A DNA stretch of 64,000 bases, taken from positions 63,836 through 127,835 of the forward strand of contig JBBIRK010000001.1 of assembly GCA_037441845.1 (NCBI GenBank). The letters are read 5' to 3'. Of this stretch, positions 1-64,000 are shown in pieces. Position numbers and translations under genes: made by a program. Source of the stretch: Candidatus Zixiibacteriota bacterium. Its GTDB lineage: Bacteria > Zixibacteria > MSB-5A5 > UBA10806 > 4484-95. Under the pieces are notes generated by a model. It was not told the DNA's origin and made no database searches. It worked only from the letters and a program-made list of their open reading frames with translations. How positions within the stretch are numbered: position 1 is the stretch's first letter; every line of letters begins with the position of its first letter.

Positions 1-1200
1 ACGATCGGAGTCGGAGATCCGATTACCGAAGGCGACTATATTTATTCGCAGCTGAATTGGGAATATGATGAATACATGAACGACGAGGATTTCCTGATCA
101 CCGCGGACTTTTCTTTGTATCAACCGATCACCGTAACTTTCAATTTATCGTTCCGCCCCGATGTCGATATGGACGGCCACGAAGTTCTCCTCAGCTTATG
201 GGATGGTCTCGACCCCGAGGAAGATGTAAAATACATGAAAGTAATTGAAGTCAGCGGCTCCACCGCCACCGGGACACTCAATATCATTTCGGCGGATACG
301 CTTAATATCGTTCTTTTCGGAGACAGGACCAACGACGGCATAATGGGGCCGGACGACCCACTCGATCAGGGCGATTATTTGTGGGGCGCCTTGAATGTTC
401 CATTCACCGGCGATCAGACCGTAACCGTTGAATCCCAATGGTGGCAGACTGCGCATTCGTTGGTTGTGCTTATCGACAATTTACCATCCGGATGCGAGGG
501 CAAAGTGGCCAGTATCGGCATATTCGCCGATAACGCCAATCCTTTCGACGAGGAGACCCAATCGTATATGGGAGGCGGGGCCGCCGTCTATAACCGCAGC
601 GCGGTCATTTGCCCAACCCCTCATGAATGGGATACCACCTACTTTTTGGCGAATGGGGACTACGACGTTTACAGCTTGATCGATATGGACGGCACCTGGG
701 ATGATTATGAATCGGAGGGGTATAATCCGATCAGCCAGGGAGATTATTATTGCAAATTCGACCTCAGTTATACCAGCGATCCATACGCCACCATTAATCC
801 GCTCGAATTCCACGGCAACTATACGCCCGCGGTTGGTGTGACCGGCAACGTCACCTGTCCGACATTTACTCCGGGTCAGGGCGATATCTACCTTTTCCTT
901 TTCAAGACGAATCCTCTGTTCGACTCGACGGCGGAGAACGTTTCAACGATTTCTATCACCCAACCCGGCGACTACTGGATACCATATTTCCCCGATTCTA
1001 CGGTTTACGTTGTGGGATTCTGGGATGCCGATGGTTCGGGCGGAAATGAAGGTCCGACCCAGAACGACATGATCGGCGGCTATGGCGCTCCGCCCGTGGA
1101 CAGTCTCGAGCAGGTGCAGATATCGCCGTTTATCGGTGCCTCCGACATCGATTTCGAATTGAATATAGTATTCGATACCGCTCAGTTCGGCGGAAATTAA
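1..1200 (+). CDS. 5'-truncated acidic, probably extracellular protein with repeated beta-sandwich-like modules
   Basis: Frame 1 is open from base 1 (TIGVGDPITEGDYIY... runs into the ORF at 76). A D-x-D/N-G...P-x-x-[GN]D-[YM] motif recurs about every 120 aa. Confidence 0.75.
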   Translation, partial: TIGVGDPITEGDYIYSQLNWEYDEYMNDEDFLITADFSLYQPITVTFNLSFRPDVDMDGHEVLLSLWDGLDPEEDVKYMKVIEVSGSTATGTLNIISADTLNIVLFGDRTNDGIMGPDDPLDQGDYLWGALNVPFTGDQTVTVESQWWQTAHSLVVLIDNLPSGCEGKVASIGIFADNANPFDEETQSYMGGGAAVYNRSAVICPTPHEWDTTYFLANGDYDVYSLIDMDGTWDDYESEGYNPISQGDYYCKFDLSYTSDPYATINPLEFHGNYTPAVGVTGNVTCPTFTPGQGDIYLFLFKTNPLFDSTAENVSTISITQPGDYWIPYFPDSTVYVVGFWDADGSGGNEGPTQNDMIGGYGAPPVDSLEQVQISPFIGASDIDFELNIVFDTAQFGGN

Positions 1201-1221
1201 TCGGGATTGCAGTGAGGGGAT

Positions 1222-1259
1222 GCGGGCGTCGGAAGATGATTTCGGCGCCCGCTTTTTTT
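1222..1259 (+). terminator. Rho-independent terminator
   Basis: Stem GCGGGCGTCGGAA/TTTCGGCGCCCGC followed by T7, between convergent genes. Confidence 0.85.
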
Positions 1260-2499
1260 AGGCCAGGTTCAACAACCTTTTCCTGACCAAATTCAAGGCC
1301 GCATAGGCGGCTCTCATACGGTTGCGTTCTCTGTCGGTTCCGTAACGAAATTCCTCGACGACGGTATCCTGGCTGTCACACAAACCGACATACGTCAAGC
1401 CGACCGGTTTGCTTTCGCTTCCGCCGCCGGGCCCGGCTATTCCGGTTATCGCCAGACCGATTGCGGCATCGGTTAAGGCACGAACCCCCTTGGCCATGGC
1501 CATGGCGGTCTCCGCGGAAACAGCCCCATGGTCGATTAAAATCCGCTCGGGCACGTTCAAGACATTGACTTTGACCTTGTTGGCATATGCGATGATACCA
1601 CCCAAGAAATATTCCGATGAGCCCGGCACATCGGTCAACAGTTTGCCGGTTAAGCCTCCGGTACATGATTCGGCCACCGCCAGAGTGAGCTTTCTTTCTT
1701 TGAGTAAATCGCCGATCACCGCAGGCAATTCATCGCCATCGAATCCGAAAATATATTTGCCGATACGTTCGCGGAATTTGCCGACGATTTCATCGATCGC
1801 TTGGTTGGCTTTTTCTTCGGAACTCGATCTGGCCGTGAAGCGGATATCCACTCCTTTGTACCCCGGAAGGAATGCGATTTTGATTTGCGGATTCTGTTCG
1901 ATCAAACCGCCAACCTTTTCGAATATCGCCGCCTCCATTATGCCTATGGTACGTATGGTTTTCTGGATTATGAAGTTCCTCGGCCCTCTTTGTTTTAGCA
2001 TCGGCAAAACACTATCCGTAAACATCGCTTTCATTTCGGCGGGAACCCCCGGCATGGCGATCAGGATCTTGTCCCCTTCCTCGAATACGATGCCCAACGC
2101 CGAGCCGATTTTGTTTTCGATAAATTTCGCCCCCTGCGGCAATAACGCCTGGTTTTGGTTCACGGCAGGCATTGTCACCCCGAGGTCGCTGTATCTTTTC
2201 AGGAGGTCTTTCAAAACATCTTCGTGGAATACGAGCTGGCGCTTGAAAAATTTGCAAAGAGTTTTTTTGGTGATATCGTCGTGGGTCGGCCCCAGTCCTC
2301 CGGTTACCAACACGATATCGGCGCGATTCAGCGCTACGCCTAACGACGCAAGAATCGTGTCGGCCTGGTCCCCCACGGATGTGTGATAGATCAGGTCGAT
2401 ACCCGCCTCGGCCAATTTCATCCCTATAAAAGCGGCATTCGTGTCGAGCGTATGCCCTAATAACAGCTCGTCTCCGATCGTGATCAATTCGGCGTTCAT
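1258..2499 (-). CDS. cinA: Competence/damage-inducible protein CinA (MoCF-biosynthesis-like domain + NMN deamidase PncC domain)
   Basis: AELITIGDELLLG..DTNA, GGLGPTHDDIT, MPGVPAEMK, AVAESCTGG, HGAVSAETA, TGIAGPGG. The ATG at 2499 overlaps the pgpA stop. Confidence 0.95.
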   Translation of the reverse strand: MNAELITIGDELLLGHTLDTNAAFIGMKLAEAGIDLIYHTSVGDQADTILASLGVALNRADIVLVTGGLGPTHDDITKKTLCKFFKRQLVFHEDVLKDLLKRYSDLGVTMPAVNQNQALLPQGAKFIENKIGSALGIVFEEGDKILIAMPGVPAEMKAMFTDSVLPMLKQRGPRNFIIQKTIRTIGIMEAAIFEKVGGLIEQNPQIKIAFLPGYKGVDIRFTARSSSEEKANQAIDEIVGKFRERIGKYIFGFDGDELPAVIGDLLKERKLTLAVAESCTGGLTGKLLTDVPGSSEYFLGGIIAYANKVKVNVLNVPERILIDHGAVSAETAMAMAKGVRALTDAAIGLAITGIAGPGGGSESKPVGLTYVGLCDSQDTVVEEFRYGTDRERNRMRAAYAALNLVRKRLLNLA

Positions 2500-2996
2500 A
2501 ACACAATCCACTCCACTCCGATGCCTTTCATAAAGGCGATAATCATCTGCAGCAAGACGGCTGCGTAAAGCCCAGCTGCCATATCATCGGCGACCACTCC
2601 TCTTCCCCCAGGGAGTTTTTCCCATTCGCGGGCAGGGGGTAGTTTTACAATATCGAATATCCTGAATAAGACGAAAGCCAACAAAAAAGATATTATCGAA
2701 TGCGGCACCATAAACAAAGTCACCGCCTGGCCGGCGATTTCATCGATAACTATATGCCTGTCGTCGTGACCGTAAATATGTTCGGCCAAACCCGCGGTGA
2801 ACTCGGCCAAAATCCAAAGCCCGAAAATGCACGGCAACTGAAAATACCAGGCGGTCGGCCAGGCAAACCATAATATGCAGCAACACAGAAGCGATCCCCA
2901 GGAACCGGGTGCCTTGGGCAGATAACCGGTATAAAATCCACTGGCGATCGCCTTGATCGGATGGACAAAGGGCGATCGCAACAGAAACGAGTTCAC
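2496..2996 (-). CDS. pgpA: Phosphatidylglycerophosphatase A
   Basis: GYLPKAPGSWGS, DDRHIVIDEIAGQ, FVLFRIFDIVK, GGRGVVADD. Start trimmed to the GTG overlapping the pgsA stop (GTGA). Confidence 0.92.
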   Translation of the reverse strand: MNSFLLRSPFVHPIKAIASGFYTGYLPKAPGSWGSLLCCCILWFAWPTAWYFQLPCIFGLWILAEFTAGLAEHIYGHDDRHIVIDEIAGQAVTLFMVPHSIISFLLAFVLFRIFDIVKLPPAREWEKLPGGRGVVADDMAAGLYAAVLLQMIIAFMKGIGVEWIVL

Positions 2997-3580
2997 CGCA
3001 GGCTTCCTTTCAACAAACCGCTTGATTTGATCAAATAATCGATTCCGGTGGTTATCGAAAGTATAAGCGTGATCAGAATCATGATATCGAATACCAGATA
3101 AGTGGTTTGCGAATGAAACATTTTCCAATCGTATCCCGCCGGCGCCATCCAGGTCTTCATGTTTATGTATATCAATATACATGAAATAACCAGCATTTGC
3201 AGGGCTGTTTTCAATTGAGCGGCGAAAGACGGCGTAATCACCGCGCCTCGATAAGCCGCCAGCGAACGCAATCCGGTAACGGCGAACTCCCGAAAAATAA
3301 TCACGGTAACCATCCATGCCTTGGCATAACCGAGACTGACGAATGACACGAAAGCGACCGAGATCAGGATTTTATCCGCCAAGGGATCCATGAATTTCCC
3401 GAATCCGGTCATGCGGCCCAATCGCCGGGCAAGATAGCCATCGAAAAGATCGGTCAGGGCGGCGCAAAGAAAAACCACCGTGGCCGCCAGCCTGCTGTAT
3501 GGGTTTTCGATCAAAAAAAGCACCATATAGACCGGCGACAAAATTATCCGCAGGATAGTCAGCAGATTCGGTAAATTCAT
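2993..3580 (-). CDS. pgsA: CDP-diacylglycerol--glycerol-3-phosphate 3-phosphatidyltransferase
   Basis: MNLPNLLTILR and the CDP-alcohol phosphotransferase motif DLFDGYLARR..GKFMDPLADK. Confidence 0.95.
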   Translation of the reverse strand: MNLPNLLTILRIILSPVYMVLFLIENPYSRLAATVVFLCAALTDLFDGYLARRLGRMTGFGKFMDPLADKILISVAFVSFVSLGYAKAWMVTVIIFREFAVTGLRSLAAYRGAVITPSFAAQLKTALQMLVISCILIYINMKTWMAPAGYDWKMFHSQTTYLVFDIMILITLILSITTGIDYLIKSSGLLKGSLR

Positions 3581-3790
3581 CGATAATTTTCACCTCGGCT
3601 GATGCCAATGTTTTTGCCCGTCTGCACCATGCCGATTCGATGCCAATTATACAGAAAATCGGGCCGATAAGCATGGCAAATCTGCATATTAGTACGGCCT
3701 TTTCACGTGGAATGAAGTCTAATACCGCAGACTAAATACAATCCATAAAATGTTCATTAGAAAGCCGACACCCGCAAATTGAGAAAATCC

Positions 3791-3821
3791 TTGACAAGTC
3801 TTTAATTATTTTGATTATTAA
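3791..3821 (+). promoter_or_regulatory. Putative sigma70 promoter for the multi-protease gene
   Basis: Perfect TTGACA at 3791, with an AT-rich -10-like region (TTATTA/TATTAA) 18-19 bp downstream in an AT-rich intergenic region. Confidence 0.45.
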
Positions 3822-4094
3822 ATATGCAATTAACACCATCTTTGAGCTCGCATCATTTGGCCCGATTTTGGTTGACGACTCTGAATAAGGATTTAGAGTA
3901 AAAGCATTCCATAGAAATTGTTTAATTGTCGTAATACTTAGAAATTCAATGAAGATTTCAAAGGCCATAATTGATATTGCGTGGCCGTATGATACGGCCG
4001 AAAGGAGGTGTCGTCGATTGGATGCGATTTTCGATTGATCTCCCAATCAAACTCTAACCATTTGGTAAATTTAGTAGCGGAGGAGAGAGCATAT

Positions 4095-7000
4095 ATGCGG
4101 TTGGTTCAAAGTAAATTAGTTTTAGCGTTCGCCCTGCTATTTTTCGGAGCAAGTCAACTTCTCGCTGCGTTTATCGCCAACGTCCCGGATACCCAGCAGC
4201 CGCCTGCCGGTTCGTTGGGGAATCCGACTGACAACGCCTGCGCACCGACCTCGGCGGAAAACATCACCGAATACTGGGACTTGGTGATGGCTCACCCGAA
4301 CGCGCTTGGGGTCAACGCCGGGATACCATCGAATTTCGTGGTCGATTACTTATACTATTTCATGGATACCGACAACTGGGGCAGCCCTGCCCGCCTTAAC
4401 GGGACATCGGCGCAATATCCGCCGGCGCTGGGCACATATAATGTGGATATCATGCCCGGCTTCTATGAATACGTCCGATGGGATGCGACTCATCCGTTTA
4501 CGACGCCGCCACCCGCCTTGCCACCCGGCAAAAACGGTTATGACTGGTTGTTTACGACCGATTATGCGGCTGGATTCCCATATCATGTGGCTGAAATCGA
4601 TTCCGGTCGGCCGGATATAGTCTGCTTTCAATACTGGAATCCTATGCCGACTGGTGTGGTAATAAATGAACCCGGATTCGGCCCCGTTGATTTTTTCATC
4701 TGGGGACCGCCGCGCTCCAGTTCGATGCCGCCGGAGCCGATCGAAAACTGGAATTTCAACAGCGGACCCGAAGGGATCGGGCATGCGGTAACCGGAGTCG
4801 GATATTACAGCAATTTCGATCCGGACGGTGCGGGGCCGCTCCCGCAAACCGACTGGATCGTCTGCCATGATAACTGGCCGACAACACCCGTTAATGTGGC
4901 AATTCCCTGGGCAAATTGGAAAGCCACGGTTACCGCCAACCCCGGGATTATCGAAGAACCGGACAGCCTATACTGGAAAGATTTCAACGGCCCGCAGCTT
5001 CCCGGCGGTTATATGCCGGACTTCGATCAGATGCAGGACTTTAACGGCGATAGTTTGACCGAAATCGCCTATTGTGGACCGGTGGCGGTGGCCAATTCGT
5101 TCTGGTGGTTTCAGGGCAAATACCCGAACCGGACAATAATCGATCCCCTGTTCTATCCGCAGAATCCTCTCGGATTCATAGAGCTGTTGGCGGTTCTGAT
5201 GAAAACCAATAGAAACGGCATGCCGCCGTTTTTAATGAACGGGACCTATGTCGACAGCATGGAGGCCGGAATCGACCAATATCTGCGAATGATGCAGATC
5301 GATGACTTACTCTACGAGCATACGATTTACAGGCCGACTTTCGATACGATCGAATTCGAAATCGAGCGCTGTCAGGACGTGACCCTTTTGATTGGATTCT
5401 GGGTTGTTCGCGATGTCGTGGAGATCGGACCCGGCCAATGGATTGTGACGTGGGCGAGGACGGGAGGTCATTATGTGACTGCGGCCGGCGTCAACTCCGA
5501 GGAACGGCTGATCGGAATATCAGATCCACGGTTCGACAACTTCGAGGCCGGCGTATGCAACGGCGTTCTAAGAGGTGTCAACCATAATCATCCGACCGGA
5601 CACAACGACGGCGTCAGCGCCTCACACGACATCTATAGCGTCAACGATACTATGCCCTGCAGCCCGGGCGGCTTGTGGGAGCTGGAACATCCGTTCTGGC
5701 ACCAGCTCGGATTGACCTATGAATTCGCCCATCAAAATGAAGATACGGTGCTTATAACCTTACCCTGGCTCTGCCGGATTCCGCCGGTCGTAGGTGCGGT
5801 TTATTCGGAGATAGAAGCCGCGGTAATAGTTTCGCCCTACGATGGAATACCGGATATCGACGTGTTACCCGAGACATTGAACTACGTGCAGCGAGTGGAT
5901 CAAATCCAGACTTATCTTGACCAGATCATAGTCTGCAATACGGGAACCGCCCCTCTGAGCGTCGATTCGATCACCTGCGATTTATCATGGGTGACGACGT
6001 CATTCGCACCGACCGTTATCGGGCCCGGAATATGTGATACGTTTGACGTTACCATAAACACCAATGGGCTGGCTTTAGGGCTTTACAACGGCACGTTCCA
6101 TGTATATTCGACGGATCCCGACGAAGCGGTCGTGAATAAGCCCGCCATCAATGTTTTGGTAATCGCACCCAATATCAACGTCAATCCGGCGACACTTAAT
6201 CACAGCCAGGTGACGAATACGGTGGTGATTTATCCCAATGATTTCACGATTTCGAATTCGGGAACCGCGCCTTTGAATTATATCGGCTCCAATACCCTAC
6301 CATGGATAGCCCTAATCGGTATGACCGGGCATATCCCGCCCGGCGGAACTGACTTCGTCAGCCTGAATGTCAACACGACCGGCATAGCTCCCGGGATCTA
6401 TTACGACTCGGTGACAATCGTCTCCGACGACCCCGATACGCCGGTGCTGGTCATGCCGTACATTACGATTCAGGTAACTCAACAGCCGGCCGAGAGCTTG
6501 TACTGGAAAGATTTCAACGGTCCGGAGAACGCTGACGGCTATATGCCTGATTTCGACCAGAATCAGGATTTCGACAACGACGGGCAGATCGATGTGGCAT
6601 ACTGTGGGCCGGTGTCGGTCGCCAACTCGCTTTGGTGGTTCCAGGGTAAATATCCAGACAGTGTCATAGTCCTGCCTCCATTCTATCCGGGCAATCCGCT
6701 TGGTTTCGTGCAGATTCTGGCGAACATGATGAAAACCAATACGGGTGGAATCTTGGGAACGGACGTGGACAGCATGCAAGCCGGGATCGAGGCGTATTTA
6801 ACGATGATGGGGTTGAACCGCCTGCTGTATGAGCACACGATTTATCAACCGACGTTCGATACGATCGAAGCGGAAATCGAACGTTGCCAGGATGTAACAT
6901 TGCTGCTCGGAATCTGGGTTATCGATTGGGTGCAACAGGTGGGACCGAACGAATGGATAGTCGGCTGGATGAGAACCGGCGGACATTACGTAACCGCCCA

Positions 7001-7673
7001 CGGTGTGAACTCCCAACTGGGGCTCATCGGTATATCTGATCCGGACAACGACAATTTCGAGTTGGGGATTTGCAATGGCGTATTGCGCGGTCTGAATCAT
7101 ATTCACCCTGCAGGTCACAACGACGGTGTCAGCGCCTCGCATGATGTCTATAACGATAATACTCAACCGTGCAGTCCCGGCGGGCTTTGGGAGCTTGAGC
7201 ATCCATTCTGGCATGGCCCGCATCTTATAAGCCGCTATCAGAATCAAAACGGCGGGATGCGTATGCATGTGGCACCATGGCCATGTCCATGGATTCAACC
7301 GGTGCCCGGGGCTGTTTACACTGAAATCGAGGCGGCGGTCATCGTCTCCCCGATCGCCGGTTGCGATTTCGTCCCCGGAGATATCAACGGCGACGGCAAC
7401 GTGATGGGAGGCGATGTAACCTACGGCGTCCGCTACTTCAAGGGACTGGGCAATCCGCCGCCTGATTCTTGCTGGAACGACTCTACCGGCAGTTGGCTCT
7501 ATTCCGCCGGCGATGCCAACGGCGATTGTCAGTTCAGAGGATCGGATATCACATTCCTGGTGGCATATTTCAAAGGGTTCCAGCCGCGGATAAAGTGGTG
7601 TCCGCAGACTCCGCCTTTAGTGATTCCGCCGCTTATCAGGCCGAAGGAGATACTTACTGAGCCGTTGAAATGA
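4095..7673 (+). CDS. Secreted protein: three papain-fold (C39-like) Cys-peptidase domains, two Ig-like domains and a C-terminal type I dockerin
   Basis: AGGAG RBS, then ATG 4095 and a signal peptide. Three C/H/D motif sets. Two NxGTAPL...S[TD]DPD Ig-like repeats. Dockerin loops GDINGDGNVMGGDVTY and GDANGDCQFRGSDITF. Confidence 0.8.
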   Translation: MRLVQSKLVLAFALLFFGASQLLAAFIANVPDTQQPPAGSLGNPTDNACAPTSAENITEYWDLVMAHPNALGVNAGIPSNFVVDYLYYFMDTDNWGSPARLNGTSAQYPPALGTYNVDIMPGFYEYVRWDATHPFTTPPPALPPGKNGYDWLFTTDYAAGFPYHVAEIDSGRPDIVCFQYWNPMPTGVVINEPGFGPVDFFIWGPPRSSSMPPEPIENWNFNSGPEGIGHAVTGVGYYSNFDPDGAGPLPQTDWIVCHDNWPTTPVNVAIPWANWKATVTANPGIIEEPDSLYWKDFNGPQLPGGYMPDFDQMQDFNGDSLTEIAYCGPVAVANSFWWFQGKYPNRTIIDPLFYPQNPLGFIELLAVLMKTNRNGMPPFLMNGTYVDSMEAGIDQYLRMMQIDDLLYEHTIYRPTFDTIEFEIERCQDVTLLIGFWVVRDVVEIGPGQWIVTWARTGGHYVTAAGVNSEERLIGISDPRFDNFEAGVCNGVLRGVNHNHPTGHNDGVSASHDIYSVNDTMPCSPGGLWELEHPFWHQLGLTYEFAHQNEDTVLITLPWLCRIPPVVGAVYSEIEAAVIVSPYDGIPDIDVLPETLNYVQRVDQIQTYLDQIIVCNTGTAPLSVDSITCDLSWVTTSFAPTVIGPGICDTFDVTINTNGLALGLYNGTFHVYSTDPDEAVVNKPAINVLVIAPNINVNPATLNHSQVTNTVVIYPNDFTISNSGTAPLNYIGSNTLPWIALIGMTGHIPPGGTDFVSLNVNTTGIAPGIYYDSVTIVSDDPDTPVLVMPYITIQVTQQPAESLYWKDFNGPENADGYMPDFDQNQDFDNDGQIDVAYCGPVSVANSLWWFQGKYPDSVIVLPPFYPGNPLGFVQILANMMKTNTGGILGTDVDSMQAGIEAYLTMMGLNRLLYEHTIYQPTFDTIEAEIERCQDVTLLLGIWVIDWVQQVGPNEWIVGWMRTGGHYVTAHGVNSQLGLIGISDPDNDNFELGICNGVLRGLNHIHPAGHNDGVSASHDVYNDNTQPCSPGGLWELEHPFWHGPHLISRYQNQNGGMRMHVAPWPCPWIQPVPGAVYTEIEAAVIVSPIAGCDFVPGDINGDGNVMGGDVTYGVRYFKGLGNPPPDSCWNDSTGSWLYSAGDANGDCQFRGSDITFLVAYFKGFQPRIKWCPQTPPLVIPPLIRPKEILTEPLK
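4963..7353 (+). repeat. Intragenic duplication (~4963-5840 vs ~6493-7353) of the peptidase domain
   Basis: TACTGGAAAGATTTCAACGG occurs in both copies. Shared peptides include SLYWKDFNGP, YMPDFDQ, EIERCQDVTLL, GHNDGVSASHD, PCSPGGLWELEHPFWH and EIEAAVIVSP. The catalytic Cys codons are 1530 nt apart. Confidence 0.95.
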
Positions 7674-7731
7674 CCGGTCATACAGATCATCGTTCGCCAT
7701 GAGGATCGTGGCGATCGACAGGTAAATCGAA

Positions 7732-7766
7732 GCCCCCTGTCGTACACGGCAGGGGGCGCTTCATTT
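7732..7766. terminator. Hairpin between convergent genes (probable terminator)
   Basis: GCCCCCTGTCG-TACA-CGGCAGGGGGC stem; U-tracts are weak. Confidence 0.6.
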
Positions 7767-7770
7767 GCGA

Positions 7771-9156
7771 TTAAGGTTTTGCGGCGGGAATCGGGGATTG
7801 TTCGTCGGTGGCGGTCTGTATTTTGCCGACGGCGGCGATCAGACAATTATCAGGGTCGATATATTTCCGCGAAACCTCTCGAACGGCCGAGGGCGTGACA
7901 GTTTCCAGGTGGCGGAAATAGTCATCATCGTAGTTGAAAGGAAGGCCGATGAATTCGTAATAGGCCATGTTGTATGCCTGATTCACGCTATTCATGTTTC
8001 TCATCAGCGATGAGCCCCAAAGCGAATTGCGGGCTCGATCCAGTTCGATCTGAGTGACCGTGTCGGCGTGCATTTTTTCCATCTCGTCGAGAATACCGTT
8101 GCGGGCGATATCGAAATTTAGATAGCCGGTGCCGATAGCCGCCACGTACCATCCGAAATCGCCCAGCATGCTTATGTCGGCGCCTACGGAATAAGCCAGC
8201 CCCTGTTTTTCCCGCAGATTAAGTTTCAAACGCGAGGATAAAATTTCGATCGCCAATATCAAAGCCGGCGCATCGGCCGAACGCATACCCGGTGTCAGGC
8301 TTCCGATATAAATATATACCTGCTCCTTATCCAGCCATTCCATAACAAAAGAGCTGTCGCGGGCGCCGGCGTCGGCCAAGGGTCTTTCGATCGACGGGCT
8401 TTTAACCGGATAAGGGCTCATTCTCCCGAAACTCTTTTTCACCCATTTCATGACCGTCTTGGGTTCGGAATTGGAGACTATTGCCAGAATAAGGTTTTGC
8501 GGAGAATAATATTTCTTATGAAAAGAAACCAGATCCGCACGGGTGAATGATTCCACCGATTCCCGAGTCCCCATCACCGGCCGGGCCAGCGGATGATTCT
8601 TAAACAGCTCTCTGTAAAAAAGATTGCGGCACGACTGGCTGGTGGAAGACGACTCCATCCTCAAATAACCGCCCACCTGGGTTTTCGTCTTTTCGATTTC
8701 GCTCTGGGGAAACGATGGAGATGCCACCAGTTCGTAAAGGAGCTTCAATCCCTTCTCCGCGTATTCGTCGATCGTCTGGAATTTTATGAAGCTGAACGCC
8801 CGCCACGTATAGCGATCATCATATGGCAAATGCGGATCATCGTTGGTCGTAATCTGCGCCCCGATATCATCGAGCGCTTCCTGAATCTGTTCGGCGTTTT
8901 TATCGGCCGTGCCCTTGATCAGCAAGCGATTGACGAAATCGGTGATCCCCTCTTTACCGGGCTGTTCCCAGGCGGCGCGGTTGCGACCCAGAACATTTAC
9001 TCCGAATACTCTCGAATCCGGATTGTGTTTGATAATAACCACCAGTCCGTTGGGAAGCGTCTCTTTCAGAAATCCATCATCCGCCTTAGCCGAAAACGCG
9101 GTAGCGGCAATGCTTAGGTAAACCAAGATTAACGATAGAAAACGCATATCAGTCAT
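7771..9156 (-). CDS. M16 family peptidase, non-catalytic subunit, secreted
   Basis: LPNGLVVII; DFVNRLLIKGT in place of HxxEH; FHKKYYSPQNLIL; LREKQGLAY (R/Y motif); signal peptide. Confidence 0.88.
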   Translation of the reverse strand: MTDMRFLSLILVYLSIAATAFSAKADDGFLKETLPNGLVVIIKHNPDSRVFGVNVLGRNRAAWEQPGKEGITDFVNRLLIKGTADKNAEQIQEALDDIGAQITTNDDPHLPYDDRYTWRAFSFIKFQTIDEYAEKGLKLLYELVASPSFPQSEIEKTKTQVGGYLRMESSSTSQSCRNLFYRELFKNHPLARPVMGTRESVESFTRADLVSFHKKYYSPQNLILAIVSNSEPKTVMKWVKKSFGRMSPYPVKSPSIERPLADAGARDSSFVMEWLDKEQVYIYIGSLTPGMRSADAPALILAIEILSSRLKLNLREKQGLAYSVGADISMLGDFGWYVAAIGTGYLNFDIARNGILDEMEKMHADTVTQIELDRARNSLWGSSLMRNMNSVNQAYNMAYYEFIGLPFNYDDDYFRHLETVTPSAVREVSRKYIDPDNCLIAAVGKIQTATDEQSPIPAAKP

Positions 9157-10459
9157 CCTCTCCCTTCTCCGGGATCACCGCCATCGCCAGATATTCGCGC
9201 TCAGCGGCTATTTTGCCGGCGACCCTCCGCACGTCATCAGCTTTCACTTGACTCAGATTTCGGATATAGTCCTGCAAAAACGCGTAGCCGCAATTGACGA
9301 TCTTCGAGGCCACCAGCATGCCGTAATAATGCAGCCGCTCCTCTTGATATATATTTTCGGTTTTAACCCGGACTACGGCCCGTTTCAATCGGCCCTGATC
9401 GACTCCGAATTGCGCGATATCCGCGAAAACCCGATTCACCAGCGAGACTATTTGATCGACATATTGCGGTCCGGCGGCGACGGCATCGAAATGCAGAAGC
9501 GAGAAATCCTGATCGGTCTCGAGATAAACCGACATTTCGTTGACCAGAGGTTGGGAGCGGTCGGTCAATGCCTTGTAAAGCGGCGATGACTCACCCGAAT
9601 CGAGCAGCCGCGCCATCATGTCATAGGCGTAATAATCGGGATCCCGGAAATGCGGCGCCGGAAAGACCATGTGCACGTGGGTGTTTTTCGTCGGCGCGCG
9701 GCGGATATGAACGGTATCGCCATACGGAGGCCTTACGGGAATAGGCTTATAGAGCGGAACCGGCCCGGCGCTGACCGAACCGTAGTATTTATCTATCAAG
9801 CCGCTGAATTCCTCGATCGAAAAATCGCCGATAAAAAGCCCGATCATGTTATTGGGACGGTAATGGTTACGATAGTAGCGCAGGACCGTGTCCCGCGGAA
9901 TCGTGGCGATCACGTCTATCGGTCCCAGAACCGGCCGAGCGAACGATGTTCCACGGTAGATGAGCGAGTCGAAATACATTTCGGCCCTATAGGCGGGATT
10001 ATCGTAGTCTTTACGGATCTCCTCGATGACTATGTTTCTTTCCTTGGGGAATTCCGTCTCCGGCAAGATCGAGTTGAACAACTGATCGGACTGTAAATCG
10101 AGAGCCGACTCGGCGTGTCGCGATGGAACGACGAACAGATAGGCGGTAAGATCCTTGCGCGTGAATGCGTTTATATAACCGCCTATATCTTTCACCCCCT
10201 CATTGATCGCCAGCCGGTCACGTTTGCCTGTCCCGTTGAAAAGCAAATGCTCCAAGAAATGAGTGAACCCGTTGTTGGTCTCGTCTTCGAATTTGCTTCC
10301 GGCGCGCACATAAACGATTCCCGCTACCAGCGGAGCGGCATGATTTTCTTTAAGTATAACCACCATTCCGTTTTTCAACGTAAATTGGACCGTCCTACCG
10401 GCGAAAGATGCAGAAAACAACAAAATAACCAAAATTGAACTCAGCAATGATCTGATCAT
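9149..10459 (-). CDS. M16 family zinc peptidase, catalytic subunit, secreted
   Basis: GFTHFLEHLLFNGT (HxxEH), NAFTRKD, ERNIVIEE. GGAGGAG RBS before ATG 10459; signal peptide. Confidence 0.92.
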   Translation of the reverse strand: MIRSLLSSILVILLFSASFAGRTVQFTLKNGMVVILKENHAAPLVAGIVYVRAGSKFEDETNNGFTHFLEHLLFNGTGKRDRLAINEGVKDIGGYINAFTRKDLTAYLFVVPSRHAESALDLQSDQLFNSILPETEFPKERNIVIEEIRKDYDNPAYRAEMYFDSLIYRGTSFARPVLGPIDVIATIPRDTVLRYYRNHYRPNNMIGLFIGDFSIEEFSGLIDKYYGSVSAGPVPLYKPIPVRPPYGDTVHIRRAPTKNTHVHMVFPAPHFRDPDYYAYDMMARLLDSGESSPLYKALTDRSQPLVNEMSVYLETDQDFSLLHFDAVAAGPQYVDQIVSLVNRVFADIAQFGVDQGRLKRAVVRVKTENIYQEERLHYYGMLVASKIVNCGYAFLQDYIRNLSQVKADDVRRVAGKIAAEREYLAMAVIPEKGEDD

Positions 10460-10656
10460 TAACTCCTCCCTGGCCGTAAGATCACCGGCAACGATAATCG
10501 CCCCCAAGCTTGCCTGTCAAGCCCTTTATCGGAAAGCAAACTCCCAAGTTATCGACATGGTTTCACCGAACGGATATTCTTAAGTGAATTCACTACGATG
10601 GCTACGATGGTGTAGATTGTGAAGGCACCGATCTGATAGTCGCCTGGGGAAAAGCG

Positions 10657-10938
10657 CTATTGCGGAATCTTTTGATTTTGCAGTTTCTCGAGCTCCCGAT
10701 GGTAAGCGTCGAGGACGGTCTGCTCGATTATCCGGCGCATATCGGCGTTAATTGGATGAGCTATATCCTGAAAGCCACCGCCCGGCCGCTTTTTCGAGGG
10801 CATAGAAATGAAGAGGCCGCGTCCACTATCGATTATTTTAAGACCGCGGACCACGAACGATCGATCGAATGTGATATTGGCAAACCCTTTGAGTTTCGGC
10901 TCATTGCGTATCGACAACTTAACCTCGGTGATTTCCAT
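10657..10938 (-). CDS. spoVG: SpoVG family nucleic-acid-binding regulator
   Basis: MEITEVKL..LKGFANITFD.SFVVRGLKII...GLFISMPS..FQDIAHPIN; GGAGGAG RBS. Confidence 0.95.
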   Translation of the reverse strand: MEITEVKLSIRNEPKLKGFANITFDRSFVVRGLKIIDSGRGLFISMPSKKRPGGGFQDIAHPINADMRRIIEQTVLDAYHRELEKLQNQKIPQ

Positions 10939-11455
10939 GGCTCCTCCAATACTTCATCGCTGGTTGCCTGCTTAAACTGTTCCTCAAACGGCGATAAATC
11001 GACCGGAAGTTGTCAGGCAAGCCCCCTTTGCGCCAGCGAACGAACCAATGATATCGCTATCCGCGCCGGGCCGTTCGATTCGTTCATCGCCATCGTTTTT
11101 CCCATCGGTTTCAGGTCGATATCCAATACGGCCTTTAATTACGCCGAAATCATTATTTGCGTGACAAGACTCCATGAAAATCATTCGAACCATTAAGTTA
11201 GAGTATTGTATCTATTATAAATTAGATGTGGAATAACGGACTTGTCAAGCTATATTTGGCATCAGCCGAATAACTTATCCGAAATGAAGATACTTCCGTC
11301 CAACGGTTTGCGATCTCGGTTCGTGTGAAAATTCTTTACCCTTAGGCGGAACATAGAGTATATTATGACGATATTCGAGATATATGAAAGGCAAAGCGAG
11401 GCTCGGTCTATTATTCGGCCGAGACCGGACTAAGCATCCGATCCAGGGAGAATAA

Positions 11456-12427
11456 ATGAGAGCGCTGATTACCGGCATTACCGGTCAGGACGGGTCCTAC
11501 CTGGCCGATTTCCTGCTTGCAAAAGGATACGAAGTTTGGGGCATGGTCCGCCGTAATTCCACAGAGAATTTCGAACGCATTGAACATATCAGGGACAAGT
11601 TGATTTTACGGCAGGCCGACTTGCTCGATCAACTTTCGCTCATCGAGATCATCGATGAATGTCGGCCCGATGAAATTTATAATTTGGCGGCGCAGTCGTT
11701 CGTGCCTACCAGCTGGGCGCAGCCAATCCTCACCGGCGAATTCGATGCTCTTGGCGTAACCCGGATGCTCGAGGCGATCCGGCATATCGATCCCAAAATC
11801 AAGTTTTATCAGGCATCGTCCTCGGAAATGTTCGGCAAGGTGCGCGAGGTGCCGCAGACGGAGAAGACGCCTTTTTACCCTCGTTCGCCTTATGGCGTGG
11901 CTAAAGTCTATGGGCACTTCATAACGGTGAACTATCGTGAAAGCTACAATATTTTTGCGGTATCCGGGATATTATTCAATCACGAGTCGCCGCGGCGGGG
12001 CCTGGAATTCGTGACCCGAAAAATCACCGACGGCGCCGCCCGGATCAAACTCGGACTGGGGGATAAACTTTATTTGGGCAATCTCGACGCCAAACGGGAC
12101 TGGGGCTATGCGCTCGATTACGTGCGGGCGATGTGGATGATGCTTCAACATGACCGCCCCGACAATTTCGTTATCGCCAGCGGCAAAAATCATTCAGTGC
12201 GCGAATTTTGCGAGATCGCGTTCGGTTGCGTGGATCTCGATTATCGCGACTATGTGGCGACGGACCCGGCGTTCATGCGCCCGGCTGAGGTGGATATTCT
12301 GCTGGGCGATTCGTCGCACGCCCGAAAAACGCTCGGATGGGAACCGGAAGTAAGTTTCGAGCAGATGGTGAAGTTGATGGTGGAGGCGGATCTGGAAAGA
12401 TTAAGGTCGGCCAAACCAAGTCGATAA
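11456..12427 (+). CDS. gmd: GDP-mannose 4,6-dehydratase
   Basis: [66 protein letters not shown]. Confidence 0.97.
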
Positions 12428-12486
12428 AGTCGGTTGGGATAGCCCAAGGCGGATTTCCCGGCGGTGTATGTCCCGGCAATTAATTA

Positions 12487-12514
12487 TTGACATAAATGGA
12501 TAAAAATCTATATT
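12487..12514 (+). promoter_or_regulatory. Putative sigma70 promoter of secDF
   Basis: TTGACA-16 bp-TATATT. Confidence 0.6.
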
Positions 12515-12603
12515 GAAAAATTATGCGTGGAATGCCGCAGGAAAGAATTCGCCTGCCGAAAACAGATGCTAATCGCCCGGATTCGTCCGATAAGTCGGAG
12601 TAA

Positions 12604-14268
12604 ATGATGAGACGATCACAAAAAATTACGCTTGCCCTGATTGCCGTGTTGATTCTGCTGGCAATTTACGGCCTGTACCCATCGGTTGTTTTTCACTCGA
12701 TGACTTTCGAGGAAAAGGCGGCTCTCGAGAAAGCCGACCCGCAGAAATTCCGCAGCCTTCGCGATAAAGCATTGAGGCTGGGACTCGATTTACGCGGTGG
12801 GATGCATATCGTACTGGAAGTGGAAAAGCCGGAAAGCGGCGGCACCGGCGACGTTCAGGAGCGCGCCCTGGAAATTATAAGAAACCGCATAGATAAAATC
12901 GGGGTCACCGAGCCGTTGATTCAGAAATCGGGGACTAACCGAATCGTGGTTGACCTGCCGGGATTCACGGATATCGAACAGGCAAAAAAATTGATCGGTG
13001 AAACCGCCCAGCTTCAATTCAAGCTGACGTTATCTCCTGAAGAAGCCCAATCGTATCTGTTGAAAATCGATTCGGTGTTGGCCTCGGCCAAAAAAGAATC
13101 GCCCGCGGACACTCAGGCCGTTAAAAAGTCGGGATCGGAAATCGATACAACGACTAAAGCAATAATGGACATGTTCAAACAGGACACTTCGAAACAAGCC
13201 GCTGAGCAGGCAGTCGATGAAGAAACGGAGCATCCATTTACGTCGTTGATCGATGAAAACACCGGCGTGGCATTCGGAATTCCGATGACCGATTACGAGG
13301 AAGCGAGGAGATTGCTCGAAAAGCCTGAAGTAAAGGCGATTTTGCCGCCCGAGGTACAATTGAGCTGGGCCACCCGACCCTATTACCGGGGCGACAGGGC
13401 TTATCAGGCGCTCTATTTTTTGCGCAATCGGGTCGAGATGTCGGGTGAACATCTGGTTGATGCGCAACCGTCATTCGATCAATTCCGTCGCCCGATAGTT
13501 CGATTCGAACTCGATAAAAAAGGAGCATCGAGATTCGGCGCGTTGACCGTTGCAAATATCGGCAAACCGCTGGCGATCGTATTGGATGACCGAGTCGAAT
13601 CAGCTCCGGAAATCAGAAGCCGCATTCGGGAAGCCGGCCAAATCGAACTGGGCGGAAACGCCGGCTGGGATGACGCCAGATTGTTGGCGGTGGTGCTGAA
13701 AGCGGGTGCTTTGCCATCGAAAGTCAAAATAATTCAGAATTCGGTGATCGGCCCGTCTCTGGGTCAGGATTCGATAAACAAAGGCCGAATCGCTTCGATT
13801 GTAGGATTGATGCTGGTGATGGCGTTCATGGTATTCTATTATCGCTTGTCAGGGGCGATCGCCGATGCGGCTCTGATAATAAACCTGATATTAATTCTGG
13901 CATTCATGATTATACCGGGAATCGATGCGACGTTGACGATGCCCGGAATCGCGGGGATAATTTTAACGATGGGAATGGCGGTGGATTCCAACGTGCTGAT
14001 ATTCGAGCGAATCCGGGAAGAACTGCGAACCGGTAAAACGGCGCGCGCCGCGATCGACGCCGGTTATTCGCGTGCTCTATTGACGATTATCGATTCCCAC
14101 GTGACGACGTTGATCACGGCGTTGTTTTTATTCATGTTCGGAACCGGCCCGATCAAGGGTTTCGCGGTGACCCTGTCGGTGGGGATCGCCTTATCGTTAT
14201 TCACCGCTTTTTTCCTGACAAGAATGATTTTCGATATTCGCAAACAATACAAGACTCTCAGCATTTAG
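12604..14268 (+). CDS. secD: Protein translocase subunit SecD
   Basis: LGLDLRGG, RNRIDKIGVTEP, IGPSLGQDS, GMAVDSNVLIFERIREE, GTGPIKGFAVTL. Confidence 0.97.
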   Translation: MMRRSQKITLALIAVLILLAIYGLYPSVVFHSMTFEEKAALEKADPQKFRSLRDKALRLGLDLRGGMHIVLEVEKPESGGTGDVQERALEIIRNRIDKIGVTEPLIQKSGTNRIVVDLPGFTDIEQAKKLIGETAQLQFKLTLSPEEAQSYLLKIDSVLASAKKESPADTQAVKKSGSEIDTTTKAIMDMFKQDTSKQAAEQAVDEETEHPFTSLIDENTGVAFGIPMTDYEEARRLLEKPEVKAILPPEVQLSWATRPYYRGDRAYQALYFLRNRVEMSGEHLVDAQPSFDQFRRPIVRFELDKKGASRFGALTVANIGKPLAIVLDDRVESAPEIRSRIREAGQIELGGNAGWDDARLLAVVLKAGALPSKVKIIQNSVIGPSLGQDSINKGRIASIVGLMLVMAFMVFYYRLSGAIADAALIINLILILAFMIIPGIDATLTMPGIAGIILTMGMAVDSNVLIFERIREELRTGKTARAAIDAGYSRALLTIIDSHVTTLITALFLFMFGTGPIKGFAVTLSVGIALSLFTAFFLTRMIFDIRKQYKTLSI

Positions 14269-14284
14269 GCGGCAGGGCTTCAAT

Positions 14285-15217
14285 ATGATAGAGTTGATCA
14301 AGAATCCGAAACTGAATTTCGTCGGCGTGCGCCGATATGCGTTTATTTTTTCGGGCTTTTTGTTGGCGTTAGGTATCCTCGCTTTCGTCATGATTTTATC
14401 CGGCAAAGCCAATCTCGGAATCGACTTCTCGGGTGGAGCGATGTTGCGCGGCAATTTCGAATCGCCCGTTTCGATTAACGATCTGCGTTCAGCCCTGGCG
14501 GCCGAGGGGCTGACAGATGCCGAAATCCAGGCAATCTCAGGAGAGAATATCCCGCCAAATTCGTTCGTGATCAGGACCAAAGGCGAAGGAATAGCTACAG
14601 CCGATTCATCGCTTGCCGATGCGATCACCGCAAGATTGCAAAAACGTTTCGCCGGAAACCCTTTTCATGTGGACAGCATCGATGATATCGGCGGCGCAGT
14701 GGGACAGACCTTGCAACGCCAGGCGCGATTGGCCGTCTTGCTTTCGATGATCGGAATTCTTATTTACATTTGGATCCGTTTCGATTTCAGATTCGGCGTT
14801 GCGGCCACGGTCGCCACATTTCACGATGTTCTGGCCGTGCTGGGAATATATTACCTGCTTAACAAAGAGATTTCGTTGCTTCTGGTAACCGCGATTCTTA
14901 CCATAGCCGGTTATTCGCTTACCGACACGGTAGTGGTTTTCGACCGCATCAGAGAAAATTTAAAACATTTCCGCAAGCGGGGTGATTTCGCGGGAACGGT
15001 GAATCTGTCGATCAACGAGGTTTTGTCCAGAACCCTGATCGTTTCGGGCACCACCCTTATGGCGATAACCTCGCTTTTGATATTCGGCGGCCCGGTCTTG
15101 CGCGATTTTGCTCTGGCGCTGCTTTTTGGTGTGATAATAGGAACTTATTCATCTTGGTTCGTGGCCAGTCCCATTGTGGTCGAATGGGAAGCAAGAAGGC
15201 CTCGACGTTTCAAGTAA
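14285..15217 (+). CDS. secF: Protein translocase subunit SecF
   Basis: LGIDFSGG, TFHDV, GYSLTDTVVVFDRIRENL, GTYSSWFVASP. Confidence 0.97.
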   Translation: MIELIKNPKLNFVGVRRYAFIFSGFLLALGILAFVMILSGKANLGIDFSGGAMLRGNFESPVSINDLRSALAAEGLTDAEIQAISGENIPPNSFVIRTKGEGIATADSSLADAITARLQKRFAGNPFHVDSIDDIGGAVGQTLQRQARLAVLLSMIGILIYIWIRFDFRFGVAATVATFHDVLAVLGIYYLLNKEISLLLVTAILTIAGYSLTDTVVVFDRIRENLKHFRKRGDFAGTVNLSINEVLSRTLIVSGTTLMAITSLLIFGGPVLRDFALALLFGVIIGTYSSWFVASPIVVEWEARRPRRFK

Positions 15218-15232
15218 TCGCTCTTTATTCCC

Positions 15233-15270
15233 ACCCCGTTTTCCGGAATCACGGGATACGGGGTTTTTTT
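15233..15270 (+). terminator. Rho-independent terminator after secF
   Basis: ACCCCGT-T-TTCCG...CGGGA-T-ACGGGGT followed by a T-run. Confidence 0.8.
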
Positions 15271-15384
15271 GTTTCAAAATTGAACGCCGATAGGCGCCCG
15301 GGGGCGATAATCCCGAAAGAAATCAACTCGGTCGAATTGATGACGATTTTGGATTAAAAGTATCTTAATCCTGGGAGATTGCTT

Positions 15385-15936
15385 ATGAACGAAAACATGA
15401 AAATAATGCTCTCTCCGGCCGGGGCGGGAATCGCTATGATCTGCTTTTTTCTCCCCTGGGTGGAGTTTTCATGCGGCGAACTTCGGCAAAACATGTCGGG
15501 AGCGGAAATCGGCGGTATTTTTTGGGTGGTGTTCGCGGCGGCGGTTTTGATCCTGCTGGCCTATTTTTATTTCCGCAATTCCGATGAGCTGGCCAAAGCT
15601 CGTCCGGTGGTTCTATTGTGTTCACTGACGGCGCTGGCGATTCTGTCATACAAATACTTGGATTTCAAGTCCGGAGCGCAGGATGGAATCGCCGGTTTGA
15701 ATCAGCTTTCACAAATGGCCGGTATGCAGCAATTCGAGAACGGCCAGGAAATGCAGATTCCAGAGGTCGGCATAAAAATAAAAATCGGCGGTTACGGCAC
15801 CATAGTTGGTTTCGTTCTGGCTTTGGTCGGTGGATTCATGCTGGGCGGCGGCGACGATTCGCGGCCCACAAAAAAGGCCATAATTTCATATTATCAAACG
15901 GCCGATACCAGAGAAAAAAGCGGAACCCCCACTTGA
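15385..15936 (+). CDS. Hypothetical membrane protein (about 4 TM helices)
   Basis: GGGAG RBS, hydrophobic helices, FFLPW motif. Confidence 0.75.
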   Translation: MNENMKIMLSPAGAGIAMICFFLPWVEFSCGELRQNMSGAEIGGIFWVVFAAAVLILLAYFYFRNSDELAKARPVVLLCSLTALAILSYKYLDFKSGAQDGIAGLNQLSQMAGMQQFENGQEMQIPEVGIKIKIGGYGTIVGFVLALVGGFMLGGGDDSRPTKKAIISYYQTADTREKSGTPT

Positions 15937-16015
15937 TTTTTCGATGATTTGGATAATATGAACGATCTGTTAAATCGCCACCCGTAAATATATTTCGTCG
16001 GGTCGAATTCACCCT

Positions 16016-16052
16016 AATAAAAAACCGGCCGCACCGGGATATGCAGCCGGTT
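16016..16052 (-). terminator. Rho-independent terminator of the OMP gene
   Basis: Minus strand reads AACCGGCTGCAT-ATCCCG-GTGCGGCCGGTT then TTTTATT. Confidence 0.8.
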
Positions 16053-16080
16053 GATTTATCTTGGGGCTGTCGAGCGCGCT

Positions 16081-16692
16081 TTAGTATCGAGGCGGCGGCG
16101 TAATCCCTTTGGAATTAAAAGAAAATTTCATAGCCACATGGAAGAAGTCGAAGTTGTACTCCACGCCGGAATTGTCATCGGCTTTTCCCATATTATATCT
16201 GAACTCGAGCTCATAGATTATGTTGGCCAACGGGTCGGAGCATATACCGATCCCGCCCTGGACGAACATGCCCCGCTGCATCTTTTCATCGGTTGAGCCG
16301 TTGATCATCCAACTATGCTTATACGGAGTAAATATGCCTCCTCCGCCCAATAGGTAAATCTTTCCGGTGGAAACATCGAACACGTTCAGACGTCCGAGAC
16401 CGCCGATTTGAGTGAAATTGTAACTAATATGGGCTTCGGTCGCGGGTTGATCGGTGGTAAATCGGTTATATCGTATCGAGGGACCGAACGAAAAATGTCT
16501 TACAATAGTGTAACGTAATTCGGCGCCGATACAAACACCGCCTCCGGCGGCGAATGCGGTATCATTCGAAAAATCGCCGAGCGCCGAGGCGAGTCCCAAA
16601 TCGAAACCGAAAACGAATGAACCGGCCTTTTGACAATAGGCCGAACCGGGGATCAATAGGGCCAGTGACAGAATCAGGATACATTTTCTCAT
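16081..16692 (-). CDS. Small outer-membrane beta-barrel protein (OmpA/OmpW-like, about 8 strands)
   Basis: Signal peptide and alternating aromatic/Gly strands (YLLGGGGIF, MFVQGGIGI, YELEFRYN, FHVAMKFSF). Confidence 0.8.
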   Translation of the reverse strand: MRKCILILSLALLIPGSAYCQKAGSFVFGFDLGLASALGDFSNDTAFAAGGGVCIGAELRYTIVRHFSFGPSIRYNRFTTDQPATEAHISYNFTQIGGLGRLNVFDVSTGKIYLLGGGGIFTPYKHSWMINGSTDEKMQRGMFVQGGIGICSDPLANIIYELEFRYNMGKADDNSGVEYNFDFFHVAMKFSFNSKGITPPPRY

Positions 16693-16974
16693 CGCGTCTC
16701 CTTCCGCAAAAAATCAATCTCTCCCCGTTCGGTCTGCAATATATCAATTTATAGAGGGCGCACAAGTGTTTTTTGGCTTATTCAGCTAATCTTTGATCAC
16801 TCGACAGTGGGAGTGATTATCGGGCCGCCGCTTGCACAAGGCTGTTTGGGAAATGGGTGATTTCGACATATTTCACGATCGGAATTTCTTGCTTTATTAG
16901 CCGGCGCCGCAAGTACCTCTGACATCTGGCTTTGTCGATCGACCCGTCATAGTTTTAGCCTGGGTTTGTCCGAA

Positions 16975-17502
16975 TCAAGTGATTTCAAACTCCCACTTGC
17001 ACCAGAACCTGCCGTTATACTCATCAGGCGGGCAGGCTATGCAACGGGTGACGATCCGGGGATCGATAGTGCGGGCGAATTCGGTATATTCGACTAAGCC
17101 GACCTCTTTGCAGGGGAACGGGGTAAGCCCTTTACGGCGCCTGGCCTCTTGCACGCGGCAGGCTTTCATGACGAACACCGCCTTTTTGTCGTCGGCGCTA
17201 ACGATCTCCTGTTCGTTGATGAGCGCGTAAAGCCTCTCCCCCAAGGCGGCGACCAACGCTTTGATTCCTCCACCCGGCTGGATTCCCAGCCTTTCCATGA
17301 TTCTTTTGGCCTCCAGCGGCGAAAATCGGCTCCAGGCGAACTTGTCGATCTCTATTGCGGTCTGTATGCCGAATTTCTGCTCCACTCCCAAGAACCAAAG
17401 GCCGTCGTGGGCCAGCCATAGTTTGGCGAAATCGACCAACTTCGCATTCAGCATCTTGTCGCCCATACCTATAACCTCTCCACCAGCTTGTGCTCGTGTC
17501 AT
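16975..17502 (-). CDS. DUF6125-like Cys-rich protein
   Basis: WLAHDGLWF..VE, CRVQEARRRKG..PFPCKEVG, CIACPPD..WCKWEF. The start overlaps the ALDH stop; the true start may be slightly downstream. Confidence 0.8.
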   Translation of the reverse strand: MTRAQAGGEVIGMGDKMLNAKLVDFAKLWLAHDGLWFLGVEQKFGIQTAIEIDKFAWSRFSPLEAKRIMERLGIQPGGGIKALVAALGERLYALINEQEIVSADDKKAVFVMKACRVQEARRRKGLTPFPCKEVGLVEYTEFARTIDPRIVTRCIACPPDEYNGRFWCKWEFEIT

Positions 17503-18953
17503 AACTTAGTTTTGTCGCCAGGAATTCTACCGGCGTTGTTAAGCACCATTATTTTCAATTCGGTCATTTCCTCGATAGCGTATCTGATTCCTTCGCGGCC
17601 GATCCCGGAGTCTTTGATTCCCCCATAAGGCATGCTGTCCACTCGGAAAGAGGGAACGTCGTTTATTACCACGCCGCCGGTTTCGATAATATCATAAGCA
17701 TAAAATGCATGATCGAGATTGCGGGTGAACACCCCGGCCTGAAGCCCGAATCGGCTGTCGTTGGCGATTGCGCATGCTTCGGTGAAATCGGTGAATGGTT
17801 GCATGGTAGCGGTCGGCCCGAAAACTTCCTCGCAACTCACTTTCATATCGGGGCCGATATTTTCCAGCAAAGTGGCCTCGACACAAGATCCGACCCGCCG
17901 GCCGCCTATCAGCACTCTTGCGCCGCGGTCTGCCGCCTCCTTGATCCAGCTTTCGACACGTATCGCATCGGCCTCGGTAATCAACGGACCCAAAAAAGTA
18001 TCGTTTCGCAACGGATCGCCCATTTTCAGCAGGCTGATTCTCCCGATTAAAAGCGATTTGAGCTTTTCGTAAATATCCGCATGGGCGATTACCCGCTGCA
18101 CGCTGATACAACTTTGGCCGGATTGGTAATAGGCGCCGAACACTATCCTTTCGGCGGCATAATCGAGATCGGCGTCGCGATCGACGATACAGGCGGCATT
18201 CCCCCCCAACTCGAGCGTTACGCTTTTCTTGCCGGCAATCGATTTCAAACGCCAGCCGACCGCAGCCGACCCCGTGAAAGATAGGTGCTTGATTCGATCG
18301 TCGACGACCAGCATTTCCGCCTGGGAGCCCGCACAGGGCAGGATGCTGAAAGAAGTTGGGGGGAGATCGGTCTGGGAGATAATTTCCCCGAGCATAATCG
18401 AGGTAATCGGGGTTGTCGAGGCTGGTTTCAGAACAAACGGACAACCACATGCGATCGCCGGCGCTATTTTATGCGCCGCCAAATTCACCGGAAAATTAAA
18501 TGGCGTTATGAAAGCGCAGGGACCGACTGGAAATCTTTTGCTTATCGCTTGGTAGCCAGCCGATCGCGCCGAAATATCCAGGGGAAGTAACTCCCCGTAT
18601 ATTCTGGTCGATTCCTCAGCGGCGATGCGGAAAGTTTCGGTAGCCCGGGTGATTTCGCCATAGCCGTCTTTAAGCGGTTTTCCCACTTCTATAGCCAGCA
18701 CTTCAGCGAATTCGTCTTTACGTCTATCGATTTGCTCAGCTATGCTATACAGCACCGCTTGTCTGACATACGCGGGCAGTTTCCGGGTGATCGTAAAGGC
18801 CGATTCGGCCGACGAAATCGCTTGATCGAGCAAACGGTCGTCCGCAGCGGCAACGCCGGCGGCTGTTTTGCCGCTGTACTTGTTGCTGACCTCTATCCGG
18901 GTATCTGTCCAGACGGGCTTACCGGCAAGATAACATGGATATTCCGATTTCAT
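17499..18953 (-). CDS. NAD(P)-dependent aldehyde dehydrogenase family protein
   Basis: ITPFNFP, LKPA, FTGS, LELGGNA (catalytic Glu), SGQSCIS (catalytic Cys), EEVFGP, PYGGIKDSGIGREG. AAGGA RBS before 18953. Confidence 0.95.
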   Translation of the reverse strand: MKSEYPCYLAGKPVWTDTRIEVSNKYSGKTAAGVAAADDRLLDQAISSAESAFTITRKLPAYVRQAVLYSIAEQIDRRKDEFAEVLAIEVGKPLKDGYGEITRATETFRIAAEESTRIYGELLPLDISARSAGYQAISKRFPVGPCAFITPFNFPVNLAAHKIAPAIACGCPFVLKPASTTPITSIMLGEIISQTDLPPTSFSILPCAGSQAEMLVVDDRIKHLSFTGSAAVGWRLKSIAGKKSVTLELGGNAACIVDRDADLDYAAERIVFGAYYQSGQSCISVQRVIAHADIYEKLKSLLIGRISLLKMGDPLRNDTFLGPLITEADAIRVESWIKEAADRGARVLIGGRRVGSCVEATLLENIGPDMKVSCEEVFGPTATMQPFTDFTEACAIANDSRFGLQAGVFTRNLDHAFYAYDIIETGGVVINDVPSFRVDSMPYGGIKDSGIGREGIRYAIEEMTELKIMVLNNAGRIPGDKTKL

Positions 18954-19316
18954 AAAGACTTCCTTGAAATTCCGATCATATAAGCCATAATAAGCAGAGG
19001 CATCGAGGTTGTAAACCGAAAAATATAGTCGCATTTTTCTTAATATTATGGTAACAGTATAATAACATTTATGCGGCCGCTGGATGGGCGATATAGTGCC
19101 GCGATATCAGATTCGAATAAAATCGGCGAGAGAATCGATCAGTATGGGCAGCGACAGGTAAACTCGGATTTGTTTAAACTATATTGAAACTCAAATTCGC
19201 AATGAAAAGATGTGCCTGATTGTGAATAAATTATTTTGCTATAATTATATAATATTCTATTATGTTGATATTTAATATAATGTAATCATGGTTCCATATT
19301 ATTATATAAAATAAAT

Positions 19317-19362
19317 ATGAGAAATATTTCACTTGACATGGGGTAATACCGATAGTATTAAT
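19317..19362 (+). promoter_or_regulatory. Putative hydrogenase-operon promoter with an abutting palindromic operator
   Basis: TTGACA at 19333, then TAGTAT/TATTAA. TGAGAAATATTTCACT at 19318-19333 abuts the -35. Confidence 0.55.
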
Positions 19363-19534
19363 AAGCAGACACAGTCAAAAGACAAAACGGAAATAAACAA
19401 TGTTTCCTCTCACCAAGAACCGCCGATCAGAGCTTCATATCGCCATGCTTGGCTATGCAGCTTTATATCTATCCCCTGACCGAAAAGGCACATGTTCAAA
19501 CCTGATGCCGCCGAGACGCCAAAAAGGATAATTT

Positions 19535-20698
19535 ATGTCGAAACTCAACTCTTTGGACGACCCGAAATTATTTCTCGACAGCAAACAGCTCGGTAAATTG
19601 ATCAAACTGCTGGCTGAAAACGGCTACGATGTAATCGGCCCGGTATGCCGCGACAACGCCATAATCTATAACCATATAGACGATGTCAGCCAGTTGCCTC
19701 GGGGCTGGAGCGATCAGCAGGGTGCCGCCTACTATCGGCTCAAAAAAGACCAACATGACCTATATTTTAACTACACGGTCGGCCCGAATTCGCTGAAAAC
19801 TTTTCTGTTCCCGCCTTTTATTGAACTGTGGCAGGCACAGAAGAAACCCGGGGGCATAAAGATAAATTACAATCACGACAAAATAAAGAAAACGGCCGTG
19901 ATAGGTCTCAGAGCTTGCGAGTTGGCCGCCTTGGCCGTCCACGATCGGGTCCTTACCAAAGATAAATACAAAGATCATGATTACGAACAAAGGCGAAAAA
20001 ATATTTTCATTATCGGAGTCATTTGCACCCGCGCCGGCGGAACCTGCTTTTGTGTTTCTATGGGGACCGGGCCGCAGATAAACTCAGGATACGATATTGC
20101 GCTAACGGAAATAAAAAGAGGCGATTCGCATGGTTTCGTCGCCGAGCCGGGTTCGGAAAAAGGGCGGTCGATTTTAACGCTTTTGCGGGCGCGCCGGGCT
20201 AAACAGGACGATCTTAATGCCGCCGCCGAGGCAATCTCCCGGGCTGAGACGGGAATGCAATTGAGCCTTGACACCAAGAGCATTCCGACACGGCTGGCTG
20301 TAAATGTGGAAAGTCCCCATTGGGATAAAGTGGCCGAGCGCTGTCTGGCATGTTCTAACTGCACTATGGTCTGCCCTACATGTTTCTGTACCACTGTTAT
20401 CGATTCGACCGATTTGACCGGCATGACGGCATCCCGCAGCCGCAAATGGGATAGTTGTTTCAGGCTCGATTATTCTTACATTCACGGCGGCAGCATCAGG
20501 CAATCGATAAAATCGAGATATCGCCAATGGCTGACCCATAAGTTGTCATCATGGGTCGATCAATTTGGAACATTCGGCTGCGTCGGTTGCGGGCGATGCA
20601 TAACATGGTGCCCGGTGGGAATAAATATGGTGGAAGAGGCGAAAGCCGTAATCGAATCGGATAAAAAAACGGAAAGCTTAATTAAGGTAGAGGAATAA
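19535..20698 (+). CDS. Group 3b [NiFe]-hydrogenase (sulfhydrogenase) beta subunit, 4Fe-4S dicluster
   Basis: CLACSNCTMVCPTCFC, RSRKWDSCF, RYRQWLTHK, GCVGCGRCITWCPVGI. Confidence 0.92.
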   Translation: MSKLNSLDDPKLFLDSKQLGKLIKLLAENGYDVIGPVCRDNAIIYNHIDDVSQLPRGWSDQQGAAYYRLKKDQHDLYFNYTVGPNSLKTFLFPPFIELWQAQKKPGGIKINYNHDKIKKTAVIGLRACELAALAVHDRVLTKDKYKDHDYEQRRKNIFIIGVICTRAGGTCFCVSMGTGPQINSGYDIALTEIKRGDSHGFVAEPGSEKGRSILTLLRARRAKQDDLNAAAEAISRAETGMQLSLDTKSIPTRLAVNVESPHWDKVAERCLACSNCTMVCPTCFCTTVIDSTDLTGMTASRSRKWDSCFRLDYSYIHGGSIRQSIKSRYRQWLTHKLSSWVDQFGTFGCVGCGRCITWCPVGINMVEEAKAVIESDKKTESLIKVEE

Positions 20699-20703
20699 AC
20701 ATT

Positions 20704-21180
20704 ATGGAAACTTTGGAGCCGTTGCTCGCGGAACACCCGTTTTTCAAAGGTCTCGAGCCGCACCATATCAGGCTGCTGGTCGGCTGCGCCTCGAATGTAA
20801 GATACAATCCGGGCGAGTTCCTATTCAGAGAGGGCGAAGAAGCCAATAAATTTTTCGTAATAAGATACGGCAAGGTCTCGGTCGAGGTCTATCAGCCGCA
20901 GAAGGGGCCGATCACCATTCAGACCCTCGGCGAGGGTGACGTCCTCGGCTGGTCGTGGCTGGTAAGCCCTTATCAATGGCGTTTCGATGCGAGAGCGATG
21001 GAATTGACCAGAGCGATCGCTCTCGATGGCAAATGCCTCAGAGGAAAATGCGAGGACGATCACGGCCTTGGTTACGAATTGCTGAAAAGGTTCGCCGGCA
21101 TGATCGCCGACAGGTTGGAAGCCACAAGAGTGCAACTGTTGGATATTTATGGCACGCACTGCGGCAAAACCAAAAAGTAA
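20704..21180 (+). CDS. Stand-alone cyclic-nucleotide-binding domain protein
   Basis: HPFFKGL, LFREGEEANKFFVIRYGKV, LGEGDVLGWSW. 158 aa with no C-terminal HTH. Confidence 0.9.
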   Translation: METLEPLLAEHPFFKGLEPHHIRLLVGCASNVRYNPGEFLFREGEEANKFFVIRYGKVSVEVYQPQKGPITIQTLGEGDVLGWSWLVSPYQWRFDARAMELTRAIALDGKCLRGKCEDDHGLGYELLKRFAGMIADRLEATRVQLLDIYGTHCGKTKK

Positions 21181-22018
21181 AATCGGCGAGACCGATAACC
21201 AGTTCGTACCCCGGCAGTGGGTCATCGAACGGAATGCGCGGGAAACGCATGACACTTTCACGATCACGCTCAGACCCCGCGATGGTAAAATCGGCTGTAA
21301 TTTCGCATGCGGCCAGTTCAATATGCTTTATCTTTTCGGTACAGGCGAGGTCCCGATATCGATCAGCGGCGATCCGTCGCGGCCCGAGAGACTGATACAT
21401 ACTATTCGCGCGGTAGGGACGGTTACTCAGGCGATGGCAAGACTGAAAACGGGAGATATAATCGGCGTGAGAGGACCTTTCGGAATAGGCTGGCCGGTCG
21501 AGGAAGCAAGCGGGTATGATTTGGTGATAATCGCCGGCGGGATCGGTCTTGCGCCGCTGCGTCCGGTGATCTATCAGGCACTTCAAAAGCGCAGCGATTT
21601 CGGCCGGGTGGTGCTGCTGTATGGATCACGCACCCCCGACGATCTTCTTTACCGGCGTGAACTCGAAAAGTGGCGGGCGCGCCTCGATGTGGAGGTACTG
21701 GTGACGGTCGATCGAGCCTTGAGCGACTGGCGAGGAAACGTGGGCGTTGTAACCAAACTGATAGCCAAAGCCGGATTCGATCCTTTGCATGCGATAGCCA
21801 TGGTCTGCGGACCGGAAATCATGATGCGGTTCACCGCAACCGAACTTTTGGCAAGAGGGGTTCCCAAAGAAAATGTTTATCTTTCGATGGAAAGAAACAT
21901 GCGTTGCGGGATCGGGCTGTGCGGCCATTGCCAGATGGGACCTACTTTTATCTGCAAGAGCGGTCCGGTTTACCGATACGATTATATCAAAGATATGTTG
22001 ACCAGGCGGGAGATCTGA
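21149..22018 (+). CDS. Group 3b hydrogenase gamma subunit (FAD/NAD-binding, 2Fe-2S)
   Basis: [56 protein letters not shown]. Confidence 0.93.
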
Positions 22019-22020
22019 TT

Positions 22021-22792
22021 ATGACCGCGAAAAGAAAACCTCGGCTGGCGGTGTGGAAATTCGCCTCCTGCGACGGCTGTCAGTTAAGCATTCTTGACTG
22101 CGAGGACGAACTGCTGGCGGTGGCCGAACATATCGAAATCGCCAATTTCCCCGAGGCCTCGAGCGCCGTGGCCAAGGGACCTTACGACATCTCGCTGGTC
22201 GAGGGGTCGATAACCACGCCGCATGACGCCGAGCGGATACACGCCATCCGTAAAATGTCGAAAACGCTGATAACCATAGGCGCATGCGCAGTCTCTGGCG
22301 GAATTCAGGCGTTGCGGAATTTTCAGGAAGACGTGAGCTGCTACGTGAATATCGTCTACGCCAATCCGGACTATATCCGATCGCTGAACAAATCGACGCC
22401 CATCGACGACCATGTGCCGGTGGATTTCAAACTTCGCGGCTGCCCGATAAACAAATACCAGTTGATGGAGGTGATAAACGCTTTCCTGAATTCGCGCAAG
22501 CCAAATATCCCCGCGCACAGCGTATGTATGGAATGCAAGATGAAAGGGGTAATCTGCCTGATGGTGTCGGCAGGAATCCCTTGCCTGGGACCGGTGACAC
22601 ATGCAGGCTGCGATGCGCTCTGTCCGAGTTACAATCGGGGATGTTTCGGCTGTTATGGTCCCAAAGAAACCCCGAATACGAAATCGCTGGCCGACCATTT
22701 CTCGAAAATCGGGCTGGACAACCGGGATATCATGAGGCGATTCCGCGGTTTCAACGCCTATGCCGAGGCTTTCCGAAAGGAGAGTGAAGCCC

Positions 22793-22803
<11 letters not shown>
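22021..22803 (+). CDS. Group 3b hydrogenase delta (small) subunit
   Basis: [46 protein letters not shown]...RGCFGCYGP. No Tat signal. Start trimmed from the ORF at 21670. Confidence 0.93.
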
Positions 22804-24082
<1,279 letters not shown>

Positions 24083-24089
24083 GTGAACC

Positions 24090-24599
24090 ATGACCGGCGG
24101 TCATGATCACGATGGTGCAAGAGGCGCCGTCCGACGGGCGGTCATAATAGGTGTCGGCAACGAAAACCGCGGCGATGACGGGATCGGAATAATCACGGCC
24201 CGACGGATTCGCAGGGTTCTGGGCGATACGATACCGATATTCGAAAACGACGGCGACGGCGCCGCTCTGATCGAGCAGTGGAGAAGCGCCGAGCTGGCGA
24301 TCGTTATCGATGCCGCCCATGGCGGCGACCGAATAGGGCAGATAAAAAAATTCTCGGCAGATGAAAATCCGCTGCCCGCCATTACCTTTCCCAAAGGATC
24401 GACCCATAATTTCGGCTTGATTGAAGCGGTGGAAACGGCTCAGGCACTGGGAACGCTTCCCAGAAAGTTAATAATATACGTTATCGAGGGCGATTCGTTC
24501 GCTTTCGGCGCGGCGGTCAGCCCGGAGGTTCTCGAATCGGTGGGGCCGCTTATCGAAGATATCCGCCTGCTGTTGCGCAGGGAAGGCTTTACGGCGTAA
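24090..24599 (+). CDS. Hydrogenase maturation protease
   Basis: IIGVGNENRGDDGIG, IVIDA, STHNFGL. Confidence 0.92.
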   Translation: MTGGHDHDGARGAVRRAVIIGVGNENRGDDGIGIITARRIRRVLGDTIPIFENDGDGAALIEQWRSAELAIVIDAAHGGDRIGQIKKFSADENPLPAITFPKGSTHNFGLIEAVETAQALGTLPRKLIIYVIEGDSFAFGAAVSPEVLESVGPLIEDIRLLLRREGFTA

Positions 24600-24602
24600 T
24601 TT

Positions 24603-26924
24603 ATGCGCTTGTCAAGTTTACGTTGCATGGAAACGGATTCGCGCAAGAGACTGGTCATTGGAATCCAGGGAGCCGTACAAGGGGTCGGATTCCGGCCGTT
24701 CGTATATCGCTTGGCTACCACATTAGGGCTTGCCGGCATGGTTAAAAATACCGTTGCCGGCGTTTCAATCGAGCTCGAGGGACCGACGGAAACATTGGCT
24801 AAATTCCTTTCGGCGATAGAGACGGAGAAGCCTCCTTTGGCGCATATTCGCAAGCTCGAATACCGCTATGCCGACCCGAAAGGTTACCGGGGATTTACGA
24901 TTTCCCAAAGTGAATCCGCCGCAGAGAAAAGAGCGTTGATCTTACCCGATATCGCCACCTGCCGGGATTGCTTGGCGGAGATCCGCGACCCGAAAAACAG
25001 GCGTTATCGGTATCCGTTTACGAATTGCACCAATTGCGGGCCCCGTTTCAGCATAATCACGGCTCTGCCTTATGACAGGCCCAATACCACGATGACCGCA
25101 TTTTCGATGTGCGATGACTGCCGGGACGAATACGAAAATCCTACGGATAGAAGATATCACGCCCAACCGATCGCCTGCCCGGCTTGCGGCCCTAAGGTCG
25201 AACTCTGGAACGATCAAGGAAAAATCGAGTCTGACGGCGATGAAGCGATCGCCCGATCCGTCGAATTGATTGAACGAGGAATGGTTTTGGCTATCAAGGG
25301 ACTGGGGGGATTCCACCTTATAGTCAACGCGGCCGATGACGATGCGGTGAAAAAATTGCGGCGACGCAAGAAGCGCCCCGATAAACCATTCGCCATGATG
25401 TTTCCTTCCCTTGATACCATAAAAGCGATATGCGAAGTGTCGCCGGATGAACAACGAATTCTTGATTCGCCGCAGGCGCCGATAGTGCTTTTGAATCGCC
25501 GGGCGGACCCGGCAGCCGATTCGATCGTTTCTCCGGCCGTCGCACCGTCGTGTAAGTATCTCGGGATAATGCTTCCCTACACGCCGCTACACCATATTCT
25601 GCTCGAGCGTTTGCAAAAACCGATAGTCGCAACGAGCGGCAACCTTTCGGACGAGCCGATCTGTATAGATGAAAAAAAGGCGGTGATCAGGCTGGCCGGC
25701 GTGGCCGATTATTATCTGGTCCACAACCGACGCATAAGCCATCACGTCGATGACTCGGTAGTCGGCATGGTATGCGGAAAGCCGCAGGTCTTGAGGCGGG
25801 CACGCGGATTCGCTCCGCTTCCGATTACAGTCGGCGATCAAACTCAAACAGTTTTGGCTGTGGGCGGTCACCTCAAAAACACGGTGGCGATGGCGGTGGC
25901 TGACAATGTATTCATAAGTCAGCATATAGGCGATTTGGAGACGGAAGAGACCGCTGAAACTTTCGCGGCCGTTATAGCCGATTTAGGCGGATTATATGGG
26001 GCGGCGCCGGAAGTGATCGCCTGTGATATGCACCCGGAGTATATCAGCACGAATTACGCGAGAAAAAAAGCAGGTATTATACGAGAAGTTCAGCATCATT
26101 ACGCCCACATTCTCTCGTGCATGGCGGAAAATGGCATATCGCCGCCCTGCCTGGGGGTATGCTGGGATGGCACCGGCTATGGAATCGATAAGACAATCTG
26201 GGGCGGCGAATTTCTTATCATCGATGAAAACGATTTCCGCCGACTTGCCTGCTTTCACAGATTCAAGTTGCCCGGAGGCGAAAAAGCGGTCCGCGAACCG
26301 AGACGAGCGGCGGTCGGAGCGCTTTATGAGATATACGGACCGGACGTTTTCGAACAAACCGAACTGCCTCCGATAATGAGCTTTACCAATTTAGAAAAGA
26401 TTAATCTTGCAAGAATGCTTGAAGCAGGTGTCAATTCACCGCTGACCTCAAGCGTAGGCAGATTGTTCGATGCCGCCGCTTCGCTATGTAACCTTCGCCA
26501 GATCTGCACCTTTGAGGGACAGGCGGCCATCGAGCTTGAATATGCGATCGCCGGCGGCCGGAAAGATCCAGGTTATGAACTGCCAATCACGCGGAACATG
26601 GTCCCCATCACTATAGACTGGCGGCCGCTATTTATGCAGCTGATCGCGGACTACCAAACGGGTGTTCCTACCGGTGAAATCGCGGCGCGGTTTCACAACG
26701 CTCTGGCGAAGTCGATCGTGGCGATCGCCCGAATCGCCGATTTGCCGAACGTCGTGTTGTCGGGCGGATGTTTTCAAAATCGGTATCTGAGCGAGGCAGC
26801 GATTGATTTATTGCAAAAGGCTGGATTTAGAGCTTGGTGGCATCGGCAGATTCCGCCGAACGATGGTGGAATATCTCTCGGGCAGGCGATCGCCGCGCAA
26901 AGATATTTATCGGGGAGGCCATGA
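24603..26924 (+). CDS. hypF: Carbamoyltransferase HypF
   Basis: GAVQGVGFRPFVY, C-x2-C zinc fingers, KGLGGFHL, QHHYAH, DGTGYG, PPNDGGISLGQ. The start may be 24627. Confidence 0.96.
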   Translation: MRLSSLRCMETDSRKRLVIGIQGAVQGVGFRPFVYRLATTLGLAGMVKNTVAGVSIELEGPTETLAKFLSAIETEKPPLAHIRKLEYRYADPKGYRGFTISQSESAAEKRALILPDIATCRDCLAEIRDPKNRRYRYPFTNCTNCGPRFSIITALPYDRPNTTMTAFSMCDDCRDEYENPTDRRYHAQPIACPACGPKVELWNDQGKIESDGDEAIARSVELIERGMVLAIKGLGGFHLIVNAADDDAVKKLRRRKKRPDKPFAMMFPSLDTIKAICEVSPDEQRILDSPQAPIVLLNRRADPAADSIVSPAVAPSCKYLGIMLPYTPLHHILLERLQKPIVATSGNLSDEPICIDEKKAVIRLAGVADYYLVHNRRISHHVDDSVVGMVCGKPQVLRRARGFAPLPITVGDQTQTVLAVGGHLKNTVAMAVADNVFISQHIGDLETEETAETFAAVIADLGGLYGAAPEVIACDMHPEYISTNYARKKAGIIREVQHHYAHILSCMAENGISPPCLGVCWDGTGYGIDKTIWGGEFLIIDENDFRRLACFHRFKLPGGEKAVREPRRAAVGALYEIYGPDVFEQTELPPIMSFTNLEKINLARMLEAGVNSPLTSSVGRLFDAAASLCNLRQICTFEGQAAIELEYAIAGGRKDPGYELPITRNMVPITIDWRPLFMQLIADYQTGVPTGEIAARFHNALAKSIVAIARIADLPNVVLSGGCFQNRYLSEAAIDLLQKAGFRAWWHRQIPPNDGGISLGQAIAAQRYLSGRP

Positions 26925-27184
26925 TGTGTCTCGCCGTGCCGGGAAAAATAATCGAGATCACAGGCGCCGATATCGAAAAATCGGCTAAAATAGATTTCGG
27001 GGGCATTACCAAGTGGGTGAGTCTTGCGGTTCTGCCTGATGCGGCCGTAGGTGATTATGTAATCGTTCACGCAGGAGTTGCTATATCGCGAATCGACGAA
27101 GCCGAAGCGAAACGGGCATTCGAATATTTTGAACGGATCTCGACTGAGGTAAATGAAAGCGGCGAAAATGAAGTTTCTGACTGA
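26924..27184 (+). CDS. hypC: Hydrogenase maturation chaperone HypC
   Basis: [21 protein letters not shown]. Start chosen so that Cys is residue 2. Confidence 0.95.
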
Positions 27185-28274
27185 ATACCGCAACAATGAA
27201 CTCGTCGTCAAATATCTGCAAGCAGTCATAAAGACTCTCCGGCGGCCATGGACGATGATGGAGATCTGCGGTGGACAGACGCACTCGATACTGAAATACG
27301 GTATAGACCAGATGTTGCCGGGCGAAATAACGTTGCTTCATGGTCCCGGTTGTCCGGTATGCGTAACCCCGATAGAGTTGATAGATAAAGCGATCGCATT
27401 GGCTGAAATTCCGGATGTCATTCTCTGCACGTTCGGCGACATGATGCGAGTTCCCGGGTCCGGCGGTAATTTGCTCGAGGCCAAAGCCGAAGGCTGCGAT
27501 ATTCGGATGGTTTATTCGCCGCTTGAATCGATCAGAGTGGCGGAAAACAACCTTGACCGAAGGGTGGTCTTTTTCGGAATCGGATTCGAGACCACCGCAC
27601 CGACCACCGCGTTGGCATTGATACAAGCGAAAAAAAGGCGGCTTGCGAATTTTTCAGTTTTGTCGGCGCATGTGCGTGTTCCTCCGGCGATTGAACTGAT
27701 TCTTTCCTCATCGGAAAACCAGGTGCAGGCTTTTCTGGCCGCCGGTCATGTCTGCACCGTTATGGGATACCGCGAGTATATACCGATCGCGGAAAAGTAT
27801 AATGTTCCGATCGTGGTCACCGGTTTCGAGCCGGTCGATATTATGCAAGGAATTTACATGGCAATCAAACAGCTCGAACGAGGTGCGGCTGCCGTGGAAA
27901 ACCAATACAGCCGAGTCGTCTCGAAAAACGGCAACGAAACCGCCCGAAAGCTTATCGATGAAGTGTTCCAGGTCGAATCGAGGAAATGGCGGGGCATCGG
28001 CGAAATCGAAGGCGGTGGATTGGCGATCAAACCCGAGTATGCAGCCCTTGACGCCGCAAAAATATTCGACTTGCCCGATGAAAATATCGAAGAGTCTTCA
28101 CGCTGCTGGAGCGGCAAGGTCTTAAGAGGTCTTATCAAGCCGCCCGAGTGTCCGTCGTTCACGATCGACTGTTTCCCGGAGCATCCCCTGGGAGCGCCAA
28201 TGGTATCGGCTGAGGGAGCCTGCGCCGCCTATTACAATTATGCGAACTCCCGGCAGGGAAAGACAAACGCATGA
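27153..28274 (+). CDS. hypD: Hydrogenase maturation protein HypD
   Basis: [41 protein letters not shown]. The start may be 27168. Confidence 0.96.
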
Positions 28275-29353
28275 ACGAGAAGTCAGATAATAAGCTTTCG
28301 CCGATAGACCGAATCAGTTGCCCGGTGACGACGTCGAACTACGACCACATCTTGCTTGCCCATGGCGGCGGCGGAAAATTGACCGCCGACCTTATCGAAA
28401 AAGCGTTTTTGCCGGCGTTCGGTGACCCGGCTCTCGCTGAACGCCATGATGGCGCAGAATTTAATATAGAAGGAATTCGTCTGGCGATCTCCACCGATTC
28501 GTTCGTGGTTACGCCTTTATTTTTCCCGGGCGGCGATATCGGAAAGCTGGCCGTTTTCGGCACGCTGAACGATCTGGCGATGTGCGGAGCCAGACCGCTC
28601 TTTTTAAGCGCGGCTTTCATTATCGAGGAGGGATTACCGCTAAGCACGGTCAATCTGGTCGCCGAATCGATGGGTCAAGCGGCGAAAAAAACTGGAATCC
28701 GTCTGGTCACCGGCGATACCAAAGTTATCGAAAGGAAAAGCGGCAATGATCTGTACATCACCACCACCGGCATCGGAACGATCGAACATGATCTCAAGAT
28801 CTTCCCCAAATCCATAAGAGAAGGCGATAAGATAGTTTTAAGCGGCGATATCGGACGCCACGGAATCGCCGTCATGGCCTGCCGCGAGGGATTCGAATTC
28901 GAAACGACTATCGAAAGCGACTGCGCCCCGCTCTGGAATCAAGTGGAGATTTTGCTGCGAAACGATATAGAAATCCATTGCCTGAGAGATCTCACCAGAG
29001 GAGGTTTGGCCACCGCTCTGGTCGAGATTGCGGAGGCGGCCGGTTTGCGCTTGACGATCGATGAATGTCTGATTCCAGTAAACGAACCGGTAAGGGGAGC
29101 CTGCGAAATACTGGGATTGGACCCGCTTTACGTCGCCAACGAAGGGCGATTCGTATGTTTCGTTCCGGAAAAAGATACAGCAAAAACGCTGGATTGGCTA
29201 CGGACGATTGTTCCCGAAGCCGTCGTAATCGGACAGGCAACCGGAACTCGCAAACACGATGAAGCCCATAGACATGTGGTGATGAAAACCGCGCTGGGAA
29301 CGACACGGATAATCGACCGATTGACTGGCGAACAGCTGCCGAGAATCTGCTGA
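28271..29353 (+). CDS. hypE: Hydrogenase maturation protein HypE
   Basis: [35 protein letters not shown]-terminal LPRIC. Confidence 0.96.
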
Positions 29354-29359
29354 CTTTTC

Positions 29360-30226
29360 CTAACTGCCGATGTTTTTCCCCGCGATTAAATCGTCGCAGA
29401 GCCGCTGCAACCGTTTCGCCGTCGCGGGAGCATGACCGGCGTAATGGTTGTTTATGTACACAAAATTTGACACCCCTCGGCCGGCCAATTCAGCCAGCAG
29501 GACAGCCCATCTTTGCAATCGGTCATTTTGATCGATGACCTCCTTATCCCAGGTCGAGGTGATCGATTCGATTTTTTTTCGGTCGCCGAGCAATCTGATA
29601 TAGCAGCCGTTCGACGATTCGGGTCGGAATATCTCGGGAAGTTGATCGCCATGCGGCATCCATGGATGATCGACCATGACCGCAGCAGCCCCGAATTTCC
29701 TGCACATGGCGGCAAATCTCGAAATGAGCCATTGTCGATTCCTGATTTCGATGGCATAACGGAATTTGACGGGCAGATCTTCCATAAAACGCTCGAGCTT
29801 ATCGAAAAATGCGTCAGCTTCGGAGAACACCGCTTTCGAGAAAAAAGGAAATTGCAGCAAAATAAATCCGAGCTTGGATCCGAGCGACTCCACCGAATCC
29901 AGGAAACGGTCTCGATCGTTTTTTGCCGAATCGCCGTCGAGAATCTTGGCCGGATCTGGTCTTGCCTCTTTTCCCCCGTGAACGATGCTGCGCGGAAATT
30001 TGACGCTTATGATGAATCCCTCAGGAGTCGAATCAGCCCAATTGCGGATGATGTTTTTCGAAGGAATGGCATAGTAGGTGGAATCGATCTCCACCGTGTC
30101 GAACGCATTCGAATAGTACGCCAAAAAGTTCCTCTCCTCGGTTCCCTGAGGGTAAAAAGGACCGATCCAATCCCGGGACGAAAAAGATGATGTCCCAATT
30201 CTAATCTTATCATCAGTCGATTTCAT
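29360..30226 (-). CDS. DUF72 domain protein
   Basis: IRIGTSSF, FDTVEIDSTYY, LLQFP, AIEIRN, YIRLLG, YINNHYAGHAP. Confidence 0.9.
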   Translation of the reverse strand: MKSTDDKIRIGTSSFSSRDWIGPFYPQGTEERNFLAYYSNAFDTVEIDSTYYAIPSKNIIRNWADSTPEGFIISVKFPRSIVHGGKEARPDPAKILDGDSAKNDRDRFLDSVESLGSKLGFILLQFPFFSKAVFSEADAFFDKLERFMEDLPVKFRYAIEIRNRQWLISRFAAMCRKFGAAAVMVDHPWMPHGDQLPEIFRPESSNGCYIRLLGDRKKIESITSTWDKEVIDQNDRLQRWAVLLAELAGRGVSNFVYINNHYAGHAPATAKRLQRLCDDLIAGKNIGS

Positions 30227-30448
30227 AAGCCATTCGATCCGGCTCAACTGTTGGCAGGATAATTCATTTGTGAAAAATGCCGGCGCCTTTTGCAACATTG
30301 ACTTTTGGGACGCTTCCACCGGTTATAAACAATAATTCGCCGGTATCGGTTCACGGGTCATACACTTCGGGAATCGGCGAACCAGCATTATGATTATCGA
30401 CCTACGAAAATATCGCCGATTAAGGCGCCAAGGGAATTTTGGGCACGA

Positions 30449-31492
30449 TCATGAGGAACGCGATTGGGTCGGCTTGGGAACGGCGGAATTTTGAATATAA
30501 TCACCGTCTTCGCGATCTCTCTCGCTTATAAGTTTCTTGAAGCTCAACCCCTCGCGAATGGAAAAAAACCAGCCCAATAGCAGCGGCGGAAGGTAATTGA
30601 ACGTATGAAGGATTATCGAAAAACTGAGAGCCGTCTGCCTACCTACATGAAACAGCGAAAGGGCGAATACGCAGGCCAGTTGAAACGTTCCGATATTGAC
30701 AGGCGTGACGACGATGGTCACCAGAACGGTGTTGATAATCATTATTATCACCGCTCCCCAGAAAGTGATGTTCAACGAAAAAGCGGCTATCAGCAGATAA
30801 ACCATTATCGCTTGCAGCAGCCACGAAAGAGCAGTCAGAGCGGAAACCAGATAAAGATGTTTGCGGCTGCGAAGCATTTTCAGGCCGACTATAAAACTGT
30901 TCTTGATATCCGTCAATCGTTCGATCCACGAAACCGCCGGCCAATCTATTCTCCTTTTGACCTTCAACTCGGCCTCGTGATGATGGCGGGACATCCGCCA
31001 GAGCACGATCGAAAGCGCGATGACGAGAACGGCACCGATAATCTCCCAGCTGCGTATCGATTCCGGAAACACGTAAAATAGCGATACCACAAAAAGCAAA
31101 CCCACCAAAACCAGCGCATCGAATAAAATCTCGAGCACCACCGAGGTGAATGCGGTCGTCTTTTTGATGTCCTCCTTGCGGGCAAGCAGAAAAATGCGGG
31201 CCACCTGCCCGGTGAGCGCCGGCATCAACAGGTTCATCATCATGCCTATGGAGAAGGTGGAAAATATGCTCAGTGAATCGACTTTCTTGCCGGCATCGAT
31301 GATGAATTTCCAGCGCTGCGATCGAACGAATGCGATAACGAACTCGCATACGCTTAAAGGAAGCAGATACCAGAAATTAATGCTTTTTATAATAGGCCAG
31401 ATTCTATCGAAATTGAAATCTCGAAAAATGAATATACTTAAAGCTATTGCCAGGATTGCAGCCCAAAACCTCTTGCGCTTAAGCAAATTCAA
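30449..31492 (-). CDS. Lysylphosphatidylglycerol-synthase TM region / flippase-like membrane protein (UPF0104)
   Basis: RSQRWK, MNLLMPA..GQVAR, TPVNIGTF, about 8 TM helices. TTG start overlaps the batE stop. Confidence 0.85.
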   Translation of the reverse strand: MNLLKRKRFWAAILAIALSIFIFRDFNFDRIWPIIKSINFWYLLPLSVCEFVIAFVRSQRWKFIIDAGKKVDSLSIFSTFSIGMMMNLLMPALTGQVARIFLLARKEDIKKTTAFTSVVLEILFDALVLVGLLFVVSLFYVFPESIRSWEIIGAVLVIALSIVLWRMSRHHHEAELKVKRRIDWPAVSWIERLTDIKNSFIVGLKMLRSRKHLYLVSALTALSWLLQAIMVYLLIAAFSLNITFWGAVIIMIINTVLVTIVVTPVNIGTFQLACVFALSLFHVGRQTALSFSIILHTFNYLPPLLLGWFFSIREGLSFKKLISERDREDGDYIQNSAVPKPTQSRSS

Positions 31493-32244
31493 AATCGTAT
31501 CTCCATCACGGCATCCATCGGAACCCACCCTTTCAATCCATTGGCTAATTCCACCAAATAATACCCTTGCCTCGACGATAGAATATTGAGTTCGAGTCCG
31601 TCATGGCAGGTGAGTAATTTGCCGAAATCTTCTCCTGGACCCTCAATCAACTCGATCGAAGGGGTCACGATCACTCCCGGACGCTGTCTGAGTTCTTGTT
31701 TGATCGCGGAACCCGCAACCAGCGAAGTCAAAATAAGCAGCGAACCGATAATAATCAAAAGATAAATTAGTCTTCGTCTATGCCCGGCGGACAGGATTAG
31801 CAAAGAAATTACCGCCGCGGAAAACCAGAATAAGACCGCGCACGCCATAAGATAAAAATCAGGACTCATGAATCCGATGATCTCAAACCATATATCACCC
31901 AATATGCCCCGCGGCTGCAGTTCGACTTTATCGACGACTTGATTCCGCACGAGTCGCAGGTTTTCTTCGCAAACCTTCAGCGACGGCTTCACTATAAGGG
32001 CTTTTCTATAATAACCTATCGCCGCACCGATTTTGCCGGCCTTATAATACGCATTTCCCAAATTATAAAACAGCTCTCCGGAAACGACTCCGCGCTCGAC
32101 CAGACTTAAATAGGATTTAATAGCCCGATCGTAATCGCCGCTATCGTAAGCGCTGTTGGCTTCGTTCCACAAATCCAACTGCGTCGCCGATGTATGCGGC
32201 ATGGCCACAAGCGTAAAAACAAAGACTGTCAAAATCCGGATCAA
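31489..32244 (-). CDS. batE: BatE-like TPR + TM + SH3b protein
   Basis: ANSAYDSGDY, LFYNLGNAYYK, two TM helices, GP...HDG...LANGLKGWVP. Confidence 0.88.
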   Translation of the reverse strand: MIRILTVFVFTLVAMPHTSATQLDLWNEANSAYDSGDYDRAIKSYLSLVERGVVSGELFYNLGNAYYKAGKIGAAIGYYRKALIVKPSLKVCEENLRLVRNQVVDKVELQPRGILGDIWFEIIGFMSPDFYLMACAVLFWFSAAVISLLILSAGHRRRLIYLLIIIGSLLILTSLVAGSAIKQELRQRPGVIVTPSIELIEGPGEDFGKLLTCHDGLELNILSSRQGYYLVELANGLKGWVPMDAVMEIRF

Positions 32245-34088
32245 TTCAGGCTCCTGTCAAGTCGAGACAATAATTTTTCAGCCGATTCATATATTTCCTG
32301 CATCTGCTTTTTCTCCGGTTTTACGGGTGAATATCTGGCCGAATCGCAGGCGTTCACAAGTTTTTCCAAGTCAGAGACTAAGTCACCGCATTTGCCCGTG
32401 TCAGTAAGCAATTTCAGCATGGCTTGGGTCGTCAATCCGGCGGCGCTGACATTCAACTTATCGGCCACGAAACCGACCACGCCGGTGTAGATACTCGAGA
32501 AAAAGCGTTCTGGATCGTTCAGTGATTCCCGGGCTGATTTAAGAGCTTTCCGAGCGGCCTTTGAGGCATACGAACGTCTGGCGAAAGCTTGATCGTTTTC
32601 CAATCGTTTCTTGCGGGCGGAATAGATAGTTAATCCGGTCAGCCAGGCGATGGGAAATATCTGCATATACCAGAAAGTCGAATTTCCATAAAGCGGTTTG
32701 CTCGGGCGGGATTCGTTAAGCTCCGTAATTATATAGTTAAGCCCCGTCTTCTCGGTACCTATGATATTTCTGGCTATGCTCAAAGGATTTTCCGCGATTG
32801 CTGCCGAGCGGCCAACTTTCACCGCACCGGCCTTTTTATTGAGAGTGATATATTTGCCCTGTTGTGGATCGAAATACGAAAACGAAATATCCGGTAACTC
32901 ATACTCCCCAGGTGCCGTCGGTATAAGCACCCATTCGAAATTCTTGGATCCGGAAATGAGGTAATCGTTTTTCGAAATGTTTTCGCTGCTTCCGGAATCG
33001 TACAGGCGGAAATTCTCGGGTTGTCTCAATTCGAGTTGAGGAAGCTTCTTCATATTGCCCACGCCGGCGATCGAGGCTTTCAGAGTAACCGGCTGATCGA
33101 CGACTACGGAGTCACGATCCTTTGACACGCTCAAAGAATACCTCCCGACTGCACCAGAAAAATCGGCCGGCTTTCCGTTTTCGGGAAGCTGCCGCACTTC
33201 CAACACGAGACTCGAAGTCCGCAAAACCTGTTCGCGCTGGGGGGCTCTTCGCCTTTGACCGAACATGCCGAAGGGATCGTCGAAGAAACTATCGAAAAAA
33301 CCGAAGGCGTCGGCGGGAATGACCAATTCGGCGGGATCGATCACATGGCGCCCGGGCGTCGTCGGGAAAAGAGCACGCCTTATTTCGGTAACTCGATATA
33401 CTTTGCCGTTGATCGTGGTAGTATAAGATTTATTCGGCGGCAAATCCTCGATCCAAAAACCGGAGTAATCGGGCCACTTGAGAGTCGGCTGCTGAAAGAG
33501 ATTCTGCGCTTGATAGAAACGGAATGTCAAAGTTACTTGCTGGCCGACGTAAGGGCGCGAATTGTCGACCGATTGTTCGACGAAAAAATCCTGACCGGCT
33601 CTTGTTCCTGCCGGCTGCTGGGTCTTGGCCTGCGGCTTTTGCGGCGATGGAGGTTGAGCCGTCGATTGCCGGACCTCGATCTTGATTGGCTCCGTGGAGT
33701 AGGTATTGCCTTGATATTGAACCACGGCCGGTTGAATCGTGATTATTCCGATCTTACGCGGAACCAATACGTAGCTGTAAGTTATTTGATTTACGAATGA
33801 CCCGATCCCGATCGAAAAATTGGAACTCGTTCCCGACGAATAAACTTCGAAATCGGACAAGTCCGGTAATATCGGTTTGGGCAAAGATCTGACGGTTCCC
33901 GATAATGAAACGGTCAAATTGATCGATTCACCGAGATCGACCACGGTGCGATCGACCTCGGCGGTTATCTTGATGTCCTGCGCCACCAACGCTGATGTCA
34001 GGGCGAGAACGATCAGTACGCTACCAATCGCGAGACGAACCTGCTTTGACTTTGAACCGGCGCAATTTTTCCTGTATCTGTCTTTCAT
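32241..34088 (-). CDS. batD: BatD family protein
   Basis: AEVDRTVV..GESINL, PYVGQQV, FSGAVG, GVGN, FSYFDP, C-terminal TM plus ARYSP. Start uncertain (68-nt overlap with batC). Confidence 0.88.
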   Translation of the reverse strand: MKDRYRKNCAGSKSKQVRLAIGSVLIVLALTSALVAQDIKITAEVDRTVVDLGESINLTVSLSGTVRSLPKPILPDLSDFEVYSSGTSSNFSIGIGSFVNQITYSYVLVPRKIGIITIQPAVVQYQGNTYSTEPIKIEVRQSTAQPPSPQKPQAKTQQPAGTRAGQDFFVEQSVDNSRPYVGQQVTLTFRFYQAQNLFQQPTLKWPDYSGFWIEDLPPNKSYTTTINGKVYRVTEIRRALFPTTPGRHVIDPAELVIPADAFGFFDSFFDDPFGMFGQRRRAPQREQVLRTSSLVLEVRQLPENGKPADFSGAVGRYSLSVSKDRDSVVVDQPVTLKASIAGVGNMKKLPQLELRQPENFRLYDSGSSENISKNDYLISGSKNFEWVLIPTAPGEYELPDISFSYFDPQQGKYITLNKKAGAVKVGRSAAIAENPLSIARNIIGTEKTGLNYIITELNESRPSKPLYGNSTFWYMQIFPIAWLTGLTIYSARKKRLENDQAFARRSYASKAARKALKSARESLNDPERFFSSIYTGVVGFVADKLNVSAAGLTTQAMLKLLTDTGKCGDLVSDLEKLVNACDSARYSPVKPEKKQMQEIYESAEKLLSRLDRSLN

Positions 34089-34779
34089 CGTCTTTGAACG
34101 CTCCCAATAACTCCTTGGCCTCTTTTTTGCTTAGTTCCTCACCGGAACGCAGAGCCGATTGATCTTTATTTTCAGCTTCGGATTTTCCCTGTTCGCGGTT
34201 TTTATCCGATTGCGACCGTTGATCTCGGTTATCTTCACTGGATTGATTTTCCTGAGGATTATCCGCTTTATCGTTTCCGTTTTGATTTTGTTTCTCTTGG
34301 TTTTGGTCCTGATTTTGACCTTGTTGCTTCTGATCTTGCCGCTGTTGATTTTGTTGCTGTTGCTGCATACGTAACAGCGAAAGTTCGTAGTTGAATCGGG
34401 CGTCATTATCGGCGGGATTTTCGGCCAAAGCCGCCTTGAACGCCTCAGCTGCTTTTGCGAAATCCTGGTTTTTGAACAGCGCATTCCCGAGATTATATTG
34501 CGACCTGCTTTTATTTGCCTGTTCCGCTTTGGCGGCAGCGGCTGCAAAACGGTCGGCGGCCTTGGCGTATTCTCCGGCTTTATATTGCGCTGCCCCGAGA
34601 TTGAAAGAAGCTTTATCGTCATCGGGTCTGACAACCTCCGCCTGTTGGAAATTTTCGGCTGCCTTCCGATAATCGCCGGATTTGTAATTCTTCATCCCCT
34701 CGCTCATGAGTCCTCGAAAATCATCCGCGGCGGCGATACCGATGGAAAAAAGCACTGAAATCATGATTTTACGCAACAT
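34021..34779 (-). CDS. batC: BatC-like TPR protein with a Gln-rich linker
   Basis: FNLGAAQYK, YNLGNALF, DARFNYEL, Q-rich tract, C-terminal DW. Confidence 0.88.
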   Translation of the reverse strand: MLRKIMISVLFSIGIAAADDFRGLMSEGMKNYKSGDYRKAAENFQQAEVVRPDDDKASFNLGAAQYKAGEYAKAADRFAAAAAKAEQANKSRSQYNLGNALFKNQDFAKAAEAFKAALAENPADNDARFNYELSLLRMQQQQQNQQRQDQKQQGQNQDQNQEKQNQNGNDKADNPQENQSSEDNRDQRSQSDKNREQGKSEAENKDQSALRSGEELSKKEAKELLGAFKDDERQIQEKLRRFKVKAGSSRDW

Positions 34780-35770
34780 TTTTTCTTCGCTCCCCGATAA
34801 ACATCGCAGCAACCATCATAAATAAACCGGGAATCAAGAAATACTGGTAAACCTCGTTGTAAATTCGTTTGAATGTTCCCTCGGTTTCGCCTTTTTTGAA
34901 ACCCCTTATCCTATCGGCAAGCTCGTCTATTTCGTGCTCGCCGGGTGTGGCGATATAGGTTGACCCTGATGCGGTTTCGGCGATATCAGCCAAGAGCTGC
35001 TGGTTGAGTTTGGACAAGACAAGTTGTCCGGATGAATCTTTCTTATAGTCGGCTATCGAGCCGTCGGCGTTGCGGATAGGGATCGGTTCACCCTTGGAGG
35101 TCCCGACGCCTATGGTGAATATGCGAAAATCGTCCTTATATTTTCTGGCCGCGCCGACCGCATCACCATCCTGATTTTCGCCGTCGGTAAAAATCACCAG
35201 CACTTTATCGGCATCGTCCGCGGGGAAACAACCGGCGGCTGTTTCGATCGCCTTTTCGATATTGGTCCCCGTATCGGAAATGATCCCCACTTTTATGATG
35301 TTCAAAAACATCTTGACCGCGCTGTGATCGGCAGTCAGCGGACACTGCACGAAAGCTTGACCGGAAAAAGCGATAAGGCCGAAATTCTCGGCGGGCAGCT
35401 TATCCAAAAGCGCCAGAATCTCTCGACGGGCTTTTTCGAGGCGATTAGGATAAAAGTCGGCCGCCAACATCGAAAGCGAAACATCGAGAGCGACCATCAC
35501 ATGGCTACCGCTGGTCTTGATTTTGACCAACTCCGACCCATACTGAGGACGCGCCAAAGCCAGAATTAGCAATCCCAGGCCGAATAAAAACAGCAAATTC
35601 CTCATCATCCGACGAGCTTCCGAACGCCCGGCTCCTACTAAGCCGGCGATCGCGCTGCCCCCGAGCAGTTTCAATTTCCTGCGCACGATTCCACCACCGA
35701 GTAAAAATATAAAGGCGAAAATCGGCAGTGTCAGCAGCAGGTATAGCGCATTTTCGTTGACGAATCTCAA
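34769..35770 (-). CDS. batB: BatB-like VWA protein
   Basis: ALARPQYG, DVSLSM (MIDAS), QCPLTAD, TDGE, IGVGT.KGEPIP. Confidence 0.9.
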   Translation of the reverse strand: MRFVNENALYLLLTLPIFAFIFLLGGGIVRRKLKLLGGSAIAGLVGAGRSEARRMMRNLLFLFGLGLLILALARPQYGSELVKIKTSGSHVMVALDVSLSMLAADFYPNRLEKARREILALLDKLPAENFGLIAFSGQAFVQCPLTADHSAVKMFLNIIKVGIISDTGTNIEKAIETAAGCFPADDADKVLVIFTDGENQDGDAVGAARKYKDDFRIFTIGVGTSKGEPIPIRNADGSIADYKKDSSGQLVLSKLNQQLLADIAETASGSTYIATPGEHEIDELADRIRGFKKGETEGTFKRIYNEVYQYFLIPGLFMMVAAMFIGERRKNVA

Positions 35771-36759
35771 GGAATGCTCCTTGCCACCAGGTTGCCTATT
35801 ATAAACTCGAGCGAAAATACCGCGAGGGAAATTATCAAGAAAATTTCGTAATGTTCTTCATGCTCATAATATTCTTTTATTTCTATCTTGGATTTTTCGA
35901 GCCGGGAAATTTGGTCGTAAATCTGGCCTAACATCTGGGCATCGCGCGCCCGATAAAATCGACCGCCGGTAATATCCGCGATTTTTTGAAGAATTTTTTC
36001 ATCGACATCCGACTGCATCTTGACATATCGTCTTCCGAATATCGGATCATCGACCGGTATATCAACCAATCCCTCTCGACCGGCTCCGATCGTATAAACC
36101 TTGATACCGAGTGCGGAAATCGCTTTGGCCGCGGTCAACGGATCGATTTCGCCGGCGTTATTGGCTCCGTCCGTCAAGAGTATCATCACCTTGCTCTTGG
36201 CATCCGATTCGATCATCCGGTTGGCGGCAGTGGCCAGCGCCAGCCCTATCGCAGTTCCGTCATCGACCATACCGAAATCAACCATATCTAAAAATCGGCG
36301 GAGCAAATTGAGATCCGCTGTCAGCGGACACTGAGTGAACGCTTGTCGAGAAAACACGACAAGTCCGATCCTATCCCCCTGTCTGCCCTCGATGAATTTG
36401 GAAATCACTTCTTTGGCGATCGCCAGCCTATTATACGGCTTGAAATCCTCCGCCCTCATGCTTCCGGAAGTGTCCAGTATCAGCATGATATCTATCCCCT
36501 CGGAAAAAACCTGTTTCTGCCCGAAACTGGTTTGAGGGCGGGCCGCAGCCAAAATCGCAATGCTGATCGCCGCCGCCGACAGCCAAGGCCTTGCTTTCTG
36601 AAATCGACAACGGATTGTCTGTCGCGCGTTCGAAAAAAGCGACAGATCCGAAAAAGCCATCGCCGCAGGACGCAGATATCGCCGGTAAAAGTAAAACACC
36701 AGATAGCCGATCGGGAATATCAATAAAACCAGCCAGTATGGATCGGCGAACTTGATCAT
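35767..36759 (-). CDS. batA: BatA-like VWA protein
   Basis: AAARPQ, DTSGSMRAEDF.P.NRL, GTAIGLAL, LTDGANNAG.IDP. Confidence 0.92.
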   Translation of the reverse strand: MIKFADPYWLVLLIFPIGYLVFYFYRRYLRPAAMAFSDLSLFSNARQTIRCRFQKARPWLSAAAISIAILAAARPQTSFGQKQVFSEGIDIMLILDTSGSMRAEDFKPYNRLAIAKEVISKFIEGRQGDRIGLVVFSRQAFTQCPLTADLNLLRRFLDMVDFGMVDDGTAIGLALATAANRMIESDAKSKVMILLTDGANNAGEIDPLTAAKAISALGIKVYTIGAGREGLVDIPVDDPIFGRRYVKMQSDVDEKILQKIADITGGRFYRARDAQMLGQIYDQISRLEKSKIEIKEYYEHEEHYEIFLIISLAVFSLEFIIGNLVARSIP

Positions 36760-37709
36760 TTCACCACCTCGACTTCCACTGCCACCGGTTTCGTCTCCAT
36801 GATGAACGACTTAACGGCATCGAAATCAGAATTCGCGTGGTTGGCGTCGGGAAGGTATTTCGCGAACTTAACCAGATCCGCCCGCATCAGCACCGATAGC
36901 GCCGCGTCAGCTTGAACCCGTGGCAGGTCATCGTGTCTAAGAGAACGCTTGAGCTCCAACGTGGTCGACTCAATTGCGGCTATGCCGAATCTTCCCTCGA
37001 TATAGTTACGCAATATAAGCGTCAATTCGATATAATACTGTTTGAAATTACCTTTTTCGATCAACCCGGCTGCGGCGAGTGCGTTCAGTCTGCGCAGGGC
37101 GATCTCATAGGGGGACTCAGCGGGGACATCGGGCAAAGGCATGCGAAGCAAACGGCGTTTATAGAGCCAATAGCCGGCGGCAAGCGATCCAACCGCCGCC
37201 AGTATAATTACCGCGATCAACCATCTCCTGCCCGGCAACTCCTGCGGACCGACTATATCTTTTATGTCCAGCCCCGCGGTATCGGCCGGAAGAACGGATT
37301 TCACGAATATGCTTCCCGGTTTTGCGAAAACGGTCATGACCGAATCGACGGAATCATGCCAGACAAATTCCAAATCCGGAAGCTCTTGGGCTCCGGAGAC
37401 AAACGGTGAGCCTACGAATTCGTACTTATCCTCGAGCGATCCGGAAACCTGTTTCGAAGAGAGCAAACGGGCTTCTTTCATTAAAAATCGGCCGTCGGAT
37501 TTCACCTCGGCAGGCTGATGTAATTTGGTTCCGGCGGGATAAATTGCGGTGACCGCGATAACCAATTCCTCTCCGATAAGAAGAGAATCTCTCGACCGGG
37601 TAATTTTGAATTCGACAGGAATATCCCCAGACGGATCTCCGGCGGCCGGAGCTGCGCCGCACAATAAAACGGCAACCAGAACACTTTTAAGGGCAAGCGA
37701 TTTCATCAT
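36756..37709 (-). CDS. bat-operon membrane-anchored hypothetical protein (DUF4381-like)
   Basis: Signal peptide, IKDIVGP, one TM helix, LRNYIEGRF..A.ESTT.E, ADLVKFAK. Confidence 0.85.
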   Translation of the reverse strand: MMKSLALKSVLVAVLLCGAAPAAGDPSGDIPVEFKITRSRDSLLIGEELVIAVTAIYPAGTKLHQPAEVKSDGRFLMKEARLLSSKQVSGSLEDKYEFVGSPFVSGAQELPDLEFVWHDSVDSVMTVFAKPGSIFVKSVLPADTAGLDIKDIVGPQELPGRRWLIAVIILAAVGSLAAGYWLYKRRLLRMPLPDVPAESPYEIALRRLNALAAAGLIEKGNFKQYYIELTLILRNYIEGRFGIAAIESTTLELKRSLRHDDLPRVQADAALSVLMRADLVKFAKYLPDANHANSDFDAVKSFIMETKPVAVEVEVVK

Positions 37710-37719
37710 AGGTAATTTA

Positions 37720-38601
37720 TCAACGACGAAGACGCCTTGCCCTTTTTTCGAAAAGCTTAATAAGCGGTTCGGCATAATCTTCACGAGTATTGATATCCGC
37801 GTAGTCGATATTGTGACCGAGGAAAATCTGCCGCATCTTGGCGATCCTATCGGCGGCGGCTAATGCGAATCTTCTCCGGTTTTCCTTGTCGTAAAGATCG
37901 ATCGTCATTTCGCCGCCGGTTTCCAGGTCGATAAGGTTAATTAGCCCCGAGGACGGCCAAACTCGTTCGATGGGATCGAATACCCTGACGGCGACCATGT
38001 CGTGTTTATTCGAAATTATGCTCAGCTGTTTCTCGAATCCGCTGTCAAAAAAATCGGAAATCAGGAATATCACGCTTCTTTTTTTGATCGCATTCAGTAA
38101 ATAAGCGAGAGCATCGGCGATACCGGTTTTTCGACCGGTCGGCGTGTAATAAAGAACGTCGCGTATAATTCTCAGCACGTGACGGCGGCCCTTACGCGGC
38201 GGAATAAATTTCTCGATTCGATCCGTGAATAACAACAGCCCCACCTTATCGTTGTTTTTGATTGCGGCGAAAGCCAAAAGAGCGGCCAATTCCGCCGAGA
38301 CGTCGCGACGAAACGCGTTTCCGCTGCCGAACAGTCCGGAGGCCGACAAGTCAACCGCGATTACCACGGTCAATTCCCGCTCCTCACGGAATACTTTCAC
38401 GAAAGGACGATCATAACGTGCGGTCACGTTCCAATCGATAGTCCGGATATCGTCTCCCGGTATATAATCCCGCACCTCGGAAAACTCCATTCCTCGACCG
38501 CGAAAACTCGAATGATATTCGCCGGAAAAGATATCATTGACCAGGCGCGAGGTGGTGATTTCTATCCGCCTGATTTTTTTCAAGACTTCGCGCGGCAACA
38601 T
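37720..38601 (-). CDS. DUF58 protein (MoxR-associated VWA-like)
   Basis: GRGMEFSEVRDY.PGDDIRTIDWNVTAR, EEREL, ISDF. Confidence 0.95.
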   Translation of the reverse strand: MLPREVLKKIRRIEITTSRLVNDIFSGEYHSSFRGRGMEFSEVRDYIPGDDIRTIDWNVTARYDRPFVKVFREERELTVVIAVDLSASGLFGSGNAFRRDVSAELAALLAFAAIKNNDKVGLLLFTDRIEKFIPPRKGRRHVLRIIRDVLYYTPTGRKTGIADALAYLLNAIKKRSVIFLISDFFDSGFEKQLSIISNKHDMVAVRVFDPIERVWPSSGLINLIDLETGGEMTIDLYDKENRRRFALAAADRIAKMRQIFLGHNIDYADINTREDYAEPLIKLFEKRARRLRR

Positions 38602-38604
38602 CGC

Positions 38605-39585
38605 TTACGGCACCTCGACCGCGTTGAATATTTTTTGAACTATCGCGTCACTTTCGATCTCTTCCGCTTCGGCTTCATAACTCAATATTATCCGGTGGCG
38701 CAAGACATCGGGGCCGATCGACTTGACATCATCGGGAGTTACATAAGCCCTTCCTTGCAGAAATGCATAAGCCCTGGCCGCCACATTCAAATAAATCGTG
38801 GCTCTGGGCGAAGCGCCATAGGCTATCAGGTCAGCGGCATCGATCTTGTAATCGGCGGGGCGGCGGCTGGCCATGACGATGTCAACTATATAATGCTTGA
38901 CCTTTTCATCGACATAAATCTGCCCGATAATTTCCCGGCAGGCCAAGATATCCTCCGGCGTAACCACGGGAGCCAACGCCTTGATTTCCCGGGCCGCCAT
39001 TCTCTCCTGAATTTTCAATTCCTCTTCGCGGCTCGGATAGCTGATTTTAAGTTTCAACATGAAACGATCGACCTGCGCCTCCGGCAGAGGATAGGTTCCC
39101 TCCTGCTCGATCGGATTTTGGGTCGCCAAAACCAAAAAAGGAGACGGCAGCGGGAAAGTATTATCTCCGATAGTGACCTGCCTTTCCTGCATCGCCTCGA
39201 GAAGTGCGGATTGCACTTTGGCCGGCGCCCGATTGATTTCATCGGCCAGAATAAGGTTCGCGAAAATCGGACCTTTGCGGGTTTCGAACTTTCCATTTTG
39301 ATAAATCATGGTGCCGGTCAAATCGCCCGGCAGAAGATCGGGAGTGAATTGAATTCTCTTGAAACTGGCCTGGATCGTTTGCGCCAGGCTTTTGGCGGCA
39401 AGCGTCTTGGCGAGTCCGGGTACACCCTCGATCAATATATGCCCGTCGGCAAGCAGACCTATAAGCAACCGTTCCACCATATATTTCTGGCCGACTATGA
39501 CCTTGCCGATTTCATCGGTCAGGCGGCCGATAAAGGCGGCTTTTTTTTCGATCGACTCCTGCACCCGTTGTATTTCCAAATTCAT
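38605..39585 (-). CDS. moxR: MoxR family AAA+ ATPase
   Basis: EGVPGLAKT, RIQFTPDLLP, LADEINRAPAKVQSALLEAMQE, TQNPIEQEGTYPLPEAQ.DRF, GASPR. GGAGG RBS. Confidence 0.96.
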   Translation of the reverse strand: MNLEIQRVQESIEKKAAFIGRLTDEIGKVIVGQKYMVERLLIGLLADGHILIEGVPGLAKTLAAKSLAQTIQASFKRIQFTPDLLPGDLTGTMIYQNGKFETRKGPIFANLILADEINRAPAKVQSALLEAMQERQVTIGDNTFPLPSPFLVLATQNPIEQEGTYPLPEAQVDRFMLKLKISYPSREEELKIQERMAAREIKALAPVVTPEDILACREIIGQIYVDEKVKHYIVDIVMASRRPADYKIDAADLIAYGASPRATIYLNVAARAYAFLQGRAYVTPDDVKSIGPDVLRHRIILSYEAEAEEIESDAIVQKIFNAVEVP

Positions 39586-39687
39586 AAGACCTCCAATTTT
39601 GGAAAATATTACACCGTAGACTCGTTTATGTTCCACCCAACGTGGACGAAATTTCGTCGAGTTCCGCCGAGTTCTGCTTTGTTTTTT

Positions 39688-40530
39688 TCATAATCCGTAG
39701 CCTCGACTGCCGAGATAAAGCGCGACCAAACCGAACGGCATTATCATTTTAAGTATTCGTGATAACACCCGAAATTCCACCGAACTACGCGAGCGCAACA
39801 GCATGATGACGACGAATACGAGCGGCAAATCGACCGCCGCAATCACCACGACCAGATATAAGCCCCCGTAAAGACCGATTAAAAACGGAACAGGGGTCAA
39901 AATCAACAAGGTAAGTCCAACGGCGATAGCGAAATTGCGGGAGACATTCAACCCATACTTGACCGCCCCTGTCCTTATTGAAAAGCTGCTGTCGTCCGGA
40001 AAATCCTCCATATCTTTGGTTATCTCGCGCATCAGATGCAGTGCGAATGCGAAAAGCGAAGGGAAAAACGATCCCGATAGATTGCCCACGGCAAGTCCTC
40101 CGAAGGGGAAGGCGCTGGCACAGATCAAAGCGATAAGAATGTTTCCCAAGTATCCGCGCCCTTTGAAAATCGGAGTATAAAGCCAAAGCAGAACAGCGTT
40201 GGCAACAGCAAGCACGCAACAATATCGGCCGACAAAGCAGGCTGATATTACTCCGGCCGAAACGAATATGGCGGCGGCGATTCTTGCGCTCTTGACGGAT
40301 AACCGGGCCGACGCCAGCGGACGATAGCCTTTGGATTTCTTATCGAGCTTAAGGTCATATAAATCATTCGCTATATTTCCGAAGGCGGCGATAAAACCGG
40401 CTGCCAGACCGGCGAGCAGAAGCTTTCCCGAATACAGATTGGGCAAACAGATGACTCCGCCGGCATAAACCGCAATAATGGTTATGATGACGTTAGCCGG
40501 CCGGATCACGGCTATCCAATGCTTAATCAA
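39688..40530 (-). CDS. UbiA prenyltransferase, DGGGP-synthase-like
   Basis: IRPAN, NDLYDLKLD..K.YRPL, YTPIFK, GNILIA, REITKDMED..DD. Confidence 0.85.
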   Translation of the reverse strand: MIKHWIAVIRPANVIITIIAVYAGGVICLPNLYSGKLLLAGLAAGFIAAFGNIANDLYDLKLDKKSKGYRPLASARLSVKSARIAAAIFVSAGVISACFVGRYCCVLAVANAVLLWLYTPIFKGRGYLGNILIALICASAFPFGGLAVGNLSGSFFPSLFAFALHLMREITKDMEDFPDDSSFSIRTGAVKYGLNVSRNFAIAVGLTLLILTPVPFLIGLYGGLYLVVVIAAVDLPLVFVVIMLLRSRSSVEFRVLSRILKMIMPFGLVALYLGSRGYGL

Positions 40531-42226
40531 ACTCCGTCCTTATAGCGAAATGAATTCTGGCTTCGGTCACATTTTCTCCGGCAGGGAAACCGATTTCGAG
40601 GATTGCCATACCCGGTGCAATCCTGGAAGCAATTCCTGCGCCGAAACCGGTCTTAAATAATGTTTCGGATGGGGTATGCGCCAGTATCGATTTCATATTG
40701 ATCCCGGCCAGATCGGCAAAGATATATGCCCGGCCGTCTCGATGGTACAAATAACGATATTCGATCGTGGCCACAGCGTATCTGGAGGCTCGAAATACAT
40801 CCTGGTCGAACCCCCTCAAACTACCGGCGCCGCCCAGAGAAAATTGCCGATCTACGACCGACTTATCGCCGAATATCGCTTTACCGACGATCTGGGCCAT
40901 AACGATGGTGGAATATGTTATGGGCGCGAATTTGCCGGCCATTATCTCTATTTGGCGATAACTATCGCCCGAGGAGTCTATCATTCCGCCATCATGTCGA
41001 TTTTCAAAGAAAAATCGCCAATCCATTTTCATTACTTCCCCCCGACGGGGATTGTCGGAGTAATCGCGATTATCGGCATAAAATCCGAGCAGTAAATCGA
41101 GTTTGTCCTTCGGAGGGATGATGTTTCGGCCGTAGGATTCCGCTGAGATTTGCGCAGCGCCGAAACCTATTCTGTAAGCATATCTCGACACCGTCGTCAG
41201 TTCGAGCGTCAGCCTCAAGCCGGTTTCGATATAGAGGCTATCGTAATCGAACTGGAAGGCATTTATTTGGACGTTTACCGGCCAATTCATCACGGACGGC
41301 TCGAAATATCCTAATTCCTTGTTGCTTGAGTATTCATCTTTCCTGCTCCACTCCATCTTTAACTGACGTCCCCTACCGAATATGTTGGATATCATCGCGT
41401 CTGCTTTTCCGAACAGCTTTTTTGTTTTCGAGGCTATTCCAACCATGCCTTCAATCTGCAAGGCGGGTCGCTCGGTGATCGGCAATTCAATGACTCCGTT
41501 TTGCGGATAACTTGAAAATTTCAGTTTGGGTTGACCTATGGATTTGAGAAAAGCCGCGCCATTAAGTCGCCTGGCGATCGATCTCATGCGTTTATTCGAA
41601 TAGACTATCCCCGGTTGAAACAGGCAATACGTTTCGAGGAAAGCCTGATCGATTAAATGTCGGCCCGGAAAATTTAATCCATGAATCGTCACTTTCGGTC
41701 CTGGATTGACAATCGCCGTCACACGTAAGCGATTTTCCGGTATCTGCTGGAAATCGCCGAAACCGATCTCGGCGTAGGGATAGCCGGCATTGGCAGCGCG
41801 CTCAAGTAATGCCATCGCGAGTTTCTCGATATTTGCCGAGGTGGCGGGCAAGTCGGTATAGTCTTGGCTCAACTCGTCGAAATCGAATAAACGCACGCTG
41901 TCCGATCCTGAAACCGCGATCGTCACCGAAAGCAGATACCTTGGTCCTCGGTTTATTATGAAGCTGAGATCGGCATGCGTCGGGCTGATTCGATAATTTA
42001 CGGCTACCTGGCAATCGAAATATCCCTCGTCTTGGAATACGGAGACGATTTTCAGGGAATCGGAACTAAGGCTGTCAGGTTGAAACGGCTTCCCCTCGGC
42101 ATTGACAAAGTCGATCAGCCGCGGCAGAGGACCGTTCTCCATACTTATGTTTCGAACCGTTTGGCCGTTTGCGGTAATCTCACTCAGGCAGAATAACAGA
42201 AACAATATCGATACGAGCGTTTTCAA
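40523..42226 (-). CDS. Omp85 (BamA/TamA) family protein with POTRA domains
   Basis: POTRA motifs (DEGYFD, AGYPYA), NIFGRG at the barrel start, LGGAGSLRGF, C-terminal IHFAIRTEFD. Confidence 0.88.
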   Translation of the reverse strand: MKTLVSILFLLFCLSEITANGQTVRNISMENGPLPRLIDFVNAEGKPFQPDSLSSDSLKIVSVFQDEGYFDCQVAVNYRISPTHADLSFIINRGPRYLLSVTIAVSGSDSVRLFDFDELSQDYTDLPATSANIEKLAMALLERAANAGYPYAEIGFGDFQQIPENRLRVTAIVNPGPKVTIHGLNFPGRHLIDQAFLETYCLFQPGIVYSNKRMRSIARRLNGAAFLKSIGQPKLKFSSYPQNGVIELPITERPALQIEGMVGIASKTKKLFGKADAMISNIFGRGRQLKMEWSRKDEYSSNKELGYFEPSVMNWPVNVQINAFQFDYDSLYIETGLRLTLELTTVSRYAYRIGFGAAQISAESYGRNIIPPKDKLDLLLGFYADNRDYSDNPRRGEVMKMDWRFFFENRHDGGMIDSSGDSYRQIEIMAGKFAPITYSTIVMAQIVGKAIFGDKSVVDRQFSLGGAGSLRGFDQDVFRASRYAVATIEYRYLYHRDGRAYIFADLAGINMKSILAHTPSETLFKTGFGAGIASRIAPGMAILEIGFPAGENVTEARIHFAIRTEFD

Positions 42227-45200
42227 AATTCCGCCTTCGCTTGCAGGCGTAGGTTATAATTATCATAGCCGTCGCCGAGCCGTTTATACGAATAACGGAT
42301 CTCCATTTCGGTATAACTATTCAGCCTGAACCGGAAAAGCAACAATCCATCGAAATTGTCGCCGTCCTTGCGGCCATCGGCGAAAAGATAAGCAATCCGC
42401 GATCGAGTCTGCGCGTTTACGCGGAGATAATTAAGTTGACTTTCGAACCGGCTCATCGCGCCCAGACTCAATACCATCTTCAGTCCCCCGCCGAACGAGG
42501 AAACTCCAAAGTCGCGCCGAATCTCTCTTTCGCGCCGAACGGAAACCGGTATTTCAAGTCTGAACGTTTTTGAAAGTTTGTAGAATTGAGTCAATTCGAC
42601 TTTGTAGCGATGAATATCGTAAGCACCCGAATAGATGACACGCTTATCGGCCGCATATCCGGCCGCGAACAGGTAACCCATCGTCTTCTGAGGATCGAAC
42701 CGCAATTCGATATCAACCGCGCTTAACCTGTCGTCGACCGATTCGAAATCGTACCGTGCCCCTCGATTTCTCGACAGGTTCAAAGTATTGCGTATATATT
42801 CGAAGGGCGAGGGGAGCCTGAACGTGGTTCGATTGCGCATGTCGAAACTCTCATACCGGGGACGCGAATAACCTCCGAATATGGGAAAAAGATGACCTAT
42901 TTGGAGATCGACTTCGGGGGCAAGATCATTTTCGAATGCAAGATCGTTCTCGATAGTGATTTTTTTGGCGAATGACGAAACCGGCAAAGCGTCTCCCTCG
43001 AAACGCGACCGCCAGCCGCCGGATATTTCATACCCGGCCGGCCCGTAATCTCTAAGCTGTCCCGCCGGCCTGATTACCTGAATATATTCGCCGCCTTGTT
43101 CGGGAACATAATCCTGTCCGTCAAGCCGATAATCACCCTTGCCGCGTCCTACATAGACGAACTCCCGAACCTTGGCTGATCTGGTCGATCCATTCAGGTT
43201 TTCGTAAAATGAAAATGCTATCCCCGGGTAAGTCAGTTCGATCTTGGAGTTCCCGGCGTATCTTGTAGATCTTTCTATATTCGGATAAAATGCCCGATTA
43301 TCGATGTAAACCAATCCCAATTCTCCGGAGACGCCCTTTCCTCCCCCGTCGAGTTTGACCGCGGCTTCATATTGGTCGGCGCGGCTTTGATAAACCCACT
43401 GATTCGAAGTGAACACGGATGGGGCGAATCGGCGGCGGCGCAATATATATTTTCCGCTCGAGGATAATCTCCCGGTAATTCGGAGATCCGCCGATGATTC
43501 GATTTCCACGACTCTTATCCCCTCAGTACTCCGGTCTTGACCTTTCTTGATGTCATAGCGCCCGACAAGCGAGGAGGCGATACGGCGGCCGGAAAAACGG
43601 GTTCCGGTTTCGAATCTATCCCATTGGGACTTATTTGTTGCCCCGCTTTGCCTCGATTCCGACAAGTCAACGGCTCCGAACAGGTTTAATCCTTGCAATG
43701 CCCTAAATGAAACATGGCCGAACCGATTGCTTGCCGAGATGCCGTCGGCTTTTAATTCTCCGGCTCCGACACGAATGTATTCGCCGGAATTCGATACCGC
43801 CGACGTCATAAATTCGCTTTGTCGTCGGTAACGCCCGGTCGAAGTCAAAGGAAGGTTGTACTGTCGGAACAGCTCGATCGTATCAATTGCCCCCGGGACA
43901 ATGAAATAGTTGTCGAATCTTCTATCTTTAATTTCCAGAATGTTGAAATCCCATACTCGACCAAGCCCCGGAAGACTGTCTTTTTTCCAGCCTCCGCTTA
44001 AAGAAATTCCGAGTCCCGTTCTGATATTATCAGCCGATGACAATTTATTCAGGTCATACCTTGAAACCGCCAGTTCGCTTCGAAAATGCAAATCTCCTTC
44101 GGATTTAAGCATGACCGAACCGTAATTCGCCGAATTCGGCAGAGGAAAATACTTTCTGGCCAAATACGAACCGAGACCTTTACCGACATATACATATCTG
44201 CCGAAACCTGCATATTCGTAGTCACCTTTACCTGTCCCCACAAGGCTGAAATAGACGTCATAAGAGCCGGAATCGACTCCCGCATATACGTAGATCGTAT
44301 CAAGTGATGAATCCACGATTGCCTCGTAATTACCCTGATTTTGCCCTACATAGCTGGCTCCGCCGATAAATGCTGATTCGGGGTCGGCGCCTGCCGTTTC
44401 GATAGCCCTTTTTTCAGCATCTCCGAGCTCGAAAGCCCGGGGACGCGATTCGTCATCGTTTTCGCCGATGAATTGAAAACTGATTGTCGGGCCGCGTTCA
44501 AACGCAATATCGCTTCGATAAAAGGAACGGCGATAATTTTCCAAAGGCACCTGGAACTTAACGCTGATCAAATTTTGGGAGGTGATAATCACCTTGGGCG
44601 TAAAAGTAATGTATCCGTAATCGTAATCTATTTCATAATCGTTATCGATTCCCCTCGAAAGTTTTCTACCGTCGATAAAAACCTCCTCGGTTCCCCGGAC
44701 TATGGTCCGTTGACCTGTTCCCGTATTGGCAGCAAGTTCGCCGCCGGTTAACGGATAAGGCCCTTGCCTTCCGTCGACTCCGAAGAATCGGATTTCCTTT
44801 TGCGCCCCGGGAGAAAATGCCACCGCTCCGGTTCCGGAAACGGGCCCGCCGAAACCGCTTAATTTCAGGCCGATCAGTCTGCGCCTGAAATCGAGAATGG
44901 AACCATCAACACCGGATAATTCGAGATTGCCGAAATCAGCGGCGAATGTCGGCGAGGTCAGATTCACCGAGACCCGGTCAAGCTCGTCCACAGCCTCGGT
45001 TTGCCCGCCTGCGCCGAGATTACGATCGGAGATATTTCCCGAAAGTCTGACATTGCCACCGAGATTTCCGCTTATGATCAAATCGAGACTTTGGGTCAAC
45101 GACGGCTCGCCGCTGTTCCCGAAATTGACCGCGAAGTTCTTACTTCCCGCCAGCTCAATGCCACCCGTTTTGTTTATAACCGGCTGAGGACGGCCTGCAA

Positions 45201-45537
45201 AAGTCGTGGTTTCCGGCCGATCGATTTCCTCCGGTCGCATGAGGTAATAACTATCGCTCAGCATAAGCGGCCAAACCTCAAGACGGACGAGCACGCTATC
45301 GCCGATAGGAAGAGAACGCGAGAAAAAAATGATCTTTTCCCTGAGGTCGATTCTATAATCCATTCCATCGACAAGAAGCGAATCCCTATATTGGACCTTT
45401 TCGCTTGCGGGAACAATTTGTTTTTGACAGAGAGCATACGGCCCGGTGGTGCCGTTGCCGGTGATGACGATTTCGATTGTCTCTGTTGCCTGGGCGATTG
45501 TCGCGCCGAGAATAAAGAGAAGCAAAAGGCGCTTCAC
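42223..45537 (-). CDS. Large outer-membrane beta-barrel protein with SprA-like N-terminal repeats
   Basis: Signal peptide; two GPY.L..IV..[ST]E.V...L..G.DY.ID...I.F modules; many amphipathic strands; ends LRLQAKAEF. Confidence 0.7.
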   Translation of the reverse strand: MKRLLLLFILGATIAQATETIEIVITGNGTTGPYALCQKQIVPASEKVQYRDSLLVDGMDYRIDLREKIIFFSRSLPIGDSVLVRLEVWPLMLSDSYYLMRPEEIDRPETTTFAGRPQPVINKTGGIELAGSKNFAVNFGNSGEPSLTQSLDLIISGNLGGNVRLSGNISDRNLGAGGQTEAVDELDRVSVNLTSPTFAADFGNLELSGVDGSILDFRRRLIGLKLSGFGGPVSGTGAVAFSPGAQKEIRFFGVDGRQGPYPLTGGELAANTGTGQRTIVRGTEEVFIDGRKLSRGIDNDYEIDYDYGYITFTPKVIITSQNLISVKFQVPLENYRRSFYRSDIAFERGPTISFQFIGENDDESRPRAFELGDAEKRAIETAGADPESAFIGGASYVGQNQGNYEAIVDSSLDTIYVYAGVDSGSYDVYFSLVGTGKGDYEYAGFGRYVYVGKGLGSYLARKYFPLPNSANYGSVMLKSEGDLHFRSELAVSRYDLNKLSSADNIRTGLGISLSGGWKKDSLPGLGRVWDFNILEIKDRRFDNYFIVPGAIDTIELFRQYNLPLTSTGRYRRQSEFMTSAVSNSGEYIRVGAGELKADGISASNRFGHVSFRALQGLNLFGAVDLSESRQSGATNKSQWDRFETGTRFSGRRIASSLVGRYDIKKGQDRSTEGIRVVEIESSADLRITGRLSSSGKYILRRRRFAPSVFTSNQWVYQSRADQYEAAVKLDGGGKGVSGELGLVYIDNRAFYPNIERSTRYAGNSKIELTYPGIAFSFYENLNGSTRSAKVREFVYVGRGKGDYRLDGQDYVPEQGGEYIQVIRPAGQLRDYGPAGYEISGGWRSRFEGDALPVSSFAKKITIENDLAFENDLAPEVDLQIGHLFPIFGGYSRPRYESFDMRNRTTFRLPSPFEYIRNTLNLSRNRGARYDFESVDDRLSAVDIELRFDPQKTMGYLFAAGYAADKRVIYSGAYDIHRYKVELTQFYKLSKTFRLEIPVSVRREREIRRDFGVSSFGGGLKMVLSLGAMSRFESQLNYLRVNAQTRSRIAYLFADGRKDGDNFDGLLLFRFRLNSYTEMEIRYSYKRLGDGYDNYNLRLQAKAEF

Positions 45538-45540
45538 AGA

Positions 45541-46473
45541 TCAATCCTCGTAAAGCGGCTTTAACAGCAGAATCCGCGAAAGTCCCGCATCCGCCAGATA
45601 AAGCAGCGTATCTCCCGATGGACAAACGGCCGATAGCGATACGGAAGGTCCGAAATCAACACCGCTCCATGAGATTAGAACGTTGCCCCGCCTGTCGAGG
45701 CCGTTTAATTCGGTTTCGTCGGTTATCCAGATAATTCCGTTCGACGAGACTCCCACCGAATTGGGAGCTTTCCCAGGACTATCAAGACCGGCTATCGGCA
45801 TACCGAAATCATCGAAAACCGCGACTTTACTGCGGAGTCTATCGGCGATGATGACCCTCGAATCGGGGGCGATAGCGATTCCGGCGGGATATCCGATCTC
45901 CAGATGACTTCCTATTTCCCCGAAACTGTTCACGTAACTGAAAAACGGATCGAGTTTGTAGCATCCTCCCAAGCCATCATCGCCCAGATAAATGTAGCCG
46001 CTGCGGCTTACTTTTATCGAGGTCAAGTAGCGAAACGGAATCAACTGCTCCCGCCGGAAACCTATATGCGAGGAGATGTAATCGAGCCTGAAATCAAAAA
46101 TCACCACCCGTGAATTCCCGGAATCGACGACGTAGACGTTGGAAACGTTATCGATCGCAATCGAGATCGGGCCTTTAAGGGCCGTTTCTTTGAAACCGGA
46201 GCCGCCGCATTCGGCCATGAATTCGCCGTTAGGGCCGATTTTCACCACTCGGTCGTTGCCGTAATCGGCTATGAATAATTCACCCCGATCATTGACCGCT
46301 ATATCGGAGGGAGCCCTGAGCGGCTTATTCGATCCGATTTCGGGACCTAATACCCCGACGGAGGTTATACCGATTACATGCGGCGGCCGAGCCGCATTCG
46401 AGATATCACTGGCGCCGCATCGGCAAAAAAACAATAGGACTGATATGAATAAGATTAAACACGAGCGCGACAT
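45541..46473 (-). CDS. NHL-repeat beta-propeller protein, exported (possible lipoprotein)
   Basis: PSDIAVNDRGELFIADYGNDRV, PISIAID..NVYVVDSGNSRV, PAGIAI. TGATG overlap with the upstream gene. Confidence 0.88.
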   Translation of the reverse strand: MSRSCLILFISVLLFFCRCGASDISNAARPPHVIGITSVGVLGPEIGSNKPLRAPSDIAVNDRGELFIADYGNDRVVKIGPNGEFMAECGGSGFKETALKGPISIAIDNVSNVYVVDSGNSRVVIFDFRLDYISSHIGFRREQLIPFRYLTSIKVSRSGYIYLGDDGLGGCYKLDPFFSYVNSFGEIGSHLEIGYPAGIAIAPDSRVIIADRLRSKVAVFDDFGMPIAGLDSPGKAPNSVGVSSNGIIWITDETELNGLDRRGNVLISWSGVDFGPSVSLSAVCPSGDTLLYLADAGLSRILLLKPLYED

Positions 46474-47240
46474 CAATTGAATTGCTTCGATAAGCCGAGA
46501 TAAAACGTCGAAGCGCCCGATCCGGTGTAATAGCGGCAATCCAAATCGATTCCCGAAAATCCCAACCGCCTGTTGAACTTTCCCGCGGAGATAAAGGCAT
46601 CGATCGCGGACACCAAATGATTGACGATGACTCCGCCGATCACCAGGTCGGCGCGCCGGTAGGCGGTTTTACTCTGATTGCGCAATTTGCGATAATGTTC
46701 GCGCGACTGCCGGCTGTCCCAATTCCAGTAATAATCGGGCGTCTCCGGAAATATCAACGCTTCGTCTCTATCGATAACCCTTATCATCTGATTGTAGCCG
46801 AAACCGTCCGGCTCGTTGCTATCACGGTTATCGTAGTAAGTCAGCTTGGTCCAATATCGATCGTCATCGTTATAAGGGCTGGCGCCGGCATGCAAAACCG
46901 CCCAGCCTCTGGAGGCCTCGCTTTTCATTTTTCCAAACTTGCGGAATCCATAGAACGAAATCCATAACCCGCTTTCGATGCCCGCGTATAATTTCGTTTT
47001 GAATACATTTCCGGAGTAATATTGCCCTGCGCCGGGCAAGATCAGCGAATACAAGCCGGCAAGGAATCTCGACTTCGCTGCTTTGCCCGATACCTGACCG
47101 GACAGCGGGATGTTCAGATCTTCATCGCCGCCAAGCCGTCGCTCGGCCATCTGCAATTCAAGGGCGGTAATTATCGACTGGGCCGCTGCAGGCGATACGG
47201 CAATAATAGTCAAAAGCAGTATTAAAACGATCTTGCGCAT
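46473..47240 (-). CDS. DUF5683-like exported protein (paralog 2)
   Basis: Signal peptide; KS..AGLYSLILPGAGQYYSG; NHLVSAIDA. Confidence 0.75.
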   Translation of the reverse strand: MRKIVLILLLTIIAVSPAAAQSIITALELQMAERRLGGDEDLNIPLSGQVSGKAAKSRFLAGLYSLILPGAGQYYSGNVFKTKLYAGIESGLWISFYGFRKFGKMKSEASRGWAVLHAGASPYNDDDRYWTKLTYYDNRDSNEPDGFGYNQMIRVIDRDEALIFPETPDYYWNWDSRQSREHYRKLRNQSKTAYRRADLVIGGVIVNHLVSAIDAFISAGKFNRRLGFSGIDLDCRYYTGSGASTFYLGLSKQFN

Positions 47241-47241
47241 A

Positions 47242-48054
47242 TCAAAATTTATAATCCATTGTCAACACCGGCGCCAAAGTCCGGCCGAATTCCCGCGATT
47301 TGAATTTGAGCGAAAATCGTTTCTGTCCCTTGTTGAATTTTTTGGCCGTCAGGGCGGCATCGAACGCCGATATCAGGTGATTGCCGATCGCCACCATAAT
47401 CATGGTGTTGGAATTTTGATACAGGTCGTTGGCCTGACGACGTAAATCGAGATAAAAATCTCGATGGGGAGACGTGGTTTCCTCACCGAACGGCGGCGGT
47501 TCGATGTCTATATCATCCCAGCCGATCTGGAATTCGTTATATTTTCCGATATTTTCGTAATATTCATGATTGAACAGCGGCCGGTTGTTGTAATCATCCC
47601 ATGGCATTTCGTGCGAATAATTCTCTCTGATATCCTCCGGTATCTGATTCCACCAAGCCCGAAACTCCCGCCAATCGTAATGCTCATCGGCAAAGGCGAT
47701 ATATTCATTTTTCTTCTTATCACCCTTACTTTGATAGACAAAGTAGGCAGTCCAAACGGTGGCCTCTATGCCGAGAAAAACGAAAGGTTTTATGCGCGAA
47801 CCGGCGTAATATTGACCGGCGCCGGGCACGGCCAGCGAATAAAAGAAGGCCTTCTTGGTGGATTTGGTGCCGAATTGATAAATGTCGGCCTCAAGCGGCT
47901 CATCCTCGAACTCGAAATCGGAATTGTCGGCCAAAAGGCGACCGACTGTCATATCCGCTTTGGCGAAATGATCGCTTACGGTGAAACTTCGTTCAGCAAA
48001 TATCGGGTGCGTTGCCAGCATGACAATCAATATGATCATTCCAAACGCGCGCAT
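47242..48054 (-). CDS. DUF5683-like exported protein (paralog 1)
   Basis: Signal peptide; KSTKKAFFYSLAVPGAGQYYAG; NHLISAFDA. Confidence 0.75.
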   Translation of the reverse strand: MRAFGMIILIVMLATHPIFAERSFTVSDHFAKADMTVGRLLADNSDFEFEDEPLEADIYQFGTKSTKKAFFYSLAVPGAGQYYAGSRIKPFVFLGIEATVWTAYFVYQSKGDKKKNEYIAFADEHYDWREFRAWWNQIPEDIRENYSHEMPWDDYNNRPLFNHEYYENIGKYNEFQIGWDDIDIEPPPFGEETTSPHRDFYLDLRRQANDLYQNSNTMIMVAIGNHLISAFDAALTAKKFNKGQKRFSLKFKSREFGRTLAPVLTMDYKF

Positions 48055-48064
48055 CGTTCCTCCT

Positions 48065-51000
48065 CTATTTTATCAAGGCAACTTTCAGGATCATGTGTTT
48101 CTTCGAATCGACGGCATCGGCCTCGATTCTGGCCAGATATACGCCTGGGGCCACATTACGGCAATCCCAGGCGATTTCATTATCCGAACCGGCTATCGCC
48201 GCCCCTGACAGATTTTCCACGAGCTCTCCGGAGAGGTCGAATATTTTCACGACAACCCTGGCATCGCGATCGGAATAATAGCGGAAAGCCACCCGATCTG
48301 AGGCCGGATTGGGATAACAATAAACCGAGCCGTCGGGCAGAAATCCGGATGCGGAGCTGATCGGGCGATTAAACCGGGCATCCAAAACGGGATTGGCATA
48401 ATGGCCGCCATCGGACATGGGCCATGGATTCCTAAGGGAATCGTAATCGGCCTCAAGATTCCAGGCGGTTACGAATCCGAAACTATCAAGTGCGGCGATC
48501 TCCAGCGCGCCGTTGCCGTCGAGATCACAGGCGATCGGCGGGCCGATCAAATGAGACGTTGTCGGCAACGGAAAACCGGGCAGGGGAATTCCCCTGTAAT
48601 CGTAAGCGGCAACCCCGCCCCCGGGCAACGCGAAAATGATATCGGGATACCCATTGGAATTAAGATCGGCCAGCGTCACCGCCGGGGATTCCGCCGATGA
48701 GTTGGCGGCGAAATTCAATCTTACCGGAAAGCCGTTGAGATAAACACAATTACGATTCAAAGCATAAATCGTCAAGAAACGATCACCGCCGATCAGTGCG
48801 ATGTCCGGATAGCCATCGGTATCGATATCACCGACCGCCGGCGGCCCAAGATTGGGCAGAAGTCGTTGCGAAAGCGAATACTCAGCTCCGTCGATCAGAC
48901 AAAGATAATCGCCTATGACTACGACGGCATCGGCAAACAGGTCACGGTCGAAATCGGCCGCCGCCAATCCGCGGTATTGACCATCGGGCAATGTAATTTC
49001 GCCAACAAACGTGAAAGATATCCCGCTTCTACGCAAAATTCGACAGGTGAATGATAAATCATCTGCGCAAATAATGTAAGCCACCGAATCGGCGATTGCT
49101 ACCGCCCTTGGCGTTCGGGTGAGACTGTCCAAAACCGTCATCGCCAGGCTGTCCGGCGAGAACATTTTCAGATATCGAATAGTCTTGTCCTCAAAACCCA
49201 CAACGATTTCATCATTACCGTCGAGATCCAAATCGATAGTCAGTGGGGATGCAGTGACGTCGGCAGGAAAGGTCAAACCGGTCATGAAATCCGACAGCGA
49301 ATCGAGCGGAAAGCTGTCGATAGGCGCATAAACCCGAAGGATACCGCGATTATCCAACAGGATAACCTCGAGACGATCATCGGCTATTAGATTTCCGGCA
49401 ACGGGTCTCGCGGCCAATGAAGTATCATTGATGGTGAACAACGGCAGATCATAAATCAATGAATCGCCGTCGAAACGCGGAACATACAATCCCGACGTGA
49501 GCGGAAAATAGGGCGTGCCGTCATGCTGCAGGCAAACCAGGAATCTACCCCCGCCAGTCAGTAATTCATTGCGGCCGTCGGCGTTCAAATCGAGAAACAA
49601 GAGGTCGTGATTATCGCCGATATAAGGAAAACCCATGACCGGGAAACCCGGTCGGAACCAATCTATCCTGATGCTCCCGCAATGCATCAGCGTATCCGAC
49701 GAATCTATATCCGTAATCCAGATATGACTGTCCGCGCCGAGATTCGAGCGGCTGCTCGGATTGGTAAACGGCGATAAGGTGGCATTATTGTCTATCCGAT
49801 AATAGTCGTCCGCCGAGCCGTAGCCCGTATAGTAGTTGCCGCCGAAATCTATTATGCCGTCGGCCTCGACCACGGTCAGAAACCGCCTCGATGGGTCCCA
49901 TTGAAGGGTGTTATTGAGAAAATTGTTTCTTCCGTTGCCCAAATAGTCCATATAGGCGACCGTCTCGTCCACGTGCCAAATTAAAATTCCATCGCCCGGC
50001 AAAAGACGGTCATATTCGCCGGTGGGGACTTTTATCGTATCGTTCATATCGAAATAGGCATAACCGGGTCCGAGAATGACGCCGGTCGCCGGATCCGCCA
50101 AAAGTACGTTTGGTATGGAGGGGTTATAATCCAGGTAACCGAAATCCGCCGTGGTTTGACGATTTTCGATCAGGAAATACTCGTGTTCGGATATCGGCAC
50201 CTTGACGATTTCATTGTTGAAGTATGCCTGTTCGGCCGCTCTTACCGGAACGTTCTGCTGGTTCACCACTTCATGCACCGCCGAGAAACCCAAATAAGCT
50301 CTCGACCAGGCATCCGGATAGATCGGCAGTGCCCCATTCACGAATCGGGCTCCTTCGCCGAGGTCTATAGCCACGGACATACCGTTATTGTCCATCAACG
50401 AAAAATCGCCGACTTGGGTCATGAAATTAAGCGTGCTGTAGATATCGACCAGCCCCAATTGGTGTCCGAATTCATGCGCCAGCACTGCATTCAAGCAGGT
50501 AATCCGATTGTCCTGAGAGGCAGTCTCGGGCATGAGCAACCCCTCGCTGATGTAGTTGCGGCCGCTGTCCACGCTCACGGAGTCGCCTAATGATATAAAT
50601 CCTGTCCAAAGATCGTTGGGAGTGTCGTCAATAAAACTAAAGTTATTTTGCTGATCGCTGCCGGCGTGGAAAATTATAACTGATTGAAAACGTCCGAAAT
50701 CGAGCTGGGGAAACTGACTATCGGCCAGGGTGATCGAATGGATGAAAAACCGCTCCAGCCCGCTGATTATGCTATCGGGATTTCCCCCGCTGCCGTAATA
50801 CGACATCGGAAAAGGCAAACGCAACGAAACGGTCTCCTCGACCGGATAAATTTCCCAGATCAGGCGCAACCGCCTATCGGATACGAACCGCCAGTAGCGG
50901 GCGAGCGCTTCCATATGCGACGAAAAGTAAGCTGTGTTGTGAGGAGCGGGATCCAGAAAATGGCCCTCTTCCTGCAAGAATTGCTCGTAACTCCGCAAAT

Positions 51001-51349
51001 CGAATGTACCGTCGCCAGTGGTCGTGGGGTCATCGGGGACTTCCTGCTGAAAGTCGACTTTCAGAACGAGGACGTTCAGAGTATCGATCTGAGAGGAAAG
51101 CGCAAGGGGTAGATTCCCCTTGGCAACCGGCAATCCGAATTCGGTTTCGCGCTCGAGTTTCAACAGATTTTTCCGTGACACCATCGAGTGGAACCCGGTG
51201 GTTCGGGGTCGAGATTCCGATGGATTCAGCGACCATTTCCCGCCGGATTGAACGGGCCTAAGCACCGACGGAGGTAAAGCCGAATGGACGGCGACCCAAA
51301 ATGAAAATACGATTGGAATTACGATCCAGCGGATTTGCGATGCGCTCAC
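48065..51349 (-). CDS. M6 (immune inhibitor A-like) metalloprotease + FG-GAP repeats + T9SS-like C-terminal domain
   Basis: LKVDF, IFHAG, AHEFGHQLGLVDIY, FSLMD, YFLIENRQ, GILIWHVDE; D[LI]D.DG repeats; YPNP...IFDLSGELV...WD...APGVY. Confidence 0.9.
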   Translation of the reverse strand: MSASQIRWIVIPIVFSFWVAVHSALPPSVLRPVQSGGKWSLNPSESRPRTTGFHSMVSRKNLLKLERETEFGLPVAKGNLPLALSSQIDTLNVLVLKVDFQQEVPDDPTTTGDGTFDLRSYEQFLQEEGHFLDPAPHNTAYFSSHMEALARYWRFVSDRRLRLIWEIYPVEETVSLRLPFPMSYYGSGGNPDSIISGLERFFIHSITLADSQFPQLDFGRFQSVIIFHAGSDQQNNFSFIDDTPNDLWTGFISLGDSVSVDSGRNYISEGLLMPETASQDNRITCLNAVLAHEFGHQLGLVDIYSTLNFMTQVGDFSLMDNNGMSVAIDLGEGARFVNGALPIYPDAWSRAYLGFSAVHEVVNQQNVPVRAAEQAYFNNEIVKVPISEHEYFLIENRQTTADFGYLDYNPSIPNVLLADPATGVILGPGYAYFDMNDTIKVPTGEYDRLLPGDGILIWHVDETVAYMDYLGNGRNNFLNNTLQWDPSRRFLTVVEADGIIDFGGNYYTGYGSADDYYRIDNNATLSPFTNPSSRSNLGADSHIWITDIDSSDTLMHCGSIRIDWFRPGFPVMGFPYIGDNHDLLFLDLNADGRNELLTGGGRFLVCLQHDGTPYFPLTSGLYVPRFDGDSLIYDLPLFTINDTSLAARPVAGNLIADDRLEVILLDNRGILRVYAPIDSFPLDSLSDFMTGLTFPADVTASPLTIDLDLDGNDEIVVGFEDKTIRYLKMFSPDSLAMTVLDSLTRTPRAVAIADSVAYIICADDLSFTCRILRRSGISFTFVGEITLPDGQYRGLAAADFDRDLFADAVVVIGDYLCLIDGAEYSLSQRLLPNLGPPAVGDIDTDGYPDIALIGGDRFLTIYALNRNCVYLNGFPVRLNFAANSSAESPAVTLADLNSNGYPDIIFALPGGGVAAYDYRGIPLPGFPLPTTSHLIGPPIACDLDGNGALEIAALDSFGFVTAWNLEADYDSLRNPWPMSDGGHYANPVLDARFNRPISSASGFLPDGSVYCYPNPASDRVAFRYYSDRDARVVVKIFDLSGELVENLSGAAIAGSDNEIAWDCRNVAPGVYLARIEADAVDSKKHMILKVALIK

Positions 51350-51360
51350 GCTACACCTGT

Positions 51361-53934
51361 CTAAAAGCCTACGTTGATCGATAACCTGACGGTATTCCCC
51401 AGTCGATTGGTCTCTTCATTGGATGATGGGATATACGAGAGGTCAACCCGCAGCCGCGAATATTGCAACGAGCCGCCGAGCGTCATATATCGCTGCACAC
51501 CGATATCATCATATACGTAACCGGCCCTGACGGCTATATAATTCGAATACCAATATTCGGCTCCGATATGAGGGATTATCTCCCTTATTTCGGTTTTCAG
51601 ATCGTCGTTGAGATCCACCAGCAGCTTGTTGGCCTCGCCCACTATAGTCAACCTATTGTACGGTGAATCAATCAGCTTGTAGGCGAAAGCCACCGCAAGC
51701 TTGCGGGGAAGCGGGTCGGCCTGATCGGCATCGATATAGGCTATCTCCGGTCCGATATTGGTGATGGTGGCCGCAAGATCGGTCCGCCGGTCAAAATTGT
51801 ATAAAACACCACCATCGACGGCACCCGAAAAACCCACCCCCTTGCCCTTTTCCAGGCCGGCACCGACATCGGCAAGATGGGAGATAATAATTCTGGCGGA
51901 TATCCCCGCGGAGAGGGATTTCATCAGCTTCGTGCCATACGAAACGGTCCAGGCGAGATCATAGGACGTAAATTGTCCGATTACGTCGCCCACTTCGTTG
52001 GTTCTATCCTGTTGACCATAGGAAAGAAAGGTTATACCGGTGCCGAAAGTCCCCCACTCGCTGGTGGGATAGACGATCGCGAAATAATCGTAGTATAAAT
52101 CCGGAGCGAGCTGGGTAAGGTAATTGGAATGCATGAAAGTCACCTGACCCCGGGGGCGAGCCAACAAATAAATCCGATCGGAACCGGCGAACCAGAGCTC
52201 GCCATATTCGTTTTCGATCGTGTGAACCGGCGAGCGGATCCCCTCCAGGCGGGCGAAACGGCTCCAGATTCCGTCGTTGTATTCGACGACGCCATAGGCG
52301 GTTCCGACATAAGCCTTTTTCTGCGAGACGGCCGACACGGAAAAAATCTTCGAACCGAGCTGATTGGCGTAAACCACCAAACTTTTCCCCTGAGGAATCG
52401 TTTCGCCTTCAAGTTCGTTTAGTTCCAGAATCTTTCCGGCAAGCCTTTCGACCTGTTCATCGCTGCCCTCGGGAAGGATATTTCTTGCCATTTCGAAAAC
52501 GCTCATCTCCCTATCAGCTTGAATCACGCGATAACCGAAATTAACGAAAGATTCGCCATCGAAAAGCACAAGGCCGTTCTCGGTTCCTATCCACAGATAT
52601 TTATCTTTGGCGGCAAGCGAGGTTATGTCGCCCCACAAGGCTGGGGCATACGGAAGTTTTATTTTTTGACCGAGCGTTACCTCATCGCTGAAATCGTTCA
52701 ATCGCCGGACCTGTTCTTTTAGGCGTTCGATATTCAAATCGGCACCGGTGCGATAGATTTTTTTCAAAATGTCCCCAAGAGTCTCGCCGACGGACACTTC
52801 ATGAATCATGTAATTTTTCCACGACCCGCCGTCGTAATGATATAGATCCCGATCGGTTGCCGCCCAGATACTCTGGTCGCTAATCGCGGAGATGTTAGAA
52901 ATATATCCCTGCGGCGGGGTTTCCTGGGAAGAATATTGCTTGATCCTAACGCCGTTATAATAAGCTATGCCGTTTTCGGTTCCGACAACTATGCTTTTCT
53001 TGCCCATTTTATCGAGCGCGGTTACTTTGAGAGCCGGCAAGCTGTCAGGCAACCCGTAATACCGCCATTTATTCGAGGTCGGATCGAATCGATAGAAGCC
53101 GGAATCGGTGCCGGCATAGATCATGCCGTCATGCGATTCCAAACAATTGGCCGGAGCCTTGCGCGGCAGATCGAACGGTATCCTGATCTCGGACATGGCC
53201 TTTGCACTTACCGCGTGGTCTATTTCCGCGATCAACGTGTCCGTTTCCTCGGTCGAAAGACGTCCGTCGGCCGACATCGTTTGAACCGACTTTTCGAAAT
53301 TGATGAAACCCTGCGGCAATAATTTGAGCTCAGCATATGCCGCGGTTAGACGATTGACGCCGTTCCTGATATACTCGGCATTCGGGTCCGAGTCGGATAT
53401 TCTGGTAAGAACATTATTGATGACGGATTCGAGCCGCTGGCGGCTTATCCTCAGGTTCCACTGCAAAACTTGATCGACTTGCGCGCTGAGCTGATCCCTC
53501 TCGGCGCCGGTGTAACGGGCCACGATATCCGACAAAGCCGTACCGGCTCCGATTTTGACCGCTATGCCCGAATTCCAGCGATCTTTTTCCCATTTCACCA
53601 GATGACCGTTCATCAATGCCCAGATATCGAACTGCTTATAATTATTTTCCGGCATATCGTTCTTAACAAGCACCAATTTTTCGATTTTATATCCTCGTCT
53701 CGAGGGTAACTCCAGCCACAACGGCGAAAGAGGATAATTCCCCAGGCCGGCGGGATTCCAGTGGGTCGCCGTCGCATCATCGGCAATTGATACAAAAGTC
53801 TCTCCCATGCCTCCGGCGCGGGCTCCCGGAGCGATCAGCAAAAACGGCACGGCGGTCTGCGAAACCTGAGCCGAAGATTGCGCAGCGATAACGACCAAAA
53901 ACAAAATCGCGTATATGGATAACCTTTGCATCAA
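51361..53934 (-). CDS. porV: PorV-family OM barrel with a ~530-aa beta-propeller/LysM insertion
   Basis: AVPFLLIAPGARAGGMGE..ADDATATHWNPAGL at aa 28-64. The barrel resumes near aa 595 (FMHSNYL..L..DLYY, SYDLA..VSYG, NIGP.IAY..QADPLP, GAEYWY...AVRAGY, RVDLSY..NTVRLSINVGF). Directly downstream of porU. Confidence 0.88.
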   Translation of the reverse strand: MMQRLSIYAILFLVVIAAQSSAQVSQTAVPFLLIAPGARAGGMGETFVSIADDATATHWNPAGLGNYPLSPLWLELPSRRGYKIEKLVLVKNDMPENNYKQFDIWALMNGHLVKWEKDRWNSGIAVKIGAGTALSDIVARYTGAERDQLSAQVDQVLQWNLRISRQRLESVINNVLTRISDSDPNAEYIRNGVNRLTAAYAELKLLPQGFINFEKSVQTMSADGRLSTEETDTLIAEIDHAVSAKAMSEIRIPFDLPRKAPANCLESHDGMIYAGTDSGFYRFDPTSNKWRYYGLPDSLPALKVTALDKMGKKSIVVGTENGIAYYNGVRIKQYSSQETPPQGYISNISAISDQSIWAATDRDLYHYDGGSWKNYMIHEVSVGETLGDILKKIYRTGADLNIERLKEQVRRLNDFSDEVTLGQKIKLPYAPALWGDITSLAAKDKYLWIGTENGLVLFDGESFVNFGYRVIQADREMSVFEMARNILPEGSDEQVERLAGKILELNELEGETIPQGKSLVVYANQLGSKIFSVSAVSQKKAYVGTAYGVVEYNDGIWSRFARLEGIRSPVHTIENEYGELWFAGSDRIYLLARPRGQVTFMHSNYLTQLAPDLYYDYFAIVYPTSEWGTFGTGITFLSYGQQDRTNEVGDVIGQFTSYDLAWTVSYGTKLMKSLSAGISARIIISHLADVGAGLEKGKGVGFSGAVDGGVLYNFDRRTDLAATITNIGPEIAYIDADQADPLPRKLAVAFAYKLIDSPYNRLTIVGEANKLLVDLNDDLKTEIREIIPHIGAEYWYSNYIAVRAGYVYDDIGVQRYMTLGGSLQYSRLRVDLSYIPSSNEETNRLGNTVRLSINVGF

Positions 53935-54053
53935 ATCCTCCCTGTCATTTGCGCCAGTACAATTATCGACACGGGTCGTCCGTTTGTTGATTTTCAGTCA
54001 TTGCGTTTAATACTGCAATTGCCAACTTGCGCACCCCGCACGATAACCGATTA

Positions 54054-57000
54054 TCATCTCATTATCACGAGTTTCGATTGAAAAGAGTCTTTTTGCCGCC
54101 GGCCCTCGTCGTCATACCCGATCGCTTCGATTCGATAGATATAAACGCCGCTGGCCAACCTGTCACCATCATCATCGCGCAGATCATACGGCAGAAAATG
54201 ATGGCCGCCAACCGTGTATTGAGGCGAATCCTTTCTTATGGTTTTGATTAATCTTCCGGACAACGTGAATATTTTGAGAGTTACGGTTTCAGCCGGTCGA
54301 GTTAAAACATATTGAAACGTAGTCGAGTCGGTCTGCACCGCCGGATTCGGATAATTCATCACATCGAACAAGGAAAGATCGGTCGTTCCGAAAACTCGAA
54401 TCGGCGATGAATAAACCGAAGAGTTATTATAGCTGTCCCAAGCTTTGAGACTGATCGTATAATCACCATCGGGGAGCAACGGCAATTCCGCTGAAACCTC
54501 GCCACTCTGCCAGTTGCCGAGATCGAAGCGGAAATCGGAGGTTATGTCCGCCGAGTAGGTCTGACCGCCGTTTATGCTCATCACGATCCCGTGCCCCATC
54601 GAACCGGTGATATTTATGCCATGCTCGTCGAACAGCCTGAACACCAGTGACGCCCCGGATGATACGACCGCTAATTTTCCGGTGACCGGATTTCCGTTGT
54701 AATAAAACTCTATCCGGGGGCCGACGGTATCGATTTCTCCGGCTGCGCTGCCGGAAATCGGCAGCGAATCGACTATGCCGGAACCATCGATCGTTTCGTT
54801 GGCGAAATAAACGTAAATTTTAGCCCTCGATCCGCCATAGGAAATATCCTTGGGCACGAAAAACGAAGTCGAAAAACGGCCGTCGATCACTTCCGCAGGT
54901 CCGTAGAACAAAGTCGGACCGGGTAAAGTATAATCGACATAAACGTAATTGGGGGGATTGAGCGGCTGGTTATTATAATCGAGGATCGCCTTATGTCGCC
55001 GAACCGAAGCGTCCTTCACCGTCACCCAGATTATGCCGTTGAAATCGGAGACGAATCGCCCTTGACTGTCGTAAATCCCGCCGGCGATCGAATCGACCGA
55101 CAGTCCTTTCAACGAATCCGGCCGGTAGGTGAATTCCGATCTCAAATAAGGCTTGGCCGCGATCATTCCCGGATCACCGAGGAAAACGTAATTGCGATCG
55201 TTGGCGATCGGCCCGTAAGGGTTGTTCAATTGCCTGATATATTTGGCCATGAAGAAAGCACCTCCGAACGTGGTGGAATCCTCGAACAAGATCTGGTCGA
55301 AAATCTCATTATTGAGATCGGTGTTGGGGCCGGCGTACACGACACGGGTTGCGCCTATGGAGGCTATGGCCCCGCCTTCAGGATGGCTCAATAAATCCTC
55401 GGCCATCGATTGATCGGCTGGCGCATCGAAAAATCCTATGGAGCAGGATGCGGCAAGCATCAGCGGCAGCTTGCGGCCGTTTCGGAGACGCGGGATATCC
55501 TCGGTTCTGCGAAATATCTGTTCGTGAGCCCAGAGATTCTTGTTGCCATGGCCTATCCAATCGACAATAAGCGCGCCGTTGTTGATCGCCTGCACCAGGG
55601 CTTCCCTTGCGTCGGTCTTCAGATTTCCCGCTCTCGTGGGATATTCGACAAGATATATTTTCTGAACCTCCATGGTCCGCGGCACATGAAAATTGCTTAA
55701 AGCCTCGGCCTGGGTGGTATGAAACGTTTCATAAGGCGAAAGTCCTCCGAGATTATCATCGGCGACGACAATCACGTTGTTGCGCCACTTTCCCATATCC
55801 GGATTAGCCTCGTAATCGATTATCTTATCGACTATGGTCTGCATCTCCGCCGCGCTGTTTACTCCCAAGCGGCCTATCATCATATCGAGGCTTCCTGAGC
55901 TGTCTGAATCGAAATACCCATAGCTACCGAAATAGATGAAGTTCTCGTCGGAACCTGATGCTCCGGCCTCAGGCGGATTCGCAGCCTCGAACGGAGGGAT
56001 ATAAATCGGGTGGCCGCCGCCCAGGTTGTTGCGAAAGTCATAGTGTCCGTCGCCGACCAAAAGGCATATTCCGGGAGAAGCACCGCTCCAATTTTCGTAG
56101 GCGAATTTCAAGAAGTCACGGATAGCGAGCGGGTCGTTCAACCCCCAACTGAATTGATTGAAGATATCGTCGATATTCACGACTCTTACTTCCAGCTCCG
56201 GATTTTGTCTTGCCCGATGTTCGGCCAGTTGCTCGACTTGTTCCCTGAACAACGGGTGCGTAATCATGATATAATCGGCGCGGTTAGCTGGGTCACGCAG
56301 GTTGTCGCGCTCGTAACGCGAATAGCGGCCTACTATTCTAAAGCGGGAAGGTCCGGCCATGTAAAAACGATGTCGACGGGAATTGACCTGCTGAAAGCGC
56401 AGCGTATCGCCGACGAATACGCCGTTGACTATTCTGCGCACGCTATCCGGCGAACTTATATCCAGCAGCACATAATCACTCGAGGTCCCGGCGACTCGAT
56501 ATTCGATTCGTCCGAGCAATGTGGGGCTGGTAAACGTCAAAACGTTATCGACTGTCCGCAGATGCCTGCTGTAATGAATCTCTATGTAATCCAGAAAGAA
56601 TTCGACGGCATTGCTCAATACGAGAGTATTATAGCCACCCTGAAGGTTTTGTGTGGAGAAGAAATGCAGATAAGAATAGGGGTCCCTATAAACCGAGTCG
56701 CGCGTCGCCGCAACTCCATTCACCGTCAGCCCCGAGAAGGAATTCCTGGTCTTCACTATCACTCTCGCGGGAATTCCGCCCAGAGCGTCGGTCGCCTGAA
56801 TACTGGCGGTGAAATTCTGGCCGCGGCCCCAGTACCAATCGAAATAATTGGCAAATTCGCCGCTCGATTCGGTTCTATAAAATATGAATTCCTGCTCGTC
56901 ATGCGTAAAATCGGTGAAACTGGTCATGATCGCCAACGGCGATCCCGTCGGCGCGCCGTTTTCCTGCGCCCAGCGCCGGGGAAGATTGCCGAAGTTGCCC

Positions 57001-58076
57001 CCATAGGTCAACCAGTAGGCGTTGCGCGATGTATAATGATTGCGCTGGTAAGTGAAGCGGCCGGCTGATTCGTTGAATTCGAATCGATCCACGCTTTCGC
57101 CGAAAAACAGCACTTGATCGCCGAAATCGAATACCCCGTCATCGCCGCCGATAACCTCGATCGGGATCTCGAAAAGGTTCGGTCGGGCGGTTTCATTATC
57201 AAAAGGCAACTCATCGCCGCCCCCATAGAAAATCCTGATCTGGCGGGGATCTATCTGGCCGACATCCAAACCGGCATTCGAAAGATCGAATCGATTTATC
57301 CTGTATATACCGGTATTGGAGATTTCCATTTTAAGCCACACTTCCGCCGAGTCGAAAGCCGATGCGGTCATCTGTGATCGCAACTGCGTCGGCGGCCAAT
57401 CGATCCGCCATGCCTCGGCCAGTTCATAATTGGCCACGAGCTCTTTAAGTATTTTGTCGAATACCGGTCCGGCAGGCCGCTGGGAAACCGCCGGCGATCG
57501 GGAAACAGGCACGAAATCGATCCGCACGACGATCTTTTCGGCTTTCATCCGCAGATCGCCGTCGATGTTTATGGGGGCCATAACCAATTTCGCGATGCGC
57601 AATCCCCGGATAATATCTTCTCCGGCCACCCAGGCGATTCTTGTCGGCCAGCTGGTCGTCCTTCTCTGATTCCGTGCGAGTTCGGCCGAAAACTCTTTTT
57701 CTGAAAAGGAGCAAATATAGGGTGCGGTTTCCGCCGATTCGAGCGGGATAAACGATTGGCTCAATATGGTTATCCGGATATCGCAGTTGAATGGTACGCC
57801 GATCGGGATAACTTTTATCGGCAATAACGGCTCACCTTCGATTCGGTTCTGCGCCGTTCGCGGAATCTGTGGGTAACGATATGATTCCGGATATCCCTCG
57901 ATCTTGGTATCGCTAACCGGCGGGACAAGGTAGGTGACGGTCATGCCGCTTATCGAGGATTCATTTATGAAGATGTCGTTATCGAAAACGATTTCGCCCG
58001 TTTCCGGATCGGAAAAGGATAATTGCGTCCCCAAAAATAAAATAGAGGCTATTATCGCAATGCGAAAGAGTCTCAA
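54054..58076 (-). CDS. porU: PorU-like T9SS sortase (C25 family) with propeptide-like N-terminus and CTD
   Basis: GIYRI, IRIFYGGG..LP, N.YT..NAYWL, IFNQFSWG..DPLAIRDFLK, LLVGDGHYDFRN, IGRL, ADD, WIGHG (His), ASC (Cys), LGDP, DTVGP.I, LFDEHGIN, LKAWDSYNN, NYPNP. Confidence 0.92.
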   Translation of the reverse strand: MRLFRIAIIASILFLGTQLSFSDPETGEIVFDNDIFINESSISGMTVTYLVPPVSDTKIEGYPESYRYPQIPRTAQNRIEGEPLLPIKVIPIGVPFNCDIRITILSQSFIPLESAETAPYICSFSEKEFSAELARNQRRTTSWPTRIAWVAGEDIIRGLRIAKLVMAPINIDGDLRMKAEKIVVRIDFVPVSRSPAVSQRPAGPVFDKILKELVANYELAEAWRIDWPPTQLRSQMTASAFDSAEVWLKMEISNTGIYRINRFDLSNAGLDVGQIDPRQIRIFYGGGDELPFDNETARPNLFEIPIEVIGGDDGVFDFGDQVLFFGESVDRFEFNESAGRFTYQRNHYTSRNAYWLTYGGNFGNLPRRWAQENGAPTGSPLAIMTSFTDFTHDEQEFIFYRTESSGEFANYFDWYWGRGQNFTASIQATDALGGIPARVIVKTRNSFSGLTVNGVAATRDSVYRDPYSYLHFFSTQNLQGGYNTLVLSNAVEFFLDYIEIHYSRHLRTVDNVLTFTSPTLLGRIEYRVAGTSSDYVLLDISSPDSVRRIVNGVFVGDTLRFQQVNSRRHRFYMAGPSRFRIVGRYSRYERDNLRDPANRADYIMITHPLFREQVEQLAEHRARQNPELEVRVVNIDDIFNQFSWGLNDPLAIRDFLKFAYENWSGASPGICLLVGDGHYDFRNNLGGGHPIYIPPFEAANPPEAGASGSDENFIYFGSYGYFDSDSSGSLDMMIGRLGVNSAAEMQTIVDKIIDYEANPDMGKWRNNVIVVADDNLGGLSPYETFHTTQAEALSNFHVPRTMEVQKIYLVEYPTRAGNLKTDAREALVQAINNGALIVDWIGHGNKNLWAHEQIFRRTEDIPRLRNGRKLPLMLAASCSIGFFDAPADQSMAEDLLSHPEGGAIASIGATRVVYAGPNTDLNNEIFDQILFEDSTTFGGAFFMAKYIRQLNNPYGPIANDRNYVFLGDPGMIAAKPYLRSEFTYRPDSLKGLSVDSIAGGIYDSQGRFVSDFNGIIWVTVKDASVRRHKAILDYNNQPLNPPNYVYVDYTLPGPTLFYGPAEVIDGRFSTSFFVPKDISYGGSRAKIYVYFANETIDGSGIVDSLPISGSAAGEIDTVGPRIEFYYNGNPVTGKLAVVSSGASLVFRLFDEHGINITGSMGHGIVMSINGGQTYSADITSDFRFDLGNWQSGEVSAELPLLPDGDYTISLKAWDSYNNSSVYSSPIRVFGTTDLSLFDVMNYPNPAVQTDSTTFQYVLTRPAETVTLKIFTLSGRLIKTIRKDSPQYTVGGHHFLPYDLRDDDGDRLASGVYIYRIEAIGYDDEGRRQKDSFQSKLVIMR

Positions 58077-58261
58077 AACTCCTCCTCTGAGGGATCGGGC
58101 GATTCGATCAATAATGCCAAATGCCCGCCCAGGCCAAAAGGTTCAATCCCTTATATTTTCGGCAATTCCGCCACAAACCCTTTAGCCAGATGCGATAAAA
58201 AACCCCTTTCCTTGTGGATGAAATTAATCAATATCGGCTCGATGTCAAGCTCCATTTTGCG

Positions 58262-59335
58262 CTAAAGCGCGCTGTTCAGAAAGGCCGCCGAACCGTCAGC
58301 CTTGAACGACTTGATGAATTCCGCGGCTGTTCGATAGGCTTCGTCGGCGATCGCCTTAGCCGAAGTCTCAGGAATATTATCAATTTCCTTCTTGAAAGGT
58401 TTGGTGGCTTCCTTGATATTTTTATTATTTTCCTTCGCCCATTTTTTCATGCTTTCCATCAAGTCTTTCGGCAGGTTTCGATGCGCTATATTCTGCCACT
58501 CCGTGCCGACATTGCCTTTGCGAATCCCGAATTCCACGAACCGTTTCAGAATGTGCGGCGGTGTTCCGGTTATTCCATGCTGAGCGATTCGGATTCCTTT
58601 GCTCTTTATAGCTTCGTAGATTTCGCCGGTTCGTTTCAGATCGATATTCACCTCTTCGCCATCGAGATAGTTGCCGTGTTTCGAGCCGTTGTTGATCGCC
58701 AGCAGATTCGGGGTGATTCCCCGGGCGATAATACCCTCGACGAACTCGGTGGCCTCGGCGACCGTCGTGACATGGGCATCCTGCCCGGCAGAGGAGATCT
58801 CCCCGACTTCCGCTTCGAGTCCCCAGCCTGCCTCGATGATGGGTGCGGAAAGCCGGGCGGTGATATCGATATTGGCCTCGATCTCGTTGAACGATGCGTC
58901 CACGCAGAAAGATGTATATCCCGCCTCCAGTTCAGCGGCGATCAGCATCCGGGCGGATTCGATCTCCTTATCGCTGGTGTTTTTAACGGTGATATGATCG
59001 CCGTGAATGAAAAACGGCATGGTAAAACCGATCTTATCCGCGTATCCTATAAGCATTTCGAAAAACTGGGCGGGATTCTGACCCGTGTAACCTCCGTCGA
59101 TATTGCCTTCGGTCTTGGCAAGCTCGAATCCGACCACCGCGTCGAGTTCTTGGGCGGCTCGCATGATCCCCGGAACCACGTGCTTGATCCGCACGTTGCA
59201 AGCCATCAGCATCATTTCCTTATCGCGGATCGCATTGAATATATCACGGCCGCTTAATAGACAGATTTTGCTTTTCGAACCGAGTTTCGCTTTAGTCGTT
59301 TCATGCCGTTTTTCGAGCAATTTTGGATATGACAT
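58262..59335 (-). CDS. fba: Class II fructose-bisphosphate aldolase
   Basis: IHGDH, GYTS..VDAS, EAEVGEI, NGSKHG.Y, QHG.TG, KGNVGT. Confidence 0.9.
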   Translation of the reverse strand: MSYPKLLEKRHETTKAKLGSKSKICLLSGRDIFNAIRDKEMMLMACNVRIKHVVPGIMRAAQELDAVVGFELAKTEGNIDGGYTGQNPAQFFEMLIGYADKIGFTMPFFIHGDHITVKNTSDKEIESARMLIAAELEAGYTSFCVDASFNEIEANIDITARLSAPIIEAGWGLEAEVGEISSAGQDAHVTTVAEATEFVEGIIARGITPNLLAINNGSKHGNYLDGEEVNIDLKRTGEIYEAIKSKGIRIAQHGITGTPPHILKRFVEFGIRKGNVGTEWQNIAHRNLPKDLMESMKKWAKENNKNIKEATKPFKKEIDNIPETSAKAIADEAYRTAAEFIKSFKADGSAAFLNSAL

Positions 59336-59397
59336 CTTGATTCTCCGATTTAAACCGATTGAATTTTAAAATCATGACTTCCATTCATAAAACCGCA

Positions 59398-60078
59398 TCA
59401 GCGTCCGAAAAAAGCCACGGCAAAAAGAGCCAACGGCAGCGCCGGGATAAAATTACCTACCTTAATCCTTGACAGCCCCAGTAAATTTATCGCGATTCCG
59501 ATCACCATGACACCGCCGACGGCCGACATCTCGTTTACCGCCGCCGGATTCAGTACTGATTCAAGATACTTCGCCAATAAAGTAAGTGTTCCCTGATAAA
59601 TCAACACCACGACTGCGGAAAAAAGCACGCCGACCCCGAAAGCCGCTGAAAGTGCAACAGCCGCAAATCCATCCATAAGCGACTTAATATAGATCAGGTA
59701 CCCCTTGCCGTAAAGGCCATCTTCCAAAGAGCCGACCACGGTCATAGGGCCTACGCAGAACAAAAGCGATGCGGTTACGAATCCGATCACGAAATTGCCT
59801 TCTTGCGAGCCGGTTTTACGCCTGAGATGTTCGCCCAGCGATTCGAGCCTTTCCTCGATTCGCAACATTTGGCCAAGAAGCCCACCGACAATAAGCGAGC
59901 CGATCACATACAGGAAATTTGCTGTGCCAATCGCCATCTTGACGCCGATCGCCATAGTCGCCAAGCCGAGCGCGGAAAGGACGATGTTTTTATATTGCTC
60001 TCGAAGTTTATTACCGCCCAGAAGTCCAATAGAAGCCCCGAAAAACACGGCCAAAGTATTGACGACAAAAGCATACAT
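59398..60078 (-). CDS. DUF554 membrane protein
   Basis: VN..AV..GA.IG, GFVTASLLFCVGPMTVVGSLEDG, KSLMDG, YQG.LT, IKVGNFIPAL. Confidence 0.93.
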   Translation of the reverse strand: MYAFVVNTLAVFFGASIGLLGGNKLREQYKNIVLSALGLATMAIGVKMAIGTANFLYVIGSLIVGGLLGQMLRIEERLESLGEHLRRKTGSQEGNFVIGFVTASLLFCVGPMTVVGSLEDGLYGKGYLIYIKSLMDGFAAVALSAAFGVGVLFSAVVVLIYQGTLTLLAKYLESVLNPAAVNEMSAVGGVMVIGIAINLLGLSRIKVGNFIPALPLALFAVAFFGR

Positions 60079-60163
60079 ACGCGCCCGGTTATATACGGCA
60101 TATATCGCAGGCATTTCAAGGCAAAAAGTCGGCATTCCATCACGCGATCTAATGTGGATCGAA

Positions 60164-60343
60164 TCAATTGCAGACCGCTTTGCAGGCGGTAAGAGGTAGA
60201 ATTACATAAAGAAGCAGATCACGCACAAGGTAAAATAGAATAATCAGTCCTAGATAGAGCGGCCCTTTGGCCTTGGCTTCTTTCAACGTTAAGGGAGGCT
60301 TAAGATAACCCCAGATTTTCTTTACCGTTTGCTTTATCTGCAT
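60164..60343 (-). CDS. 59-aa small membrane protein (absent from the ORF track)
   Basis: MQIKQTVKKIWGYLKPPLTLKEAKAKGPLYLGLIILFYLVRDLLLYVILPLTACKAVCN*. Basic N-terminus plus a hydrophobic helix; co-directional with its neighbours. Confidence 0.7.
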   Translation of the reverse strand: MQIKQTVKKIWGYLKPPLTLKEAKAKGPLYLGLIILFYLVRDLLLYVILPLTACKAVCN

Positions 60344-60427
60344 ATCAAAACTATTTAATCCGTGTCCCCCGAATGAAGTTCCATGGGGATGTTTATTTTC
60401 CAGAACCGAAGCGATCTTGGTGATCGC

Positions 60428-61969
60428 CTATTCCCATTCTATAGTCGCCGGCGGTTTCGAGGAGATATCGTAAACGACGCGGTTGACCCCCTTGACTTCG
60501 TTTATCAGCCTGTTGGATACGCGCGCCAGAAAACTTTCAGGCAGGCGCACCCAATCGGCGGTCATGGCATCGGCGGAGGTTACGGCGCGCAGGGCGATCA
60601 CATTTTCATAGGTTCTCTCATCGCCCATTACTCCCACGCTGCGAACCGGCAACAAAACACAAAAGGCCTGCCATACCGTATCATACAGACCAGCCTTAAT
60701 GAGTTCCGCCATAAAAATATCATCCGCTTTCCGGGCGATTTCGAGCCTCTCCGGAGTCAGGGAGCCGAGAATCCGTACCGCCAGGCCGGGACCCGGAAAG
60801 GGGTGGCGGTTGAGCAGCCCCGAAGGAATACGCAATTGCGCCCCTACGGCTCTCACCTCGTCCTTAAACAACTCCCGCAACGGCTCGACGAGTTTCAGTT
60901 TCATCCTGGCCGGCAGTCCGCCCACATTATGATGGGATTTTATCGTCGCCGATGGCCCCCTGAACGGGGTCGATTCGATCACATCGGGATAAAGCGTCCC
61001 TTGAGCAAGACGGCTTATGCCGCGGATTTTTTTGGCTTCAGCTGTAAATATATCGATAAAAGTCCTTCCGATAATTTTGCGCTTTCTTTCGGGATCGGCG
61101 ATTCCTTTCAGGCGGCGAAGAAAGACACTGGAAGCATCGATATGCCGTAAAGGCAGCTGCAATTTGCGGTAGGAATCTACAACCCAGTCCGCTTCGCCGG
61201 TTCGCAGCAGTCCGTTATCTATAAAAAGACAATGTAGGTTTTTGCCTATCGCGCGTTTTAACAAAACCGCGGTTACGGTCGAATCGACCCCCCCGGAAAC
61301 CGCGCATATGACTTTTTCGCGTGCCAACTCTTCTTTCAGTTGCTTGACCCGTGAATCCACGAAAGATTTTGCTGTCCAGTTATCTTGACAGCGGCAGATT
61401 TTCCGGACGAAATTTCCGATTATCCGCATGCCGAATTCGGTGTGCGCCACTTCAGGGTGAAACTGAACGGCGTAAATCGAGCGGGGTTCATTTTCGAAGG
61501 CCGCGAATTTCAAACTTTCGGTCGCCGCAGTTTTCCTGAAACCTGCGGGTATTTTAACTACCGAATCGCCATGGCTCATCCAGACCCGCGAAGAATGCGG
61601 CAAGCCCGCCAGCAACCGGGAAAGAGTGCCTGTCAGCCTCAAACGTGCGGGACCGTATTCACGAATTGCGCTTCTGCGGACGACGCCGCCCAATTGGTGA
61701 GCGATCAATTGCAGCCCGTAGCATATACCGAGAATCGGGATTCCGAGATCGAACCAACGCGGATCCAGACGGGGCGAACCCGGATCGTGCACCGAAGCGG
61801 GTCCCCCCGAAAGTATAATTCCCTTAAGCTCGGTCGGTATATTTTCCGGCGGTTGGGTGTCAAAGCCAACCAATTCGGAAAATACTTTACACTCGCGCAC
61901 GCGTCTGGCGATCAACTGCGAATATTGCGATCCGAAATCGAGAACTATTATTTTATCCGGGGAATTCAA
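60428..61969 (-). CDS. guaA: GMP synthase (glutamine-hydrolysing)
   Basis: LDFGSQY, LGICYG, QFHPEV, SGGVDS, IKSHHNVGGLP, SKPPATIEWE. Confidence 0.98.
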   Translation of the reverse strand: MNSPDKIIVLDFGSQYSQLIARRVRECKVFSELVGFDTQPPENIPTELKGIILSGGPASVHDPGSPRLDPRWFDLGIPILGICYGLQLIAHQLGGVVRRSAIREYGPARLRLTGTLSRLLAGLPHSSRVWMSHGDSVVKIPAGFRKTAATESLKFAAFENEPRSIYAVQFHPEVAHTEFGMRIIGNFVRKICRCQDNWTAKSFVDSRVKQLKEELAREKVICAVSGGVDSTVTAVLLKRAIGKNLHCLFIDNGLLRTGEADWVVDSYRKLQLPLRHIDASSVFLRRLKGIADPERKRKIIGRTFIDIFTAEAKKIRGISRLAQGTLYPDVIESTPFRGPSATIKSHHNVGGLPARMKLKLVEPLRELFKDEVRAVGAQLRIPSGLLNRHPFPGPGLAVRILGSLTPERLEIARKADDIFMAELIKAGLYDTVWQAFCVLLPVRSVGVMGDERTYENVIALRAVTSADAMTADWVRLPESFLARVSNRLINEVKGVNRVVYDISSKPPATIEWE

Positions 61970-63570
61970 CTGAAATCTCTTTGGATCACAGTATCCCTTT
62001 TAAACCGGGAATCATCTCTTTGCGGAAAATCGACATTGTAATGCAATCCCCTCGATTCCTGCCTTAACAAAGCCGACCGGATTATGATCAAAGCGACATC
62101 GGCGATATTGCGCAATTCGAGCACCTCCGATCTCACCGGATTTTTGCGATAGAATTCCTTGACATGTTTACGAATCACCAGACAGCGATCATAAGCTTTG
62201 CGAAGTCGGTCGGTGGATCTGACGATACCGACGTAATCCCACATGAGCTTGCGAATCTCCTGAAAATCATGGGAGACGACAACCCATTCCTTGTGATCGA
62301 ATACCCCAGACTCGTCCCAATCCGGAAGTTTTATGCCTTTAGCTTTTTCTTTCGCCGGAAGATTCATTGCCGTCCATTTCGCGGCGAAATCGGCGAATGC
62401 CACGGCTTCAAGCAACGAATTGGACGCCAGCCGATTCGCTCCATGCATTCCGGTGCAGGCGACCTCACCGGCGGCAAGCAACCCGGCAATCGAGGTGCAG
62501 CCGTTGATATCGGTTTGGACTCCGCCGCAAAAGTAGTGCGCCGCGGGTACCACCGGTATAGGATCGACCGCCGGATTTATCCCCAGACTTTCGCATTTTT
62601 TCATGATTGTGGGAAACCGCCTTCTGATGAAAGTCTTTCCGCGGTGAGATATGTCAAGGTAAACGCAGGGAGCGCCGGTTTCTTTGAGGACCATATCGAT
62701 CGCTCTGGCGACTATATCGCGTGGGGCCAGTTCGGCCATAGGATGATAATTATCCATGAATCGACGGCCGTCGGCGGTGATAAGCTTTCCCCCTTCGCCC
62801 CGGACTGCCTCGGTGATGAGGAACGGCTCCTGCCCGGGCGCATACAAACTGGTCGGATGAAACTGAACGAATTCGAGATTGGCGACAAGCGCACCGGCGC
62901 GATAACCCATGGCCACTCCATCGCCGGTGGCGATCGCCGGATTCGTCGTATGTTGATACACTTGTCCGGCTCCTCCCGAGGCCAATAGCACCAATCGCGC
63001 CCCGAACACCTCGACCCGACGGTTCGCGTTATCGTATACGTACACGCCATAACAGGAAGGCCCTCTTTTGGGTATCTTCATACCCAAATGATATTCGGTG
63101 ATCAGGTCGATTGCAGTATGCTCCTCGAAAAGATCTACGTTGCCGTGGCTCTTCAGGGAATTAAGCAGTGCTTGTTCGATATTTCTACCGGTGTGATCGG
63201 CGGAGTGAACCACTCGATTGTGCGAATGACCACCTTCGCGACCGAGATCGTAGGTGCCCGATTTGCGGCTGAAAGCGACTCCTAACCTGGTCAGCTCCCT
63301 TATGTATCTCGGACCAAGCCTGACTACTTTCCGCACTACTTCTTCGTGGCACAAGCCGCAACCTGCCTCGAGAGTGTCTCGTATGTGATTGGCGAAACTG
63401 TCCGTCTTGCTCATCACGCTGGCGATTCCGCCTTGAGCATAATTGGTCGAGGCATCGTTGCTGCTTTTTTTCGTGATTATAGCGACCCGATTGCGTCGGC
63501 TTACCTTGAGAGCATACATCAGACCGGCTATTCCTGATCCGATCACGAGTATGTCATAATCTCTCGTCAA
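61966..63570 (-). CDS. nadB: L-aspartate oxidase
   Basis: GSGIAG, YAQGGIA, REGGHS, QFHPT, TEAVRGEG, ELAPRDIVARAI, HGANRLASNSLLE, ESRGLH. Confidence 0.97.
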   Translation of the reverse strand: MTRDYDILVIGSGIAGLMYALKVSRRNRVAIITKKSSNDASTNYAQGGIASVMSKTDSFANHIRDTLEAGCGLCHEEVVRKVVRLGPRYIRELTRLGVAFSRKSGTYDLGREGGHSHNRVVHSADHTGRNIEQALLNSLKSHGNVDLFEEHTAIDLITEYHLGMKIPKRGPSCYGVYVYDNANRRVEVFGARLVLLASGGAGQVYQHTTNPAIATGDGVAMGYRAGALVANLEFVQFHPTSLYAPGQEPFLITEAVRGEGGKLITADGRRFMDNYHPMAELAPRDIVARAIDMVLKETGAPCVYLDISHRGKTFIRRRFPTIMKKCESLGINPAVDPIPVVPAAHYFCGGVQTDINGCTSIAGLLAAGEVACTGMHGANRLASNSLLEAVAFADFAAKWTAMNLPAKEKAKGIKLPDWDESGVFDHKEWVVVSHDFQEIRKLMWDYVGIVRSTDRLRKAYDRCLVIRKHVKEFYRKNPVRSEVLELRNIADVALIIIRSALLRQESRGLHYNVDFPQRDDSRFKRDTVIQRDFS

Positions 63571-64000
63571 AGTGCGATCGCCTTTCTAAATCGATCCGGA
63601 TCATCAATTTCATATACCGGCAGACAAATATAGACTGCCGTCTTGTCAAAGTCAAAACCCTTTAATTTCACGGCATCTTTGGCTGTCGTCATAATCGAGT
63701 AATCTTTTTTCCGGGCGATATCGATGATTCTTTCGATATCCTGAGATGTATAACGATGGTGGTCTTCGAACGCCATAAATCCGGCGACCGCGATGCCCAG
63801 CCGGCTCAATGTCTTTTGGAATTTGCTCGGATCCGCCAATCCGCAAAAGGCGATAAATCGTGTTCCGAACAAGCTTCCCGCGTCGATTTCCTTGCCGCTC
63901 GCAAGTTCCACGAATCGCGCATTGATCATTTTCATGGAAAATACCGGAATATCGCGAAAATCGGGTAGATTAAGCCAGGCGTGAGATTCACCGCCGCCGG
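63567..64000 (-). CDS. lpxK: Tetraacyldisaccharide 4'-kinase, C-terminal part (5'-truncated)
   Basis: AFCGLADP.KF..TL, FEDHHRY, IMTTAKDAVKL. The frame is open to the window end. Confidence 0.85.
   Translation of the reverse strand, partial: GGGESHAWLNLPDFRDIPVFSMKMINARFVELASGKEIDAGSLFGTRFIAFCGLADPSKFQKTLSRLGIAVAGFMAFEDHHRYTSQDIERIIDIARKKDYSIMTTAKDAVKLKGFDFDKTAVYICLPVYEIDDPDRFRKAIAL

Follow-up and report, generated by a model that had tools for sequence, protein, structure and literature searches.

A stretch of 64,000 nucleotides from a Candidatus Zixiibacteriota genome (hereafter, the window) carries a long co-directional string of genes in which T9SS attachment components are followed by a predicted giant outer-membrane barrel, an Omp85-family protein, a prenyltransferase and a MoxR-Bat operon. 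Does this string encode a secretion system of its own, is it a set of unrelated neighbours, or is it one part of a larger system? The initial annotation favored a divergent T9SS-like surface-display module of a non-Bacteroidota lineage. The lineage does lie outside the class Bacteroidia, its relatives being Zixibacteria and a few Ignavibacteria. As for the module, the reading that we prefer with moderate confidence is that the string is a conserved composite cluster, probably transcribed as one or a few long operons, which joins the surface-attachment end of an ordinary SprA-based T9SS to envelope-building genes.

Layout and gene content of the string

The ORF listing bears out the 18 minus-strand genes first reported at 30449..58076 (27,628 nt), and the domain content originally assigned to them agrees with profile matches in Pfam and NCBIfam. 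In order of transcription, the genes are as follows:

g01, 54054..58076, minus: PorU, T9SS sortase, 1340 aa (NF033707, 686.7 bits; cut-off 420)
g02, 51361..53934, minus: PorV-family barrel with inserted beta-propeller, 857 aa (NF033709, 231.5 bits; cut-off 90)
g03, 48065..51349, minus: M6-like zinc metalloprotease with FG-GAP repeats and type-A CTD, 1094 aa (NF052323, 313 bits; cut-off 600)
g04, 47242..48054, minus: DUF5683 membrane protein a, 270 aa (PF18935, E 9.5e-8)
g05, 46473..47240, minus: DUF5683 membrane protein b, 255 aa (PF18935, E 1.3e-8)
g06, 45541..46473, minus: NHL-repeat beta-propeller (NHL, E 3.8e-18)
g07, 42223..45537, minus: predicted giant outer-membrane beta-barrel, 1104 aa (AF2 model)
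g08, 40523..42226, minus: Omp85-family protein with POTRA, 567 aa (Omp85, E 2e-18; POTRA, E 3e-8)
g09, 39688..40530, minus: UbiA-family prenyltransferase, 280 aa (UbiA PF01040, E 1.3e-33)
g10, 38605..39636, minus: MoxR AAA+ ATPase (AAA_3, E 2.3e-64; AAA_lid_2)
g11, 37720..38601, minus: DUF58 protein, VWA-like (DUF58, E 4.8e-73)
g12, 36756..37784, minus: membrane protein, longest ORF 342 aa (two hydrophobic segments, near residues 24-49 and 185-208)
g13, 35767..36759, minus: BatA, with N-terminal BatA domain and VWA (VWA, E 1.2e-26; BatA, E 1.6e-6; NF047508, E 1.8e-65)
g14, 34769..35770, minus: BatB, VWA (VWA_2, E 3.6e-18; NF047506, E 8.2e-39)
g15, 34021..34812, minus: BatC, TPR (TPR families; NF047507, E 1.4e-24)
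g16, 32241..34088, minus: BatD (PF13584, E 1e-43, in three stretches)
g17, 31489..32244, minus: BatE-like, TPR (TPR_2, E 5.2e-11; weak SH3_2, E 0.0074; two hydrophobic segments)
g18, 30449..31528, minus: LPG_synthase_TM/flippase-like membrane protein (PF03706, E 2.5e-46; TIGR00374, E 2.8e-26)

Measured from the longest-ORF starts, the gap between porU and porV is 119 nt and that between UbiA and moxR is 51 nt (about 100 nt with an internal Met as the start of MoxR), in line with the approximate values of 120 and 100 nt given earlier. The remaining junctions range from +11 to -68 nt on the same basis, and six of them are tight, overlapping by 4-8 nt or separated by 1-3 nt. The original impression that there is no clear internal terminator also stands: neither large gap holds a minus-strand terminator-like site, and both terminator-like sites (25 against 26.2 expected) and promoter-like sites (15 against 12.9 expected) occur at background frequency. 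There were no Rfam matches. The minus-strand run itself continues past both ends of the string, where unrelated housekeeping genes stand 185 and 129 nt away (aldolase, DUF554 and GuaA upstream; DUF72 downstream).

The string may be divided into three modules, each probably older than the string itself. The first, module A, would comprise porU, porV, the M6-like CTD protein and DUF5683. The PorU of the string has no second copy in the genome; besides passing the family cut-off, it combines a C25 peptidase with propeptide (Peptidase_C25, E 2.6e-86) and a C-terminal Ig-like CTD (FlgD_ig, E 1.1e-7; Por_Secre_tail, E 4.5e-5, at residues 1242-1318), and so has all the features by which PorU is recognized. 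The adjacent PorV had been described as tethered, an interpretation that has to be abandoned: residues 1-66 are a normal PorV start rather than a tether (with residues 9-66 aligned to the beginning of the PorV2 model), residues 67-588 form a Reg_prop-type beta-propeller insert, and residues 589-857 supply the rest of the barrel, with NF033709 (PorV_fam) covering 595-857. The propeller, of about 520 aa, thus sits after the first barrel strand. Foldseek finds PorV itself (8gl6_F; E 1.4e-16, TMt 0.60, 25% identity) with the AF2 model (pLDDT 79.4), so that both the PorV fold and the family cut-off are in place, and it likens the insert to Reg_prop sensor propellers. The protein stays under the cut-off of the PorV equivalog model NF033710 (180.4 bits against 250), its alignment to which the 520-aa insert breaks in two, and this propeller-bearing form was found only in Zixibacteria-type sequences.

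The third gene, g03, was correctly described as a CTD-bearing protease, since its M6-like domain and FG-GAP repeats are accompanied by a T9SS CTD (Por_Secre_tail, E 2e-8), and its sequence marks it as a predicted T9SS cargo. It resembles the T9SS-dependent, M6-like inactivated metalloproteases of NCBIfam NF052323 in its position after porV, its M6-like core and its CTD. An assignment to that family is nonetheless rejected, both by score (313 bits, below 600) and by the retention of a zinc-binding HEFGH at residue 292, which is intact in 15/15 Zixibacteria orthologues, whereas H[ED]xxH is absent from the four members above the cut-off that were examined. Of the DUF5683 proteins, g04 has a signal peptide and hydrophobic segments, and g05 is its paralogue (27% identical).

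Module B would consist of DUF5683, an NHL lipoprotein, a SprA-like barrel of roughly 1100 aa and a dedicated Omp85. The start of g06 was moved from 46539 to the Met at 46473, its most likely position given that stop codons interrupt the frame upstream of this point in orthologues; its Cys19 is invariant in 10/10 sequences, and the protein is a probable lipoprotein. Like the BamA/TamA-type Omp85 insertases, g08 combines POTRA with an Omp85 barrel, and its gene is coupled to that of a large barrel, g07, which it overlaps by 4 nt. It differs from them in falling under both curated cut-offs, in evolving fast (21-36% identity within the phylum) and in having no TamB-like partner. Identification as BamA was rejected, with only 92.4 bits on TIGR03303 against a cut-off of 297, even though g08 has both POTRA and the Omp85 superfamily domain. 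The UbiA prenyltransferase, g09, overlaps g08 by 8 nt and would be translationally coupled to module B here. It is closest to archaeal-type DGGGP-synthase-like models, yet is not assignable as a DGGGP synthase (PRK12884, 161.8 bits, cut-off 269; PRK12882, 141.6 bits, cut-off 296). A PcrB/GGGPS gene is present elsewhere in the genome.

Module C would be the MoxR, DUF58 and BatA-E operon together with the flippase-like membrane protein. Every domain is present, in the expected order and in one direction, and g13-g15 score below the cut-offs of the Leptospira models for BatA, BatB and BatC, though they do match them. The MoxR-Bat (Bacteroides aerotolerance) operon described for Bacteroides, Leptospira and Borrelia has the identical gene set and order, i.e., MoxR, DUF58, membrane protein, BatA, BatB, BatC, BatD and BatE. 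The membrane protein g12 has no Pfam or NCBIfam match but keeps its position in 10/10 fetched genomes. Unlike the known operon, the one seen here is co-directional with a T9SS/outer-membrane cluster and ends in a flippase-like gene, and some families of the phylum have two genes more, one small and BatD-like, the other for a PMT_2 glycosyltransferase.

Conservation of the string and its weak point

Synteny across relatives, which had been put forward as a check on the locus, proved strong. In a sample of 81 genomes from 16 families of the Zixibacteria-type phylum, PorU passes its cut-off in all 81, with one copy each, and MoxR is matched at E <= 1e-60 in all 81, with an orthologue identified in 79 (62-79% identical, among the matches listed). 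Of the 53 genomes in which PorU and MoxR are on one contig, 51 have the two within 21 kb on the same strand; likewise, all 62 genomes with g07 and PorU on one contig have them 8.5-10.4 kb apart on the same strand. Inspection of 40 kb from each of 10 genomes, drawn from 9 other families, found g01-g18 colinear in every one despite an identity of only 26-31% for g07. By comparison, the two nearest upstream genes were kept in 2/10, and the other upstream genes and the downstream genes in 0/10. The last conserved gene is g18, which ends the string in nine of the ten genomes and in the tenth lies outside the fetched span. The string is not a chance neighbourhood.

Its weak point is the UbiA-MoxR junction. 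An extra BatD-like gene is found there in seven genomes of other families, inserts of 4-5 kb occur in G025 (with an IS1595 transposase) and G074, and the junction spans 18 kb in G042. In G036, a member of the window's own family, MoxR lies on the other strand, 40 kb from PorU and about 52 kb from g07.

The modules are also found separately outside the phylum. Four loci carry module A, with porU, porV, M6i (784-1195 bits) and a PD40/peptidase_MA protein, followed by a DUF5683-like gene. Of 101 genomes from the phylum of a Bacteroidia genome (G001), at least 13 have the same DUF5683-like gene some 8 kb downstream of PorU. Module A is probably an old locus, and its arrangement is conserved in that phylum as well; the arrangement of module B also occurs at locus L017 of a Krumholzibacteriota genome. 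PorU adjoins porV in Porphyromonas gingivalis and Flavobacterium johnsoniae. The string resembles this T9SS porU-porV locus in that g01 passes the PorU cut-off, the genes immediately after it encode a PorV-family barrel and then a CTD cargo (g03), and a PorZ-like gene and PorQ/PorV paralogues are located elsewhere in the genome; it departs from it in the propeller of its PorV, in its 15 further genes and in that GldK/L/M/N were not detected. The proposal that MoxR, VWA and Bat proteins form a folding system for this apparatus was drawn from adjacency only and is not supported: in the three outside-phylum genomes checked, PorU is never beside the Bat operon, being far from it on the same contig in one and on a different contig in two.

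These observations bear on the possibility that the three modules are functionally unrelated neighbours, their order being preserved by shared ancestry and by the penalty for interrupting long transcription units that run in one direction. The occurrence of the modules apart in other phyla, the insertions at the A/B-to-C junction and its breakage in the window's own family are all what such a history would leave behind, as are the Bat operons that published accounts place in bacteria without T9SS (Leptospira and Borrelia). We nevertheless consider it unlikely. The PorU-MoxR linkage has persisted in 51 of 53 informative genomes, across 16 families, while g07 diverged to 26-31% identity and the flanking genes were mostly not kept. 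Moreover, on deletion of g07 and g08 the cluster contracts instead of scattering, leaving PorU and MoxR 9.5-11.5 kb apart in five genomes.

The predicted giant barrel and the T9SS encoded elsewhere

As first described, g07 is a giant barrel, at least by prediction: the AF2 model (pLDDT 83.9) has about 40 long strands, and the C-terminus bears a beta-signal ending in Phe. Neither Pfam nor NCBIfam has a model for the family, and g07 itself has no Pfam match. Its best structural match is SprA, the top hit in Foldseek (E 1.5e-9, with low TM-scores of 0.14-0.29) and the longest alignment in VIA (707 residues, Z 14.1, rmsd 9.6; porins reach Z 15-17 over shorter stretches). By hhalign, the two proteins share a SprA-like module of about 90 aa (88 columns, probability 95.5%), beyond which the likeness is structural only. 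As modelled, g07 may share with SprA/Sov, the 36-strand T9SS translocon (PDB 6H3I, 8GL8), the form of a giant single-chain outer-membrane barrel. It is not SprA/Sov by model or length, scoring 23 bits on TIGR04189 against a cut-off of 200, and at 1104 aa rather than 1800-2400 aa it is half as long and lacks most cap domains. It further differs from SprA in coexisting with a true SprA and in being dispensable in some lineages.

Matches to g07 were found in 73 of the 81 phylum genomes. In none of the eight g07-negative genomes was the cluster-type Omp85, g08, found either, an observation in keeping with the suggestion of an Omp85 dedicated to the barrel; g07 and g08 behave as a pair. The two g07-negative genomes examined in detail retain PorU, PorV, M6, Bat and the rest of the string. 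Of the initial proposal of a candidate translocon, then, a predicted giant barrel with SprA as its best structural match survives, but g07 is very unlikely to be the required translocon because 8/81 genomes have no match to it and the two examined keep PorU, PorV and the string. In the phylum of G001, the g07 family occurs in 70 of 101 genomes, and a T9SS marker accompanies it in all 70 (PorU in 66, GldM in the other 4), as against 9 of the 31 genomes without it, although these counts span related genomes and are not independent observations.

The outer-membrane and attachment parts of a T9SS are present in the genome. While the window lacks GldK/L/M/N, PorZ and full-length SprA, just as originally noted, other contigs encode a full-length SprA (a 2005-aa frame, 711 bits) and a PorZ-like protein (748 aa, 221.6 bits, just below the cut-off of 260 with a full-length alignment). 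Nine PorV/PorQ-family frames exceed the cut-off, eight of them outside the string, and there are 75 CTD matches, 67 of which are frames over the cut-off. The suggested genome-wide search for sprA and gldKLMN therefore succeeded for the former; GldK, GldL, GldM and GldN were not detected in the genome by TIGR03517, PF12081, TIGR03513, TIGR03525 or PF19841, and GldM (PF12081) was found in 0/81 phylum genomes. These models do match in G001, but their reach is uncertain because, in the phylum of that genome, GldM is matched in only 25/101 genomes and GldL in 4/13, despite PorU in 73/101.

The string is not self-contained: it probably belongs to the SprA-based system encoded elsewhere in the genome, and the notion of a separate, divergent T9SS-like module is not supported, given the genome's single PorU and the SprA, PorZ-like, PorV/PorQ and CTD frames that lie outside it. 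It is very improbable that g07 serves as the translocon, g08 as the insertase and MoxR-Bat as the folding or energising part of an independent display system, notwithstanding the predicted barrel structure of g07 and its module shared with SprA, its place within the porU/porV cluster throughout the phylum and the undetected Gld proteins, since full-length SprA is found here and in 5/5 other genomes carrying a g07 homologue, the PorU here, as the only one, must serve at least 67 CTD cargoes, g07 and g08 can be missing together from otherwise retained clusters, and the likeness to SprA is accompanied by such low TM-scores.

A proposed role in building the cell envelope

Taken as a composite cluster of an ordinary SprA-based T9SS, the string would operate as follows. 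By analogy with the established T9SS model, CTD cargo (at least 67 frames) would be exported across the outer membrane by way of SprA, whose gene lies on another contig, and would be received by the PorV of the string, g02, whose first loop would display a surface-exposed, sensor-type propeller. PorU, the identity of whose gene is clear, would then cleave the CTD and attach the cargo to the surface, with g03, its zinc site intact, as a putative conserved cargo. The giant barrel g07 is best regarded as a likely accessory component that would be inserted by its own Omp85, g08, in keeping with their observed co-loss, and the NHL lipoprotein g06 is perhaps a helper for this insertion. The joint loss of g07 and g08 in some lineages would mean that the barrel is dispensable. 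Finally, the conserved gene order suggests that the Bat genes and the two lipid genes may be co-expressed with the rest of the string because all of them would build or maintain the same outer envelope.

Content and borders of the gene string

Positions 30449-58076 (27,628 nt) hold 18 ORFs, all on the minus strand, and an ORF listing of the window combined with Pfam and NCBIfam searches confirmed both the 18-gene string and the domain content that the initial annotation had assigned to it. The genes, referred to below as g01 to g18, are as follows.

Genes of the string
g01, minus strand: PorU (NF033707, 686.7 bits against a cut-off of 420)
g02, minus strand: PorV-family protein, 857 aa (NCBIfam/Pfam)
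g03, minus strand: M6-like protein with FG-GAP repeats and a T9SS type-A CTD (Pfam/NCBIfam)
g04 and g05, minus strand: two DUF5683 proteins (Pfam)
g06, minus strand: NHL-repeat protein (Pfam)
g07, minus strand: 1104-aa protein, no Pfam match, local SprA match of 23 bits
g08, minus strand: Omp85 with POTRA (Pfam)
g09, 39688-40530, minus strand: UbiA prenyltransferase, DGGGPS-like
g10, g11 and g12, minus strand: MoxR, DUF58, and a 342-aa membrane protein without family assignment (Pfam/NCBIfam)
g13 to g17, minus strand: BatA, BatB, BatC (TPR), BatD and a BatE-like TPR protein (Pfam/NCBIfam)
g18, minus strand: LPG_synthase_TM/flippase-like protein (Pfam/NCBIfam)

Measured from longest-ORF starts, the junctions are tight (+11 to -68 nt), save for porU/porV (119 nt) and UbiA/moxR (51 nt). 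Terminator- and promoter-like matches occur at shuffle frequency, none falls on the minus strand within the two large gaps, and an Rfam scan returned no match. The string may well be co-transcribed; in a word-based search of sequencing runs, just two DNA runs matched 8-9% of the sampled words and no RNA run was listed. Upstream, a 185-nt gap precedes unrelated genes on the same strand (class II aldolase, DUF554, GuaA and a flavoprotein), and downstream a 129-nt gap is followed by an unrelated, same-strand DUF72 gene. Just past the downstream end, the opposite strand carries the hydrogenase maturation genes hypF, hypD and hypE (window 24603-29353, plus).

Conservation of the cluster within and beyond the phylum

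Synteny in relatives, tested phylum-wide in a sample of 81 genomes from 16 families, is present. PorU occurs exactly once in every genome (81/81) and g07 in 73, while a MoxR match (E <= 1e-60) was found in all 81, with an orthologue of 62-79% identity identified in 79. The 62 genomes carrying g07 and PorU on one contig all space them 8.5-10.4 kb apart on the same strand, and 51 of the 53 with PorU and MoxR on one contig keep these two genes within 21 kb, again on the same strand. The exceptions are G036, a member of the window's own family with MoxR on the opposite strand at a distance of 40 kb from PorU, and G042, where 29 kb separate the two. Across 40 kb in each of ten genomes from nine other families, the order g01-g18 is retained on a single strand in every case, with g07 only 26-31% identical; the two nearest upstream genes are retained in two of the ten, and every other flanking gene in none. 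The conserved block ends exactly at the end of the string as initially drawn. A narrower reading from a set of 16 loci, in which the MoxR-Bat genes follow UbiA only in the closest relative, was overturned by these phylum-wide searches; the two loci that had prompted it, L013 and L015, belong to the window's own family, which has lost the link. The closest relatives of g07 (46-72% identity; loci L008, L009 and L012) are labelled 'uncultured Ignavibacteria bacterium' and the same-family genome relatives Zixibacteria, and with labels in conflict the phylum name rests on record titles.

Insertions and losses have also been found within the string. A small BatD-like gene sits between UbiA and moxR in seven genomes, and in genome G025 the same junction holds a 5.4-kb insert with an IS1595-family transposase (L033:17296-18312) and other small ORFs, marking it as the tolerant point of the string. 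In two families, a PMT_2 (GT-C, polyprenyl-phosphate-sugar dependent) glycosyltransferase gene of ~490 aa, which the window lacks, lies between DUF58 and the g12 homologue (L041:11214-12692 in G049 and L031:12144-13613 in G023). Genome G076 lacks g07 and g08, and G049 lacks g06, g07 and g08; indeed, cluster-type g08 is missing from all eight g07-negative genomes, and the PorU-MoxR gap narrows to 9.5-11.5 kb in the five of these with a shared contig.

Beyond the phylum, the modules are found separately. The orthologous MoxR does not lie next to PorU in the Bacteroidia genome G001, and the two genes are on separate contigs in the Krumholzibacteriota and WOR-3 genomes. Four annotated loci from GldM-negative genomes of G001's phylum carry porU, porV (over the equivalog cut-off), M6i (784-1195 bits), a PD40/peptidase_MA protein and a DUF5683-like gene, followed by unrelated genes.

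porU-porV-M6i loci in GldM-negative genomes of G001's phylum
L050:5454-12978
L051:5578-12524
L053:5422-12490
L054:5566-12801

In these loci the M6-like protein is without a zinc motif, the PD40/peptidase_MA protein has 1030-1119 aa, and the DUF5683-like protein (~300 aa) aligns with no more than the first 60 positions of the Pfam model. At least 13 of the 101 genomes of G001's phylum, all of them GldM-negative, have the DUF5683-like gene ~8 kb downstream of PorU; in the literature, one paper that mentions DUF5683 lists a P. gingivalis vesicle protein. A Krumholzibacteriota locus, for its part, holds two DUF5683-like genes, an NHL gene, a g07 homologue and a gene for a 664-aa POTRA protein, followed by LigA, and the g07 homologues of WOR-3 and Hydrothermia are shorter, at 772-988 aa, with different gene neighbourhoods. 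Outside the phylum, these comparisons drew on G001's phylum, Krumholzibacteriota, WOR-3 and Hydrothermia.

The best-supported reading is a composite cluster whose order has been conserved by selection. The attachment end of a canonical-type T9SS would comprise g01-g03, perhaps with g04 and g05; g06-g08 would supply an accessory giant barrel with a dedicated Omp85, possibly helped by an NHL lipoprotein; g09 and g18 would be two lipid genes of the cluster; and the MoxR-Bat genes would form its envelope operon. If the modules were instead unrelated neighbours, their separate occurrence outside the phylum would be expected, and so would losses of the link such as that in G036; the colinearity of ten divergent genomes amid replaced flanks speaks for selection, and we consider mere neighbourhood unlikely.

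The predicted giant-barrel family and other products of the string

The g07 family has neither a Pfam nor an NCBIfam model and is a new predicted giant-barrel family: 105 homologues of similar length were recovered, none of them named and none with a Pfam domain. The AF2 model of g07 (pLDDT 83.9, pTM 0.73) is all-beta: ~40 strands of 9-19 residues fill the stretch between residue 127 and the C-terminal Phe, and the model also has a sandwich at the N-terminus and two inserted domains. In Foldseek, SprA chains rank first (8gl8_A, E 1.5e-9), above SlpA, LptD and TonB-dependent receptors, although TM-scores are low. VIA-align likewise returned only outer-membrane barrels, with porins on top (Z 15-17 over ~270 residues) and SprA aligned over the greatest length (707 residues, Z 14.1, rmsd 9.6). 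Profile-profile comparison with SprA covers only 88 columns (g07 279-367, SprA 562-655; probability 95.5%, E 1.6e-8), searching PDB sequences with the family profile found no match at E <= 1, and a stored homologue in the ESM Atlas led to unnamed clusters and, as a lead only, to a SprA-family cluster at 0.86. On the predicted fold, g07 may be read as a SprA-type giant barrel, although it differs from SprA in having little of the cap and falls outside the SprA family by the curated model. A literature search for SprA paralogues turned up no title on a half-size SprA. TamB-, LptD- and SusC-type identities for g07 were rejected, with no family match in Pfam or NCBIfam.

Of the 101 genomes sampled in G001's phylum, 70 carry one copy of the g07 family; 66 of these have PorU and the other four GldM; PorU was probably missed in those four, the PorU search having covered the best-scoring candidates. 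Among the 31 genomes without the family, nine have a T9SS marker. This link is an association, as the sampled genomes are related and T9SS-less lineages differ in much else. Nevertheless, the position of g07 inside the porU/porV cluster, together with a T9SS marker in every carrier of the G001 sample, makes the family, present in 73/81 Zixibacteria-type genomes, a candidate new T9SS-associated component.

Other products required revision. For g02, initially described as a tethered PorV, an N-terminal tether was not borne out: the signal peptide and first strand normal for PorV take up residues 1-66, an insert spans residues 67-588, and residues 589-857 form the rest of the barrel, which in the AF2 model (pLDDT 79.4) matches F. 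johnsoniae PorV (8gl6_F, E 1.4e-16, TMt 0.60; Foldseek). In a structure search of the same model, the insert matches Reg_prop sensor propellers of Bacteroides hybrid two-component systems, and in the homologue search ~856-aa PorV proteins with this insert came only from Zixibacteria-type sequences. By precomputed Pfam annotation, some homologues (P0129, P0130) have a LysM domain inside it. A role for the insert in place of PorZ was rejected; PorZ (5m11) ranks 33rd among generic propeller matches, and a full-length PorZ-like gene is encoded separately, in this genome as well as across the phylum. The start of g06 is most likely at 46473, because stop codons precede that point in orthologues, and a Cys19 invariant among orthologues suggests that the protein is a lipoprotein. 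Finally, g03 and 15/15 orthologues keep HEFGH, and an H[ED]xxH-type motif is absent from all four examined members of the NCBI 'inactivated' M6 family.

Secretion genes elsewhere in the genome and the meaning of the cluster

The assembly around the window (2.62 Mb, 11 contigs, 98% complete) encodes further T9SS parts outside the string. Profile searches revealed a full-length SprA (2005-aa frame, 711 bits), a PorZ-like gene with a full-length alignment (221.6 bits; cut-off 260), eight more PorV/PorQ-family frames that pass the cut-off, and 75 CTD matches, of which 67 pass theirs, all alongside a single-copy PorU. From this set, the PorU and PorV of the string would be expected to serve an ordinary translocon and a large, ordinary set of cargo. 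The self-contained secretion system envisaged by the initial annotation, for all the surface-display genes gathered in the string, is contradicted by these parts encoded elsewhere and is very unlikely.

Profile searches for GldM, GldL, GldK and GldN gave no match in this genome, and GldM was found in none of the 81 genomes of the phylum; the same models do detect GldM and GldL in a Bacteroidia genome. In G001's phylum, GldM was detected in 25/101 genomes and PorU in 73/101, and 54 of the 73 PorU-positive genomes have no detectable GldM first domain. PorU without detectable GldM is therefore not peculiar to the window's lineage, and since GldM goes undetected in most PorU-positive genomes there, non-detection here does not establish absence. 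The GldM matches fall on every fourth genome of that sample (G086-G185), which suggests that GldM is carried by one class within it.

A PcrB/GGGPS-family gene lies outside the window (G000:C1:430961-431635, E 9e-39) and also occurs in 6/7 genomes of the order; with the DGGGPS-like UbiA, it hints at archaeal-type ether-lipid synthesis, with g09 acting on ether-type lipids.

It is tempting to see the whole 18-gene string of Zixibacteria as one machine, in which the ~1100-aa barrel family would be an unrecognised, FCB-wide outer-membrane part of type IX secretion, a compact, SprA-like second channel, and the inner-membrane and periplasmic MoxR-Bat proteins would assemble or energise SprA, PorV and PorU where no GldKLMN motor or ring is detectable. 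Such a joint reading is a long shot; if true, it would assign the long-unexplained Bat operon a defined task in cell-surface construction. In the literature searched, no paper linked Zixibacteria with type IX secretion or T9SS, and none linked Bat with T9SS beyond two Riemerella papers that mention aerotolerance, MoxR and T9SS.

Even as an ordinary, co-expressed envelope cluster, the string would still serve as a marker locus in the annotation of Zixibacteria. The MoxR-Bat operon is not known to have been assigned a function since it was first described, and finding it locked to surface-attachment and outer-membrane genes phylum-wide raises the hypothesis of a role in envelope or surface-protein biogenesis, with a possible physical or functional link between Bat and the T9SS parts. 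Likewise, the presence of SprA, PorU, PorV, PorZ and dozens of CTD cargoes without detectable GldM means that either the motor is too divergent for the models or secretion is powered otherwise, and either option matters for the reach of the present T9SS model.

Follow-up and report, generated by a model that had tools for sequence, protein, structure and literature searches.

A long PorV with a propeller and LysM-derived modules between hatch and barrel in Zixibacteria and Fibrobacterota: a possible link from the T9SS carrier to the cell wall

Models of the T9SS are based on Bacteroidota, in which PorV is a bare barrel that brings cargo from SprA to the PorU complex. The gene described here lies in a stretch of 64,000 nucleotides from a Candidatus Zixiibacteriota bacterium (contig JBBIRK010000001.1; this whole stretch is called the window, and positions are counted in it unless stated otherwise) and encodes a PorV into which a large additional domain is built. 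What is this domain, on which side of the outer membrane does it lie, and what would it do for a carrier? The original prediction was of a PorV split by a ~530-aa propeller and LysM insertion at ~52154-53739 that might fasten the protein to the wall.

The long porV gene occupies positions 51361..53934 of the minus strand and, according to the ORF list and translation, encodes 857 aa from a TTG codon. An identical 856-aa database entry (P0004) starts one codon later, at the ATG at 53931, which is likely the true start. The protein belongs to the PorV/PorQ family by curated profile cut-offs: it scores 231.5 bits with NCBIfam PorV_fam (NF033709, cut-off 90) in two stretches and 78.8 bits (E = 6.2e-22) with Pfam PorV (PF19572, cut-off 27). 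PorV_fam positions 1-40 correspond to window positions 53740-53859 (G000:C1:117575-117694) and positions 45-326 to aa 595-857 at 51364-52152 (G000:C1:115199-115987). The two pieces are ~1587 nt (~529 aa) apart, which places the split where it had been predicted.

Positions 53866..53931 (minus strand) encode a probable Sec signal peptide, MQRLSIYAILFLVVIAAQSSAQ, recognized by eye in the translation and modelled as a helix at residues 2-15 with low pLDDT. The N-terminal hatch follows at 53740..53865 (minus strand; PorV_fam positions 1-40) and ends in HWNPAGLG, with the NPAG motif. No other segment is as well conserved, its mean identity to the long PorV being 0.83 across 57 aligned homologues (56 orthologues and the protein's own database entry), and it is modelled at low confidence (AF2 10-residue block means 38-74). 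The FadL-type barrel (aa 596-857, 51364..52149, minus strand; mean identity 0.60 in the same alignment) is defined by PorV_fam positions 45-326 and by the AF2 model of the protein (pLDDT 83.6, pTM 0.75), in which DSSP finds 14 long strands between residues 596 and 855, all of them after the insert, in keeping with the discontinuous arrangement that had been anticipated. Hatch and 14-strand barrel, the two elements of the fold, are thus both present, the hatch in a low-confidence model. The best Foldseek matches are the PorV chains 8gl6_F (2.4e-16) and 6h3i_F (9.1e-14), with a TM(target) of 0.62.

The insert of 529-530 aa (52150..53739, minus strand) divides the hatch, which runs to WNPAGLG, from the barrel, which begins at aa 596, and is modelled with block means mostly of 85-95 over aa 66-595. 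AF2, Foldseek and profile comparisons describe it as a seven-bladed Reg_prop-type β-propeller with three LysM-derived modules; the blade number is taken from seven blade motifs and from ~27 strands outside the LysM modules. A propeller of the sensor type had been predicted, and the blade motifs then quoted are found in the translation. Next in the Foldseek ranking after the PorV chains come Bacteroides sensor propellers from hybrid two-component systems (3va6, 4a2l, 3ott, 3v9f), and among PDB sequences the full-length profile A1 matches the 4a2l sensor domain at 2.8e-41. The Pfam Reg_prop family (PF07494) scores slightly below its cut-off in the long PorV itself (19.6 against 20.4 bits) and exceeds it in 46 of 56 scanned proteins, a set made up of the long PorV's database entry and 55 orthologues. 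If the blades are counted by their motifs, modules 1-3 emerge behind the 'DGxxW/F' strand in blades 1, 5 and 6, which in the usual propeller topology would put them all on the same face. The third and fourth motifs quoted in the original prediction belong to the blades that precede modules 2 and 3. Between hatch and strand 1, a PorQ-like paralogue bears an insert as well, of 36 aa.

Module 2 (aa 370-431, 52642..52827, minus strand; HEVSVGETLGDI...LN...GQKIKLPY) is a LysM with a lengthened second helix. Its profile (A3) matches the LysM chains 8i2e_B (4.3e-9), 4uz2_A (1.7e-5) and 4xcm_A (7.2e-4), and when modelled alone (AF2 pLDDT 83.3) it adopts a beta-alpha-alpha-beta fold, which DSSP also finds in the full model. 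The ten top Foldseek chains are all LysM, with probabilities of 0.80-0.99, TM(query) of 0.49-0.66 and E >= 0.06, none of them reaching E<=0.001. Module 3 (aa 464-524, 52363..52545, minus strand; YRVI...SVFEMA...ILELN...GKSLVVY) is a divergent LysM, whose profile (A4) matches 8i2e_B (1.1e-4) and 4uz2_A (2.4e-4) and which aligns to module 2 by hhalign (97.8%, E = 7.4e-13). On this profile evidence modules 2 and 3 are homologous to solved LysM domains, and the LysM-like stretches predicted at 52648-52803 and 52369-52533 lie within them.

Pfam and NCBIfam scans bring a qualification. Neither Pfam LysM (PF01476) nor the NCBIfam LysM models match the long PorV itself at E<=1, and a weak YneA match (0.018) at aa 373-429 is the sole LysM-like trace. 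In 19 of the 56 scanned proteins Pfam LysM exceeds its gathering score at the corresponding places, for example at the position of module 2 in P0073 (42.6 bits) and of module 3 in P0104 (35.1 bits) and P0115 (34.5 bits), and is found at E<=1e-4 in 3 of 48 distant representatives. One distant representative cluster carries the title 'Candidatus Deferrimicrobium sp.' The profile matches expected by the original prediction were obtained in the protein itself for PorV, and above cut-off in orthologues for Reg_prop and LysM.

Module 1 (aa 118-254, 53173..53583, minus strand) has a LysM-derived beta-alpha-alpha...beta order that is split by a helical bundle of ~70 aa (aa ~150-219, 53278-53487, minus strand). 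DSSP assigns strand 122-126, helix 133-141, four helices within 149-218, helix 227-240 and strand 248-252. By hhalign it is related to module 2 (96.7%, E = 3.6e-10) and to module 3 (91.5%, E = 8.7e-7), and the degenerate first copy with a helical interruption that had been proposed is real. Its profile finds no LysM chain among PDB sequences at E<=10, and the full-length profile A1 finds none at E<=1, so that by sequence comparison module 1 is a LysM relative tied to the family solely through modules 2 and 3. The asparagine at the end of helix 2 (N159, N412, N505) shows little or no variation in any of the three modules.

The architecture is not confined to a single gene. The insert is kept in all 151 sampled genomes of the phylum Zixibacteria, from 19 families and 88 genera, and a homologous long PorV with module 1 only occurs in all 121 sampled genomes of Fibrobacterota (full-length profile A1 against profile A6: 100%, E = 4e-117). 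The long form is the standard PorV of Zixibacteria, and a simpler one-module form is standard in Fibrobacterota; this retention in both phyla argues for selection on the insert. A search with the insert alone usually gives one match per genome, which points to a single long PorV in each genome of the phylum. In a free tree of hatch and barrel, the Fibrobacterota long forms lie outside a group of canonical and Zixibacteria proteins, and a tree that holds all long forms together is better by 16.4 log-likelihood units (p-AU 0.769). As the constrained tree scores better than the free one, we draw no order of gain or loss.

The source assembly is of the metagenome type, with 11 contigs. Among sequencing runs, none of RNA was listed for the locus, and just two DNA runs, with small shares (0.18 and 0.08), gave contigs that cover parts of it. 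The read check for a chimera that had been suggested succeeded for one junction: an independent contig from another study (run X2 record 8, 52037-52273) spans that between insert and barrel, and no contig from the two runs spans that between hatch and insert. The same architecture is present in 41/41 relatives, in closed chromosomes of relatives (e.g., G013, G021) and in 434 database proteins, and its conservation in the 41 relatives and the 151 genomes excludes chance and misassembly.

The neighbourhood is that of a porV. Directly upstream lies porU, the T9SS sortase gene (54054..58076, minus strand; NF033707 686.7 bits, cut-off 420; Peptidase_C25 E = 2.6e-86), and directly downstream a gene for an M6-like metalloprotease that bears FG-GAP repeats and, at its C terminus, a T9SS sorting domain (48065..51349, minus strand; NF052323 313 bits, under the cut-off of 600; Por_Secre_tail E = 2e-8). 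The survey of long orthologues beside porU that the original prediction had called for gave a PorU match upstream in 54 of 58 related loci and an M6-like match downstream in 51. The M6-like gene adjoins canonical and Fibrobacterota porV as well, and in loci of KSB1, Calditrichota and Eisenbacteria the same slot between porU and the M6-like gene holds a canonical PorV of ~345-410 aa. On the equivalog model T9SS_OM_PorV (NF033710) the long PorV reaches 180.4 bits in three stretches, below the cut-off of 250, and is the top scorer among 11 scored PorV-family proteins of the genome, the other ten having at most 81 bits. The genome also encodes SprA (711 bits summed) and a PorZ-like protein. This score, the gene slot and these two T9SS components together make the long form the orthologue of true PorV. 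The genome has 22 further weak matches, to the C terminus of the PorZ model, that may be sorting domains.

As a rule, an even-stranded outer-membrane barrel has both of its ends in the periplasm. In the AF2 model long connections (9, 5, 5, 17, 15, 4 and 12 residues) and short ones (5, 2, 4, 3, 3 and 2) follow each other in turn, and this alternation, with 14 strands following the insert, fits a strand 1 that starts at the periplasm. From the modelled topology we infer that the insert is on the periplasmic side, which agrees with the orientation of the hatch-to-strand-1 junction that had been supposed.

We think it fairly probable that the long PorV is the organism's true PorV, tethered to the wall through its LysM modules and offering its propeller as a docking platform. 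The protein would bring cargo with a C-terminal domain from SprA, the translocon, to PorU, the sortase, and at the hatch-to-strand-1 junction its chain would leave the barrel to build the 530-aa periplasmic domain, in which the LysM modules would attach non-covalently to the glycan strands of the wall peptidoglycan. The tether would fix the depth and position of PorV below the outer membrane, and along with PorV those of either the PorU attachment machinery or the translocon. The propeller's free face would be a docking surface for periplasmic partners. Several observations stand against the tether: Pfam LysM has no match in the long PorV, Foldseek gives module 2 no better than E = 0.06, the full-length and module 1 profiles find no PDB LysM chain, the modules are conserved less than any other part, and module 2 contains long acidic low-complexity stretches in some lineages. 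Moreover, Fibrobacterota retain just the interrupted module 1, and Pfam LysM was found in 0/8 of their long PorV proteins scanned, so that wall binding cannot fully explain the propeller. The current T9SS model (PMC10994853) has PorV leaving the translocon, and a firm tether would hinder this shuttle step.

In another reading of the same facts, the propeller would mainly be a handle or adaptor, grasped by T9SS components in the periplasm when the carrier is docked on SprA or ejected from it, and the LysM modules would be lineage-specific accessories. The propeller is common to both phyla and modules 2 and 3 are not, and the blades are conserved better (0.35-0.44 identity) than the modules (0.24-0.33) across the 57 homologues. 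The step that requires energy is the release of the carrier with its substrate (PMC10994853), and the other carrier, SprF, is linked to the moving GldK track by a periplasmic domain (PMC12635249). Against this, models for GldL (TIGR03513), GldM (TIGR03517, PF12081) and GldN (TIGR03523) have no match in the genome, nor does GldM in five further genomes of the wider group, a null result that does not show absence because the searches included no positive control genome. The conserved cysteine motif sought in the alignments for a disulfide of the SprF/PorG type is also lacking: the single cysteine of the long PorV is kept in 60% of A1 rows and 20% of A2 rows. We regard the handle as a rather unlikely account of the insert.

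It is quite improbable that the insert binds a glycan other than the wall, either the anchor glycolipid or glycan of PorU, in a delivery role like that of PorZ, or an oligosaccharide to be sensed. LysM generally binds GlcNAc-containing glycans, the nearest solved propellers are the glycan-sensing domains of hybrid two-component systems, and there are weak resemblances to PorZ (36.8-50.8 bits in Fibrobacterota forms; PorZ_N_b_propeller in P0070 and P0129; 5m11 matched by profile A1 at E = 0.023). However, the genome already has a separate, full-length PorZ-like gene (748 aa, 221.6 bits), PorZ acts at the cell surface and the insert is periplasmic by topology, and Pfam and NCBIfam scans find no signalling output domain on the long PorV.

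A further reading makes the long form a PorV-derived paralogue that has ceased to be a carrier and serves as an OmpA-like tether between outer membrane and wall, the working PorV being a paralogue of canonical length. The genome has at least 10 PorV/PorQ-family genes, and the long PorV falls short of the equivalog cut-off; yet the equivalog scores of the remaining paralogues are far below its own, the long porV occupies the conserved slot beside porU, its hatch and barrel are strongly conserved, and the insert search usually points to a single long form in each genome of the phylum, which makes this reading very improbable. A chimeric assembly or gene fusion artefact, for which no evidence was found, was rejected as practically impossible, since the database proteins, the genomes of the phylum and the closed chromosomes share the architecture and the independent contig bridges the insert-to-barrel junction.

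The preferred reading of a wall-tethered PorV can be extended to a carrier that in Zixibacteria and Fibrobacterota is a stationary platform and not a free shuttle, its propeller replacing PorE, and perhaps the PorK/N ring, as scaffold or anchor. We consider this doubtful; if true, it would point to a simpler or older T9SS mode in phyla without detected PorL/M/N motor genes. What matters more generally is that two phyla, with 151 and 121 genomes sampled, employ a PorV with a large, conserved and probably periplasmic domain, and that in FadL-type barrels the hatch-to-strand-1 junction tolerates 530 aa. The insert would give the carrier a physical link to the periplasm, probably to the wall. Such a link, if real, constrains the shuttle model and makes the protein a natural fusion that reveals which periplasmic functions are needed beside PorV. 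It also supplies a soluble domain on which binding and interactions could be studied. The idea could be tested beyond uncultured lineages if the sampled Fibrobacterota include cultivable Fibrobacter species, as we assume.

The original prediction knew of no such architecture among characterized systems. We found no description of a long propeller-LysM PorV in the full-text literature searched, and the architecture appears undescribed; PorE, intimin and YeeJ nevertheless give partial precedents. The best structural and sequence match is the PorV of Flavobacterium johnsoniae (6h3i_F, 8gl6_F), which has the same NPAG hatch, a 14-strand barrel and a gene adjoining porU. Compared with it (402 aa in the solved chain), the long PorV has the extra 529-530 aa between hatch and strand 1 and scores under the equivalog cut-off, and its carrier role is predicted from homology. 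The closest solved propellers, those of the periplasmic sensors BT4663, BT4673 and BT3049 (PF07494), share the blade type of the insert. These Bacteroides hybrid sensors have paired propellers, an inner-membrane kinase and free oligosaccharide ligands, whereas the long PorV, a barrel protein of the outer membrane, has one propeller, and three of its blades give off LysM modules.

An outer-membrane β-barrel with a periplasmic LysM, as proposed here, is found in intimin (2mpw, rank 10 in the Foldseek search of module 2), and the inverse autotransporter YeeJ has reportedly been found to bind peptidoglycan (PMC5595812). The secretion barrel of inverse autotransporters has 12 strands. Unlike the long PorV, intimin and YeeJ have a single N-terminal LysM and no propeller, and they belong to another barrel family and secretion system. 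Within the T9SS, the outer-membrane proteins SprF/PorP and PorG have periplasmic parts that connect to the periplasmic machinery (PMC12635249); they connect to GldK/PorK by disulfides of a twin-cysteine motif, and the long PorV has no conserved cysteine.

There is a functional likeness to PorE (PG1058) of Porphyromonas gingivalis, which is likewise held at the outer membrane and has a periplasmic β-propeller and a wall binder; the latter is an OmpA_C domain whose peptidoglycan binding was shown crystallographically, and PorE has been proposed as a wall anchor of the T9SS (both in PMC7192894). PorE is a lipoprotein with a five-bladed TolB/WD40-like propeller and grips the peptide stem through OmpA_C, and the long PorV is a barrel with a seven-bladed Reg_prop propeller and LysM modules. 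The two have no sequence relation, and their likeness is purely functional. No PorE match lies within the insert, and no full-length PorE (NF052230) was found in the genome, the best match being 66.5 bits to the OmpA_C part alone against a cut-off of 600, which is weak evidence of absence given so narrow a model and so high a cut-off. The long PorV would combine the function of PorV with the role that PorE has in Porphyromonas.

The long PorV is encoded at 51361-53934 on the minus strand by a single open frame of 857 codons; the 856-aa database entry P0004 is identical to it and begins at an ATG one codon in. The NCBIfam PorV/PorQ family model matches the protein in two pieces, profile positions 1-40 at window 53740-53859 and positions 45-326 at aa 595-857. 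Therefore, ~529 residues are inserted between positions 40 and 45 of the 326-position profile, exactly where the original prediction had placed a split of PorV by a sensor-type propeller carrying LysM-like modules. The sortase gene porU (54054-58076, minus strand; 686.7 bits, cut-off 420) lies upstream on the same strand. Downstream, the gene at 48065-51349 (minus strand) encodes an M6-like metalloprotease that has both FG-GAP repeats and a T9SS sorting domain and reaches 313 bits against the cut-off of 600 of the 'inactivated metalloprotease' model; a HEFGH motif is still present in its translation.

Among 58 loci of relatives with a long PorV, a sample containing near-duplicates such as L006 and L021, a PorU match is found upstream in 54, the remaining four having less than 600 nt of upstream sequence, and the M6-like gene is downstream in 51. 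Of the seven loci without an M6-like match, four stop inside porV or no more than ~15 nt beyond it, L090 continues for ~400 nt past the match, and in L046 and L048 more than 1 kb of flank downstream of long porV holds no M6-like match. In L046, a closed chromosome, the ORF for long PorV spans only 776 aa and matches query residues 28-693 only, and in L114 (genome G146) long porV is seemingly split across two frames; both may be variants or frameshifts. A PorV of ~345-410 aa fills the same slot in loci titled KSB1, Calditrichota, and Eisenbacteria, and an M6-like/FG-GAP/sorting-domain protein comes after porV, long or canonical, in several phyla (L063-L098; L066, L091, and L092). Within the window, a 1104-aa ORF (42226-45537, minus strand) with only a faint SprA-like match (TIGR04189, 23 bits) immediately precedes the gene for a 567-aa BamA-like barrel (40526-42226, minus strand; 92 bits, below cut-off), with a one-base overlap; the two may form an outer-membrane pair, hitherto uncharacterised, that is only a few genes away from the porU-porV-M6 cluster on its downstream side. 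A Bat-like cluster at 35770-39636 (minus strand) consists of a BatA-like VWA protein and a MoxR/ChlD-type AAA ATPase separated by two unassigned ORFs.

The AlphaFold2 model of long PorV, built on an alignment of 58 orthologues, has a pLDDT of 83.6 and a pTM of 0.75, with the hatch weakly modelled (10-residue block means of 38-74) and the insert the best-modelled region (block means mostly 85-95). Fourteen long strands are modelled between aa 596 and 855, all after the insert, giving the 14-strand barrel for which a structure prediction had been proposed. The top Foldseek matches are PorV chains of the solved translocon (8gl6_F, 2.4e-16; 6h3i_F, 9.1e-14), followed by the periplasmic sensor propellers found in hybrid two-component systems of Bacteroides, and a profile search of PDB sequences concurs (PorV, 7.3e-45; 4a2l, 2.8e-41). 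Reg_prop scores over the gathering threshold in 46 of 56 proteins (P0004 and 55 orthologues), and together these matches bear out the claim of a sensor-type propeller. Seven blades are indicated by approximately 27 strands outside the LysM units together with seven motifs of the 'hWhGTxxGhxxhD' type. Directly after a 'DGxxW/F' strand in each case, three beta-alpha-alpha-beta units loop from the propeller: module 1 (aa 118-254), with a four-helix bundle between helix 2 and the final strand, module 2 (aa 370-431), and module 3 (aa 464-524). By blade-motif count they come after blades 1, 5, and 6, modules 2 and 3 following the blades of the third and fourth motifs of the original prediction.

Pfam LysM does not match the window's long PorV itself, and separate segment profiles were therefore built from orthologous loci. 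Against PDB sequences, the module 2 profile matches LytE (8i2e_B, 4.3e-9), 4uz2_A (1.7e-5), and 4xcm_A (7.2e-4), and that of module 3 matches 8i2e_B (1.1e-4) and 4uz2_A (2.4e-4); the module 1 profile finds no LysM chain there. The modules align with one another by hhalign (2 with 3, 97.8%, E = 7.4e-13; 1 with 2, 96.7%, E = 3.6e-10; 1 with 3, 91.5%, E = 8.7e-7), which upholds a degenerate first copy broken by a helical segment. Predicted in isolation, module 2 adopts a beta-alpha-alpha-beta fold (pLDDT 83.3), and the first ten chains ranked for it by Foldseek are LysM domains without exception, among them the periplasmic LysM of intimin, with none at E<=0.001 for this short query. Pfam LysM itself exceeds the gathering score at homologous positions in 19 of the same 56 proteins (20 at E<=0.01), in agreement with the LysM nature proposed for the looped-out modules. 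Mean identity to long PorV over 57 aligned homologues (56 orthologues and its own database entry) is 0.83 in the hatch, 0.60 in the barrel, 0.35-0.44 in the blades, 0.24-0.33 in the LysM modules, and 0.21 in the helical bundle. Many lineages of Zixibacteria have a module 2 whose second helix-to-strand loop has grown by 30-90 acidic, Thr/Ala/Glu-rich, low-complexity residues (L034-L038, L040, L044, L047, L050-L052, L055, L059, L061, L077, L079, L080, L086, and L094).

What mainly goes beyond the original prediction is that two phyla have the long PorV as their normal form. Of 8000 candidates scored in a word-indexed search, 434 were homologues; the best 120 are almost all 840-1050 aa, all their informative source names are Zixibacteria, and public annotation of the homologues reads 'PorV/PorQ family protein' or 'hypothetical'. 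A full-length match is present in 41/41 relatives, and a search with only the insert gives a match in 151/151 sampled genomes of the phylum (19 families, 88 genera), usually one per genome, in frames of ~790-1100 aa. An exhaustive insert search returned 8562 proteins at E<=0.001, of which 732 remained at E<=1e-10 and 48 at E<=1e-30. From 150 listed matches, 48 proteins with few matched stretches were chosen, and a PorV barrel follows the insert in 45 of these; the remaining proteins among the 150 are multi-repeat sensor-type proteins matched on blades only. A subgroup of ~1045-1057 aa (L032, L033, L039, L054, L058, and L060; P0078, P0114, and P0118) has ~190 additional residues between hatch and propeller.

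A pattern scan of species genomes yielded three long PorVs titled Chitinispirillaceae, Chitinispirillia, and Fibrobacteres, and Fibrobacterota have a match in 121/121 sampled genomes, in frames of ~700-950 aa. Reg_prop and PorV occur in one ORF in all eight examples fetched, none of which has a Pfam LysM match at E<=0.1. The alignment of Zixibacteria matches that of Fibrobacterota over the full length (100%, E = 4e-117, 630 columns); in the latter, gaps fill the columns of modules 2 and 3, and the interrupted module 1 is kept (96.4%, E = 1.1e-9 when compared with the profile of module 2). Here also porV is followed by an M6-like gene. The third cluster gene at L066:6507-8672, L091:12671-14671, and L092:12224-14344 encodes a TolB-like propeller and a HExxH region; in L066 it also matches PorE faintly (29.9 bits). 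In a hatch and barrel tree (74 rows after removal of two wrongly chosen ones; 323 columns, only 4 from the insert), the long forms of Zixibacteria group together (SH-aLRT 90), as do those of Fibrobacterota (SH-aLRT 99), and the free tree leaves the two groups unjoined. A constrained tree uniting them is 16.4 log-likelihood units better than the free tree (p-AU 0.769); thus, a single origin of the insert is compatible with these sequence data.

The 2.6-Mb genome of the window (G000) holds at least ten PorV/PorQ-family genes. Long PorV scores 180.4 bits to the PorV equivalog model and ten other family members scanned at most 81, the curated equivalog cut-offs being reached by none of the scanned proteins, long PorV included. 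One paralogue is PorV2-like (144 bits) and one PorQ-like (171 bits to T9SS_PorQ); the latter, of 376 aa (C5:234625-235755, L014), carries a ~36-aa insert at the same point, PorV_fam profile positions 41 to 45, and insertions seem to recur at the hatch-to-strand-1 junction. The family includes forms of 607 aa and 617 aa that carry long extensions at the C-terminus (one of them with TPR-like matches) and a tandem pair on contig C7. SprA (711 bits summed) and a full-length PorZ-like gene (221.6 bits, cut-off 260) are found in G000; 22 more weak PorZ-model matches, all at the C-terminal end of the model, may be sorting domains, and a full-length PorE match was not found. The GldL, GldM, and GldN models gave no match in G000 (98% complete), nor did GldM in five non-Bacteroidia genomes of the wider group (G042, G163-G166); absence of the motor cannot be claimed because no positive control responded in these searches.

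The observation behind the original prediction is real and its domain reading is correct. No earlier description of the propeller-LysM PorV architecture was found in full-text literature searches on PorV, T9SS, Zixibacteria, and Fibrobacter, which covered neither subscription-only papers nor supplementary files; judged by titles, no paper concerned a PorV with LysM, and the search for Zixibacteria with type IX secretion or T9SS was empty.

Even-stranded outer-membrane barrels have both ends in the periplasm, and the connections of the modelled barrel alternate long and short in the register expected for this arrangement; from the rule and the register, the insert should project into the periplasm. 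LysM domains are binders of glycans that contain GlcNAc, which in the periplasm means peptidoglycan. The LysM modules would form a non-covalent, multivalent wall tether, and the propeller would carry this tether and could also dock partners, making a wall tether with a docking propeller a plausible role for the modelled long PorV. The carrier must exit the translocon, and its release is the step that requires energy (PMC10994853). This need counts against a rigid tether, as does the Fibrobacterota propeller with only a degenerate module; therefore, the propeller must have a role of its own. By analogy, that role may be one of a handle or adaptor, a reading prompted by SprF and PorG, which are reported to be coupled to the GldK track via their periplasmic portions (PMC12635249), and opposed, as far as a linkage of that kind is concerned, by the lack of any conserved cysteine in the long PorV alignment. 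The plausible wall tether with a docking propeller has its nearest functional parallel inside the T9SS in PorE, an outer-membrane lipoprotein combining a propeller with an OmpA_C domain, which was crystallised with a peptidoglycan fragment and is proposed to anchor the T9SS to the wall (PMC7192894).
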